From: Bispira polyomma
Taxonomy: Eukaryota
Length of the DNA: 64,000 nucleotides
Direction of reading: 5' to 3'
Assembly (NCBI GenBank): GCA_965649765.1
Contig: OZ287758.1
Span: 42,470,001-42,534,000 of the forward strand
Positions within the stretch are counted from its first letter, which is position 1. Each line of letters starts with the position of its first letter. Below are positions 1-64,000 of the stretch, piece after piece. The notes beneath the pieces are model-generated. The model ran no database searches, was not told the DNA's origin, and worked only from the letters and a program-made list of their open reading frames with translations. The position numbers and the translations under genes were made by a program.

Positions 1-179
1 GTTCAAGTCACCCCCAGAAATAATTTGTCAAAAGTCAATTGTCCTAATAATCAGGAATAATTAAAAATGACACAGTATCAGTTATATTCAAGTCAACATA
101 GAATAGTTAAAAATTATTTTGATCAAGGAAACTAGTTCTATACCGTGGTTTGTAAAAACAAGATAATCTATACTCTACT

Positions 180-570
180 CTAGCTCATATCATTACTTAT
201 ACTTCAAAATATTCCCACATATCTCCTGTTTTAAAAGAATTACACTGGCTTCCTGTTAAATTTCGAAGTTAATAACTGCCACATTGGTCTACAAGGGCTT
301 TCGCTACACACCTCCTAAAATACCTCAGCCCATATCTCACGTCCTACTGTCAGCAAGTCAATACCTATGGAGGTAATCCTAACAAATTATTTCTCTACGT
401 TCTTACCTCTATGATCACTGCTTATGCAAATCAAAAGTCCATTACAATCATATTTTCTCATACCCTGCACCCAAGTTATGGAATGACCTACCACAAGATA
501 TTAGATTATTACCTTCTCTTTCAACCTTTAGAAGCAAGATAAAGACCTATCTTTATAAAAAAGCTTATCC
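180..570 (+). mobile_element. 3' fragment of an L2/CR1-group LINE (degenerate ORF2 C-terminus)
   Basis: Translates in pieces to LAHIITYTSKYSHISPVLKELHWLPVKFRS* and PAPKLWNDLPQDIRLLPSLSTFRSKIKTYLYKKAY, matching the H-I-x-P-V-L-x-x-L-H-W-L-P and LWN-x-LP motifs at the end of L2/CR1-group ORF2; interrupted by stops and frameshifts. Confidence 0.85.
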
Positions 571-1945
571 TCCGGACCCTGTCTTACCATCACTGACTCG
601 CTCTCTGGTAACAATCATTTCTTCTGTCCACCAAGACACAATCACTGAATAATGATTTTGTTTGTTACTCCATAGAATCTGCTAAGACAGAGATAAGGCG
701 CCATTGTGGAATTGATTAGATAAGATAATCTAAAATTAAGCTAAATGGGGGTAATTGTTTAAATGCTACACTAGCAAATTGCACTGTCACCTACATCAAT
801 AAAACACATTTTTGTGAATATGGCATTTACATAGTAATGAAGGAACTGGTAAAATAATTATGTTAAACAAGAAGGTTTAGGATGAGAAGTAAGTTGACCA
901 AAAGAAAATAATTTTTACTATTTCGATTTGTCATTATATAACTTTTCTGTTCTGATCATATTCAGTTATATATCCTTTCATACAACTCAAACCACACTCG
1001 CATATCACACCACCACCAATGATCCTAATGAAATATGCATGAAATATACTGGTGCTGTTACAGTTAAGGCTCGCCAACAGTTAAGACCCACCTAATGTTT
1101 GACTGGAATGAAAGATTGCTTTTGAATGTGTTATAGATATAGTAATCCATTTAGTGTGTCATTTTGTTTTCACTACCACAATATTTGTGTTAAAATATCA
1201 ATGCTTCTCAAAGATACTGACCATTAAATTCAGGGTGGGTGCATACATATAAATATTATCTACCTAGAATATGAAATATACGTAAATATGTTACAATGTT
1301 CAAATAATTGGTTAGATAATATATCAATTCTACTGTCTACTAAACATCCAATATCTCCATCGACTTTTACATAAAGGCATTAGCTCTATTATAACATCAC
1401 AAGAGATATGTATGCCCATGTCATCGAAATCTTCCATAAAAATATTAATATCACAACCAGATAACAGTTAGTCAACTGTTTACACCCAGAACATGTCATC
1501 CAATTCGACTATTCATGCACTATAAAATGAAACCAGCTAAACGTACATATCAAATTATCATTCAACTTTACAAAGACAACAGTGTCAAACAAAATACACA
1601 TGCAAAGATTTCAATTTTACTTTTTAAAATGTGTGAAACAGTTAATGGAATATATTCTAGGTTTGTGTATTTATAATTTGTACATATAAACATTCTTAGA
1701 ATGCAAAGCCTGATAAACTGTATTTTAATACATGAGAGCTGGATTTCTGAAGGTGTTCCAGTCAAGAACTGGTACACTAATATGTGTTTGTGGCAACTAA
1801 AGTGCACTAAATGACCCAGCAGTCAACTAATAAAAGCATGTCCACAGAACCATGCAGTGTTCACTATCTGTATACATAGATACCAATGTATGTGTTTCAG
1901 GAAGGTAAATGTAGATTCACTTATTTTATCTTTATTTATTTCCAG

Positions 1946-2069
1946 ATATACTATTGAGTTTTTGGATGTGAAAACACTGTTAATTAGTGTCACCTTCAAA
2001 GTACAATTTGCTGTGTCCGGAATATTTATCTCTTATGATGACAAAGGAGAAGAAATATTTCGACAGCCG
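1946..2069 (+). CDS. Mucin-like gene exon (domain D0, middle)
   Basis: tttccag acceptor, gtgagt donor; [41 protein letters not shown]; phase 2 to 0. Confidence 0.7.
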
Positions 2070-5000
2070 GTGAGTTTGAGGGTCTGATTGGTTTTAATAT
2101 CTATTAACACATCTTCAACTGGCTTCAATAAGGATACAAATGGGCTGTCTATTTCTTTGAATAATTATGTTATAATAATATCCCCTGTTAAATAACCGAG
2201 TGGTTAGGGAGTTGGTCTGGTGATCACAAGGTCCCCAGTTTGACTCCTGGTTGAGTAGTTGGTCTCTTGACTGTATGGTAACAGGTTCAAATGCTGGCAA
2301 CGCTATAATGGTTATTAGAGGATAACACACGCAGGCAAGATGTAAACTTGCCATTGCTCACAATAATGGAAAATGGAGCATTTCTGTGAATGGATAGGGC
2401 GCTGTATAAATCTGTTATATTATTTTTGTCATTATAATGAACATTTGGCCATGTATTGGAATCATGATTGATAGTTTATCCATTATAATGCTTCACTTTA
2501 TGTCTGGCATCAATAAGATGTGATAAAAATCCACAATATAATTGAATACCCTTCATTATAAATCTACAAATGTATTATAACAGATAATGATTCAGGTGGA
2601 CACTGGAGGGAGGGGGAGGTACACCGACTACAATGTCAGAAACTGTACATAACAGGGACAGTATTCACAAAAGGGCTAAATCAAGATCGATTTAGATCGA
2701 TTATACCTTAGTGCTAGATTTAGGACAATATCTGTGACTACTGACCCACAAGTATATTAGAAAGTAAATACTGATGTATATAGCAAGGGTAAAATTTGAC
2801 AAAATAACTGGAACAACCAGTTAGTATCGACAATACCTTAATATGTTAGAATCATTTGTATTTCTATTTTACATTTTACATTAAAAAGTCCTTTATTAAT
2901 GTGAGGCATCTGCTGAAGCAAAACAACAGCACCAATTAACCAATCATGTAGTCTAAAAACTATAGCCAGGTCGTAGGGCAAGGTGGGGTGATGTACAGGG
3001 CGATAATTAAGAGGGGTAAGCAAGTGGGTTTTACAGAGGTCTTTCCTCTACACATTACAGTGTACAGATACTTAGGGGGGAAATTGATCCATCTAACTCT
3101 TCAGGTCCAGTCCTTTGTAAATAAGAGAAGTCATTGAAAATTTTTATTCATATGTTCAGTTATTTTGTTGCTGTTATGCTTTCAGATTATTAATCTTGAG
3201 GAGGAAGCAACCAACTTTGTTAACATTGATATATCAATCCCAGAAGCGGCTGCAAAAATAGAACTGATCTTTGCGGGGACCTCAAAAACATTTTCAAGAC
3301 TCAGTGAGGTCCAGATCATTATTTGTGATGGTGAGTAAATATTTACAGGTTATAAACTGTTTTAGATGGTAATCTTGTAAGGTGACTCAGTGAAAACTAA
3401 AGTCTCCGATAAAAGCCAAAATTACCATATAACCACAGTAGTTTTAGCCATCATGCGATCTGATTTGTATACCATGTACACTGAAACTGAAAAAGTATTA
3501 ACTGCTGCTGAAAGTATTTTTGTGTGTGACAATTCTTAAGGAAGAAAGTACATACTCACAATTTTTACATGTACTGTATCACTTTAGAGGCATACTTTAA
3601 GTACATAATGTAAGCAGTATATTATCCAACTTGTATGTTTTTATTTTATAATTTTTTGGTAATAAAGTAGTTTTATATAACCCACACCTTTAAAACTTTA
3701 ATTTCATATGCTCTTTTAAAAGAAAGCAACATTACAGTGTAAATAAATTCATCTCACTAACATGTAGGTTTCCAATTTTGTGCCACAAACATGTACAGTG
3801 AAATATTTAGGCCGGGTTAAGTTTTAGGGTGGCACAATTTAAGTAATACTAATTGTCATCACCAACCTTAATCAGCTATTATGTGTGCTTTAGGTTAAGT
3901 TGTGGTAACTTCAGTAAAACAGTAGTTAAGTAAAGGTAACCATACATTTGGGACCTTACATTTTTACCAAAATATTGGATTATGCTAGGAGATCAATATC
4001 AAAGCAGGTTTTTCAAAATTAGTACGTAAACAGTGTATCTAATAAGTTATTAATACATGTGTCAAGATCAGTCGAGGACATATAATAAATAAAATTATTT
4101 GTGCAATAAATAATTATTTGTGCAGGCTTATAATAAAAGCGTATTTTAAGCGTGTATATAATGTGTCTTTCCAATAAAACTACCATGTTTGTAATGTTGA
4201 AAATAAACAATACTTGTATAGATATGTTTATTGGTGTATGTTCACTTGTTCAGTCCAAAACTTTAACAATTTTACAATATGCAAAACCATTCATGCTCAA
4301 AAAATTATATTTGATTCATTGAAAAACATATTAAAATATGTAAAGCTGTGTTTATTTCCTTAATATTAACCATTTATAGTGTTGAGCTATTTGTTAATCA
4401 ATCGTAAGAATCCCAACTTAAGTCACACCTACACAACTGTTTTTAAGTCACGCCCTTTGCTAAGTCTGAGATTGTGGTATGTTCTTTGTGAATGACTGAT
4501 CCTAAGACAAACATTTTTTTTCAAAAGGTTAAGACAAAAGTGAAAGTGAACAATTACATTTTTTATTTTAAGAGACAGATGAACAATATATTATAGCAGA
4601 TTTATATTTCTTTGTATGTCTATCTACAACAACACCAACTGCTACACCAACAGGTACATCAACACCAACACCCATACCAACACCAACTCCAGCACCTACA
4701 CCCATACCATCACCCATACCAACTCCTACTCCAGCACCCGTACCAACTCCTACTCCAGCACCCGTACCCACTCCTACTCCAGCACCCGTACCCACTCCTA
4801 CTCCAGCACCCATACCGACTCCTACTCCAGCACCCACACCCACCCCAACTCCTGCACCTATTTGCCCTAATAAGACCAATCAAATTGAATTAGATTATGA
4901 TAACCTCAGCCAAGGTTCAGTCCGTCTTTCTGTGTCTCCAGTACAAGCTGAAGATGCACTGGACTCTCCAGTGTCAATGTTTGTTATGAACTCTAGTTTA

Positions 5001-8000
5001 GTGACCATTACTGTCACATTTTCACCACCAACCGACCTGAGCTTCATGATGTTTTCTGTGACAAATATTAGCCTCGTCAAATACGACATTTTTCTACAAA
5101 ACAAAGTTATTGTGATGCCTGAAGATGTAAGTTGTTTCACGAGTATTAAATATTTTAATGGTTTCATCATACATTTATTTTCACTTTATAGACATCATTT
5201 AGAATTTATTACCACTCAATATCAAATAATTTTGTACTTTAGCACAGATGATAAATGAAATTGCCCCCTGTACTGGTAGTTATTGTTTTCTATATTTTTA
5301 GACAGAAATTGGTAATACAGGATCCTTTACCAAGATCACAGTGACTCTAGGTGACAGTGCAAAGAAAGTAGAGTCAGTGAGCATTCATCTGCAACAGGCC
5401 AACCTTGACATAGGCGTGATTAAAGATCTTCTGTTTATTGAGTGTGATGGAGATGATGTGCCACCACGTAAGTACATGGCAGTCTTAGATCTAAAAAATA
5501 TGTCACTGTATTTAAGCATATATATTTGCCAAGTATATCTCAGAAACTAACTACATCACACTGTCAAAATTATGCCTTAATGTATCTATGCATGTCAGAT
5601 ATTAAAATTATCCTTTTTCCCTGAAAAATGTTGGTACATAGCCACCTTACATATCAATAATTGATGGTATTTCAGAGTATGTTTAAAAAATCTATCATAC
5701 TTTCAATATGTATTCTTAATGTATCTATCTGTTTGTATACTGAAATGTAATTCTTCCCTTAGTTCTAAATATGTTACTCTATTTGACAAAATATTTAATA
5801 AACGCTTTGTACTATCAAAGTAGACAAATTATAGCTACTTTATCAAATGACTAAATCATCTTAAACTTCCTAAAATACATTTTATGTACTGAAAGTTTGT
5901 AATCATTAAACAGCGAAAGACTGTCCTGCAGAAGAACTAGCTAGATATGATTTTACTGATTTCCCATCAGTCATTGTGAATGTAAACAATGGTGTGGGGT
6001 CTGCTGAAGACGCTCTGTTAAATTCAATGTCTGGATTACAAATCACAACTGGTAGTGGAGAAAACCAGTTGAATGTGACATTCAATGAACCTCTACTCCT
6101 ATCTGGCCTCAGATTCACTACACAGTTTGTGACCAACATGACCGTGACCCTAATTTCTGGATCTGGTTCAGTATCAAGTAAAGTAAGACCCAAGTGTATT
6201 ATTTACTTTGTTCTTATTTGTTTAATGATGGGTTTTCATTGTTTATCTATGTCTCAAATTTTTCATATACAAACTGAGTATACACCAAAATATAAACAGT
6301 ACAACACTTTTGGAAAAACTTAACTAAATATATTTATTTTTAATTCTGAAAACTCAATTGTCTTTTTTTCAATATCATGAATAATATTTGTCATTAAAAG
6401 ACATCATTTACACATCAATAACTGACTGAAATATTTGTAAATATATATTTCAGATAGAGATTTCAGATGAAAATGTTGCTACATCACACCTTGTGTCAAT
6501 ATCTGCTGAATTTCCCCTGATATCAACAATTACATTTTTATTTGAAGAGACAGATGAAGAATATATTATAGCAGATTTATACTTCTTTGTCTGTGTATCT
6601 ACAACAACACCAACACCCGTACCAACTCCTACTCCAGCACCCATACCAACTCCTACAGCAACAGGCACACCCACACCAGCACCCATACCCACTCCTACTC
6701 CAGCACCCGTACCCACTCCTACTCCAGCACCCATACCGACTCCTACTCCAGCACCCGTACCAACTCCTACTCCAGCACCCACACCCACGCCAATTCCTGC
6801 ACCTATTTGCCCTAATAAGACCAATCAAATTGAATTGGATTATGATAACCTCAGCCAAGGTTCAGTCCATCTTTCTGTGTCTCCAGTACAAGCCGAAGAT
6901 GCACTGGACTCTTCAGTGTCAATGTTTGTCATGAACTCTAGTTTAGTGACCATTACTGTCACATTTTCACCACCAACCGACCTGAGCTTCATAATGTTTT
7001 CTGTGACAAATATTAGCCTCGTCAAATACGACATTTTTCTACAAAACAAAGTTATTGTGACGCCTGAAGATGTAAGTTGTTTCACGAGTATTAAATATTT
7101 TAATGGTTTTATCATACATTTATTTTCACTTTATAGACATCATTTAGAATTTATTACCACTCAATATCAAATAATTTTGTACTTTATCACAAATGATAAA
7201 TGAAATTGCCCCCTGTACTGGTAGTTATTGTTTTCTATATTTTTAGACAGAAATTGGTAATACTGGATCCTTTACCAAGATCACAGTGACTCTAGGCGAC
7301 AGTGTAAAGAAAGTAGAGTCAGTGAGCATTCATCTGCAACAGGCCAACCTTGACATAGGCGTGATTAAAGATCTTCTGTTTATTGAGTGTGATGGAGATG
7401 ATGTGCCACCACGTAAGTACATGGCAGTCTTAGATCTAAAAAATATGTCACTGTATGTAAGCATATATATTTGCCAAGTATATCTCAGAAACTAACTACA
7501 TCACACTGTCAAAATTATGCCTTAATGTACCTATGCATGTCAGATAATAAAATTATCCTTTTTCCCTGAAAAATGTTGGTACACAGCCACCTTACATATC
7601 AATAATTGATGGTATTTCAGAGTATGTTTAAAAAATCTATCATACTTTCAATATGTATTCTTAATGTATCTATCTGTTTGTATACTGAAATGTAATTCTT
7701 CCCTTAGTTCTAAGTATGTTACTCTATTTGACAAAATATTTAATAAACGCTTTGTACTATCAATGTAGACAAATTATAGCTACTTTATCAAATGACTAAA
7801 TCATCTTAAACTTCCTAAAATACATTTTATGTACTGAAAGTTTGTAATCATTAAACAGCGAAAGACTGTCCTGCAGAAGAACTAGCTAGATATGATTTTA
7901 CTGATTTCCCATCGGTCATTGTGAATGTAAACAATGGTGTGGGGTCTGCTGAAGACGCTCTGTTAAATTCAATGTCTGGATTACAAATCACAACTGGTAG

Positions 8001-11000
8001 TGGAGAAAACCAGTTGAATGTTACATTCAATGAACCTCTACTCCTATCTGGCCTCAGATTCACTACACAGTTTGTGACCAACATGACCGTGACCCTAATT
8101 TCTGGATCTGGTTCAGTATCAAGCACAGTAAGACCCAAGTGTATTATTTACTTTGTTCTTATTTGTTTAATAATGGGTTTTCATTGTTTATCTATGTCTC
8201 AAATTTTTCATATACAAACTGAGTATACACCAAAATATAAACAGTACAACACTTTTGGAAAAACTTAACTAAATATATTTATTTTTAATTTTGAAAACTC
8301 AATTGTCTTTTTGTATATCATGAATTATATTTGTCATTAAAAGACATCATTTACACATAAATAACTGACTGAAATATTTGTAAATATATATTTCAGATAG
8401 AGATTTCAGATGAAAATGTTGCGACATCACACCTTGTGTCAATATCTGCTGAATTTCCCCTGATATCAACAATTACATTTTTATTTGAAGAGACAGATGA
8501 ACAATATATTATAGCAGATTTATACTTCTTTGTCTGTGTATCTACAACAACACCAACACCTGTACCAACTCCTACTCCAGCACCTACACCCATACCATCA
8601 CCCGTACCAACTCCTACATCAACAGGCACACCCACACCAGCACCTGTTCCAACTCCTACTCCAGCACCCGTACCTACTCCTACTCCAGCACCCGTACCCA
8701 CTCCTACTCCAGCACCCATACCTACTCCTACTCCCGCACCTACACCCATACCATCACCAGTACCCACCCCTACATCAACAGGCACACCCACACCAGCACC
8801 CGTACCAACTCCTACTCCAGCACCCGTACCCACTCCAACTCCAGCACCCGTACCCACTCCTACTCCCGCACCTACACCCATACCATCACCAGTACCAACC
8901 CCTACATCAACAGGCACACCCACACCAGCACCCGTACCAACTCCTACTCCAGCACCTGTACCCACTCCAACTCCAGCACCTATACCCACTCCTACTCCAG
9001 CACCTACACCCATACCATCACCAGTACCAACCCCTACATCAACAGGCACACCCACACCAGCACCCGTACCAACTCCTACTCCAGCACCCGTACCCACTCC
9101 AACTCCAACACCTATACCCACTCCTACTCCCGCACCTACACCCATACCATCACCAGTACCAACCCCTACATCAACAGGCACACCCACACCAGCACCCGTA
9201 CCAACTCCTACTCCAGCACCTGTACCCACTCCAACTCCAGCACCTATACCCACTCCTACTCCAGCACCTACACCCATACCATCACCAGTACCAACCCCTA
9301 CATCAACAGGCACACCCACACCAGCACCCGTACCAACTCCTACTCCAGCACCCGTACCCACTCCAACTCCAGCACCTGTTCCAACCCCTACTCCAGCACC
9401 TACACCCATACCATCACCTGTACCAACCCCTACATCAACAGGCACACCCACACCAGCACCCGTACCAACTCCTACTCCAGCACCCGTACCCACTCCTACT
9501 CCAGCACCCGTACCCACTCCTACTCCAGCACCCATACCGACTCCTACTCCAGCACCCGTACCAACTCCTACTCCAGCACCCACACCCACGCCAATTCCTG
9601 CACCTATTTGCCCTAATAAGACCAATCAAATTGAATTGGATTATGATAACCTCAGCCAAGGTTCAGTCCATCTTTCTGTGTCTCCAGTACAAGCCGAAGA
9701 TGCACTGGACTCTTCAGTGTCAATGTTTGTCATGAACTCTAGTTTAGTGACCATTACTGTCACATTTTCACCACCAACCGACCTGAGCTTCATAATGTTT
9801 TCTGTGACAAATATTAGCCTCGTCAAATACGACATTTTTCTACAAAACAAAGTTATTGTGACGCCTGAAGATGTAAGTTGTTTCACGAGTATTAAATATT
9901 TTAATGGTTTCATCATACATTTATTTTCACTTTATAGACATCATTTAGAATTTATTACCACTCAATATCAAATAATTTTGTACTTTATCACAGATGATAA
10001 ATGAAATTGCCCCCTGTACTGGTAGTTATTGTTTTCTATATTTTTAGACAGAAATTGGTAATACTGGATCCTTTACCAAGATCACAGTGACTCTAGGCGA
10101 CAGTGCAAAGAAAGTAGAGTCAGTGAGCATTCATCTGCAACAGGCCAACCTTGACATAGGCGTGATTAAAGATCTTCTGTTTATTGAGTGTGATGGAGAT
10201 GATGTGCCACCACGTAAGTACATGGCAGTCTTAGATCTAAAAAATATGACACTGTATTTAAGCATATATATTTGCCAAGTATATCTCAGAAACTAACTAC
10301 ATCACACTGTCAAAATTATGCCTTAATGTACCTATGCATGTCAGATAATAAAATTATCCTTTTTCCCTGAAAAATGTTGGTACACAGCCACCTTACATAT
10401 CAATAATTGATGGTATTTCAGAGTATGTTAAAAAATCTATCATACTTTCAATATGTATTCTTAATGTATCTATCTGTTTGTATACTGAAATGTAATTCTT
10501 CCCTTAGTTCTAAGTATGTTACTCTATTTGACAAAATATTTAATAAACGCTTTGTACTATCAATGTAGACAAATTATAGCTACTTTATCAAATGACTAAA
10601 TCATCTTAAACTTCCTAAAATACATTTTATGTACTGAAAGTTTGTAATCATTAAACAGCGAAAGACTGTCCTGCAGAAGAACTAGCTAGATATGATTTTA
10701 CTGATTTCCCATCGGTCATTGTGAATGTAAACAATGGTGTGGGGTCTGCTGAAGACGCTCTGTTAAATTCAATGTCTGGATTACAAATCACAACTGGTAG
10801 TGGAGAAAACCAGTTGAATGTTACATTCAATGAACCTCTACTCCTATCTGGCCTCAGATTCACTACACAGTTTGTGACCAACATGACCGTGACCCTAATT
10901 TCTGGATCTGGTTCAGTATCAAGCACAGTAAGACCCAAGTGTATTATTTACTTTGTTCTTATTTGTTTAATAATGGGTTTTCATTGTTTATCTATGTCTC

Positions 11001-14000
11001 AAATTTTTCATATACAAACTGAGTATACACCAAAATATAAACAGTACAACACTTTTGGAAAAACTTAACTAAATATATTTATTTTTAATTTTGAAAACTC
11101 AATTGTCTTTTTGTATATCATGAATTATATTTGTCATTAAAAGACATCATTTACACATAAATAACTGACTGAAATATTTGTAAATATATATTTCAGATAG
11201 AGATTTCAGATGAAAATGTTGCGACATCACACCTTGTGTCAATATCTGCTGAATTTCCCCTGATATCAACAATTACATTTTTATTTGAAGAGACAGATGA
11301 ACAATATATTATAGCAGATTTATACTTCTTTGTCTGTGTATCTACAACAACACCAACACCTGTACCAACTCCTACTCCAGCACCTACACCCATACCATCA
11401 CCCGTACCAACTCCTACATCAACAGGCACACCCACACCAGCACCTGTTCCAACTCCTACTCCAGCACCCGTACCTACTCCTACTCCAGCACCCGTACCCA
11501 CTCCTACTCCAGCACCCATACCTACTCCTACTCCCGCACCTACACCCATACCATCACCAGTACCCACCCCTACATCAACAGGCACACCCACACCAGCACC
11601 CGTACCAACTCCTACTCCAGCACCCGTACCCACTCCAACTCCAGCACCCGTACCCACTCCTACTCCCGCACCTACACCCATACCATCACCAGTACCAACC
11701 CCTACATCAACAGGCACACCCACACCAGCACCCGTACCAACTCCTACTCCAGCACCTGTACCCACTCCAACTCCAGCACCTATACCCACTCCTACTCCAG
11801 CACCTACACCCATACCATCACCAGTACCAACCCCTACATCAACAGGCACACCCACACCAGCACCCGTACCAACTCCTACTCCAGCACCCGTACCCACTCC
11901 AACTCCAACACCTATACCCACTCCTACTCCCGCACCTACACCCATACCATCACCAGTACCAACCCCTACATCAACAGGCACACCCACACCAGCACCCGTA
12001 CCAACTCCTACTCCAGCACCTGTACCCACTCCAACTCCAGCACCTATACCCACTCCTACTCCAGCACCTACACCCATACCATCACCAGTACCAACCCCTA
12101 CATCAACAGGCACACCCACACCAGCACCCGTACCAACTCCTACTCCAGCACCCGTACCCACTCCAACTCCAGCACCTGTTCCAACCCCTACTCCAGCACC
12201 TACACCCATACCATCACCTGTACCAACCCCTACATCAACAGGCACACCCACACCAGCACCCGTACCAACTCCTACTCCAGCACCCGTACCCACTCCTACT
12301 CCAGCACCCGTACCCACTCCTACTCCAGCACCCATACCGACTCCTACTCCAGCACCCGTACCAACTCCTACTCCAGCACCCACACCCACGCCAATTCCTG
12401 CACCTATTTGCCCTAATAAGACCAATCAAATTGAATTGGATTATGATAACCTCAGCCAAGGTTCAGTCCATCTTTCTGTGTCTCCAGTACAAGCCGAAGA
12501 TGCACTGGACTCTTCAGTGTCAATGTTTGTCATGAACTCTAGTTTAGTGACCATTACTGTCACATTTTCACCACCAACCGACCTGAGCTTCATAATGTTT
12601 TCTGTGACAAATATTAGCCTCGTCAAATACGACATTTTTCTACAAAACAAAGTTATTGTGACGCCTGAAGATGTAAGTTGTTTCACGAGTATTAAATATT
12701 TTAATGGTTTCATCATACATTTATTTTCACTTTATAGACATCATTTAGAATTTATTACCACTCAATATCAAATAATTTTGTACTTTATCACAGATGATAA
12801 ATGAAATTGCCCCCTGTACTGGTAGTTATTGTTTTCTATATTTTTAGACAGAAATTGGTAATACTGGATCCTTTACCAAGATCACAGTGACTCTAGGCGA
12901 CAGTGCAAAGAAAGTAGAGTCAGTGAGCATTCATCTGCAACAGGCCAACCTTGACATAGGCGTGATTAAAGATCTTCTGTTTATTGAGTGTGATGGAGAT
13001 GATGTGCCACCACGTAAGTACATGGCAGTCTTAGATCTAAAAAATATGACACTGTATTTAAGCATATATATTTGCCAAGTATATCTCAGAAACTAACTAC
13101 ATCACACTGTCAAAATTATGCCTTAATGTACCTATGCATGTCAGATAATAAAATTATCCTTTTTCCCTGAAAAATGTTGGTACACAGCCACCTTACATAT
13201 CAATAATTGATGGTATTTCAGAGTATGTTTAAAAAATCTATCATACTTTCAATATGTATTCTTAATGTATCTATCTGTTTGTATACTGAAATGTAATTCT
13301 TCCCTTAGTTCTAAGTATGTTACTCTATTTGACAAAATATTTAATAAACGCTTTGTACTATCAATGTAGACAAATTATAGCTACTTTATCAAATGACTAA
13401 ATCATCTTAAACTTCCTAAAATACATTTTATGTACTGAAAGTTTGTAATCATTAAACAGCGAAAGACTGTCCTGCAGAAGAACTAGCTAGATATGATTTT
13501 ACTGATTTCCCATCGGTCATTGTGAATGTAAACAATGGTGTGGGGTCTGCTGAAGACGCTCTGTTAAATTCAATGTCTGGATTACAAATCACAACTGGTA
13601 GTGGAGAAAACCAGTTGAATGTTACATTCAATGAACCTCTACTCCTATCTGGCCTCAGATTCACTACACAGTTTGTGACCAACATGACCGTGACCCTAAT
13701 TTCTGGATCTGGTTCAGTATCAAGCACAGTAAGACCCAAGTGTATTATTTACTTTGTTCTTATTTGTTTAATAATGGGTTTTCATTGTTTATCTATGTCT
13801 CAAATTTTTCATATACAAACTGAGTATACACCAAAATATAAACAGTACAACACTTTTGGAAAAACTTAACTAAATATATTTATTTTTAATTTTGAAAACT
13901 CAATTGTCTTTTTGTATATCATGAATTATATTTGTCATTAAAAGACATCATTTACACATAAATAACTGACTGAAATATTTGTAAATATATATTTCAGATA

Positions 14001-17000
14001 GAGATTTCAGATGAAAATGTTGCGACATCACACCTTGTGTCAATATCTGCTGAATTTCCCCTGATATCAACAATTACATTTTTATTTGAAGAGACAGATG
14101 AACAATATATTATAGCAGATTTATACTTCTTTGTCTGTGTATCTACAACAACACCAACACCTGTACCAACTCCTACTCCAGCACCTACACCCATACCATC
14201 ACCCGTACCAACTCCTACATCAACAGGCACACCCACACCAGCACCTGTTCCAACTCCTACTCCAGCACCCGTACCTACTCCTACTCCAGCACCCGTACCC
14301 ACTCCTACTCCAGCACCCATACCTACTCCTACTCCCGCACCTACACCCATACCATCACCAGTACCCACCCCTACATCAACAGGCACACCCACACCAGCAC
14401 CCGTACCAACTCCTACTCCAGCACCCGTACCCACTCCAACTCCAGCACCCGTACCCACTCCTACTCCCGCACCTACACCCATACCATCACCAGTACCAAC
14501 CCCTACATCAACAGGCACACCCACACCAGCACCCGTACCAACTCCTACTCCAGCACCTGTACCCACTCCAACTCCAGCACCTATACCCACTCCTACTCCA
14601 GCACCTACACCCATACCATCACCAGTACCAACCCCTACATCAACAGGCACACCCACACCAGCACCCGTACCAACTCCTACTCCAGCACCCGTACCCACTC
14701 CAACTCCAGCACCTGTTCCAACCCCTACTCCAGCACCTACACCCATACCATCACCTGTACCAACCCCTACATCAACAGGCACACCCACACCAGCACCCGT
14801 ACCAACTCCTACTCCAGCACCCGTACCCACTCCTACTCCAGCACCCGTACCCACTCCTACTCCAGCACCCATACCGACTCCTACTCCAGCACCCGTACCA
14901 ACTCCTACTCCAGCACCCACACCCACGCCAATTCCTGCACCTATTTGCCCTAATAAGACCAATCAAATTGAATTGGATTATGATAACCTCAGCCAAGGTT
15001 CAGTCCGTCTTTCTGTGTCTCCAGTACAAGCCGAAGATGCACTGGACTCTTCAGTGTCAATGTTTGTCATGAACTCTAGTTTAGTGACCATTACTGTCAC
15101 ATTTTCACCACCAACCGACCTGAGCTTCATAATGTTTTCTGTGACAAATATTAGCCTCGTCAAATACGACATTTTTCTACAAAACAAAGTTATTGTGACG
15201 CCTGAAGATGTAAGTTGTTTCACGAGTATTAAATATTTTAATGGTTTCATCATACATTTATTTTCACTTTATAGACATCATTTAGAATTTATTACCACTC
15301 AATATCAAATAATTTTGTACTTTATCACAGATGATAAATGAAATTGCCCCCTGTACTGGTAGTTATTGTTTTCTATATTTTTAGACAGAAATTGGTAATA
15401 CTGGATCCTTTACCAAGATCACAGTGACTCTAGGCGACAGTGCAAAGAAAGTAGAGTCAGTGAGCATTCATCTGCAACAGGCCAACCTTGACATAGGCGT
15501 GATTAAAGATCTTCTGTTTATTGAGTGTGATGGAGATGATGTGCCACCACGTAAGTACATGGCAGTCTTAGATCTAAAAAATATGACACTGTATTTAAGC
15601 ATATATATTTGCCAAGTATATCTCAGAAACTAACTACATCACACTGTCAAAATTATGCCTTAATGTACCTATGCATGTCAGATAATAAAATTATCCTTTT
15701 TCCCTGAAAAATGTTGGTACACAGCCACCTTACATATCAATAATTGATGGTATTTCAGAGTATGTTTAAAAAATCTATCATACTTTCAATATGTATTCTT
15801 AATGTATCTATCTGTTTGTATACTGAAATGTAATTCTTCCCTTAGTTCTAAGTATGTTACTCTATTTGACAAAATATTTAATAAACGCTTTGTACTATAA
15901 ATGTAGACAAATTATAGCTACTTTATCAAATGACTAAATCATCTTAAACTTCCTAAAATACATTTTATGTACTGAAAGTTTGTAATCATTAAACAGCGAA
16001 AGACTGTCCTGCAGAAGAACTAGCTAGATATGATTTTACTGATTTCCCATCAGTCATTGTGAATGTAAACAATGGTGTGGGGTCTGCTGAAGACGCTCTG
16101 TTAAATTCAATGTCTGGATTACAAATCACAACTGGTAGTGGAGAAAACCAGTTGAATGTGACATTCAATGAACCTCTACTCCTATCTGGCCTCAGATTCA
16201 CTACACAGTTTGTGACCAACATGACGGTGACCCTAATTTCTGGATCTGGTTCAGTATCAAGCACAGTAAGACCCAAGTGTATTATTTACTTTGTTCTTAT
16301 TTGTTTAATAATGGGTTTTCATTGTTTATCTATGTCTCAAATTTTTCATATACAAACTGAGTATACACCAAAATATAAACAGTACAACACTTTTGGAAAA
16401 ACTTAACTAAATATATTTATTTTTAATTTTGAAAACTCAATTGTCTTTTTGTATATCATGAATTATATTTGTCATTAAAAGACATCATTTACACATAAAT
16501 AACTGACTGAAATATTTGTAAATATATATTTCAGATAGAGATTTCAGATGAAAATGTTGCGACATCACACCTTGTGTCAATATCTGCTGAATTTCCCCTG
16601 ATATCAACAATTACATTTTTATTTGAAGAGACAGATGAACAATATATTATAGCAGATTTATACTTCTTTGTCTGTGTATCTACAACAACACCAACACCTG
16701 TACCAACTCCTACTCCAGCACCTACACCCATACCATCACCCGTACCAACTCCTACATCAACAGGCACACCCACACCAGCACCTGTTCCAACTCCTACTCC
16801 AGCACCCGTACCTACTCCTACTCCAGCACCCGTACCCACTCCTACTCCAGCACCCATACCTACTCCTACTCCCGCACCTACACCCATACCATCACCAGTA
16901 CCAACCCCTACATCAACAGGCACACCCACACCAGCACCTGTACCAACTCCTACTCCAGCACCCGTACCCACTCCAACTCCAGCACCTGCTCCAACCCCTA

Positions 17001-20000
17001 CTCCAGCACCTACACCCATACCATCACCAGTACCAACCCCTACATCAACAGGCACACCCACACCAGCACCTGTACCAACTCCTACTCCAGCACCCGTACC
17101 AACTCCTACTCCAGCACCCGTACCAACTCCTACTCCAGCACCTGTACCAATCCCTACTCCAGCACCTACACCCATACCATCACCTGTGCCAACTCCTACT
17201 CCTGTACCCGTACCAACTCCTACTCCAGCACCCGTACCCACTCCTACTCCACTCATACCATCACCCGTGCCAACTCCTACATCAACAGGCACGCCCACAC
17301 CAGCACCCGTACCAACTCCTACTCCAGCACCCGTACCCACTCCAACTCCAGCACCTGTTCCAACCCCTACTCCAGCACCTACACCCATACCATCACCTGT
17401 ACCAACCCCTACATCAACAGGCACACCCACACCAGCACCCGTACCAACTCCTACTCCAGCACCCGTACCAACTCCTACTCCAGCACCCGTACCAACTCCT
17501 ACTCCAGCACCTGTACCAATCCCTACTCCAGCACCTACACCCATACCATCACCTGTGCCAACTCCTACTCCTGCACCCGTACCAACTCCTACTCCAGCAC
17601 CCGTACCCACTCCTACTCCACTCATACCATCACCCGTGCCAACTCCTACATCAACAGGCACGCCCACACCAGCACCTGTACCAACTCCTACTCCAGCACC
17701 CGTACCTAATCCTACTCCAGCACCCGTACCCACTCCTACTCCAGCACCTGTACCAACCCCTACTCCAGCACCTACACCCATACCATCACCTGTACCAACC
17801 CCTACTCCAGCACCTACACCCATACCATCACCTGTACCAACCCCTACTCCAGCACCTACACCCATACCATCACCTATACCAACTCCTACTCCAGCACCCG
17901 TACCCACTCCTACTCCAGCACCCATACCCACTCCTACTCCAGCACCTACACCCATACCATCACCTGTGCCAACTCCTACTCCTGTACCCGTACCAACTCC
18001 TACTCCAGCACCCGTACCCACTCCTACTCCACTCATACCATCACCCGTGCCAACTCCTACATCAACAGGCACGCCCACACCAGCACCCGTACCAACTCCT
18101 ACTCCAGCACCCGTACCCACTCCAACTCCAGCACCTGTTCCAACCCCTACTCCAGCACCTACACCCATACCATCACCTGTACCAACCCCTACATCAACAG
18201 GCACACCCACACCAGCACCCGTACCAACTCCTACTCCAGCACCCGTACCAACTCCTACTCCAGCACCCGTACCAACTCCTACTCCAGCACCTGTACCAAT
18301 CCCTACTCCAGCACCTACACCCATACCATCACCTGTGCCAACTCCTACTCCTGCACCCGTACCAACTCCTACTCCAGCACCCGTACCCACTCCTACTCCA
18401 CTCATACCATCACCCGTGCCAACTCCTACATCAACAGGCACGCCCACACCAGCACCTGTACCAACTCCTACTCCAGCACCCGTACCTAATCCTACTCCAG
18501 CACCCGTACCCACTCCTACTCCAGCACCTGTACCAACCCCTACTCCAGCACCTACACCCATACCATCACCTGTACCAACCCCTACTCCAGCACCTACACC
18601 CATACCATCACCTGTACCAACCCCTACTCCAGCACCTACACCCATACCATCACCTATACCAACTCCTACTCCAGCACCCGTACCCACTCCTACTCCAGCA
18701 CCCATACCCACTCCTACTCCAGCACCTACACCCATACCATCACCAGTACCAACCCCTACATCAACAGGCACACCCACACCAGCACCCGTACCAACTCCTA
18801 CTCCAGCACCCGTACCCACTCCTACTCCAGCACCTGTTCCAACCCCTACTCCAGCACCTACACCCATACCATCACCTGTACCAACCCCTACATCAACAGG
18901 CACACCCACACCAGCACCCGTACCAACTCCTACTCCAGCACCCATACCAACTCCTACTCCAGCACCTGTACCAATCCCTACTCCAGCACCTACACCCATA
19001 CCATCACCTGTGCCAACTCCTACTCCTGCACCCGTACCAACTCCTACTCCAGCACCCGTACCCACTCCTACTCCACTCATACCATCACCCGTGCCAACTC
19101 CTACATCAACAGGCACGCCCACACCAGCACCCATACCAACTCCTACTCCAGCACCCGTACCCACTCCAACTCCAGCACCTGTTCCAACCCCTACTCCAGC
19201 ACCTACACCCATACCATCACCTGTACCAACCCCTACTCCAGCACCTACACCCATACCATCACCTGTACCAACCCCTACTCCAGCACCTACACCCATACCA
19301 TCACCTGTTCCAACTCCTACTCCAGCTCCTACACCCATACCATCACCTGTACCAACCCCCACTCCAGCACCTGCACCAATACCATCACCTATACCAACTC
19401 CTACACCAACACCCACACCCACACCTACACCCACACCCACACCTACACCAACACCTACACCCACACCAACACCCACACCTACACCTACACCAACACCTAC
19501 ACCTACACCTACACCCACTCCAACACCCACACCAACCCCCACACCAACACCTACACCAACACCCACACCTACACCCACCCCAACACCCACCCCTACACCC
19601 ATCCCAACACCAGTACCAACTCCTACATCAACAGGTACACCCACACCAACACCTGTACCCACTCCTACTCCAGAACCAACAACCACACTTGGTGGTCCAG
19701 GTATATTTATATTTGTTCTTATGTCATCGATATATGAAATATGATATTAATGTATAAACTTGTTATGTATGTATGTATATATATATATACAATTAAACAT
19801 TCCTTTTAACAACTTTAAACTAACTGTAATATGTTGAACATGAAACTGCATGTGATTTGTTACTAATTTCTAGACACCTATTTATCTACAGGTAGGGGGT
19901 GCCCGATAGGATTTATTCGAGAACGTTTAGATTTTGATATGAGAACAGCATTCACTACGCTCAAAGTCTTCGATGCTATAGATGTACTTGTGGATGCTTC

Positions 20001-23000
20001 AGCTGCCCTTGAGGGGTCGTTCAGTGCCTTTTCAACCATAAATGGTATGGATAACCATAATAAGAATAATTAGTATTTATAGTCACATGTGTTATGTAAT
20101 CAACTTGTAAAGATCTTGAACAATTACATTTTTTGTCGGTTGAATGAACTGGCCATTTTAATCCACATCTTGTGTTTTCATCTTAGTTTATAAATATTCC
20201 TGAATTTAGATGAACATAAATAATTATGTGATGCAAGACTAGTCCTTTAATTTTTCTTTCTGTAATATGTTATAAACTTTTAGGGAATGTTTATACCAGA
20301 GATATATTCATTCACTTTATTCCAGTTTTACACCAATAATTAAAGGGCATTTGACCTTTGACATAGTCCTGACATATCTAACACCAATTATTTTTTACCT
20401 GACGTGTGTAAAAGACTTAACTATTTAGCGAAAACAACTGTTGAATATGTAAAGGTAATAAACATATTGAAAAGAAAAATCTCAAATGGTATTGAGTTTT
20501 CTTCCTTTGTGCGTCACTCGTGTAACTTTCATTTGGTGTCCTCTCTATCAGTGTGTCAACTTCAACTGCAGAATAAATAAGTCACATCATAATTTCCTAT
20601 TATTCTTACAACAGGTATTACAGGCACACTGAGTCCCAATGTAAAGGTGGCATCAATCGGATTTTCAATCAAGAGTGCTGCTGACGTTGATGTAGTGATT
20701 GCATTAGGTCTATTGTCCAAAGATGTGAAAGTGAGTATTAAACATTAACACAACTAGTTACATGTGAGTTGTATTATAATTAGTATGGTACAGAAAACTG
20801 ACTTAAGGAATAACACACAACAAAGCATGGTATATGATAAGTTTTACCATGATTGGAGGCGTAGTACGGCAAGGCAATGCTCCTACATTTGCTTCATTCC
20901 TGGTGTATATATTGCAAAATCACGTTATTGATGGAATTATCATGTAATGCCCTTTAATTATTGGTGGAAAAAAATTCTGTGTACTAAAATGTGATTTTGT
21001 AGGGTGTTACAAGTTTTAAGCTGCATGACATTAATTATTAGCAGCCAAAGGGCTGTTAGGCCCGAGGACTGTTAATGATTAATGAAGTAGTGCTAAAAAC
21101 TGTAACGCCTGTACAAAATCACATTATTACTATTATTATGAAATAAAATTAAAAGCTGAAAACTACTGTAAATCCTGATATTTTACTGTTTATTATATAA
21201 ACAATAAACAACTAACAAATTAACTAATCCTAACAAACTAAACAAGTCTTCTCATTGATCCAGCAAATTTAAAAACTGATTTTACAGAAATGGCGTATAT
21301 GAACCGTTAGACCGAATAATCTGTCCTTATTTAGCGAGATTCCTTGATGTTATATTGATGGCAGACTCACGAAATGGGTCAGCGGTCTTGTTGTAGGCCT
21401 GGATTTTACTATATTTTAGAACCAATCAGAATAATCGGCGACACAAGCTTGTTATGTTAGTATGTGAAAAAAAACATATGAATCGACTTCAATAATGAAA
21501 TGATAGAATATTTTAGTAGCCTGTTCATTATATGTGTGCTTTGTGAACTTGCACTGTTTGACACAAGACTAGCTCTTAAATCTTACTTATGTAATATTTT
21601 TATAACTTTGAGGAATGTGTTACCTGAATCTGAGGATAATTACATTACAATTAGGGTTAGTTCCCTCACAATTTTACCTGATATATATATATACTACATT
21701 GTATTCCTATTATATCGTCTCAACATCTATTCATAAAAATTGCAGAAAATGTGAATGATGTGTCATTTTGCGTTTTTACGTGCCACTCTGCTATAAATAT
21801 AATGTTTATCTCCAGACACATTGGAGATGTTTCCTATTATTTCAATAAAAACATAAGGTTTTTTGGGCCGAAAAATTCTAAACAAAGTCATAATTTACAG
21901 CAACTGGGGAGAAAAAAATAAAATTCTGTGGGGTGAAATTTTTTTCAGTACTTTTTATTGAATTTTTCCTTCCCAAAACAGGCTTTTCCATTGAAAACAA
22001 TAGGCAAATAACTGAAAATATTTACCTTATTCAAAGAGGTTTTAAAAGAGCCTGGTGTGACATAGTGTTTTTTTTTATATATTTTTGTTCAACATGTTAA
22101 TGAACCTTTTCATAAAAATTTTTTTTTGAAAATCTGTGGTGTAAAAAAAATGGTAGCGAACAACCTTAATCAGGAAACTCCGGAATTTCATACATTACTG
22201 TGTTCGAGATATTTCATTGCAATATTATCCCAAAACCCAAATCATATGCAACTGTTAGCATAAATAAAAATACAAACTGGTAACAAAATAAGAGCTTTAT
22301 GACAGATGCCTCATTGGTGTAATGGTAACACACTTACCACCCTGTTTGTCGTGGACTAGAGCCATGGCATGTATGTGTGAGAAAATCTAAAAATAGACGT
22401 GGTTAAGCCCGGTGGTTTGCAGATCTGATTCACTTTACTAGTGAATGGCCTCCATGTTCAACTAAAACAACATTATAACGTCTGTAAACAACTTAAATAA
22501 CTTGGCTATGTTGTCAACTAATAAACAGGCTTGCTACTGCTAGGATTCGATTCTGGGTTGTCATGGATCTTGAAATTAATAGTCCAGTACACTGACAGTT
22601 GAGCTAAAAGGGGGAACCCCTGAAGTCCAATGTGTTTAATGCACAGATAATACACGTCTCTAGATGTCTCTGTTTTCATATGCTGTATATGTTATATCCT
22701 TATTTGTTTCTTCTTAGCTTACTGGTCTGAGCTCTGACTCGTATACACCCTTCACCATCCCAATCTCCTCATCTGATTCAAATTCTAACGGGTTTGATAT
22801 TCTTGGGAATCTGATGATAAAAGACCTCTATGTCGATGTTTGTGTACCTTCTGGGCCCCCACCAGTAGGAAGCACCCCTTGTAAGTAACATTTGCAGTGG
22901 TCAGACTGTATTTACTGTAAATGTCAGGACAATGTTAACTACTGGTTTTAAGAAAGCTCTTATTTAGTAGTACAAGATATTGGTTGCTTTCCCATTCAAT

Positions 23001-26000
23001 GCTTAACAAGATCACATACTCTTTGACATTTATAATTATGGTTCAAGTCTAGAGAGATAATTTAAAGTTTTACTCCTAATCATGATATCTAAGTAAATAC
23101 GGTGCAGAAAGACTTTTTTTATGGATAATAATTTTCAGCTACTTTAGGTAATGAGTCGGGAGAGTGAAAATTAATTCCCTCTTTTACAAAAAATAGCCAA
23201 TAGTTAAAATTAATTATAGTGATTTTTTTTCTTCAAAAATTGTAAGTTAATGAAAAATTTGATTATAATAATTTAAAGTGTATCAATTTAATTTTCAGCT
23301 CCACTATGTCCAAGTAACCTACAGGATATTGTTATAGTGGCAGCTGACGACATTGCTAATGGTGGTTCACGGGTTGAAGCTGTGTTCAACAATGGATCAG
23401 AGACATCTGCCAAAGATATCTGGTTTTTGTCCGGTAGCCAGATAGAAACCTCATCTGACATATCAATACTCATTAAATTTAGTTTCAATGAAGTCATAGC
23501 TGATATTAAAATGGTCCTGGAAGGGTTTTCCGATGTTCAGCTAAGTTTCTTTAATGATGACATTGGTCAGATTGACGTTGCTAGCGTAAGTATTGGTCTA
23601 TTATATATGAATCAATGTTTTTTGTAAAAGCTTTGCACGGTTTGTTAGTTTACTTTTTGGTACAGATAAATATTCTCAAAACATGTCATAAAGTCGGTAG
23701 TCATAAATAAAAATTTGATGATTTTCTAAAAAAAAAAACATTTAAAAATAAATTGCTGTTGTAGAAGGCATTGTAATCACTATTTTTTGATGATGTAACA
23801 AATTTGTCTTGCAGTTTGAAATAAATTGTATGTACAATGCCTTCAATCAGTAGTGTCCTTCCTTTCTATTTGTTTACATGGGATTCTCTAGGCCTCTGTT
23901 GCCTAATGGTTAGAGTGTCAGACTTTGGATCTCAGGTATCTTGAAAGCCAGGGTTCGATCCTTGCCTGGAGACTGTACCCTTAGACAAGGTGCTTTACAC
24001 AAAGTTGTCCCTCTCTACCCAGGTGTAGAAATGGGTAGCTGGTTGCTAATAGATGTTAGTGTTTGTGTGCCGTATGTGACAGCATGGCTAGTATGCTCCC
24101 TTAGGGAGCTGAGACTGAACAATTGGTTGACAAGTGAAAGAACCCAGGCTGGGGGTGCAAACTGTAAAGTCGACTGAGACCTCAATAACGGTGATATCAG
24201 ACTATAAAGCTGACATTTACATTTTGCATTTACATTACTGTTAACTAAATAAACTTTAGGTAAAATAATGGTCGGGAGTGTGCATTATAGTTTGTCTGAA
24301 CAAATGAGTTGGACTTAACAAATCAGCTTTCAGTATAACTATGTCATCCTGTAGGATACGTGAGAGTCATGCTCGATCAGTTTTCAAAGCCCACTCTCTG
24401 ACTCTAATTAATTGACTATCTCAAGGAAGCCAAGCATGATCACCATCATCATGAATGTCTATGGTGTCTCACCAAATCACCACTTCACAGGAAGTGGTAC
24501 CAAACCATCATCCACCAAGTCATCATGCCTTTTGTTAATACAATACGGTATTATGTGTCGATGAACTCTTTATAAAGTGCAGTCAAAGGGACTTTCGAGA
24601 GTGTGCGATTTATGTGTTTCCATCGGTATTTTTGTATTGCTATGTCTAATTCCAGGAAACTACAGATGATGCGTCAATTCAATCAATTGTGGTTTTTGAC
24701 TCTAGTGTCATACCTCCAGTACCTATAAAGGATATAGTCATACAGCTTACCAGCACTGAAATTGCTCTGAACAAGATTAAGAACCTGTTGATAACTGTGT
24801 GCGGTGAGACACCAACAACAACTGTGGCTCCAGGTATACATATTGAACTGTTTGTAATTTACATATAATTTTATACTCCGTATCTCCCTGCATCATTTAG
24901 GGACTCAACATGCTAGTTTATTTTGTTATTGACTGCACAAGTAGAACAAAACCAGGACTAGTAACCGATATTCCCCTATGAGTAGACATAGGTTTGAGGA
25001 TGCCGATTAATCAATTTCCTTTGGCCTTCAACTAGGTACAGAACTTAGGCACCAGGCTAGGTTTAAACTCAGGTCTTCTGTAATACTAAGCATTAGCAGA
25101 TCCAGAATCGGAAGTGGATCCAGTTCCATAATCTATTTTGAACATAAATGTTACCATTTGGTTGTTAGACATGTGTTTGCTGCAATAAAAATTTTTTTTA
25201 AAAGATAAGGGGATAGTTCTAACCACCCGAGCTCACCCCTTGGTCCGCTTATGCTAAGTTGAGAATGTTTCCCATTAAATCATTGTGGTATATAAAGCGG
25301 GTACTTGCAACTATTAATATTGATGTATATATATGGCTCTAATTCAATATATTGAGTGTTGTTGGCATCATTAAGTTATGCATAAATGTGTTTGTGGCCT
25401 TATTGGCCTATTGCTCAGACTGTCTGGTTTCAGATCTGATAGTCCAGATTTTATCCTTGCTGCTGGCCTAGAGATTGTACCCTCCTTAGGCAAGGTACTT
25501 CACAGAAAGTTGTCCATGTCCACTCAGGTGTATAAATGGGTACCTGGATGCCAATGGATGTTAGTTTTGTTTGATATATGTGGCAGCATAGCTAGTATGC
25601 TTCCTGAATGAGCTCAAAGTGAACACTTGATTGATAAGTGGAATAACCCAGGCTGGGGGTGTAAATTGTAAAGTCTGATAAGACCTCAATGAAGGTAATA
25701 TCAGACTTTAAACCTACACATATTTACATAAATACTGTACAACAGATAATGTAAAAATATTATACCCACCAGAATGTTATAATTTGTCAACAAAGTTAAA
25801 TTATTTTTTCATACTATTTATTTGTCCAACAGATATTTTCTGATATAATTTAGAAATTAATTTCTGCCTTTGATGTGTATGTATCACATTTAAAGTAATA
25901 CAGTAGGACCCCTATTATCTAAACATGCTAGGACATCATGTCAATTTGAGACAGTAAAAACGTGTTTGCAAATTTAAATTCCGATAATTGTAGTTCGGAT

Positions 26001-28922
26001 AAGAGTGGTTTACACAAAGGTTGTGCACAAAATTACAGAATCTATAATACAGGAACATGTTATTTTTTCATATTTTCACAAATATTGTGAATACTTTAAT
26101 AATATTCTATGATTTTCTTCCTTTATAAAAAGTAGATCAGAATAAAACTTGTACATACGTTTACAAACGATTCCTTAAAACTAAAATTGACCAATTTTTT
26201 TATTTTCAGATATTTGTGTCGATGACTTCATTAGCATTCATTTCGAAAATCAGATGGGTATAAAACTCTCAATTGATGGACCCTTTTCCGGTAACAACCC
26301 AAAACAAATATTGAGAAGATCACCCCAGGACCCACCAATATTGCTCAGCAATTCTGATGGAACTGCTATGCTTATCGCAGAATTTGATGAACCAAAGGAC
26401 ATTGTGAGCTTAGATTTGACAACACACCTTGCTACATATATAGAAGTGAAAATGTTTAACTCTGGTGGTACCGAACTCTTCAGCTTAAAAACTGTAAGTA
26501 AAAGTACTGTTGTAGGTACATTGTTAAGTCATCACCAAGAAGAACCAGCCTAACCAACTTGGTGGCAATTGGATATGACAAACTCATCACCACTGAGACA
26601 TAATTACTATTATGAAATTATTTTTTGCAGTAAAGTTGAATTCTACAAATTGCATGCCACAATTTAGATATGTAACTACACTATGGTGCAGAAATATAAA
26701 CAGAATTTATGCAATAAGCTAAAATAAATTTAATATTGCATTTTACTTGCCGAAAGTCGCTGGTTTACCTCTAGCTCTGAGACTGCCCATTGTGATACGA
26801 CCTTTACCATTTGTTGAAAACGACCCAAAATAAATATCAAATCAATTAAATCTTTCGTAAACTATTTTCATCTGCAACTCAATACAAGGTTCTGTATTTA
26901 CACATTAAAGATGTTTCCTATACATCGTTATGTAATTTGTTTGTTAGATTGGTTCCAAGTTCGGTTGTGCTTGGTTTGCTTAGTTAACAAGTTATGCATA
27001 TGCGTTTAACAAGAAGAACATTCCCTGAATGAGCGATTTACAGTTTCCTTATAATAGTTTAGTGTGACAATTACGGAACATTATGCATTCATACACAGGA
27101 CCCTATTAATCCACTACAAACCTCCACAACCGAAATAGATGCCACTTTGGTTCGAGGCGTTACAAGGCTGGAGTTTAGATTTGGCTATGATTCTAATGAA
27201 CTGCAGGTGTCAAGGCTCAGAATTGTCATTTGTGAGGAGGAAGGTAAGCCAAATAGTAATACACCCTATAATAAAGATATATACACTGTGGATAAAATGA
27301 TAGGTTCACCCCCTAATATTGATTTTGTAATTAATGTATTGAACCATTAAGAGAATGTGTTTTATAATAATAAAGCAAGAATGTATTTTATTAAATCTCA
27401 TTTTAATTTTATTAAAAGCCATTTTATTAGTTTGTTAAAGTAATTGTGCCAAAGTCTCAAGCCTTCACAATAGGTGCCATACTTAGAATGATGCCTTGAG
27501 CAGAGGGTCTGTAATATTATTGTAGTAAATGTAACCACTGTTCCTGTCAAGCTTGTTATAGTTTATTAAATTTAAAGATCACTTTTATTGATGGAGTTCA
27601 GACAAAGCAATTAAATTACTAATAATATGTTATTATTACATTGTTGGATGTACTTTACATTTCTAATACTAGAATATTATTTACATTTCTAAAGAAGAAT
27701 AACGAGACCAAATTTGTTAATTATTTAGCATTATTAAACAAAGTCTTGATACTATTTTTAAAGAAAAAGTAAATTTGATCTGTGGTAAAAAATTACAATA
27801 ACTGTATCTGCAAGTCCATACCCAGTTAATGTTTTTTTGTTTTTTTTTGTACATATACTCTGAAAAAAATATAAATGTTATCTAAATATTTAATAAATAA
27901 TACATGTCTATTAAAGTCCATATTTAGTAAATGCTAAATTTATTCTGTACATTTTGAAACTATGTTGCTATGTGGACCAGTTTATACATTTATACGGTAA
28001 GTAAAACCTTTTACCTATATTGTTTGTCTGGAGAGAAACAGAATCAGACGTGAATGTTGGCGAAAATGATGTGAATGAATAAAAGTGAATGGAATATGTG
28101 GATTACTCTGTGTTATATGTCAGCGTGTTTTACTTTATTAGGTAGTTTTAATCTGTCTGTGTATCTGCTGGTGAATGTTGTTAGATGTATGGCTTATGGT
28201 TAGATGTATGGCTTATCATGTGTAGACCTGTAAAGGTTACTGTTCAAACAGATTCTTTGTTGGTATACAAAAATATTGCTATAAAGTTTTAAATAGTTGT
28301 CAATGCATCACTACTATTATTAGTGATTTAACCAGAAAACTATGTTATTTGTGTATAGTGAATTTGTTGTTTAATTAGCAGCAGGTTACTCATCTGTCAT
28401 CTAGATACACACAGTCACACCTTGCTGATGGAAGCTGCGATCGTCTGTGAACACTTTTGGTATGAATACTAATGGCCACCCGATTGATTAACTTAAATTA
28501 GATCAGTCCGGGTTTCACGTTGCTTAAAACATGTCTTGTATGTGATCACATCACACAAGTGACAGTTCACTGGCAAAGGAAGTTAAAACTCGGTAGTTTG
28601 TCAAGGTTTTCTTCTCTGCAAACCACCAGCTTTCAGCAAGTGTACTGCTAACCTTACCCCATGCGTTAGCTGATACTTGAACCCACCCACACCAGTGTGG
28701 AATCACTGTACCACCAACACCCCACATCCATTAAAAGATTAAGGAAGATTACTTATCTTGCTTTTCATCCGTCTCTTGCTTATTTTGTCATGGTAACAAA
28801 TAAATTTAATTTGAAAACGAATAAGTATGCCCACCACCTTGGTTGGGAGTTTTCTGTTCATTTACTGAATAACATGTATCACTAACCAAATTTTATTTGC
28901 AGGTTTGTCACGACAGTTGTAA
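1946..28922 (+). CDS. Giant mucin-like secreted glycoprotein, 5'-partial, ~4,100 aa in window: Cys-bounded discoidin/galactose-binding-like domains alternating with Pro-Thr tracts
   Basis: Manual model: join(1946-2069,3186-3330,4573-5126,5302-5467,5914-6182,6454-7071,7247-7412,7859-8127,8397-9872,10048-10213,10659-10927,11197-12672,12848-13013,13460-13728,13998-15209,15385-15550,15997-16265,16535-19700,19892-20044,20615-20730,22718-22880,23299-23585,24656-24833,26210-26493,27099-27243,28903-28922). All junctions are AG/GT, phases match throughout and there is no internal stop. The 4573 acceptor and the last exon are the least certain. The first visible exon starts in phase 2, so the N-terminus is outside the window. 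Confidence 0.8.
2193..2425 (+). mobile_element. tRNA-derived SINE (family 1)
   Basis: A-box taaccgagtgg, tRNA-like ttggtctggtgatcacaaggtccccagtttgactcc, LINE-like tail gggcgctgtataaatctgttatattatt; related copy at ~30737. Confidence 0.6.
2655..2748. mobile_element. Small MITE (PIF/Harbinger-like TIRs)
   Basis: Imperfect TIRs gggacagtattcacaaa ... tctgtgactactgaccc. Confidence 0.45.
2905..3040 (-). mobile_element. L2/CR1-group LINE 3' tail fragment
   Basis: Reverse complement resembles 31770-31835 (ccttgccctacgacctggctat vs ccttccttatgacctggctat). Confidence 0.5.
3186..3330 (+). CDS. Mucin-like gene exon (domain D0, C-terminal half)
   Basis: ctttcag / gtgagt; [48 protein letters not shown]; phase 0 to 1. 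Confidence 0.8.
4573..5126 (+). CDS. Mucin-like gene exon A1 (short PT tract + first half of domain A)
   Basis: Donor gtaagt at 5127; the acceptor is uncertain (several phase-1 AGs between 4572 and 4599); [18 protein letters not shown]-(PT)78[10 protein letters not shown]...VIVMPED. Confidence 0.65.
5302..5467 (+). CDS. Exon B1 (second half of domain A)
   Basis: ttttag / gtaagt; [55 protein letters not shown]; phase 0 to 1. Confidence 0.85.
5914..6182 (+). CDS. Exon C1 (first half of domain B)
   Basis: aaacag / gtaaga; [26 protein letters not shown]...[38 protein letters not shown]; phase 1 to 0. Confidence 0.85.
6454..7071 (+). CDS. Exon A2 (domain B end + 68-aa PT tract + domain A start)
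   Basis: tttcag / gtaagt; [20 protein letters not shown]...FFVCVS-PT-ICPNKT...TPED; 206 codons. Confidence 0.85.
7247..7412 (+). CDS. Exon B2
   Basis: Near-identical copy of B1 with the same splice sites. Confidence 0.85.
7859..8127 (+). CDS. Exon C2
   Basis: Near-identical copy of C1. Confidence 0.85.
8397..9872 (+). CDS. Exon A3 (354-aa PT tract)
   Basis: Same splice sites as A2; 492 codons. Confidence 0.85.
10048..10213 (+). CDS. Exon B3
   Basis: Copy of B1. Confidence 0.85.
10659..10927 (+). CDS. Exon C3
   Basis: Copy of C1. Confidence 0.85.
11197..12672 (+). CDS. Exon A4 (354-aa PT tract)
   Basis: Translation identical to A3, offset 2800 bp. Confidence 0.85.
12848..13013 (+). CDS. 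Exon B4
   Basis: Copy of B1. Confidence 0.85.
13460..13728 (+). CDS. Exon C4
   Basis: Copy of C1. Confidence 0.85.
13998..15209 (+). CDS. Exon A5 (266-aa PT tract)
   Basis: As A3 but 264 bp (88 aa) shorter. Confidence 0.85.
15385..15550 (+). CDS. Exon B5
   Basis: Copy of B1. Confidence 0.85.
15997..16265 (+). CDS. Exon C5
   Basis: Copy of C1. Confidence 0.85.
16535..19700 (+). CDS. Exon A6 (domain B end + ~1,000-aa PT mucin tract)
   Basis: tttcag acceptor; ends EPTTTLGGP with cag/gtatat donor; phase 0 to 1; covered by the 1056-aa ORF in the track. Confidence 0.85.
16682..19687 (+). repeat. Coding minisatellite (24-bp PTPTPAPV unit, higher-order repeats, terminal (PT)n tract)
   Basis: ccaactcctactccagcacccgta units; 17161-17940 is repeated at 17941-18720; pure PT dipeptide run at ~19393-19600. 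Shorter tracts at 4626-4859, 6601-6804, 8544-9605, 11344-12405 and 14145-14942. Confidence 0.97.
19892..20044 (+). CDS. Mucin-like gene exon (unique domain D1, part 1)
   Basis: tctacag / gtatgg; [51 protein letters not shown]; phase 1 to 1. Confidence 0.75.
20615..20730 (+). CDS. Mucin-like gene exon (D1, part 2)
   Basis: caacag / gtgagt; [39 protein letters not shown]; phase 1 to 0. Confidence 0.75.
20988..21126. repeat. ~140-bp imperfect palindrome (non-autonomous DNA element remnant)
   Basis: aatgtgattttgtagggtgttacaagttttaagc pairs with gctaaaaactgtaacgcctgtacaaaatcacatt; core cagccaaagggctgttaggcccgaggactg. Confidence 0.7.
22718..22880 (+). CDS. Mucin-like gene exon (D1, part 3)
   Basis: ttcttag / gtaagt; [54 protein letters not shown]; phase 0 to 1. 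Confidence 0.8.
23299..23585 (+). CDS. Mucin-like gene exon (D2, first half)
   Basis: ttttcag / gtaagt; [17 protein letters not shown]...[40 protein letters not shown]; phase 1 to 0. Confidence 0.8.
23891..24237 (+). mobile_element. tRNA-derived SINE with CORE-like central domain (family 2)
   Basis: A-box tgcctaatggttagag, B-box ggttcgatcc, CORE-like cccttagacaaggtgctttac...ctacccaggtgtagaaatgggtag, (ACATTT)n tail. Confidence 0.75.
24656..24833 (+). CDS. Mucin-like gene exon (D2, second half)
   Basis: ttccag / gtatac (alternative phase-1 donor gtgaga at 24804); [17 protein letters not shown]...[21 protein letters not shown]. Confidence 0.75.
25395..25730 (+). mobile_element. Second, older copy of SINE family 2
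   Basis: Aligns with 23891-24237 (ccttaggcaaggtacttcac, aaatgggtacc, acccaggctgggggtg, gacctcaat...atcagact). Confidence 0.75.
26210..26493 (+). CDS. Mucin-like gene exon (D3, first half)
   Basis: ttttcag / gtaagt; [17 protein letters not shown]...[41 protein letters not shown]; phase 1 to 0. Confidence 0.8.
27099..27243 (+). CDS. Mucin-like gene exon (D3, second half)
   Basis: cacag / gtaagc; [48 protein letters not shown]; phase 0 to 1. Confidence 0.8.
28903..28922 (+). CDS. Putative terminal coding exon (GLSRQL*)
   Basis: Branch-like actaac followed by ttttatttgcag acceptor; phase 1; stop TAA at 28920-28922; AATAAA motifs at ~29624-29633. Confidence 0.45.
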
Positions 28923-30736
28923 AATTAATAGATATATATTGGTATGAAAATTATATTGATGTTTTATCAACACTGTAGCTTAGTCGATTGTCTATTTTTT
29001 TTCTATTCTAAGTTTGTTTCTACAGTAATTCACCTTGTGGTAAAAATGACCAGATTAACTTTTATAATGGTGGTACCATAATCCATATTGATGTCATGTG
29101 TGGAGTGTTCATGACGCTTGCAGATGTAACCACCTGGCTTTACCCCAAGAGATACGTGAGCTAGTAAAAATTAATATACACTCAGCTCAAACGCATACTC
29201 AATTCAAAATTCCGGATTATCTATATCTCTGGTTACCGTAAACATATGTAAAATCTTCATGTTTCAATTCAGTGTTGAAACTCTGTTAAAATGAATGGTC
29301 ACAAGTATCACAAGTATAGGTTTTTTCCATGTACAGTAATTTACCCACAGACTATATTTGAGTAAAGTATGTGTTTAAGCTTGAGTTTATTTCAGGAATA
29401 CCAGCCCTGGTATATACTATTTGTGGAGAGAACATCAGTATATGTTGGGATTCACATTCATGTTTTCTCTTATGATAATAGAGCACATTCATTTAAGCCC
29501 CAAACTGTACTCTATTTTTAAATGGAGAACACTAACCTGTACATTAACTGACTTGGATTACACCCCAACAAGTATACCTATTTGTGTGTGTTATATACCA
29601 TTTCTTTTATGGGGTTTTCATGAAATAAATAAAGCGTGCACCCTCTCAGAAGAGTAGACACTTGACTTTTTTAAATGGAAAACCCCCAAGGTGTAATTTA
29701 ATGATTAATAAAAACCAATGAAACCCTCCTTACTTAGGGGCTTTTCTTGATTTTTGTATATTGCCAGATTTATTTCATATAAATTTTATCTGTATAAAAA
29801 TATTAGCAATTTCATACCAGCTATTCCGAAATTTATTACTATCAACATACAATATATTAACGTATGTCTTTTATGTCAGAATCACTTGTGCATGTGGGGT
29901 TTTTTGGGGTTTTTTTTTCAGATTTAATTGTATATCATTAAAGATTACATTTTAGCATAATTTTAGTATGTACTTGTTACTGTTATATTATGTATCTATT
30001 GATGACTTCTATGCAAGCTATTGGAGAAAGACATAAATTAGTGTATTTCTGTTTCATAAATGCATATTATACATGTAGTTTAATTTCTGCTCTGTTATAA
30101 AAAGGACAGCTATAATCAAACCTATGTTACTAACAAATAACTGTACTGGTCTTAACTGTTTTATGTTGCATGTTCCATCTATGATACAGAATTGTATCAA
30201 GCCTATTCAATAACAACTGCAATTATTTGGGTCTGTTTCGGTCTTGTGTTTCACGTCTGTGTTTTCTTGTTTATATGCATATTTGTTTTATTTTTGTATT
30301 CAGTATTTTATGTGTACTTACTTAAGTGTATGTAGACTTATGCTCAAGCGACTATGCTTGTCAACACTAACAGTGTCTATAACAACATTGAAACCGGTAT
30401 GGAACATTGGTAAATGGGTAAACATAGTAGGTTGGTTGTCATAAAGCGAGTCAATTCTTTAACTCCTACTGGGTTGTTCAAAATATGTTATTTGATTTAA
30501 TACTTTATTTTTGATATTCTTACTGATTCAACAAATAATTTTTAATTGTAGTTTTGAAAGATCGACCCACTTTATGTTAACCCGTGTATATGTTTATTAG
30601 TGTATATCCCTTCTAGCTGCAACATCTGTGATGAGATATTACTTTGATCAAAGTGTCTTTTGTCACAATTCCATACAATTTGGTCCACCATAATGACACT
30701 GATACAGATACTGTAATGTTGCTCATTATAGTCATC

Positions 30737-30945
30737 TGTGGCCTAGTGGTTAGTAACTTTGGTCTGGTGATGAGAAGGTCCCTAGTTCTACTTCCAGTAA
30801 CACCATAATGGTTACTGGGGGATAAAATACATTAATGATGACCAATGCTATGGTATAAGATTATGCATTTTCCAGTACTGTCAATGATGCGACACTTTAA
30901 AAGATGCTTGGCATTGAGTAGGCACATAAAATCCTTATTACCATT
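30737..30945 (+). mobile_element. SINE family 1 copy
   Basis: tggcctagtggttag...ttggtctggtgatgagaaggtccctagttc...ataatggttactgggggataa, similar to 2193-2330. Confidence 0.55.
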
Positions 30946-31479
30946 ATATACATTAATTAATAGGAAGGAATGCATTAATGCAGTCACATACCCATACATC
31001 TGATGTGTGTATTTTAACTAGTAAGTACAGCATTCGAGTTGAGTAGATCAACAATTCAAACTTGTCTCAGATGAACTGCACTCCCTCCCAATTCTGCATT
31101 TTTAGTGCTCATTGTTTATGAAGTTTAATAATGAAATGATATAATTGCATTAAGTATATCGACTCGTGTTACCAATTAATAGCTCAAAATATACCAAAAG
31201 GTCTTTACTTTAGGTATATCCATAAAATATACCAGATAAAAAACTCTACACCCAGGAATTTTGCTAGACGTTTCTGGAGTTTAGTATCTGCTATCTATCA
31301 GGAACAACACTATAGCAATGATAAAAGAGTACATGGAACTTGAAGAACTGCAATTATCTGAACAAATGACTTCAGCATCTGCAAATATCTACTTCAACTG
31401 TTCACATTCATCTTAACTCTGGCTACATACAATAGCCTTGATATGGGCTCGAGATTACAGCAGGCCAAAGAAAATCAAC

Positions 31480-31950
31480 TCTAACCAAAACTGTTGAGAT
31501 GCCCTTGTATGTGCCAGGTTGAACATCCATGTCATGACTTTCAAATATATTGTCTCTCAACAGCCCTCCTACCTTGCTACTCGTCTTTCCTTCTGTAACC
31601 TCAAGAAAGGAAATGAACGTTTTGTTTTCTCTGGAAAACCCACCAAGAGGGCTGGATCTAGAGCTTTCTCTGTTGCTGCCACTTTCTTATGGAATAGTGT
31701 CCCAGTTGAGTTTAGGTCAATAGAAACAAATTTTGGGGATGAGGAGCAAACTTAAAACCTATCTCTTTAACCTTGCTCACCACTCTTAGTTCCTTTGTGC
31801 TACAGCCCCATATCCTTCCTTATGACCTGGCTATGTCTGTTTTTTTGTTTGTTTTTGTTTTTGTTTTTTTGGCTTCTTGGTCGTTTAATTGTTGGATGCA
31901 CTTTAAAAGATGCCTTGCATCAATAAGGGGCACTGAAAATCCAAAATACC
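31480..31950 (+). mobile_element. L2/CR1-group LINE 3' fragment
   Basis: KPTKRAGSRAFSVAATFLWNSVPVEFRSI...LKTYLFNLA followed by a 3' UTR. Confidence 0.8.
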
Positions 31951-32629
31951 ATACAGTATGTGGAAAAAGGCCGTACTTGTAGATATTCATTTTAATAGAG
32001 CATTGATCGCTGACTTCAGCCCTTGCCTTTTTCGCAATACATACAGCCTTCTACTAAGGCTACACGTACACTGATAAAGCCTGTATCCTCAGAAGAGATG
32101 AGCAAACATAGACAGTATGTGGGAAATACGAAATGATGCACTTTGTTAATCATTCTTATCCCCCATTTAATTTGGCCCTTGGTAGGACTGCCTTTCATGA
32201 GTTCTCTAACTAAACATGAAATATGCATTAGGAGTAAAATGAAAGATGTGAATTGACTAGCTGCTAAATACGGAATTCTCAAGAAAGATATACAAAGGCA
32301 AGCGTATACAACATATATAAAAAAATTATTATAGAACTATTCCGTGACCAAGCTTACAAAAAGGAATTCCTGAAAATATCATGATATTCCATATGCTGTA
32401 CGGTTTTATACTGTACCTTTTTAGCTAAAATAGATCTACATGTTTAAACATGTAGAATAGATACTTCCGAGTTTTCAACTTAAACTAAAATAATTGTTTC
32501 AGTGTTTTATTATTTGTTAGTTTGCAGATCAAAAGCAACAAAATATATAACGACTGTTACTTTTTTTCGAATTTTAGGCAAACAATGATTCAAAAATACA
32601 GTATCTACTACTAACTTAGGAATGAAAAT

Positions 32630-32980
32630 ATCCTAGGTTCGAGCCCCACATACCTAATTGAGCTGGGTATAGGCAGATTCACTTTGATTCCTAAATAAAA
32701 TAGTGGTCCCTGTGCCATTGGGTCCTATTCCTAGTGGCAAGCAAAATAACCTTGGGGAATTTGATAAATGGCCATCCACAAGCTTCTGTCTTCAGTTAGG
32801 GAAGTGGTCTTTGGTTGCGCTGTGCTAACACACTCGCCTCCCCCTCTATGGTCCCTGGTAGTTACTTGCTGATAGTTGCTGGTTTACAGTGTAGAATCTT
32901 GACTACCTAGTATGCACTGTTTTGCCCTAGCACTGAAACTGCCTGTTGTTGTGTGGAAAGCAACATTAAACCCAAGTCAA
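32630..32980 (+). mobile_element. Probable 5'-truncated SINE
   Basis: B-box ggttcgagccc, GC-richer body, ttaaacccaa-type tail; single copy in window. Confidence 0.35.
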
Positions 32981-33438
32981 AGTCACTTAGGGGAGTGACT
33001 CTTACTGGTTGTTGGTTGGTTGTGCTGAGTAAGTCAAGAAAAGGCAAATTAGCGCTTTAAATAGAACAGCAACAATTTTTTTACATTCTTGAAGAAAAAT
33101 ACTAACCTTTTTATACCTTGCTAATGCAATAAAGTATAAATAGAGTTAATAAATCCAAGAGCCAAGATTCAATTCATCTTAAGTCTAGATTACATAAATT
33201 GTTTCAGTTATTTCAAATACTTTCATTTAAATTTGTAAAATTTATCTGGAGTTATACCTTTTGAAGTACCAGCACCTGGCATCAAGAACAGAACTACCAG
33301 AGAGTGCATTCACATTCATTCTTAGAACACAATTCTCCAATCAGATTCTTTGAAGCAAGTAAAAATCAGTTCTATTAAATTTCTAAAACACTGGTAATGA
33401 GTGAAAAATACTTTTTAGCTAAAATTGTGACTGATACA

Positions 33439-33454
<16 letters not shown>

Positions 33455-33472
<18 letters not shown>

Positions 33473-33621
33473 AGGTCAGACCACTAATGGAAGGTCATTT
33501 GCACTTCTCCTTTGCACAACAATAGCCTACTGTGATGATATATATATATATGTACAAGGTCAGACCACTAATGGAAGGTCATTTGCACTTCTCCTTTGCA
33601 CAACAATAGCCCACTGTGATG
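33455..33621 (+). repeat. Direct tandem duplication, 2 x ~83 bp, each starting with (TA)n
   Basis: tgtacaaggtcagaccactaatggaaggtcatttgcacttctcctttgcacaacaatagcc occurs twice. Confidence 0.95.
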
Positions 33622-35679
33622 TATTATTATACATAGACTCACTTCCAGGTCTTCCTTGTCTTATCGTTTCTTTCTTTTCATCCCTCAGTGTTATTATTAC
33701 ACACACAATGGGAGGAGTGTGGTTAGAGTTTTCTGGATGGCCTAGGGAGTAAGTAGATTTATTGTAACAGCTGTCTCTAATCTGGATAGGGAGTACATGG
33801 ATTTATGATGGAGGAGCTGGTTTATGGTAAGTACAGCCTCAATTTTGTTGTGTTTTTTTACCCCTATAGAATTGATTCTGTGATTTCTTACAGTATTGTA
33901 TTTATCTTTTACTACAAATGAACTAAAATGGCATGATTTATATTATTATATTATTAGAAATATTATTCTTGAAGACTATTGGTTAACCTTAGTCCTTTTT
34001 CTGCATAGCTCACCCTAATCTGGATATGAATACATAGATTCATTATAGAGGAGCTTGGTTTCGGGTAAGTACAGTCTCAAAGCTTGTTTTTTTTTCTTGT
34101 CCTAAACTATTATTTAGTTTGTGATTTTAGGTTCCTACTTCCTAAGTATTTTATTACCAGGTCAATAAAACCTATATTTTAGTTATTATCTATTGGAATA
34201 GATTATTATATATATTTATTATTATATTATATGTTAACAAGCTCAAGTTGAGACTGTAGATGCCCTGTGACATGTTCCATATTTGGGGTCATAAGTTTTC
34301 TGTAATACATGAAACTGAAACCGAAATGATAGAATGGAAAAAGCAAAAAAATATTCCCATTCCCAAGGAGCTTAGAAAATACCACATGTTTATCAAGATC
34401 GACTGTGTGATTAAATTTAAGTTGGTGTCTTATTCAAAGCAACAGGTTACATACAATATCTGGTTCACGTTTAATCTACATTTGTTCTGCTACAGTTCAT
34501 GACCATTCCATATTATTTGAGAGAAAAATAGTTGCCTTGACGTGTTGGCGTCTTTATAGCAGTTCTCAATACAGCATTGATGCCAACAGAACCATTCCAG
34601 AAAATTGTTTGACTTAAGCTTTAAATTTGGGGGGCTTTTTTGACTGAAAACATTACTCTAATATGAAAAATTTACACCGGTAATGAAACTAAAATGAATC
34701 CTACTTCTGAATGCTGGTTGTAATGCTATGTTGAAGTATGTAGTTTATTTTCTTAAGACAAGCAGTTTGAACATAATTTTTGAGAGTTGAGGTTTTTGGG
34801 TAGATTTTGATGTTTTTTTTTGTCCTATACATACAATCCCTGGGACCTTGACCAAGTTAAGGCTATATCTGGTGTACCGATAAGAGCAAACAGTTGTGTT
34901 AAAAATACACACCAGGTGTGCCTGTGTATATATGAGTGCTGTACAGCTCTAAGTACTTTGTACACAAATTGCTCCCAGTGGGAGGTGTACAGTGAGAGCA
35001 AACAATGTATAATGCTGCTGTATGGTATCTAATAAAAGCCCACACTCTGGGCAACAAATTGTTTTTCCACTGAAAAGTGGACAAATGACATGGTGTTTTC
35101 ATCAGCATATACAAGTTGAACTTACAAGGAAATATAAATTTCGACATACTACTTACTGAAATATTTGTGTATTTAGAACTACATGTACTTATTCTATCAT
35201 TAATATCTCTGAAATTCAAAGGCACCAAATCAATGACTTTATTGCACATTGGTCTATTGATGGGCATTTAAAGAAACTGCCGTATTGTCTGAAAACAAAA
35301 CCCACACCATAAAGACGCCTTTGTGAAGGGACTACTTACCCAACGAATAGGTAAATGGGTTGGTGGTTTTAGGCTTTTTGTAAAAATAAATTGTTACTGT
35401 TTTACTGTAACATTTAATCGAATTATAATAATAATTAATATTTTAGTTCTTTTACAGTTCACAGTTACTTTACTTGTGCCAAAAAGTCTGAATATATATT
35501 AACTGTAAATAGTTAAACTTAAGGGTTGTTATTACACATTGTATTTGCGATTAAATTTTACAGAACATAACATGAAATCTCTTAACAAACCTACTCTTAT
35601 TTTGCACCTTCATGACTTATCTTTTAAAGTGTTTTTCAATTGATTCCCAACTCAAATCAAAAGAGTAGGACACTCACTG

Positions 35680-36175
35680 GAAATATGTTGTAGGTTTGTC
35701 TTTCATGGAATGGAAGAAGCTTCCTCCTCAAGTCTGCTCATCCTCATTAAAGGTTTCTCTCAGCAGACACTTTCCTATAGGAACCCTAGTTTGTACCTGG
35801 ACATGTCACCACATTCATGGCTGTAGCATTGCTTCCCTTCTCCCTTTCAGTAATCTGAAGTGAGTTAACAGACTTTCTGATTCTTCTGTTAAACCCACCA
35901 GGAAGAATAGTTCCAGATCTTTCTCTGCTGCAGCCCCCTTGTTATGGAACAGTCTCCCAATTGACCTCAGATCAATTGTAACACTTATAGGTTTTTGTAA
36001 AAACTGAAAACCTATCTTTTTAGCCTCTATTACGCACTTAAGTTCTCTCTTGTACACCCTCACATTTTCCTTACTACCTTGCTTTGTCAAAGGACTATAC
36101 AATTGGCTTACTGATTCTGTTGTTGCATATTAGAAGCATCAACAAAGCGCATTAATAAAGGTATAATAATAATAA
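35680..36175 (+). mobile_element. L2/CR1-group LINE 3' fragment
   Basis: KPTRKNSSRSFSAAAPLLWNSLPIDLRSI...LKTYLFSL; tail gcgcattaataaa...(TAA)n; same family as 31480-31950. Confidence 0.8.
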
Positions 36176-36860
36176 CTATGATATTGGTCAATTATGTGGA
36201 TGTTGTCTCTTAGATGATGCCTGGATATTGTAATGTAATGCAACACCATTCAGAAGAAACAAAAAACTTTAATAACATTTTCCTTATAACAATAACATAT
36301 TGCTTGGCCTAAGTACTCCTGGTACAGAAAACGTTAGCAAAATACTAGTTTTAATACATGTGAGTTATTTAACAACTTGAACACATGGTTGATAACAGGG
36401 TTACAGAAGTTGGGGTTTGAAATGGTTTGCATATAGTTTGTCAGTGTGAAGCTAGCACAAATAGAAGAACATCTCTTTTCCGCCACCAACCCATATTGTA
36501 CCCGTATGTAGTAATATGCTATATATGTATCCTGTATATTTTATGTATTCAAATTATGATACTTGTATTTTTAGGTAATATCATACTGAAAGCACTATTG
36601 TTCTGAGATTGAATGATGAATAACACCTGGACTACAACGCAGATTTCACCCTTTATTTATTGTACCCTTCTGCTGCTCTATGGAAAAAGTCACATTAAAG
36701 TTATGTCTGCAATTTAGAACGGCTGTGGTAACTTCGTGCTGGACAGAACACTATGTTGGAACTATTAAAGGGTTGTGTGAATTTCTAGTGCTGAAATACT
36801 TTAGAAAGTTAGTTATGTAAATTGTATAAATTTTAAATGTAACTTTGTAAACAGACTGGT

Positions 36861-37118
36861 GGGGCCGCGGTGGCCTAGTGGTTAGCAAGCATTGTGCTTC
36901 ACAATCACTGGTCTCTCACCTCTGGGCGGCATGAGTTCGAATCCTGCCAATGCCTATGTGGGAAAGGTGGTAGTTCCTTACTGTGGGCCGCTGGTTTCTC
37001 TGCAGAACTTTGACCGACTGTATGCAGTGTTTCCTCCAGGATTTCCAACTACCCGTCCCAATATAACCCACTAAAAGGTACTACAGTGGACGTTAAATAT
37101 CCAAATTCCAAAAAAAAA
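36861..37118 (+). mobile_element. Full-length tRNA-derived SINE (family 3) with 15-bp TSD
   Basis: ggggccgcggtggcctagtggttag (A-box), gagttcgaatcc (B-box), A-tail; TSD tgtaaa(c/t)agactggt at 36846-36860 and 37119-37133. Confidence 0.9.
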
Positions 37119-37676
37119 TGTAAATAGACTGGTCAGGTTATGTAGAAATGCTACATACAGTTATTATACAGCATATCTTTCCTTTTCCAGCTGTCACGAG
37201 CTGACCTTGAGTAGTGCTTAATACTCAGCTCAAACGTTCTGACCATAAACTTTTGACTTGTAGACTGCTATTTTGATGTCACCAATTATGTTTATTACAT
37301 CCATTAAATTATAACCAGAACTCTACTGGTAAGGGTAATGACATTTAGGTGTATTCAACAAGGTTTTGTACAGAGACTACATACATTTAATATACAGCAT
37401 ATCTTCCTTTTTCTAAATCTAGGTCCCTTTTTTACTCAGAATCAACTGAAAAGAAAGTGACATGGTAATCCCTTGACATGAAATCCCACTCCAACACTTA
37501 CCACAATTTCTATTTTAAGAGCTTTCAGTGCTGACTAGCAATATACACTCTGAATTGACTTAACTGGAGTCTAGTCAGAGTTATGTGGACCTGGGTCTGA
37601 ATTTTATTTTGCGAGAGCTTATTGTTCAATGTAGGTCCATACTTCTAAAATCCTTCATATGAATTCCTCTCTATAA

Positions 37677-38170
37677 TGGGCCGGTCCCACCGGATTTACG
37701 TTAGGATATGCAAGTCACGCATGGCCTTGTAAAATATTTGATGCAAAACGTCATGCAAAACTAGAAATTAGCGATTTTCTCCACGTTGAAGGCGTCAGCA
37801 GATATTGAAATATATGTATTAGTACGTCAAAAGCTGTAAAGTATCGCAGGGGATGCATATGTTCACGTCCAAGTACGTATTTGAACCCCCGTATGACATG
37901 CATGATTACGCCAATACACGAAAAAGGACGTCATAATGATGCACATTTACACACTGTGATGCATATCTACATTTCAGTACATCATACTTTTGCATCACTT
38001 GCATGTCCAAATTTCAAACGGTTTAAAATTATAAATTTCTTGCATCTTATCTCTCACGCCAGGTTATGTATGTTTATATATATTACGTTAACTCCTGCAT
38101 ACTCCATGCAAACCCTACGCAAATTAATTTTCGAAAGACTCCTAACGTGATGGCTGGTGGGACCAGGACA
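37677..38170. mobile_element. PIF/Harbinger-like MITE
   Basis: Imperfect TIRs gggccggtcccaccggatttacgttagga / tcctaacgtgatggctggtgggaccagg, flanked by TAA and TTA. Confidence 0.65.
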
Positions 38171-39260
38171 TTAGGCATATTAGGTATTGTGATCACATAT
38201 TTCAGGAAGAGAAACTATAAACGCTATACCTGATTTTTGATCTACACTACTTATCTTTCTTGCTAAAAGAATGAGGTGGTCAGGTCTCCGGTAATTGCAT
38301 CTTGACATATTGATAAAAATGTATTTGGTGATATAAATGATAATAGAATTCAAGATTAAGTTTCAAACTAAACCATAGTCTAAACACATTTCAACACTCT
38401 AATACAGTAACTTTATTTATATTTTTACATTAAACTACTTTTGATGACAGGCTCAATATATCAAAACGAAAACTGCTACAATAAAAATAAAGACCAGAAA
38501 AAATTTAGGAAAAAATATGTAGATTATTTCAAGACCAAGTTGTGTGAGCAGTGCACAGTATTCGGGTCATAAATCATCAATCTTTTTTTTTTTGTTAAGC
38601 CAAAGCCAGCATAGTGCTCAATCACTAGTCTATCAATCATAGTACAGCATGATTTGTTTTCAAAATAAACTTGTTGCCTAACATTAGCCTTTCTATAAAC
38701 AAACAAGATGATCGGGGATGAACACCAGTAAATAGAATGAATTATCAGGAAATATTCCTGGAAATTCATAAAAAAACAATCTTCAACAACAAACTCTCCA
38801 ATGGATTTATTGCATGTAGCTTCAGGTTCATCAGCAGTTCATTAGATGTGTATATATGCCATAGTAACATGAATTGAAATATCCATGATTGCAGGTGCTT
38901 AGTACACAAAGTGGGCCCTCTCAGTTATGTCCTTGCAGAATTACAAGTGTTACCTTTTTGAATGTAGCCAATCATTCCTGTAATTTTCTTTTACAAATTA
39001 CACAGAATCAGAATCATTCATTAAGTTTTCACAGTAAAATTGAACATTTTAAATTATTTTCAATAAATAAATTTAAATAATAATTTAGATATGTCAGTGC
39101 CTTTGACCTTTGAAGTGAAGATTATGACCTTGATAGATAAAAACAGTTGGGAACATTATTTCAATCTAGCTCGACACACATATATAAAAAATATATATAC
39201 TGGTTAAATCTGTTTAACGTAAATAAGGCCACCTTAGTGAGAATAGGGTTCCCCTACTAT

Positions 39261-39631
39261 TAGTGTAAGAGACGGTAGACCAGAAACCTACTTACCGACC
39301 GTATGCGGCTGAACCGGTTCCATTTGATTGTACATCAGTAAAAACCGGTTTTACCTCACAAGAACACAAATCACATTACAATAAAACGTAACCATGTACT
39401 TTTTCACATCTGTCCCTATAATTCAGCAAAATTTGCAACATTAACTCAGCTTTTTTATCTATCGCAAAACAGGAAATGAGTATACAAATGCAGTACTTGT
39501 ATGGAAAACACAAAGCTCTCTCGTTTTTGGACTTCATTATGAAATGTATACTTTTTTCAGTAAAACCGGGTTTTCGTTCGAAATGTCAATTCGGCAACCG
39601 GTTTTAAAAATTCAAACCAACCACTACACTA
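39261..39631. mobile_element. hAT-superfamily non-autonomous element
   Basis: Perfect 8-bp TSD cctactat (39253-39260, 39632-39639); ends tagtgta...tacacta; internal aaccggtt motifs. Confidence 0.8.
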
Positions 39632-39829
39632 CCTACTATAAATACAAATTAAGAGCGACTTTAAGTCGACATAGGTTTAGGTAACCTTAAAGTCTATTTG
39701 TTGAAATTAAATTTAGTTAAACTGAATTTAAGGTTACCTTATATATATATACATGATAAAGATGGCCTTAGACTTATAAAGATCTAGTTGAGGTTACCAT
39801 ATATTTATAACTAAAAGGTGGCAGAACAG

Positions 39830-39975
39830 GATTAAAGGTTAAGAGTTCTCTTTGGCAAACCACCCGTCTTCAGCAAGTCTACTCCTAACCTTCCCACATA
39901 CGTAGTATTGCAGAGAATCGAACCATGACTGCAGAAGTAGGAGGCAAGTGTGTTACCGTTACACCAAACCCTCCA
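39830..39975 (-). mobile_element. tRNA-derived SINE (family 4)
   Basis: Reverse complement: tggtgtaacggtaacacacttgcc...ggttcgattctc...gtagacttgctgaagacgggtggtttgcc; relatives at ~22310-22480 (+), ~28600-28720 (-) and 40470-40620 (+). Confidence 0.65.
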
Positions 39976-40469
39976 GTGGAATAGTGTCTTTGAGAACGCA
40001 TATAAGTCTATTGCAGACAAAGGAACATCAGTGGTATTTCCGGTGTGCACCCCGTGTGAAAACGTAGCACAAAGTGACAAAAGCCAAGGAACAATATATA
40101 TATGTACAAAACTAACCCCTTGACAGAGCACACAAAGGAGTGACAAAAAGGAAAGCAATCATATTGGTGTACTAATGACCCAATGGCATAGCACAGCAAA
40201 AAGTAACAAAAGCAAAGGAACCATATTGGTACATCAGCTACATCTACTAATACCCGGTTTTGGATGGATAATGGTGTTTTAGGGGCAATGAAAGACTAGT
40301 CATGCAGGAGATCGATAACCGGTGCATTATTAGATTGTACTTTTATTATATGTAACATTAATACTGAAAAATGTCATCTGTTGTCAAGATTCCAAGTCAG
40401 TTTAGAAACAATCCATTGATAGAAAAATAAAATGTTTCAAATTATCAGATTTTTTTTACTCAAAAGGTG

Positions 40470-40620
40470 AGTTGAGGTTTGATAGTGCAGTGGTAACACA
40501 ATCGCATGTCATCTCTGCCACCAAGGGTTCAAATCTTGGCTCTGAGTGTACGTAGCAAAGTTGGGAGTAGATTTGCTGAAAGCTGGCGGTTTTAGAACAA
40601 AAAATATTTGACCTGTTTAG
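40470..40620 (+). mobile_element. SINE family 4 copy
   Basis: tagtgcagtggtaacaca...gggttcaaatc...ggagtagatttgctgaaagctggcggttt. Confidence 0.6.
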
Positions 40621-40947
40621 ATTTCCTCTGCTAGTGAACAACCTGTCGTGATACGGCACAAAACATGTTGAAAGGAATAACAAACCTAATGCCCTGGTCA
40701 CACCTAAATGAGTTAATGTCCCACAATCTAGCAGAGCAATATAGACTGGAAACATGGTAGTTTTGTGTTGAAGTAACATCATTTTCATCAAGGTGGAGTC
40801 GATTGTGATGTTTTGTGACGATGTTGGTGCTTTTACACACGGAGCGGGGCCAAAAATCGAACACTTTGCTAGTACGTTATCACTACCTACTACTACATAG
40901 AGCATAGTACTGCTACTTACTGCTGCGTTTTGCTGTGTTATGCTACT

Positions 40948-41422
40948 TAAAGCCTGGTCACACCTACATGTGCTGGAGCTACGTGTGTGTGACGTTTTTA
41001 ACCGGTTTGAAACGTAGTATATGGTAATGCCAATATGACAATCCCTGGTGCATTCGTTCTGTGACATTGCCTAACGGATGCCATCATTCCGGAAACATGT
41101 CGTTCTACGATGAATACTGACACTTGGAGACGATATCACTACCTACTGCTACATTATGCTATATTATGCTACTGATACAGGCGAGTGGACATGTCCTTAA
41201 GAAATGAAAAGCTCTGCCACAATTATTTCAAACAGTTAAAAGTCATCATGGCACTAGCTAAACGGAGACATTTCCGGAACGATATCATCCGTTAACCAAC
41301 GTCATGGGACAAACACAGCAGGGATCCTCACTTTTGCATTACATTCTACTACGGTTATACTAGGTTTCAAAACAGTTCAAAGCACCACAAACACATAGCT
41401 CCAGCATGTGTAGGTGTGTTAA
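40948..41422. mobile_element. Foldback-type MITE with ~150-bp imperfect inverted arms
   Basis: 40958-41108 pairs with 41255-41420 (e.g. cacacctacatgtgctggagcta / tagctccagcatgtgtaggtgtg; taacggatgccatcattccggaaa / tttccggaacgatatcatccgtta). Confidence 0.8.
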
Positions 41423-43259
41423 ATGAAAGTAACAAAGATATACTTGAGTCACAACAAGGCTTCACTATTACTTGGCCATTGATCACACAATAGATTTCTG
41501 TTGTTATGCCACTACTTTTTCTGTTGCTACTGCCTTTCTCTCCACAAATATACAGCTGAAGATCAACAACCAGAAAACGGACATTTTGTGTAAATAAATT
41601 ATATCTGGACCAAGGGCTCTCCTACTGTGTTCAATTATCAGGGCCTGTGTGGTAGACTCAAAATATGGGCTAACTACTCAACTTATACCTTGATTTGTCA
41701 GAAGCAGTCATTTATTTAAATTGAACCTTCTATTATATTTATTATGGCTAATGAAGTGGTAATAGTATCTGGTGTTTTAATTTGGCACATGTCACATAAC
41801 ACCTTGCATCTGGCCTGTCTGTCAGCAAATTTACATTTAGAATTGACATAAGTGTGAAACGTTTCAGCTGATTTCAGTCATCAATTTGGCTTGTAAATAT
41901 GGTATATTCATCTTCAGCGTTTGTGGCAAACTATAAAAGTCCAATGCCATATTAGACACTAAAATATCAAGTAACTATTAAGTTAAATGATCTATATGTG
42001 TACAACGTACAAGCAAATGTAAAAGCTAGGTAAGAATAAGTTTATTTTGCACAAATGTAAAAGCCAGGTAAGGATAAATTTATTTTGCATAAAGGAAGGA
42101 ACACCAAAGCTTTAGAACTTAATATAGTACAAGAGGTTAATTGGCATGGTGATTAAAGACGAACAAATTATTTGCTATTATTTACACATTTCATGTACTT
42201 TTACAGAAGATATATAGCCCCTAATGAAACAAAGGTTCCTTGATGTAGTCTATATTGGCACTGTAACCATCTATGTAAAGACCATCTACTGAAATTACTC
42301 TGGTGGGCCCTTAAACCCCTGGAAGTTCTAGTTATGTGTGCTGTTTGTTGTGTTCTTTACCTTGACTGTATTTAATTTAACTTTGAACATTATGTTTTAA
42401 TATTTTGCATTTCTGGGGAGGCCAGTCGGGGGTTAGCCTTGGATATCTTTATCAAGCAAAGCAAAATAAAATTACCATGGGCTACAATGTTTGTAGCACT
42501 TTTAGATAGACATGTACATCTACAGACCATGTCCATAGAAATGGGAGGTTTTTAATTGGAAGATATTTGACTTCAAACTTAACTTATTCCATGGGAATAA
42601 AAAATGAAACATAATTTTGTGAATAATATTTGATGGAATTCCATTCCTTGAAAGTACAACAACAGTTTCTTGAAAGTCAAACACTACATCCTTATATCCG
42701 TTATATTGCTGATAAAATTTAAACATTACGGACCACATTCATTTGCAATTTTAAATTAGAGTTTCAGCAAGAGCTGAGTATGACTCTCTAAAATAAATAT
42801 CCTCTCTGGAGAGGAGTACAATTAGGCTTTACATTAGTAGGTGCGGTGAATATATGTATATATTTGTGTGTGTCTGCCCCCCCCCCCCTCCTCTACACAC
42901 ACACACTCCTCAACACTGCAATGGTCATATTCTCCAAATATTTCATGCTCAACTCAACTTTAAATCTAACATCTACCTATCTTTCTGGCTGGAGGGATGA
43001 GTACACATACTACCTGATCTCATATTTTTGAAATGAGGGTACAAAGCTCTTTTAACATTAATGCTCACCAGTACAGGTTAGTGCCACATGCCTTGTACAA
43101 CAATGATGTTCTCATAGCCTACAGTTTGGCTAAGTCTAAAGTATTAAGTTTTGAGCTTCTTTGGAGAAGATTGGGCCCCAGATCTCTAAAGCCTTTTGTC
43201 TAGGTATATTTACACCAGATATTGCGTCTCTAAAATTTCAGAGACTGTCTAACATCCAC

Positions 43260-43530
43260 AGAGAGTGGGCTTGCCAGTAAACACAGAGAGAGAGAGAGAG
43301 AGATTCAGGGGCTGTGTGTCTGTGTGTGTGTGTCTGAAGGTTGAGAAGGTTGACGTTAACATAGCCACTCTCCTGTTTCTCTGCTGTGACCGGAAGTGGT
43401 GGTGGGGCTTCATTCGAATGGTTAACCACAATGATAGGATATCATATTTCTACACAGCTGCAAGCATTGACTGTCATCTCGAGAAGGACATAGTCAACAA
43501 TCGAAAAACATGTAGATTTACCTTTTAAGG
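43260..43530 (+). promoter_or_regulatory. Candidate promoter/first exon of the gene whose CDS starts at 50647
   Basis: (GA)n and (GT)n microsatellites, CRE-like tgacgt, ETS consensus accggaagtg at ~43389, donor taag/gtaaaa at 43530; the link to the downstream CDS is inferred. Confidence 0.3.
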
Positions 43531-45054
43531 TAAAACAAAATGGATATTTTTTGTTGTTTTTCTTACCACTGAATTTTTGTTTTAATAATTTAAGCAGACT
43601 GCCTAAAATTGTTGTGTTAAAGGCTTCCCTGAAAGTCGCTGTGGAAGTGAATATTTGCTTGAAACCTACCGTTCCTTTGCTGACAAAGTCTTGAAAATTG
43701 CAAACCTATTTTTGGGATTAATTTTCTTAATAGGACTTGAAAGTACCAACTTGTGGCTTTATGAGGTAAGTCACACTAGTCTAGTGTAGTTTAAAGCAGT
43801 TTAAAATGATAAACTATGTACTTTTTAGTGTAATTTCATCACTTCTTAGGGGGTGTATGTATATTTCTGACAGAACTGACACAGTCTGAACATAAAATTA
43901 CTAAAAAGTGACCTCTACATCAATTAGAAATATATAATACATTTGTAACTTTTCTGACTTTCTCCTTACTATATTTTTGATACTAAGTATACAAAATTAC
44001 TATTAATATATGTTTATTTTTTCTTCTGTACTGGCCACCTTAACACTATATATGTGTGATCAAAATACCAGAAAAAAGAAACAAAACAGTTAATACACAA
44101 ATAAATGTTAAAAAATATATATGCATATTGCCACTGTTTCTATTATTAAACCAATCGATTTAGCTGCACTAGAGTGGGTGGCTGTGGACGGTATTGTACA
44201 AGGGAAAGCACAAAACAAGAACAAAAAAAAAATAGACACCCTAATTGGTTCTCCAGACATGTGATAAAAACTCCTAGAAATCTATTTTAAAATCTTCTCA
44301 ATCTTTCTCTTCAATACAGTAATCACATTACTCTTCTAAGTTTAGCAAACAGTTGAGAGAGGAATAGGATTCAGACACACCAGACACACTGTCAGGTTTG
44401 TATATATCCTACCTTTGGCACCGATGTGTAACAAAAAGTGATTGTGAGAAACTATAGCTGCAAGAAAAGAGCTCGGGAAGGAGAAAGATTGCAAAGAGTA
44501 CTGACAAGCAAGAATCCATGCTAAGAATCCATGATAATTACAGAAACTTGACAAAAACTGTTTCATTAGTCCTGTTTTGGCTTGATCCTCAAACACATTT
44601 TCTAAAATAGCTTTTCTGTCAATTGAAATGACGTAGTTACTATTATTTTGGCGGGCTTGTGTACACAGAAATTTACATTACTGTTCATAATTATTTGTTT
44701 TGTTGACTACATATTTGTTTTGTTTTTTAAATCTCACTTTTGCTAATAATTTACAGAGGAATGGCATTTACACAATAGAGACACTGACAGATTTTGTACA
44801 GTATGTTCCAAACATTTTGACAATGTAATATATTGTAGATTACCATGTTGTTGGTTACACTTGACAAATGATAAAGCAACACTGTTATCTATTACAGACA
44901 AAGCAACACTTCAGTTTTCAAGAATTATAATCTTGAATGCTCTGTTGAAGTATATGCCAGTATCCAAAAAAAATAGGAAACTCAAATGCAACTATTCAGT
45001 TAGACGTTATTGTATATATGTATATATTGTATATATTGGTTCTACGCCATTCTA

Positions 45055-45300
45055 GGGGCTGCGGTGGCCTAGTGGTTAGCAAGCATTGCACTTCACAATC
45101 ACTGGTCTCTCACCTCTGGGCGGCGTGAGTTCGAATCCCGTCGATGCCTATGTGGGTGGTAGCTCCTTACTGTGGGCCGCTGGTTTCGCTGCAGAACCTT
45201 GATCGACTGTATGCAGTGTTTCCTCCAGCATTCCTAACTACCCGTCCCAATATAACCTACTAAAAGGTACTAGAGTGGACGTTAAATATCCAAATTCAAA
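45055..45300 (+). mobile_element. Second full-length copy of SINE family 3 with 15-bp TSD
   Basis: Highly similar to 36861-37118; TSD ttctac(g/a)ccattcta at 45040-45054 and 45301-45315. Confidence 0.9.
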
Positions 45301-46732
45301 TTCTACACCATTCTAAATGCCTTGTATGTACAAATATATTCCAAAGTTTTTAGTTGAAACTCTGACTAATTGAGGTAGTTCTCTTTGGATATCACTTATC
45401 TATACTTGTCTTCGTTCAATGGAACGAGGTAGCGGCAAATTTAGTATGTGGAAGCATGACTATGTGGATGTCTTTATTTGAGTAAGTCTGTCTTTGTCGA
45501 ATTCTACTGACAGTTCGCACCCAACAGTTAAATCGGCCATTAGTCCAGTCCTACTTAGCTTAATGACCTCTCTCTTTCTTTTAACACTGTCAAAGAACAA
45601 AGACTGTGTTTAGACAAAATATATTATAGACATAATGGTATTCAACAAAAACCAAGTCATATATCAACAAACATTATTACAGAGGGCATTTGGGGTGCAA
45701 TGCGTTCTTTACTATAATTGTCATATGGTTTTCGGTTTCTTTGGAAGAATGCTTTTGGTTCATAAAGAATGTGGTCAAAAAAAAGTTGTTGGTGTGTTTT
45801 ACTCGCGCTTTCAAACATGTTCACCAAAATATAAATGTACTCTATGACCTGTATGAACAGTCATGGCTACTACCTCTCCAGAAAAAATTCCACTTGCTTT
45901 AAATGTCTGTCTACGATAAATTTAAATACAGTTGTTAACTTATTTATCACCTAGAACAAATAGAAATGTACTTAACTCAATGTGTTTAAGAACATTTCAT
46001 TCATATACAGTTCTGGAAGAAGATAAAATAAAATAGTAAAACTACCCTTGAACAAATATTTGATGAAAGAAGATAATGAATACAATACGAGTCCGGTGGA
46101 CCGAGTTTTGTGTGTTTTATCTTCTTGAGCCATTTACATTTATTTGTTTAATACACACCACAGGGGTTGTTTTACATTTAGTATCCACTTGTAAAATATA
46201 AATACCTATTACTTAAACATTTATATTGTAAAATATTGAACTAACAGTCTAAAAAAGGCGTAAACTGTTGAAAATTCATGGCAATATAAATAAAAAGTAC
46301 TGACTTGTTACCATAAAGAATAAGCGTCAAATACAAACTTATTCTACTTTGAAAATTGGGGTTTGTACACAATACCATTGCATTATTTGATAAAAGTCAG
46401 AAGTTTTTGACAGCTTATGGATTAATTCGTTTACTATGACCGTAAAAACAACCTCAAACTGTATATAGTCTGTTTTTACGTTTCAAAGCCTTCCATAATA
46501 ACGTCACAATGCAAATCTGTAAGCCCAGAAGTATAGAGTTGTTACCTTAAAGAATTAGCTTCAAATTCATATTTAGAAAGTACTAAAAATCCAGTTTAAT
46601 ATTTCATTATGTTGTTTAAGGTTTATCTTTTGCGTTAAACACACTATTTATTAATTTACTATCTGATTGATTACTATCTGAATATTCAATAAAAATAACA
46701 TTAGAAACATTGTAAATCCCATAACTACTGCA

Positions 46733-46825
46733 GTTTTCATGTAAATTGCCACGGGCGCCGTGTGATACGGTTCATTGTATCACCCGGCCCGTATGATACG
46801 GGCCGTATCAGCCATGAAAACGTCA
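46733..46825. repeat. GC-rich nested palindrome (probable non-autonomous element core)
   Basis: gttttcatg...catgaaaac encloses tgatacggttcattgtatca and cggcccgtatgatacgggccg. Confidence 0.6.
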
Positions 46826-49171
46826 TACTTATGTCACAGTGGATAATAATAGCCAGAACTATTTCAAAATAAACTATGTCACTCGGTTGGTGCCATTTTG
46901 ATATTGTATTTAGTCTTTTTGTGGAAGAAACAAACCTAGTATAAACTATTAGTATTATCAGTATACCAATAATGGGTAAACAGTTAGGCATATTCATTTA
47001 CTCAGCTGAGAAGTGGGCCGATAAAGCCCATAAAAAGCCCCAATCTTAATGGTTTTTGTGATAAACTGATATTTATTTTATAGGGGTCATTTGGGTTTCA
47101 CTTTTCACTCGGCGGTGTAGAGTTAATAAACTAGCTTGCCAAACTAAACTCATGACAATCGTATAAATTAATGCAGACAGCATTCTACTTTAAATAAAAA
47201 GCTCGTGGAACGCTGTAAGAAAAATACTAGTTTTACATGGTGAATTATATTATTACTGTAAATATTGTAGAAAGTAATTCACCTTTCCAAACATTCTAAT
47301 CTGATATTGCTTCAGATATTTACTGGAGAAACAAAACCGTTGCACCCTAAATCCTACCATACCTTGTACATATTACTAATCAGAGTAATTACACTCTTGT
47401 TTTTGTTCATAAATAACATTGTCTATGTCCTGTTTGACACACCGGACAGGTATATTTTTGTTTTGTCTAATCCCAGAGTCTCACCAGGCCAAAAAACTAA
47501 AACAAGACAAAATCCTGGGTAGCTTATCTGAAAATCATGTTGGGCAAATGGAATTTGATGATGTACCTGCACTAATGGAGATCAGATATAGACAAGAATG
47601 ACTGTACAATACACTAATCCTTTGGATTCTTGGCAACAAGTATATTGTGCAATTTCCCCGTATACTTTTTTGCATTACCGTTCTCTTCCATTTTTGCAAA
47701 TAACTCATCACAGAAGAACAAAAATCTTCTTCAGCAGCCTTATAAAAAAAAGAGATTTATATCCTACATTATGGCAACAACATTACTTTAAGTGAACACC
47801 TTTGCAATACAAACAAAGTACTTCTCCGAGCAACTAGGTGCTGTCTCTTAATGAAAGTAAAATTTGATCCGAATGTTTAGTTGTTATATAGTGTGATTGT
47901 AATATAATGTAATTGTCAGTGACTATTATATAAAAGTAAATAATTACATGCTGGTAAAACAGTTGCTGATATTAAAACCTATGTAAAAGAATAATTTTGA
48001 TGGCCCAACGTATTTTATTATTATAATTACAACATTGCAAATGTACAAATTGATAAAAAAAACTACAGGCACGATACAAATTGTAATTGCTTCATTATGT
48101 GGTCATTAGATGATTAAGTGGTCAGTTGGATATGCACTAACCCTAACCTCTTGTAACACTGCTGATTCACTGGATCCTCTTAAACTCAATTCAGACTACG
48201 TGTTATACTATAGCCATTGCATTGCTCAATCTACTTAGTTTAAGGAAATGCACTCAAAGACTGATATGTGGTGTGTTGTTTTTCTTTCCTTACTTTATTT
48301 CAGACTTTAACTGGAGGGGTATGTGTTCTGTTGCACTGGAATGCTGAGTGCAGTTGTCTTGAACCAGTCTGCCGAACTGTTGTTATTTGTATGTGGTGCT
48401 GCATTACTGAAGTTACCTCTATCCCTTTTGTTGATGAAGTTTACCTTCTCCTATCACCGTGTATAAACAAGGATCTGTAGATATACAGTTAGGCAGAGAT
48501 GGAGAGAAAGGTATGTGGTTGTTGCTTCATTAAATTGCCTAAAACCAAGGAACAAGTCTGTCTACAGTGTTTCTACGGTGTTATTATTCCTCAAGTTAGA
48601 TTCGTGTAATTTGATTTGGGTTAACAAACATGGCTGTTGAAATATAAATATTGCCTACTAAGGGGTGTATGGTACTAATACGATTGATTGCTGAATATTT
48701 ATAACCGTCCCAAGCAGTGACCAATATGTAAACTTCAGAGATGTAAAGTTAGGAGACCATAGAGAATGACAACACAGCTAGTTGTGGGATAAAATTGTAT
48801 TTAATTTTAAAATGAGTACTATTTGTAACAATACACCCATAGCTAACCTTAATAACAAACAGGACTCTGTTACTTTAGCTTTAAACAGATCTTCAGAGCC
48901 TTAAGGTGGCAACAGATTTCTGAATGTACAAACCTGCATCTTGCGATATTGACCTGATCAAAAACACTAATAACTTTTATAACCAAGTAGTCAGTACAAA
49001 ATAGAGTTACGTGAAAATACAAATACTGTTTGTTACCTGCGACAGTTGAATACCATTTCTGAGCCAGTTACATGTTACTATGTTAAATGTGTGCTTTAAG
49101 AGTGCATAATACGATATGATATGATAACCCAGGCCGGCCAAATTTTGGGATTCTCCATTGAGGTATAGTAA

Positions 49172-49680
49172 TTATATCCACCAGGGGAGTAACTCCGGTG
49201 GATACTATGGATTAGTCATAGTTACGACGCCGCCTCCGATGCCGCAGCGTCAGTGTGTGTAGGGATTTTACTGTTACCGCTCTCCTGGGAAAACTTTTAT
49301 ATCTAGGCTCCTGAAATTTACAGGAAATGTTGTTTATTACCACACCTTGTCTGGGAGTAATTTTCCCCTCATTTTGACAAACAAGATGGCCGCCACGGGT
49401 GTTTCTTTAAAAATAATCAGGCTTTTAACTGTGTCTGTTTCTCAGCTGTAGAAGGTTAAATCTCTTTACGTGTGATATGTTAATTGGATATATATGTCCT
49501 TTATAAGCATGCAGACATTTGACCTTGAATCTCCTTATTCAAGGTCATCAACAGAGTCCCAACATATCCAAAGTGACTGATTTTGACTAAACTTTCCCTA
49601 GTGCCTAGTGCCAAGTGTTATGGGCTGGAAATCTTTTTATGTGGTCCGATTTGACCTTGGAACCCTCGTTTATAAGGTAA
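49172..49680 (+). mobile_element. HINE/DINE-1-like (Helentron-associated) non-autonomous element, truncated
   Basis: 5' palindromic atccacc...ggtggata, (GCC)-like microsatellite, aacaagatggccgcc and tgaccttg/caaggtca motifs; homologous to 56010-57020. Confidence 0.6.
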
Positions 49681-50646
49681 AAAATAAAATAAAATGAAAT
49701 AAATGTATTATACTTGTTTTCAGTTTCAGCAAAAGTTAAGGAATTATTTAAAATCATTTAAAGTACATGAAAAACTATGTTCAAACACATTTTGTCATTT
49801 GATGGGTGTTTCTATAGAACATGAATCTTAATAAATGATGAGATTTTGGACAACATGTACACAGGCTGGACTCTATTGAGAGTTTATATTATCCATAGCT
49901 TTAGAACTAATGCACTACAGTCATTTTTTAAGCCAATTCCTTGTTTTATCAGATGCTGAGTGCAGTGAGAATATACCAGAAAAGCAAATGTACATACTCA
50001 AGCAACTGCATCATCTGTTACAGATAAAGAAAAAAACAACACACAGCTTCTACCACTCAGGCATTGCTCATAAAGTAGTCTGGAGGTAAGAGTTTTTGTA
50101 GTACTTTTTATCCCAAATCCTCAAGATTTTGTGTAGTTTATAAATAAAAGAATAAAAGCAATGCGTACTAAATGAAATGTCTTAATTTATCATTTTTATG
50201 ACACATAAACCTAGTGAATGCAAATAAAATACATATGTTTGGTGCATTTAGGTTATAATATAATTGCAAATTTAATAAGTATTGAACTGACCAAATATAT
50301 TTATCTTTATTATATTAATTAAAAAAATATTTACATTATTATTTTAGGCAAATCTTCAGGATTATTGAGTATCCACCTAAAAGGCAATTAACTAATTTGA
50401 TGTATATCTGCTCATTAAATGATGTAGTTTTGTATCTGTCATTTTTAATTATCCATACATATACCTTTTTAAAATACGATGTTTATTTTTTAAGATGGCC
50501 ACGTGAACAGAAATATGATGTGTGTCATAAATATATACAATTCTTTTTAAATGAATCACTTAAAACATGTATATATCAACTGTCTTGTGCCTTAAACTAA
50601 TCAATTACTATAATGATATCTGTAATACTGTTTTGTGTTTGTAGCA

Positions 50647-53600
50647 ATGGAAGATGAATTTGAAGAAGATAATTTCGGGGTGGGAAAAGAAAATGACGAA
50701 CAATTAAGACATCAGAATAGGCTGCGCAGGCGCGGCCATTTTGTTGTGCAAAGGTCCAGACCTATTTCCTACCCACCCTCCTTTTCATTTGGTGCTGCTT
50801 TTAGCACCCCTCTCTACATGAAAGGTAATTTAATGGACAGGAAACCCCAGAAACTAATAGAACCCATTTCTGAGGAGGTGTCCTCCCGAATAGGAAGGAA
50901 GGTCAAATTTGCCGATGAAGCCGGAAAACAACTGGCCTCCTACATAGAAATACCGAACAAATTTGATAGATATGGCTTCAGATCCTTGACAAATATCAGT
51001 TCAATTTTCGATGAAATGATGGGCAAGGATTTGAATGAGATAGAGCAGGTGTTTGACAGTGCTTTTTCAAGGCAACAGATCCACCATAAGGTAGAGAGTA
51101 GAAGCGAGTGCAAGGAAAACACAGACACTTCCTTGGGATGCAAGAGGAAATACAACACCCAATCGCATGTAAGTTTTCCCAAGGAAAAATTCCCCAGAGC
51201 AAAATCCATTGTTGTTTGTCAGCATGAAGAAAAAGAAACGGATAAATCATCTTCCGGTTCAATGGACCGAAGAAAAGAAGATCATTCACCGCAACCCAAT
51301 TTAAAAATTAGGAAACATAGTCTGGAAGGCTGTGCTATAAGTGAAATGGACGAGGAAAAAGGTGAAAAAGATGAGAACTTGCAATATTCTAACAGTGCTG
51401 AAAATAAAACAGAAGTAACTAGTCTTGCAAATAATATTTCAACAATAAACTGGCAACCTGGTGATTGCTTGAAGCCCTACAATGACAGCAGCAAAGACCA
51501 ACTTACATGTAGAACCACTGAAAATTTTAAAAACATTCCATGTCATTGTATATCAACCATGCAGGAAGTACCATTATTGCACAAAGGAATAGGTGACGAC
51601 ATGAATATATTTAGAAAGGCCGAGGAGAGTGTGCCTACTAGTTTGTCAAAGAAGAGTGCAAAAAGCAACGAGCAGCTGTTTGAAGAGCTTATTAAGAAAC
51701 TTCACTCTGCTGGCCAGGGTTCTGACAGCTCTTGTGAAGGCAATGATCATACCCTAGTGATCTCACCCTTAAGTGCATATAAAATACCAATCCCTGTGTA
51801 TCATAATGGACATATGAATCTTGCACAGACAGTTGTAGGCTCAGGTAAAGGTCCAGATATATCCCCATTACATGATAGTCATGTTGCAGTAATGGAAGAA
51901 TCCTCAGAAAGAAGTAATTGTAACCCACATCAACAGGAAGCACTGACTCATAATACACCTACAGGTGACAGTTTTCGAAAGGATAGTGCAAATGAAGAAT
52001 TGTCCTTTACAGTTGTGTTGGACAGTGAAACTAAAACTCCAGAAAATCAAAATGATAGAGATATGGGCGTGAGTGTAGATTACACCCTGCCATTCGAATC
52101 CTCTGATTACCCAACCAAAACAGATAAAGAATGCAATACTATGACCTCCAGTTTTGAAGAAAATCCAAACATATCATTTACCATTATATCACCAGTACCA
52201 TCTAGCAGTGATGTTACTAAGGATCCACAATTAGAATGTCAGGAATTATATCAAGGTGAAACCACTAGTGTCAAAAAACAACCCTACTCAGAAATTCAAC
52301 AATGTTTGATGGACACATTCCCAGCCAATACAAATCAGTCTAACTTTATCACCAAAACAAATTCTTCCATTGCTGACATTCTGAGTGTTTTCGATGAAGT
52401 ATATTTTCCTGACTTTTCGGATAAGGCTGGTCATAGTTATAATAACATTAAACAAGAAGGACCAAAGGAGGACAAACTTTCCTGTGATCTTTTAGGTTCA
52501 GTGAACAACTCCCAGTGTAACACTAGTGATGTGTACAGTACCACTGGTGGTATGCTGGGTGTGAACCGTGGCAGTGAATCAGGCTATGGGACCCATTCAT
52601 TCATTAGCGATGACTTCTTAAATGAAGACTCATTAAGCGTTTGCACAAGTGGCTTTGAATTAGACGACGTGTTTGAGGAAGCATCCTCAAATGAAGTTCT
52701 AGTAGATTCAGAAAGTATTTCACCCAGGGCTTTACCAGGCTCTGAAAGTGCCGGCCAGGTTTTAAAGAGTGATTGGGCAGAAGTAATTCCGGAAGCCAAT
52801 AACAGTTCAAATAGTGTTGCATATATCGACAAAACACTGGTATCACCATTAGGAAAAAACATGCCAAATCAAGGCTTTGAGCCTAATGCAATTACAATGT
52901 GTGATGAAAAAGTCCCTGTATCTGGTGATTGTATTTTGGAAAGCAATGGTGGGGAAATTATGTTGCCAAATCTATTGTTGCCAAATAATACACTCGAAAG
53001 TGACAATGTGTGGAACTGCAAAGTAGAAAGTTGTGGGCCTGGTGAATATATGCCGGATAATTCAGTGAACAATATATTTGATATCATTAGTGACAATGAA
53101 TTGGAAAATGCAAGTGCATCAATGTTGAATATTCAAAATTGTGATTTATTAAAGTCTCAAATAAATGATTTATGTAGAAATACAGATAAAAACACAAATA
53201 TCATCTCACTAAGACAATCCCTGACACAAAGTTACAGTGGCTCTGAGCATTCTGCAGATAATGGTTTTAACAACTTTGCGGAGGAGTTAAGCAGTTGTTC
53301 AGGACACGGTTTATCTGTTGATAAGATAAACACACACTACAGTGATGTAAAATGTTTACAAGACTCTAATCAGGGTAACAAAAATGACACTCAGTCAGAG
53401 ACTGCTAACTCTTATAGCAGTGGTGAATGTAAAACCAACTCTGTTCAAATACCGGGCAACAGTAATGCATATAATGAGATGTTATTAAATAATGACAAGG
53501 AATCTGTAATATATGGCGGTTATTTTGCTAATAATAGTGATGATCGTCTAGCAACTCTATGTGTAAATAGTATGGGTGAAGGTACAGATGTAGCACAATC

Positions 53601-55656
53601 TGAGATGTTCCACACTGAAATTGCAAGTGCTGGTGATGCTCATAGTGACAGTATAGAAGCACAGCATTATCCTACAAAAAACTTGTTAATAGATCAAGGC
53701 CTTCAGGGCACTACTTGTGCTAACAATGATGCTCATGCATTTTCCACATTAGCATATGACACAAGCCTATTATTACATACTGGAACAATACAAAGATTCA
53801 ACGAAACCTCCTCAACTCATGAGCAAAGCTTTTCGGGTACTGATGCTGCTTCACCAATGGATAATAACATTAATGGTTCTACACGGATAACTACATCTGT
53901 ATCAACTATGTTACCTGAACAAACAGACAAAGCCTTAGCAGAGCCACCTGAGGTTAAAATAATAAAAGAGGAAGTCGCAGAATCTAGTGATATGGAAGTT
54001 TATATGCCCAAGAATATAGCTAGAACTTTGGTAGATTGTATGTTCAGGAAGAAATGCCACCATGACATCAGTGATAGTGACAGCAGTGAAAACAGTTGCA
54101 ATACAAAGAAACACAAAGTTCCTGAAAGAAAGTCAAGACGTGAAACGAATTTGGCTAAAAAATCAAAAGTTCATGTTAAGCCTTTGCGTAAAATATCACT
54201 CTATATTCAGAATGTTGTAGATAATGATAATACTTCTGGTGACGAAAGTGATATCGAAAGTTTTACTTCAGAAGAATTACAAAGTGGAAGTGATATAATG
54301 CCAAATATACAGTCTATTGCTGATTTGAAGAAAATAACTACTTCGGAGTATTCGTCTCCTACTGTAATTGACCATATTAGACATGAAAACGATTTTGAAT
54401 GTTATGAATCTACCTCAATCAGTTCTGCAGACACCAATGGTACTAATATCAGTTGCAAATTGGAAAACAAAGATTTGATAACCAAAGATAGGTTTCAAAT
54501 GGTTAGCCATTCCAGTGACAATATTCATGGGCAAATCAAACTAGCTTGTCGATCATCAGGAGACGGCGTAATAGCTTTGGTTAGTTCATCGGTTGAAAGT
54601 ACAGCATCAGTATCTACAAACAGTGCATCTCCTGTTTCCGCTCTCATTACAGACACACAGCCTCTCACATTTGAACCATGCACGAACACTGTGAGCCATA
54701 GTGAAGATACATCTAGTGATTCTTGCTACAATAAATTGTCTGATGGCCACCAGTTGGTTTCAAAATCTTCTATTCAAAGCAATATAGCTAGTGCTTCTTG
54801 TGACCATAAAATGTCTGATAACCACCATTTGGTTTCAAAATGTCCTGGCGAAAGTAAAATAACAAGTGATTGTTGTGACCATCAATTCTCTCATGGCCAC
54901 TACTTGGTTTCAAACTGTTTCAGTGAAAGTAATACAACTAGTGATCCCTGCGACCATATTTTTTTTGATGGACATCACTTGGTTTCAAAATGTTCTAGTG
55001 ACAGTAGTACCACTAGTGATGCTTGTGCCGATAGACAGTCTGGTGGACACTGTTTGATTTCAAATAGTTCTGGTCAGATATCTGGTGGTAAGCAGAAATG
55101 TGTGACCCTACATAATCCAGAAGTTGAAAATCAGAATAGTATTTCAAGTTCCAGTGATGCTACAAGCGGTCTGTGCAGTAATACAAAGGGATGCGCGACA
55201 TATAAAGACAATCAAAATGATTCCTCTGATAACAATGGGCCAGAAAACATATTGGCGAACAATAATATGGTAACAAGTAAAGAAAAACCAAGTGTACATT
55301 ACCATGAAATACGGGCATTAAGTATTGATAACAGCAACTGTACAGGGAGTGACTTGGCAGACTCTAAAGGTGGACCACATCTTGATGTGAATCATGAAAG
55401 TAAATGCACCAATAAAGGAATAATATGTGTAAGTAATGAGTCAACATATAGCACAAAAGATATGAACACAGCTACAAAAGAAGACACAGACACACCGGAA
55501 GAAGCTGAAGACATGCATTGCAAAGACACCATAACTTCTACAGATTTAGTAGATCCAACTCATAGTTACACACAAACAACAAGTGACAATGACTTAAACA
55601 TCACTGTGATAATAACAAGTGAGGGTAAATTGATTGTACAAGATGATGAAAGTTAA
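50647..55656 (+). CDS. ~1,669-aa Ser/Asn/Asp/Glu-rich, largely disordered protein with N-terminal PP1-docking RVxF-like motif (PPP1R3-like motif, no CBM21 seen)
   Basis: 5-kb stop-free ORF; acceptor ttttgtgtttgtag at 50644 followed by caATGG; motif RKVKFADEAGKQLASYIEIP; AATAAA at ~55935. Confidence 0.85.
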   Translation: MEDEFEEDNFGVGKENDEQLRHQNRLRRRGHFVVQRSRPISYPPSFSFGAAFSTPLYMKGNLMDRKPQKLIEPISEEVSSRIGRKVKFADEAGKQLASYIEIPNKFDRYGFRSLTNISSIFDEMMGKDLNEIEQVFDSAFSRQQIHHKVESRSECKENTDTSLGCKRKYNTQSHVSFPKEKFPRAKSIVVCQHEEKETDKSSSGSMDRRKEDHSPQPNLKIRKHSLEGCAISEMDEEKGEKDENLQYSNSAENKTEVTSLANNISTINWQPGDCLKPYNDSSKDQLTCRTTENFKNIPCHCISTMQEVPLLHKGIGDDMNIFRKAEESVPTSLSKKSAKSNEQLFEELIKKLHSAGQGSDSSCEGNDHTLVISPLSAYKIPIPVYHNGHMNLAQTVVGSGKGPDISPLHDSHVAVMEESSERSNCNPHQQEALTHNTPTGDSFRKDSANEELSFTVVLDSETKTPENQNDRDMGVSVDYTLPFESSDYPTKTDKECNTMTSSFEENPNISFTIISPVPSSSDVTKDPQLECQELYQGETTSVKKQPYSEIQQCLMDTFPANTNQSNFITKTNSSIADILSVFDEVYFPDFSDKAGHSYNNIKQEGPKEDKLSCDLLGSVNNSQCNTSDVYSTTGGMLGVNRGSESGYGTHSFISDDFLNEDSLSVCTSGFELDDVFEEASSNEVLVDSESISPRALPGSESAGQVLKSDWAEVIPEANNSSNSVAYIDKTLVSPLGKNMPNQGFEPNAITMCDEKVPVSGDCILESNGGEIMLPNLLLPNNTLESDNVWNCKVESCGPGEYMPDNSVNNIFDIISDNELENASASMLNIQNCDLLKSQINDLCRNTDKNTNIISLRQSLTQSYSGSEHSADNGFNNFAEELSSCSGHGLSVDKINTHYSDVKCLQDSNQGNKNDTQSETANSYSSGECKTNSVQIPGNSNAYNEMLLNNDKESVIYGGYFANNSDDRLATLCVNSMGEGTDVAQSEMFHTEIASAGDAHSDSIEAQHYPTKNLLIDQGLQGTTCANNDAHAFSTLAYDTSLLLHTGTIQRFNETSSTHEQSFSGTDAASPMDNNINGSTRITTSVSTMLPEQTDKALAEPPEVKIIKEEVAESSDMEVYMPKNIARTLVDCMFRKKCHHDISDSDSSENSCNTKKHKVPERKSRRETNLAKKSKVHVKPLRKISLYIQNVVDNDNTSGDESDIESFTSEELQSGSDIMPNIQSIADLKKITTSEYSSPTVIDHIRHENDFECYESTSISSADTNGTNISCKLENKDLITKDRFQMVSHSSDNIHGQIKLACRSSGDGVIALVSSSVESTASVSTNSASPVSALITDTQPLTFEPCTNTVSHSEDTSSDSCYNKLSDGHQLVSKSSIQSNIASASCDHKMSDNHHLVSKCPGESKITSDCCDHQFSHGHYLVSNCFSESNTTSDPCDHIFFDGHHLVSKCSSDSSTTSDACADRQSGGHCLISNSSGQISGGKQKCVTLHNPEVENQNSISSSSDATSGLCSNTKGCATYKDNQNDSSDNNGPENILANNNMVTSKEKPSVHYHEIRALSIDNSNCTGSDLADSKGGPHLDVNHESKCTNKGIICVSNESTYSTKDMNTATKEDTDTPEEAEDMHCKDTITSTDLVDPTHSYTQTTSDNDLNITVIITSEGKLIVQDDES
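54715..55075 (+). repeat. Five 75-bp (25-aa) Cys/His coding repeats
   Basis: SDSCYNKLSDGHQLVSKSSIQSNIA / SASCDHKMSDNHHLVSKCPGESKIT / SDCCDHQFSHGHYLVSNCFSESNTT / SDPCDHIFFDGHHLVSKCSSDSSTT / SDACADRQSGGHCLISNSSG. Confidence 0.9.
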
Positions 55657-56009
55657 GTTTTCGTCACAAGGACAAATGAGTAATATTGGCATATTGCCAT
55701 ATGGTTCTTATTATGTCAAACTTTATATGAATAGACAATCGATGGCTGATGTCAGAAAGTCACATTTATTAACCAAACATGAAAAAATGAACCAACTTTA
55801 TGTGCTTCAAGTAATACAGCTTTTAAAAATTATATTAACTAAATTGTACTGTTTTGAGTAAATACGCAGAAAATTATTTGGTTACAAATTGTATAGTGTG
55901 TTTTGTCCAATAACTTACACTGGTATAAATAAGCAATAAATCTCAACAAAATGGTTTGTTTACCAAGTATAAACATTTAAAACATGTGGAACTAGGACAC
56001 TTATTAGAA

Positions 56010-57020
56010 CACATACCGGAGCCGGTGGATACATTGGATTACACTTCGTCACGCTGCCTAAAAAGCTTGCCTTGGAGTAATTTTAGCCTCATTTTGAAAA
56101 ACAAGATGGCCGCCAAGGGCATTTCTTTGATAATAATCAGGCTTTTAACTGTGTCTGTTTCTCAGCTGTAGAAGGTTGAATCTCTTTTTGGGTGATATGT
56201 TTAACTGATATATATGTCATGTATCAGCATGCAGACATTTGACCCTGAATCTTCTCACTCAAGGTCATCAACAGAATGCCAAATTACCCCAAGTAACTGA
56301 TTTTGGCAAAACTTAAAAGTGCCTATTTCTTGCATAATTTTGGTTTTAGAGGTTTGGGATTTCAAACCAACCCTTAGGAAATCATGAGCAGGGAATCTTT
56401 TCATGTACTTACTTTTGACCTTGGGCCTCTCCTTCAAGGTCAAACAGGGATGGCCAAACCTTAAAGTGCCTATATCTCGTTTATTTTTGGTCAAGCAGGT
56501 TTTGGATGTGAAACCAACCTATAGAAAATCATGGGCTGGGAATTTTTGGATGTGCTCAGATTTGACCTTGAATCCCTCGTTCAAGGTCAAATGTGGATGG
56601 CTAAACTTAAAAGTGCCTATATATCGCTTATTAGTGGTCCTAGAGGATTGGAATATTTAAACCAACCTGTAGGAAATGAAGGCCTGGGAATCTTTTGATG
56701 TGGTCCGATTTGACCTTAGGCCCCTCGTTCAAGGTCAGTCTTAATCAAACTTAAAAATGCCTATATCTCACTTATTATTGGTTGTAGAGGTTTGGGATGT
56801 AAAATCAACTTATAAGAAATCATAGGCTGGTAATCTTTTGCTGTGGTCAGATTTTTCCTTGGACTCCTCGTGCAAGGTCAAACAGGTACGCCAAACTATA
56901 AACTGCCTATATCACACTTAGTATTGGTCCTAAGGGATTGCAATGTGAAACCCATTTAAGACTTTAGCATAAATGCTATTGGGGATCATAGGCTTCTAGC
57001 TTCGGTGCAAGCTAGGGTGC
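56010..57020 (+). mobile_element. HINE-like element carrying ~5 internal ~147-bp tandem repeats and a 3' hairpin
   Basis: Shares its 5' part with 49172-49680; the tgcctat anchor recurs at spacings of 147, 147, 144 and 146 bp; hairpin ctagctt-cggtgc-aagctag at 56996-57015. Confidence 0.7.
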
Positions 57021-58792
57021 TTGCTACCTAGTGTGCTTTGTCTTTCTGGTTGATACAAATATGAATTGGTTCTCCGATGTACTAGGTCTAGTTTATCTGG
57101 AGATTGTCTTTTTATTTCGGTGTGTTTGTTTGTTACATTGCTTCGAAGGAATGTGACACTCCTTTACTGAATGCTTGTTGTTTCTAGAACTTTGCATTAT
57201 GAATTTTAAACCAACAGAATATTTCGGTAAAATCCGCAATTATCGCTCACAGAGCTTAATTCAGAGGGTCACAATTACTCAAAACCCATGGGTTGCCCCA
57301 TTGTGATCTTGTTAACTGCTTGCTGCACAAGGGATTTACACAAAATCACTACCCAGTATTTTTGGAAAGAAATTTAAAGGATTAAATTGTTTATTTTTAA
57401 ATGCATTAAATACTATACTTCTACCATTTTGTCTAAAATGGCAGCATGCAACACCAATAAAGAGAAACTAATAAAAGTGAATAATAACTATAATTATGCT
57501 GCTTCACTAACTTTATCTAACATCATATAACGTATTATTTAGACTCTAAGTTGAATGCATAATTTATGCTGATGACAATGTATAGATAACACAAAAGCAT
57601 AAGTGAAATTAACCCCTCAAGATGTGTACTCTGTTCCAATTTTAGAGCCATAACTACACACTATTAAGATAATTCATTTTTACCACAGAAAGTGAAAGGT
57701 ATAGAGGAATATATATTATTTAAAGAAATTTTGGGTTTTATATATAATCTTTTTTTAAACAATTATAACCCGTTAAGATTTTTTTTCAATACCTTAAGTT
57801 AACTTAACCCACACTTAACTTAGGTCCACCTGATCCTAAGTCAAGTATAAACTTCAGGCAAAACTTATACACAGGCAAATGAAGTTAAAATAGCCTTAAC
57901 ACTTTAAGGTGGCCCTTAATTTATTTAATTTATTTTACATTTATTTCAGTCTGTGTATACATATATTAGATATTAACATAATAAATATTAAACTAATATT
58001 CCCAAACACAAATCTTTTTACTTTCAAGGTCGAGGTCAAATTAAAGGTCACCCCCTCAGGAGAGGAACTGATATGATCTGTAATTTCATGTATGCTTCAA
58101 ACTTTAGACAAAATTTAAAAGAAATCTGATTTATATAAGAAGTATAAAAAGTATTATCAGAGTTACAGTATATTCTGTGATTAACTTAAGCAAGATGTTT
58201 AACTAAAAATACTTCTACAAATGTATTGAAATAATATAAGGCACAGGAGATATCTATATAATAATGGAATATCACAGAATTAACCAGTTAAAATATGAGT
58301 GCATGCTTGAACAAAGTTTAATCATTCATGTATGGAGACATAAAGAGTGGAGTACATCTGACTGGGAAAAAAATCAAAATATTTGTATGAGTACATACTT
58401 AATATTATCAGAATTAAAATTAAGCTGATAAACTTGTTCCTTAATATTCCTACACCTTGCGGCTTTCGAAGTCACTGCATAACAAAAGGCATGGTTTGTC
58501 AGTCGCTAAAGATATCACCTTTACGGTAATTTGTTGACAAGCATTTGTTGTTTGTGTCACTAAGCAGAAGTATTGGGGGCAGGAGTATTTGCCGCCCTTT
58601 TTCATAACTAGCATCGAAATTGAACAAGAAGGAAGCACAAAACTTTTAATTTGGACGCCATATTGGATAATTATACATGGTGATTTTAATAAAGTGGTTT
58701 TTAGTCTAATGTTTTTAGTTATCATTGATTTTAACATTTAAGAACATTTTATATAAATACCACTATATTGTGTACAGAGTTGTGTTTAAAAA

Positions 58793-60126
58793 ATGGGCCG
58801 GACAAAGAAGACAAAAGACTTACCAGAGTGCTCAAAATGTCAAAGTAGGCATGAAAGACCCGTCGGGACGAGATGTAAAAAAGCTACAGTATCTAACATG
58901 TCATTCACAGAAGAAGCAGATGAAGATCTTCAATCACCACCTGATGTAACAACAACTACACAAACTGTAAGTACATCTGATAACATGTACCGACAAATCT
59001 GCGAAAAACAACAGTTAATAATGGAAACTATTATGGAATCCGTCACTAAACTACAGCAGGATGTAGCAGTATTACAACACAGAGACCCCATAGTCATTCC
59101 CAAGGTACAGAGCATGCCTACACCACTTCCCGTAGTGTCAGCGTCACTGAGCAACAAGGACGACGGTTATACACTGCAACAACAAGAAGTTGATTGAATA
59201 TCACGACCGATTCTCCACGTAGACGGACATTAACAGATCATACTCATCCACTGTACACGTCAGGGACTACATTAGAGCAGATAGAACAACAACCAGGTAT
59301 GACATATCAGGCTTCGCGTAACACACTGGCAAACTCGCTCATACAGTCCTTGTTCACGGACAGCCTTATGGGGGGCATTAACGACATAGTACCTACACCA
59401 GATGTTCTACATCAGTCAGCAAAAATACAAAATGAAGTTACAGCACGCTTACAACAGTATGAGAACATGACTGCACACGAACTACTTCAGGGTAAGTCCT
59501 TATTAAAGAGAAAGTCAGGCAGATATAACGTGTCAGATGTATGTACTACAGATCCCATTTTCCGTTGGCCTAATGAGGGGTGTGTATCTGGTATACACAA
59601 GAAACGCGTCTCATATGAGGACATTTCTATTGCACAATTCGCATCGGGTCAAATAGCAAATATTCTAGAAGTAAAAAATTCAACAATATCCAGAGCCATG
59701 ATGAAACAGTTAGGTGACACGTTGCGCGATGCAGCTAATATCTCATGGCCCGTTGCCAAGGGCGCATATGCAACAAATATGTACGACATAGAGGAGGGCA
59801 GGCTGACATGGTTAGACGACACAAAGTGGGTAATGAACAGGCTGTCATACTCTTAGGCTTTAATGTCAACGACAGGTCACAACGCACACACATCTAGCTC
59901 TCATCAGAGCACACATTCCAGCAATTCACAGTCAACGAAAACGCGAATTCCGTGTCGGCATTTTCAGAAGGATCAGTGTCATCAGACAGCGGATCATGAG
60001 AATGCTACGATGATTTTCAAGCATATTTGCAGCCACTGTTTTAAGCAAAGTAAAAGAGAGAATGCTCACCCGGAGAGCAAATGCTACAAGGTACATGGTC
60101 GACCAACAACAGCAACAACACAATAG
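58793..60126 (+). pseudogene. gag-like ORF1 of the YR retrotransposon (one frameshift, one stop)
   Basis: N-terminal CSKCQSRHERPVGTRC knuckle, coiled coil, LLQGKSLLKRKSGR, C-terminal CRHFQKDQC...HICSHC...HPESKC; frameshift near 59194 and TAG at 59854. Confidence 0.8.
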
Positions 60127-61439
60127 GACAACAGACTGACTCTAGAGATGACAGATGTAAAAGTATGTGATAATGTTGAAGTGCATAATAGGGTAGATAA
60201 ATACTCAAACTCTGATAATGCAATGTTTAGTAGTGACAAAAATTTAAGGGCAAAATTAGACGATAACAGATTAATATTAGGTAGTGTTAAAAAAGGGGGC
60301 GGCATAGATGATCAGAGAGACAAACAAAGCGTAAATAGTAGGACAAATACAAATGTACTACAAATAAGTGACAAACTGAATGAGAACATTGTAAGTAACA
60401 GGAATGTAAAAAGTAATGGAAATCACAGAGTAAATAGAAGTGATATTTCTTGTATAAGCAGTATTGATAAAAACAGTGAACGTGATAAAGCTGAAATGGG
60501 TGGCAAAACCACCACTGTAAATAGAAAAAGTAATGCACGTAATCAGAACAACAGAATAAGTACAAAAAGGTGCGAATATAAGAACAATAGCCATGTCAAG
60601 CAGGTGTTAGAAAGTAGAAATGAAAGGTGTGAAGTAAGGACAAAGGTAAAAAAGTGTGAACAAGGACAGGTGTTAGGAAATCGAAACAAAAAGGGTAAAC
60701 TAAAAGAAAATACTGATTGTTTTAGAAACAATGTAGGAATAGGAGAAAATAGTGAATATCATAGTGATAGTAATAGCATGACATTGGTAGATGTGTATAT
60801 ACAAAGCTATGGTGGTGCAAATGGGACACCAAGTGTTTTTTATATAGTTAGTAGAGAAAGACCTGATATGACAGGGGTATATTGTGAAACATATGTCAAC
60901 AATGTATGTACATTTGAAAAGGCCACTTATCAACTAAGTAATATTTAGCCAGTTGTATATTATATGTCTACATATATGAATGTAATGAACAAGGTCACAC
61001 AGCTAAAGGTCAACAACAAAACACATAAACAAAACAAAACAATAACAAATAATTTGAACACTTCAAAAACTCATACAAACACAAAAGTAAGCAGTAGTAG
61101 CTATTATGTGAACATAATAGATGAACTATGTCAAACATTGACAACATACCAAAGAAACAGACAATATATGCAGAACAGACACACAAGTCTAACACACAAT
61201 TGAATTTGTGAACACTCAGAATGCTCAGAACACGCAGAATAAGAAAATAGAAATGAGGGCAAAAGTTAGGGAAAGAATAAACAATAAAGAAATACAAGAT
61301 AACACAGTACAACAAAACGATAAAGAAGATATTCATACTTCAGCAACAGTGACATCTTTACTGAATGAAATCACAAACAAAACACACAAATTAAAAAAGG
61401 AAAGAGGAATACAGAATAATGGACAGCTTACAAACAACA

Positions 61440-63177
61440 GGACTAATGACAGAGCATATGGTTTCATTACCCAAGATGATCTTAATTATTCATTCAATGG
61501 ACCTGACAAGAAACCAGTGGACATAAATACATATAAGAAATTGAAAGAAGTAAGTGACATAATAAGGAATACAGGAGTAGAAAACTACAAAGTAGCAAGA
61601 ATTCCTGTTAGGTCAGGTTTGAATATACATAATTGGTAAAAATACTTACTATGACGACCAATTACTAATTCAATATTTGGAATTCGGTTTACCGATACCA
61701 TTATATGACAGAAACAGACTAAATACAAAGAACATTACTAATCACTACTCAGCGACGGCTCACCCTGATTACATAGATAAATACTTTGATACAGAAATAA
61801 GTAAAGAGACAATAATAGGACCAATTGACGTAGATATACATACAGAATTTCATTGCTCACCACTGTTAACAAGACCTAAGGACAATAACCAAAGACGACT
61901 TATTCTAAATTTATCTCATCCCATAGGAGCTTCAGTAAATGACTGCACTCATAAGGAGACATATGACAAAATCAACTTCCAATTAAAACTACCAACAACA
62001 GATCAGATAGTTGACCATATAGAACAAATAGGGGACTCAGCACTGTTAGCAAAGGTGGACAGAGCCCACGCGTTCAGAAATTTAAAAGTTGATCCGTATG
62101 ATAGTCTAAAACTAGGATACCAGTGGAACGAAAAGTACTATATTGATCAGAGCTGGACGTTCGGCCTGACGCATGGAACGGCGGTATTCATGTGAGTCTC
62201 AGATGCAATAACATATATAATGAATAAGAATGGTTTCAAAGTGTTCAACTATATCGAAGATTTTATCATTTGTGAGACACAAAATAAAGCCCATCGAGCA
62301 TATGAACTATTACAAAAGATATTAAGAGACGTTGGTTTACCGATAAATGAGAAAAAGCTAGTTGCACCAGCAAAAAGAGTCACATGCATGGGCATTACGA
62401 TTGATATTAAGAACAACACACTAAGTATCGATGACGATAAGTTGAAATCAATACATGAAACATGTGTGGCATTTAAACATCTTAAGAAGGTGACAAAGCA
62501 TAAACACCAGTCATTACTGGGAAAACTGCTATACATACGACGCTGTATAAAATCATCTCGAGTCTTTATGAATCGTATGTTGAAAGTATTGAGAGATCAT
62601 ACAAGTCAAAAAATGATATACCTGACTGAAGAATTTAAGAAAGACCTGAACTGGTTTCTGCAATTTCTGATTCAATTTAACGGAACAACGAGTTATAAAG
62701 CAAAAGACAGAAATGCAGAAATTCTTTTACACGTCGATGCATGCTTAGAGGGCATTGAAGGTATTGCAGATGAACACGTGTTCACTGCTCCACTCCCACA
62801 CTGGATAAAACAAGATCTATCCATTGTGCACTTCGAAATGATCAGCATACTTATTGCATTTAAATTATGGGCGCATAAATGGACAGACAAATTAGTAAAA
62901 ATAAAATCAGATAATGCAGCTGTGGTCTCTATAGTTCAGTCTTCAAAAACCAGAGACACATGTATCAGCACATGTTTAAGGAATCTATGGCTAATATGTG
63001 CTACATATAACATAGAAATCATTATAGAACACATTGCAGGAAAAAAGAACATTTTGGCTGATACATTATCAAGATGATTTAGGGATTTATATAGAACAAA
63101 TTAAAACAATTATAGAAAAACAGTTTAATATGGAAAAAGTGCCTATTGAAATGTTTATTCTAAATGACAACATATAA
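61440..63177 (+). pseudogene. Reverse transcriptase / RNase H (disrupted)
   Basis: HCSPLLTRPKD...RRLILNLSHP, LAKVDRAHAFRNL, FGLTHG, FNYIEDF (YxDD altered), MGITID; RNase H HVDACLEG, HFEM, IKSDN, EHIAGKKNILADTLSR; stops at 61637, 62193 and 63075. Confidence 0.92.
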
Positions 63178-63183
63178 TTTCAG

Positions 63184-64000
63184 GTACACCCAAGACACTA
63201 CAGCCACTAGTACATAAAGCCATAAAAAGAATAGGAGACAGCCATAGACCACGGACGAACAGACAATACGACAGCCACATGAGACTTTACATGGCATTTA
63301 TAGTTTATCACAAGATTCAGCATGCATTCAATTTCTGTACAGTTCTGGGTTTCTTAGAATACCTACAACAGAATGGCATATCATATAAGGTCATTAACAA
63401 CTATTTGACCTCAATCAAATATCAGGCGCAACGTCTGAATATCACAGACTCTCAGCTTTATGACCCAAGAATAACTTTGTATCAAAGATCTTTAGTACTA
63501 AATAGTACTTTCAAACCCACACCAAAAGGAATTTTTGACCTCAAACACTTACACACAATTTCCAGACAATGTCAGCTAACTACATTCCCAGAACTGTACA
63601 GAACTGCATTCTTATTTGCATTTTTTGGATTTCTCAGGATTTCAAACCTTACACCTCAGTCACTTACCACTTTTGACCCAACAAGACACATTACACGATC
63701 AGATGTGATATTCGAAAAGCCAGGAATACACTTGATACTAAAATGGTCAAAAACAAACCAAAATAGGACAGAACATGACGTAATACAATTACCTACCCTG
63801 AGAAATCCCTGGCTCTGCCCAGTAACAGCAGCAAAAGCACTAATGAATAAATATCCATTACAAGGTCAAGCACCATTACTAGCAAATCCTCACAATGGAG
63901 GTAAATGTGTCACAGATACACAACTTAGAACAGTATTAAGAATGATACTAACCAGAAGCAACATACCTCACACAGGTCACTCCTTTCATTGTTTTCGAAG
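63184..64000 (+). CDS. Tyrosine recombinase of the retrotransposon (3'-partial; absent from the ORF track)
   Basis: Open to the window end: ...HRPRTNRQYDSH...YRTAFLFAFFGFLRISNL (box I Arg)...LILKWSKTNQ (Lys)...WLCPVTA...GHSFHCFR (HxxR). Confidence 0.92.

Follow-up and report, generated by a model that had tools for sequence, protein, structure and literature searches.

According to Lang et al. 2016 (PMC4948705), the mucin-like proteins of lophotrochozoans are characterised by the F5_F8 domain. The lophotrochozoan gel-forming mucins and hemolectin-type proteins are huge secreted proteins in which domains of the F5/8C fold lie within or beside PTS tracts. In Mytilus, a mucin-2-like protein of M. 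californianus (XP_052090877.1) and SCO-spondin-like proteins of M. galloprovincialis (P0001, P0017-P0019) carry tandem, Cys-closed degenerate discoidin beads of approximately 133 amino acids with PTS linkers between them. These proteins contain one repeated bead type, TSP1, TIL and VWC domains and a cystine-knot-like tail. In MUC2 and MUC5 the PTS rods are interrupted by another small domain, CysD, which is closed by intramolecular disulfides; CysD dimers provide weak contacts in the MUC2 network (PMC3195396). The gene described here likewise encodes a huge secreted protein with F5/8C-fold domains in and beside PTS tracts. In contrast to the lophotrochozoan gel-forming mucins, it lacks VWD-C8-TIL, CysD, VWC and cystine-knot domains, its beads fall below Pfam detection and it starts with Ly6-like modules. 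In kind, invertebrate mucins with discoidin beads are thus not new. The present locus adds the VWD-less, Ly6-like-capped layout, followed here over the full length of the gene in two species. A mucin of this layout did not turn up in our literature search, which can only hint at novelty.

The window, that is, the whole stretch of 64,000 nucleotides analyzed, corresponds to C11:42,470,001-42,534,000 of the 1.035-Gb genome. On its plus strand a model of 26 exons extends from 1946 to 28922 and comprises 12,292 nt or approximately 4,097 codons. All introns are of the GT-AG type, the splice phases agree throughout and no stop codon occurs before 28920, neither in the exons nor at the junction codons. 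The exon order is D0(part)-[PT-A-B]x5-PT(1,007 aa)-D1-D2-D3-stop. The preliminary description had given the same order and motifs, all of which were found at their positions; it needs correction for D0, which is partial in the window with its first exon upstream, and for the first PT exon, whose acceptor is one of several choices. The features are as follows (window positions unless stated otherwise).

Upstream segment L003:9538-9694, outside the window: bead D0 exon 1
1946..2069, plus strand: bead D0 exon 2, phase 2 to 0; ortholog 37-59% identical
3186..3330, plus strand: bead D0 exon 3 with the closing Cys at its end; ortholog match
4573..5126, plus strand: first PT rod (~80 aa) fused to bead A exon 1; acceptor uncertain, 4573 to 4693
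4860..16678, plus strand: five A-B cassettes in tandem (A1, A2, B1, B2 and introns)
5302..5467, plus strand: bead A exon 2 of unit 1; copies at 7247, 10048, 12848, 15385
5914..6182, plus strand: bead B exon 1 of unit 1; copies at 7859, 10659, 13460, 15997
6454..7071, plus strand: exon B2-PT-A1; copies at 8397-9872, 11197-12672, 13998-15209
16535..19700, plus strand: last B2 and long PT rod (~1,007 aa)
19892-20044, 20615-20730, 22718-22880, plus strand: bead D1, three exons; ortholog 52-77% identical
23299-23585, 24656-24833, plus strand: bead D2, two exons; orthologs in two other samples
26210-26493, 27099-27243, plus strand: bead D3, two exons; exon 1 modelled as part of a jelly roll
28903..28922, plus strand: putative last coding exon, GLSRQL-stop, 20 nt

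Of this conserved gene, whose product has roughly 5,000 residues, the window covers the 3' four-fifths. The upstream sequence, where the preliminary description had suggested looking for a signal peptide and VWD domains, revealed the former and, up to the start codon, none of the latter. The gene starts 36 kb before the window; its first exon (L006:4181-4271) provides the ATG and encodes a signal peptide of hydrophobic character. Three units follow. Each is made up of two Cys-rich and three D0 exons, one PT exon and a short linker, and the third continues into the window. The full product has approximately 5,070 amino acids and 16 beads. The Cys-rich module contains 12 Cys, one of them from the preceding exon. 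Its Cys spacing resembles the LU pattern of Ly6/uPAR three-finger domains, from which it differs by the number of 12 Cys, by CxxC instead of CC and by the missing terminal CN. The Ly6-like exons matched nothing in Pfam or among PDB sequences.

Further upstream, at C11:42.32-42.39 Mb, bead exons and Cys-rich exons like those of the mucin gene were found. Thus, a tandem cluster exists, with the mucin gene as its last member. At least one additional paralog lies in the segments L017-L010 of this region; about a dozen further copies of the beads, three Cys-rich modules and PT rods of up to ~800 aa were recognised there, and this part is conserved in the second species too. Retrotransposon frames of the LTR, LINE and DIRS types lie inside the cluster (L008, L009, L014), and introns of the window contain high-copy interspersed repeats (23894-24208, 25511-25700, 28424-28650), one with a tRNA-like GGTTCGATCC box. 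An origin of the mucin frames themselves from retrotransposons or simple repeats was rejected.

The rest of the window contains an open frame of 1,676 codons (50626-55656, plus strand), rich in Ser, Asp and Glu and with no Pfam match. The sequence RKVKFAD near its start is a motif of the RVxF type known from PP1-docking subunits. The frame probably belongs to another gene, as a giant exon. A 75-bp coding repeat lies inside this frame (54707-55025) and a 147-bp tandem repeat of 4.3 copies at 56304-56932. Broken frames of a DIRS/tyrosine-recombinase-type retrotransposon occupy 58790-64000 (plus strand), with a weak RVT_1 match at 62196-63074. A minus-strand frame of 204 codons (40459-41070) has 12 Cys and no Pfam match. 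Elsewhere in the genome, two erythrocruorin-linker genes were noticed at C7:48.56 Mb. They fit, but do not prove, an annelid as the host, which is a marine invertebrate and probably a worm.

An ortholog from another species is present on a 727-kb contig (ENA ERZ22147071). The signal exon and its ATG are present there, followed by three Ly6-like/D0 units, two A-B cassettes, a long rod, D1, D2 and D3. Every tested exon is kept in order and phase whereas the introns are unrelated; consequently, the exon set is not due to chance. Over 915 compared codons the identity was 58%, with dN of 0.33 and a dN/dS ratio of ~0.17 at a dS of ~1.96, which is near saturation. The D2 and D3 exons also match in two further samples. 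In the window, a single exon (6454-7071 and its copies) covers both PT rod and first A exon, which are split by an intron in the ortholog (L018:9370-10020), so this intron was either lost or gained.

The six bead types of the window are 131-145 amino acids long with exactly two Cys each, in agreement with the single plan of ~140 residues proposed before. The two Cys sit at both ends of the bead and are invariant in the alignments. Each bead has a net charge of -5 to -15, 0-1 Trp and 0-2 His. The PT rods consist of 44-47% Pro and 27-31% Thr. Those between the five cassettes measure 69, 355, 355 and 267 aa, and the rod of ~1,007 aa before D1 has 47% Pro and 27% Thr. The six N-glycosylation sequons listed earlier for each A-B pair were counted as stated. 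None of them is kept in the ortholog, and a functional importance of these sequons was rejected.

The five A-B cassettes share 98.3-100% DNA identity, introns included. Their number is five in the window versus two in the ortholog; they are near-identical within each species and have ~43-57% protein identity between species, which points to repeated homogenisation or re-duplication. Units 3 and 4 (8397-13997) are identical over 2.8 kb except for one indel, as expected either from a very recent duplication or from an assembly duplication. A second irregularity concerns the front of the first PT exon. There, half of a B second exon is left over (4549-4620, with homology from 4549), which includes the stretch IADLYFFVC. 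In-frame acceptors occur at 4573, 4579, 4597, 4600, 4654 and 4693. In the upstream units, too, the remnant lies in front of the PT exon (L005:7735-7810, L003:2075-2150); it is frameshifted in L003 and absent from the ortholog. An in-frame acceptor downstream of it is present in all three units (4654 in the window). Judged from these sequences the remnant is probably intronic, and the only unpaired Cys of the product would thereby disappear. The near-identity of units 3 and 4 and the frameshift in L003 could also indicate a decaying or partly mis-assembled locus with extra cassette copies and a broken exon in the second upstream unit. We regard this as extremely unlikely in view of the shared acceptor past the frameshift, the purifying selection and the independent DNA contigs: three sequencing runs that match the locus, all DNA and not RNA, contain the 3' exons without change. 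No RNA run with the locus and no spliced reads were found.

Fold modelling and Pfam analysis of this genome were performed on exons one by one. In the model, the first exon of D3 corresponds to the first two-thirds of a discoidin-type jelly roll, counted from the N-terminus. This part is colinear with the jelly-roll topology shared by the galactose-binding-domain-like superfamily (F5/8C, CBM32, CBM47/F-type lectin, DOC/APC10, IFT25), although identity to its members is 5-16% and the lectin and Ca-site motifs are missing from the beads. CBM32, CBM47/F-lectin and a chitosan-binding discoidin module are among the best structural matches. By this model the beads have a discoidin/F5-8C-type jelly-roll fold, which supports the previously noticed likeness to F5/8 type C domains; a new fold was rejected.

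Sequence comparison detected little of this relationship. No Pfam family scored above cut-off on 18 single bead and Cys-rich exons and the signal exon, and a genome scan with PF00754 gave no match at the mucin locus. A pattern search of 46 bead exons found none of the F5/8C signature motifs W-x-P, LQVDL and TQG, nor the His-Arg-Asp sugar site of F-lectins or the DG-x-W calcium/galactose motif of CBM32. Word searches yielded no candidate with the first D3 exon (D3a) and only two already known fragments with a 24-row bead profile. PDB sequence searches and Foldseek with the exon model were blank. A feature-based comparison of D3a reached a best score of 0.86, which serves as a lead only. Bacterial and repeat matches of a large protein search (P0006, P0007, P0012) were discarded as summed weak matches to Ig/PKD repeats. 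The beads are a degenerate form of the F5/8C domains known from lophotrochozoan mucins, and not a new domain family.

The preliminary description had called the mucin lectin-like or adhesive. The beads might indeed be carbohydrate-binding modules with a new site. As a multivalent lectin-mucin, the protein would then either attach to polysaccharides of a matrix such as a chitin/chitosan tube, gut lining or cuticle, or capture microbes, like insect intestinal mucins. The carbohydrate-binding modules among the structural matches, the acidic beads and at least 12 distinct bead sequences in the cluster, each conserved separately as for distinct specificities, are compatible with this proposal. However, the motifs of F-lectins, CBM32 and F5/8C are missing from all 46 bead exons checked, each bead offers few Trp and His, and the non-lectins DOC and IFT25 score equal to the lectins. 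A lectin role is unlikely and the earlier claim is not upheld. The loss of signature residues would also suit beads that were inherited from a gel-forming mucin's F5/8C region and now serve mainly as inert spacers or folding units resistant to proteases, with any specific binding left to the three N-terminal Ly6-like modules. Those exons are the best conserved (70-83% identity to the ortholog versus 37-77% for beads), and neither the cassette number nor the sequons are maintained. Yet each bead type keeps its fixed order at a dN/dS well below 1 and three different terminal beads are kept at 52-77% identity, which makes purely inert beads quite improbable.

The gene has the signal peptide and the PTS-rich tandem repeats of a gel-forming mucin. 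Among 114 VWD candidates none lies on C11, and from the start codon onwards every exon is of the Ly6-like, bead or PT kind, with no VWD-C8-TIL assembly. A C-terminal cystine knot was not found; the model stops six residues after D3 in the putative last exon. SEA had no Pfam match in single exons. Exon by exon no membrane segment was detected, the highest 19-residue hydropathy (1.74) being located in a bead strand, and a transmembrane anchor was rejected. The reported lack of VWD, CysD, SEA and membrane segments therefore extends to the whole gene up to the signal peptide. Since VWD and cystine knot are missing, the gene should not be classed among the gel-forming mucins. Its assignment as a secreted mucin-type gene is borne out by the conserved signal exon, the PT rods and the ortholog.

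The 20-nt last exon is proposed from splice phase and a branch-point-like motif. Its acceptor is modest and the ortholog offers no match to it; AATAAA/ATTAAA signals follow at 29624, 29707 and 29937. An error at one end of the model could conceal a membrane-tethered protein or part of a longer VWD/cystine-knot mucin, and the genome does have other loci with VWD and beads. This is very unlikely, as the signal-peptide exon with its start codon is conserved, no conserved coding segment follows D3 when the window is compared with 8 kb of the ortholog, and C11 is free of VWD matches. At C3:40.37-40.71 Mb (minus strand) bead-profile matches lie 3' of VWD matches of the same orientation, and further ones occur at C10:12.78, 12.96 and 32.68 Mb and at C13:4.85 and 15.73 Mb (coordinates only in all cases). 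The first-exon bead profile also matches the Mytilus proteins. In contrast to these, the window gene has six bead types, Pro-Thr rods and no cystine-knot-like tail, and orthology was rejected. Faint Pfam labels on the Mytilus proteins (PelX_Ig, Halo_Hfq-like, DUF8186) are unrelated noise. Judging from Mytilus and C3, the gene works in the manner of a mucin and is likely to descend from the middle part of a gel-forming one.

We propose a secreted mucin of ~5,070 aa with the layout signal peptide - [12-Cys Ly6-like module - bead D0 - PT]x3 - [A - B - PT]x5 - D1 - D2 - D3. Its 16 beads would be acidic jelly rolls of the F5/8C (discoidin) type, trimmed and poor in Trp, and each would be closed by one end-to-end disulfide, and the PT tracts would form extended O-glycosylated rods. 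No disulfide polymers are expected because VWD, cystine knot and spare conserved Cys are all missing. Once expressed and secreted, the protein may instead join mucus or an extracellular coat, wherever its site of secretion, via many weak non-covalent bead-bead or bead-matrix contacts, with the mesh spacing set by rod length and cassette number. CysD serves here as a working analogy only: it is a different domain with 10 Cys versus two in the beads, which also lack WxxW, and self-association of beads is our proposal. We lean slightly towards a functional secreted mucin that acts through such contacts. More tentatively, and with considerable doubt, the gene might represent a distinct class of invertebrate secreted mucins which dropped VWD/cystine-knot polymerisation, builds its gel or coat only via degenerate discoidin bead arrays and Ly6-like caps, and tunes mesh size by fast-changing cassette number and rod length.

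The locus is neither a new fold nor a new kind of system, and its function as given here is a proposal. Its mucin layout is invisible to VWD- and Pfam-based surveys, and its beads belong to a cryptic discoidin branch that this animal has in common with mussels. Should the beads cross-link, they would provide a second, non-covalent route to mucus assembly.

Follow-up and report, generated by a model that had tools for sequence, protein, structure and literature searches.

Tandem arrays of exon-plus-intron units within a single gene are well known, and the array described here is not a new kind of system. As far as the parts of the published accounts used here go, the kringle IV type 2 (KIV-2) VNTR of human LPA has a two-exon unit of ~5.55 kb that is polymorphic and reaches up to ~40 copies (PMC7613587; PMC11462820), and its exons are 98-100% identical between units (PMC7613587). 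In the same partial sense, the Schistosoma mansoni mucin SmPoMuc contains genomic repeats of exon and intron that are >93% identical, and simple repeats were proposed to start the exchange between them (PMC2576457). The Argiope MaSp2 and flagelliform spidroins are described as having iterated homogenised introns (mean 97.6%), with some units of two exons and two introns (PMC9779670). Finally, the excerpts on abalone VERL, the egg-coat receptor for lysin, describe internal repeats that are >95% homogenised, diverged edge repeats, a polymorphic length (~20 vs 22) and repeats that adjoin without introns (PMC2704960).

We analysed a window of 64,000 nucleotides from Bispira polyomma, in which a block of three exons, namely B, C and a fused A exon, occurs with its introns as five near-identical tandem copies within one predicted mucin gene. 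Like LPA KIV-2, the array repeats a multi-exon unit together with its introns and is flanked by diverged older paralogous domains; its units run head-to-tail, the reading frame is kept, and the introns diverge between units as little as the exons do. However, the LPA protein is unrelated, and a fusion exon joined through a minisatellite is not described in the LPA accounts used here. SmPoMuc, in the part of its account used, differs in having a single small exon per unit and intronic microsatellites, not coding PT, as the proposed triggers, while the spidroins, which share units of several exons and introns, are presented there as purely low-complexity silk repeats in which globular domains are absent. 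A preliminary description had found the locus reminiscent of concerted evolution in gamete-recognition receptors such as VERL. The pattern of homogenised internal repeats bears this out, but VERL repeats lack introns whereas each unit here has three, nothing points to gamete recognition, and we found no sequence or functional link between VERL and this gene. The features are as follows (positions in the window unless stated).

1946 to 2069, + strand: exon D0a, middle of domain D0, AG/GT bounded and in frame; the first exon of D0 lies upstream of the window (contig 42469538-42469694)
3186 to 3330, + strand: exon D0b, end of domain D0, phase-1 donor, from AG/GT-based exon joining
4349 to 4541, + strand: R1, ~190-bp piece of an old dispersed repeat, from sequence comparison
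4549 to 4626, + strand: stub of domain-B end, left edge of array homology; candidate in-frame acceptors give an exon start at 4573, 4579, 4597 or 4600
4573 to 5126, + strand: exon A1 (predicted start), with stub, 78-codon PT and domain-A start
4855 to 6636, + strand: unit 1 body, with domain-A start, intron, B1 (5302-5467), intron, C1 (5914-6182), intron and the domain-B end of A2
6454 to 7071, + strand: fusion exon A2, with domain-B end, 68-codon PT and domain-A start; followed by B2 (7247-7412) and C2 (7859-8127)
8397 to 11196, + strand: A3-B3-C3 block, with A3 8397-9872 (354-codon PT), B3 10048-10213 and C3 10659-10927
11197 to 13997, + strand: A4-B4-C4 block, copy of the preceding 2800 bp save one homopolymer base, with A4 11197-12672, B4 12848-13013 and C4 13460-13728
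13998 to 16534, + strand: A5-B5-C5 block, with A5 13998-15209 (266-codon PT), B5 15385-15550 and C5 15997-16265
16535 to 19700, + strand: A6, with native-type domain-B end, ~1006-codon PT and phase-1 donor
19892 to 27243, + strand: diverged domains D1-D3, with exons 19892-20044, 20615-20730 and 22718-22880 (D1), 23299-23585 and 24656-24833 (D2), 26210-26493 and 27099-27243 (D3)

When exons were joined at AG/GT sites, 25 predicted exons from 1946 to 27243 gave 4090 codons with 0 stops. The residues include 1070 P and 755 T, with long Pro/Thr/Ser tandem tracts. No candidate for the first exon emerged from a simple scan of the upstream 41 kb, and the last exon was likewise not found. The site search of the array returned five acceptors and donors each for B and for C, five domain-A-start donors, five full A acceptors (A2-A6) and six PT starts, and each of the three intron types occurs five times. 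D0b is also in frame with C1, so that splicing could leave out A1 and B1.

We compared the PT-free bodies of the five units (U1-U5; 1754-1757 bp, 865 exon and 892 intron columns). U1 differs from U2-U5 by 13-16 exon (1.50-1.85%) and 14-16 intron (1.57-1.79%) positions, and U2-U5 differ among themselves by 0-5 exon and 1-5 intron positions (divergence <=0.6%), which confirms the near-identity first noticed for B, C and the three introns. Private variants number 25 in U1, 4 in U2 and 2 in U5. Between U1 and U3, 9/199 synonymous and 6/653 nonsynonymous sites differ (Fisher p 0.002), and this synonymous excess is the pattern expected of a gene in use. With four informative sites, four gametes appear in 3/6 pairs, all through one site, and only 1/4 sites conflicts with a tree, so that lasting homogenisation is barely told apart from a recent burst. 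The flanking domains D0-D3 had been called deeply diverged; first halves are indeed only 12-26% identical to D3, but D0 is not unique, as two more copies of it, with exon identities of 97-99% and 82-95%, lie directly upstream of the window.

The count of five has to be considered together with the assembly. U3 and U4 are a single homopolymer base apart over 2800/2801 bp, including identical 1065-nt PT tracts, and might be a single unit entered twice, or the assembly might have strung together units from two haplotypes, giving a true count that is 3-4 or haplotype-dependent. Contig depth was available from three contig sets of one study (X1, X2 and X3), which may be the assembly's own sample. 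With the left flank only as baseline, the rough ratio of cassette depth to median flank depth was 5.3 in X1, 4.7 in X2 and 3.0-6.9 in X3, and a joint going back 1879 bases appeared in 3/3 runs. The X2 flank depth of ~5 is a third of that of the upstream-paralogue contigs (15-26), against which the cassette reaches only ~1.5x; the X2 and X3 depths permit fewer copies. Contig depth roughly fits ~5 copies but is ambiguous, as the ratio is not a copy number, and the depth check shows, as a rough measure, no sign of the gross expansion about which the preliminary description had cautioned. On the other side, the private variants and distinct PT lengths indicate at least four distinct units in the assembly, the X1 ratio is 5.3, and there are no N gaps in 214 kb. 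We consider an assembly effect improbable, and it would touch the count, not the existence of the array.

The A exons are mosaics. Read from the PT start, both A3 and A5 run in register with A6 over 305 nt (2 mismatches) and with A1 over just 14 nt. Counted back from their 3' end, the colinear stretch is 143 nt (7 mismatches) against A1 and 0 nt against A6. The corresponding stretches for A2 are 41 nt and 129 nt. The internal A exons are hybrids of domain-B end, PT and domain-A start, as first noticed, with a switch from A6-type to A1-type sequence that falls inside the PT minisatellite, and A6 does lack the domain-A start. Two further points of that description need amending: the hybrids are not only internal, since the A1 stub and the domain-B end of A3-A6 share 93.6% identity, and the right-hand homology does not stop at 16690 but extends ~305 nt into the A6 PT, to ~16986. 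The fused exons end like A1 and the upstream copies described below, without the terminal PT run and tail of A6.

Upstream of the window, an older triplication contains two older copies of stub, PT and donor (Y'). Both consist of R1, stub and PT, end in a phase-1 donor as A6 does, and are followed by R2, a second R copy that is 78-79% like R1. Their stubs are 90-91% identical to the native domain-B end, and the first ~60 nt of the A1 PT resemble these copies, unlike A2-A6. Judged by sequence, the left PT is an old, incomplete copy of an A6-type exon and shares 76 bp of unique flanking sequence with it. In the second upstream unit, none of the four phase-1 acceptors in the stub keeps Y' in frame, so that Y' may often be non-coding; the pyrimidine count is 13/17 for the first acceptor of A1 and 11/17 for each Y' copy. 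R is part of a dispersed repeat with matches at 10+ places (65-79%), the bases after R2 resemble, by eye, the end motif of other repeat copies, and R1 and R2 likely mark the insertion point of the stray exon copy. R adjoins the left edge of the array homology, but as neither the units nor A6 contain a copy and the junction falls ~45 bp before the end that other repeat copies reach, we rejected a boundary set by a transposon, whether through repeat-to-repeat recombination or a transposon-end event.

A probably orthologous domain-A exon elsewhere, P0009, is 55/93 identical (E 4e-37) with the same end point, although it may be a close paralogue. In its protein sequence the Cys is preceded by F/Y/L/S residues and not by PT, so the domain-A start exon was likely free of PT in its native form. 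An AG lies a few codons before the Cys in the four other domain-start exons of the window, in four compared upstream and in the first exon of D0; domain A is the only one without it. The P0009 locus was not found by a metagenome scan, and searching for homologues of the domain-A start and of the domain-B end gave nothing, which is weak evidence. In the genome assembly, domain-A starts are only these five (9/9 candidates scored). A paralogue on another contig, contig C3, has 20 cassette copies, no fused exons, and PT in separate exons.

Based on these observations, we suggest as the probable origin a five-copy intragenic array that was founded by a PT crossover between paralogous minisatellites and multiplied by unit-wide unequal exchange. 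The ancestral layout would have been D0-X-B-C-Y, where X is a domain-A start with its own acceptor and no PT, and Y is a domain-B end with PT and donor, today A6. The 3' part of Y (stub, PT and donor), which is Y', would then have been copied into the D0-X intron, landing in a relic of the dispersed repeat with a ~190-bp flanking duplication. The block of Cys-rich module, D0 and Y' would have been triplicated, leaving two copies upstream of the window, and in the third the loss of the Y'-X intron would have produced A1, using acceptors latent in the old coding stub. Crossover of A1 with Y within PT would have made the first exon of domain-B end, PT and domain-A start, and more unequal exchange the five units, with PT lengths altered by slippage or misaligned exchange. 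The direction of the A1 and crossover steps could also be the other one, with A1 arising from Y' recombining with an exon already fused.

An identical mosaic would result if the fusion came first: X-B-C-Y would have been duplicated in tandem, loss of the Y-X intron would have fused the exon without a PT crossover, and A1 would have arisen later from Y' and a fused exon by exchange within PT that deleted the first unit, so that PT crossover trimmed rather than founded the array. The A1 stub does have several bases in common with the native copies that are missing in the upstream Y' copies. However, this order requires more steps, and the A1/Y'-like ends of the fused exons speak against it; we regard it as unlikely. 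The preliminary description had instead proposed unequal crossover between PT tracts native to two different exons, with PT exchange still driving changes in domain number. The position of the switch and the unequal PT lengths of the units (68, 354, 354 and 266 codons in A2, A3, A4 and A5) agree with exchange between two PT tracts, but the tracts are not independent: the left one has a domain-B stub attached, older copies of it that end in a donor lie upstream, and P0009 is without PT. Nor do the data support PT as a general driver: the contig C3 paralogue got to 20 copies with no fused exon, so amplification does not require PT fusion, and the 1.75 kb of unique homology per unit is enough for exchange once the first duplication is made. 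As to origin, two native tracts are already largely refuted, and we hold this explanation to be very unlikely.

The founding duplication of such arrays is usually erased, and here the likely intermediates persist side by side, namely donor-ended Y' upstream, fused A1, native A6 and an unfused orthologous exon elsewhere. A rather speculative extension of the crossover origin makes the PT exon a portable recombination seed. Its 3' half, made up of the domain stub with its latent in-frame acceptors, the minisatellite and the donor, would be copied upstream, enter the transcript immediately as a symmetric exon and so set the bounds of later domain-array expansion, and this would recur across the mucin family; if true, it would explain where arrays of this family begin and end.

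The product is predicted to be a secreted mucus-type protein. In the Pfam scan of nine exon peptides no family exceeded the cut-off (two weak rows lay below it), and the exon pieces gave no match to ZP; VERL repeats have the ZP-N fold. A PDB sequence search with the alignment labelled A1 returned 0 matches to E 5, the atlas search with the first exon of D3 only unnamed clusters, under 0.9, and the profile-search rows P0003, P0011, P0012 and P0013 look like chance repeat matches. The second exon of the upstream Cys-rich module, searched alone, gave no Pfam family above cut-off and no usable atlas match; this module may resemble a Ly6/three-finger domain. A partial literature search found nothing on this gene, which does not imply its absence from print. 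The database model of Mytilus californianus mucin-2-like (XP_052090877.1, P0008), compared as protein only, has near-identical Cys-to-Cys domains of ~130 aa between Thr-rich spacers; it differs in its Thr/Ser-rich unique-repeat spacers and TSP1 tail, and its link to this gene is weak (profile E 1.4e-4, 11 stretches; hhalign probability 16%). The model of one of its domains is a galactose-binding-domain-like sandwich (pLDDT 90.8), with a CBM as best fold match (Z 15.4, rmsd 2.4, 123 aligned). The half-domain model of our gene, whose domains are split by introns, reached pLDDT 63 and had no fold match at E 0.001. The domains are likely discoidin/CBM32-like (galactose-binding-domain-like), and the product would be an extended O-glycosylated chain in which more units mean more binding-type modules per molecule. 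The five units here and 20 on contig C3 point to a mucin family with fast-changing domain number, useful for work on mucus or matrix proteins.

The predicted gene model and motif counts gave the exon order D0a, D0b, A1-B1-C1 to A5-B5-C5, A6 and then seven exons of D1-D3, the diverged downstream domains, and the 25 AG/GT-bounded exons form 4090 codons with 0 stops. The five-copy array of the preliminary description was thus recovered. The coding Pro/Thr minisatellite tracts (PT) of A1 to A6 comprise 78, 68, 354, 354, 266 and 1006 codons, respectively; higher-order repeats of 369 and ~780 bp were observed inside the A6 tract (window 17206-18700). When we compared the units U1-U5 on their PT-free bodies (865 exon and 892 intron columns), U1 diverged from the other units by 1.5-1.9% in exons and 1.6-1.8% in introns, and divergence among U2-U5 was at most 0.6%. 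The introns are about as alike as the exons. Between U1 and U3, 9 synonymous changes at 199 sites were found versus 6 nonsynonymous changes at 653 sites (p 0.002); a CpG is made or broken by 6 of these 15 changes, which may explain the higher divergence at synonymous sites than in introns. Three of the four informative sites group U1 with U5 and one groups U1 with U2, which hints at exchange among units, and a recent serial burst would fit nearly as well as long homogenisation.

In the assembly (1.04 Gb, 75 contigs), at least four units are distinct, U3 and U4 being nearly identical (a single homopolymer base in 2800 bp). The stretch is also present in three contig sets, X1-X3, all from one study, and these cover the introns, indicating that the sets are DNA; the runs may come from the assembly's own sample. 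Among the 24 contig pieces listed (10,038 further), the depth baseline was taken from flank pieces without other letters (5 for X1, 4 for X2 and 5 for X3), leaving aside four pieces that had other letters as well as one X1 piece over D0a that also occurs in an upstream copy. The cassette-to-flank contig depth ratio, which is not equal to copy number, was 5.3 (X1), 4.7 (X2) and 3.0-6.9 (X3). A joint reaching back 1879 bases was found in 3 of 3 runs, and the X2 flank depth was one third of that of the upstream-paralogue contigs. We conclude that the array is real and of an ordinary kind.

The PT tracts of A1 and A6 have 14 nt in common at the start and 0 at the end. From the PT start onwards, the first 305 nt of A3 and A5 are colinear with A6, and their final 143 nt with A1. 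The left side of the internal A exons is thus of A6 type and their right side of A1 type. The switch falls within the minisatellite, where the crossover had been placed. A1 itself opens with 78 bp of domain-B end, 93.6% identical to A3-A6. Upstream lies an older triplicated block of two Cys-rich exons, three exons of D0 (the diverged upstream domain) and an exon-like Y', composed of a domain-B stub, PT and a phase-1 donor.

Older triplication and Y' copies
G000:C11:42,434,700-42,474,860 (L014-L017 and window start): three copies of the older block formed by Cys-rich module, D0 and PT exon
G000:C11:42,447,735-42,448,313 and 42,462,077-42,462,462: Y' copies, upstream of the window

Exons of the triplication are more conserved than introns; copies II and III (the window's own) are 97-99% identical in exons, and copy I is 82-95% identical to these. 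The D0 and Cys-rich exons (15/15) have AG/GT ends and join the window exons in frame, giving under predicted splicing 4906 codons with Y'(I) and 4723 without it, with 0 stops either way. Four phase-1 acceptors of the Y'(I) stub lead into an open frame, and Y'(II) is frameshifted. A tandem ~106-bp repeat (100% alike; L015, G000:C11:42,446,551-42,446,892) begins at the copy I D0b donor region and may represent a splice donor in repeated form. A direct repeat R of ~190 bp (78-80% alike), a member of a dispersed repeat, lies on both sides of Y', and the bases 3' of the right R copy resemble by eye the end motif of other dispersed-repeat copies. These sequences suggest that Y' arose when the 3' half of the A6-type exon was inserted by a templated route, with flanking duplication. 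Since the PT start of A1 resembles Y', A1 appears to combine the third Y' copy with the domain-A start in one exon.

In the other domain-start exons examined, the acceptor lies a few codons ahead of the first Cys, and domain A alone among the starts examined runs on directly from PT. Searching the assembly for domain-A starts gave 5 matches, each of them within the array, and none was unfused. P0009, known here as a protein from another assembly, shares 59% identity and the end point with the domain-A start, and F/Y/L/S residues, not PT, precede its Cys; an acceptor probably lies at its domain start. P0015 is a near-copy whose domain-A-start ORF differs at 2 residues, and the two are either allelic or products of a separate duplication in another species. 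On the simplest reading, the ancestral domain-A start exon X would have been without PT, and A1 would have formed through loss of the intervening Y'-X intron.

It had further been proposed that PT may drive changes in domain number, and related loci bear on this.

Related loci of the domain family
G000:C3:40,379,964-40,441,357 (L029-L033), minus: paralogous domain and PT gene, multi-exon cassette present 20 times at a period of ~2.5 kb
G000:C3:40,459,800-40,480,000 (L034-L036), minus: second array, different PT-type exon, period ~3 kb, continuing beyond the end of the stretch examined
G000:C11:42,326,600-42,393,400 (L025-L018): additional exons of this family farther upstream, from one gene or several, in older duplicated pairs 78-96% alike, PT tracts 88-767 codons

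The first C3 paralogue has its 20 copies of domain-start exon and flanks with PT placed in separate exons; over the ~790 bp used for comparison 9 copies are identical, and 3 others form a subgroup with 10% divergence. The Mytilus californianus mucin-2-like model XP_052090877.1 has near-identical domains separated by Thr-rich spacers. Amplification is a habit of this mucin-type gene family. PT crossover would account for the founding and edges of the present array but not for amplification as such.

LPA KIV-2 (PMC7613587), SmPoMuc (PMC2576457) and spidroins (PMC9779670) are likewise described as arrays in which exons and introns are repeated with homogenised introns. The standard explanation for such arrays is unequal crossing over (PMC5100051). 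The suggested analogy with VERL applies to the pattern, but VERL repeats are described as being without introns (PMC2704960). A literature search of partial coverage found no paper on a minisatellite-made chimeric exon or on discoidin mucins of molluscs. We moderately favor a sequence of ectopic Y' copy, A1 fusion and founding by PT crossover, followed by ordinary unit-wide unequal exchange, and the origin of this array is unusually legible.

Pfam and PDB sequence searches gave no named family or structure. A profile built from eight first-half exons of the domains matched 14 proteins, the sole named animal match being the Mytilus protein (E 1.4e-4). One of its domains, folded with 12 first-half rows as alignment (pLDDT 90.8), matches the galactose-binding-domain-like sandwich: Foldseek gave E 1e-6, with a DOC domain and CBM32 as matches, and VIA gave Z 15.4 with rmsd 2.4 and 123 aligned. 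The link from this protein to the present domains is weak (hhalign probability 16%). A common fold gives no function, and sugar binding by the domains is a guess. The predicted product of this partial gene model is likely a long, O-glycosylated protein of mucus or matrix in which binding-type modules recur.

Other repeats in the window
33454-33621: tandem repeat, 84 bp x2 (98%)
54707-55074: tandem repeat, 75 bp x4.3
56304-56958: tandem repeat, 147 bp x4.3
2200-2330, 23961-24222, 25463-25729, 36861-37111 and 45055-45300: SINE-like dispersed repeats

Contig depth was very high at window 2192-2355, around the first SINE-like repeat.
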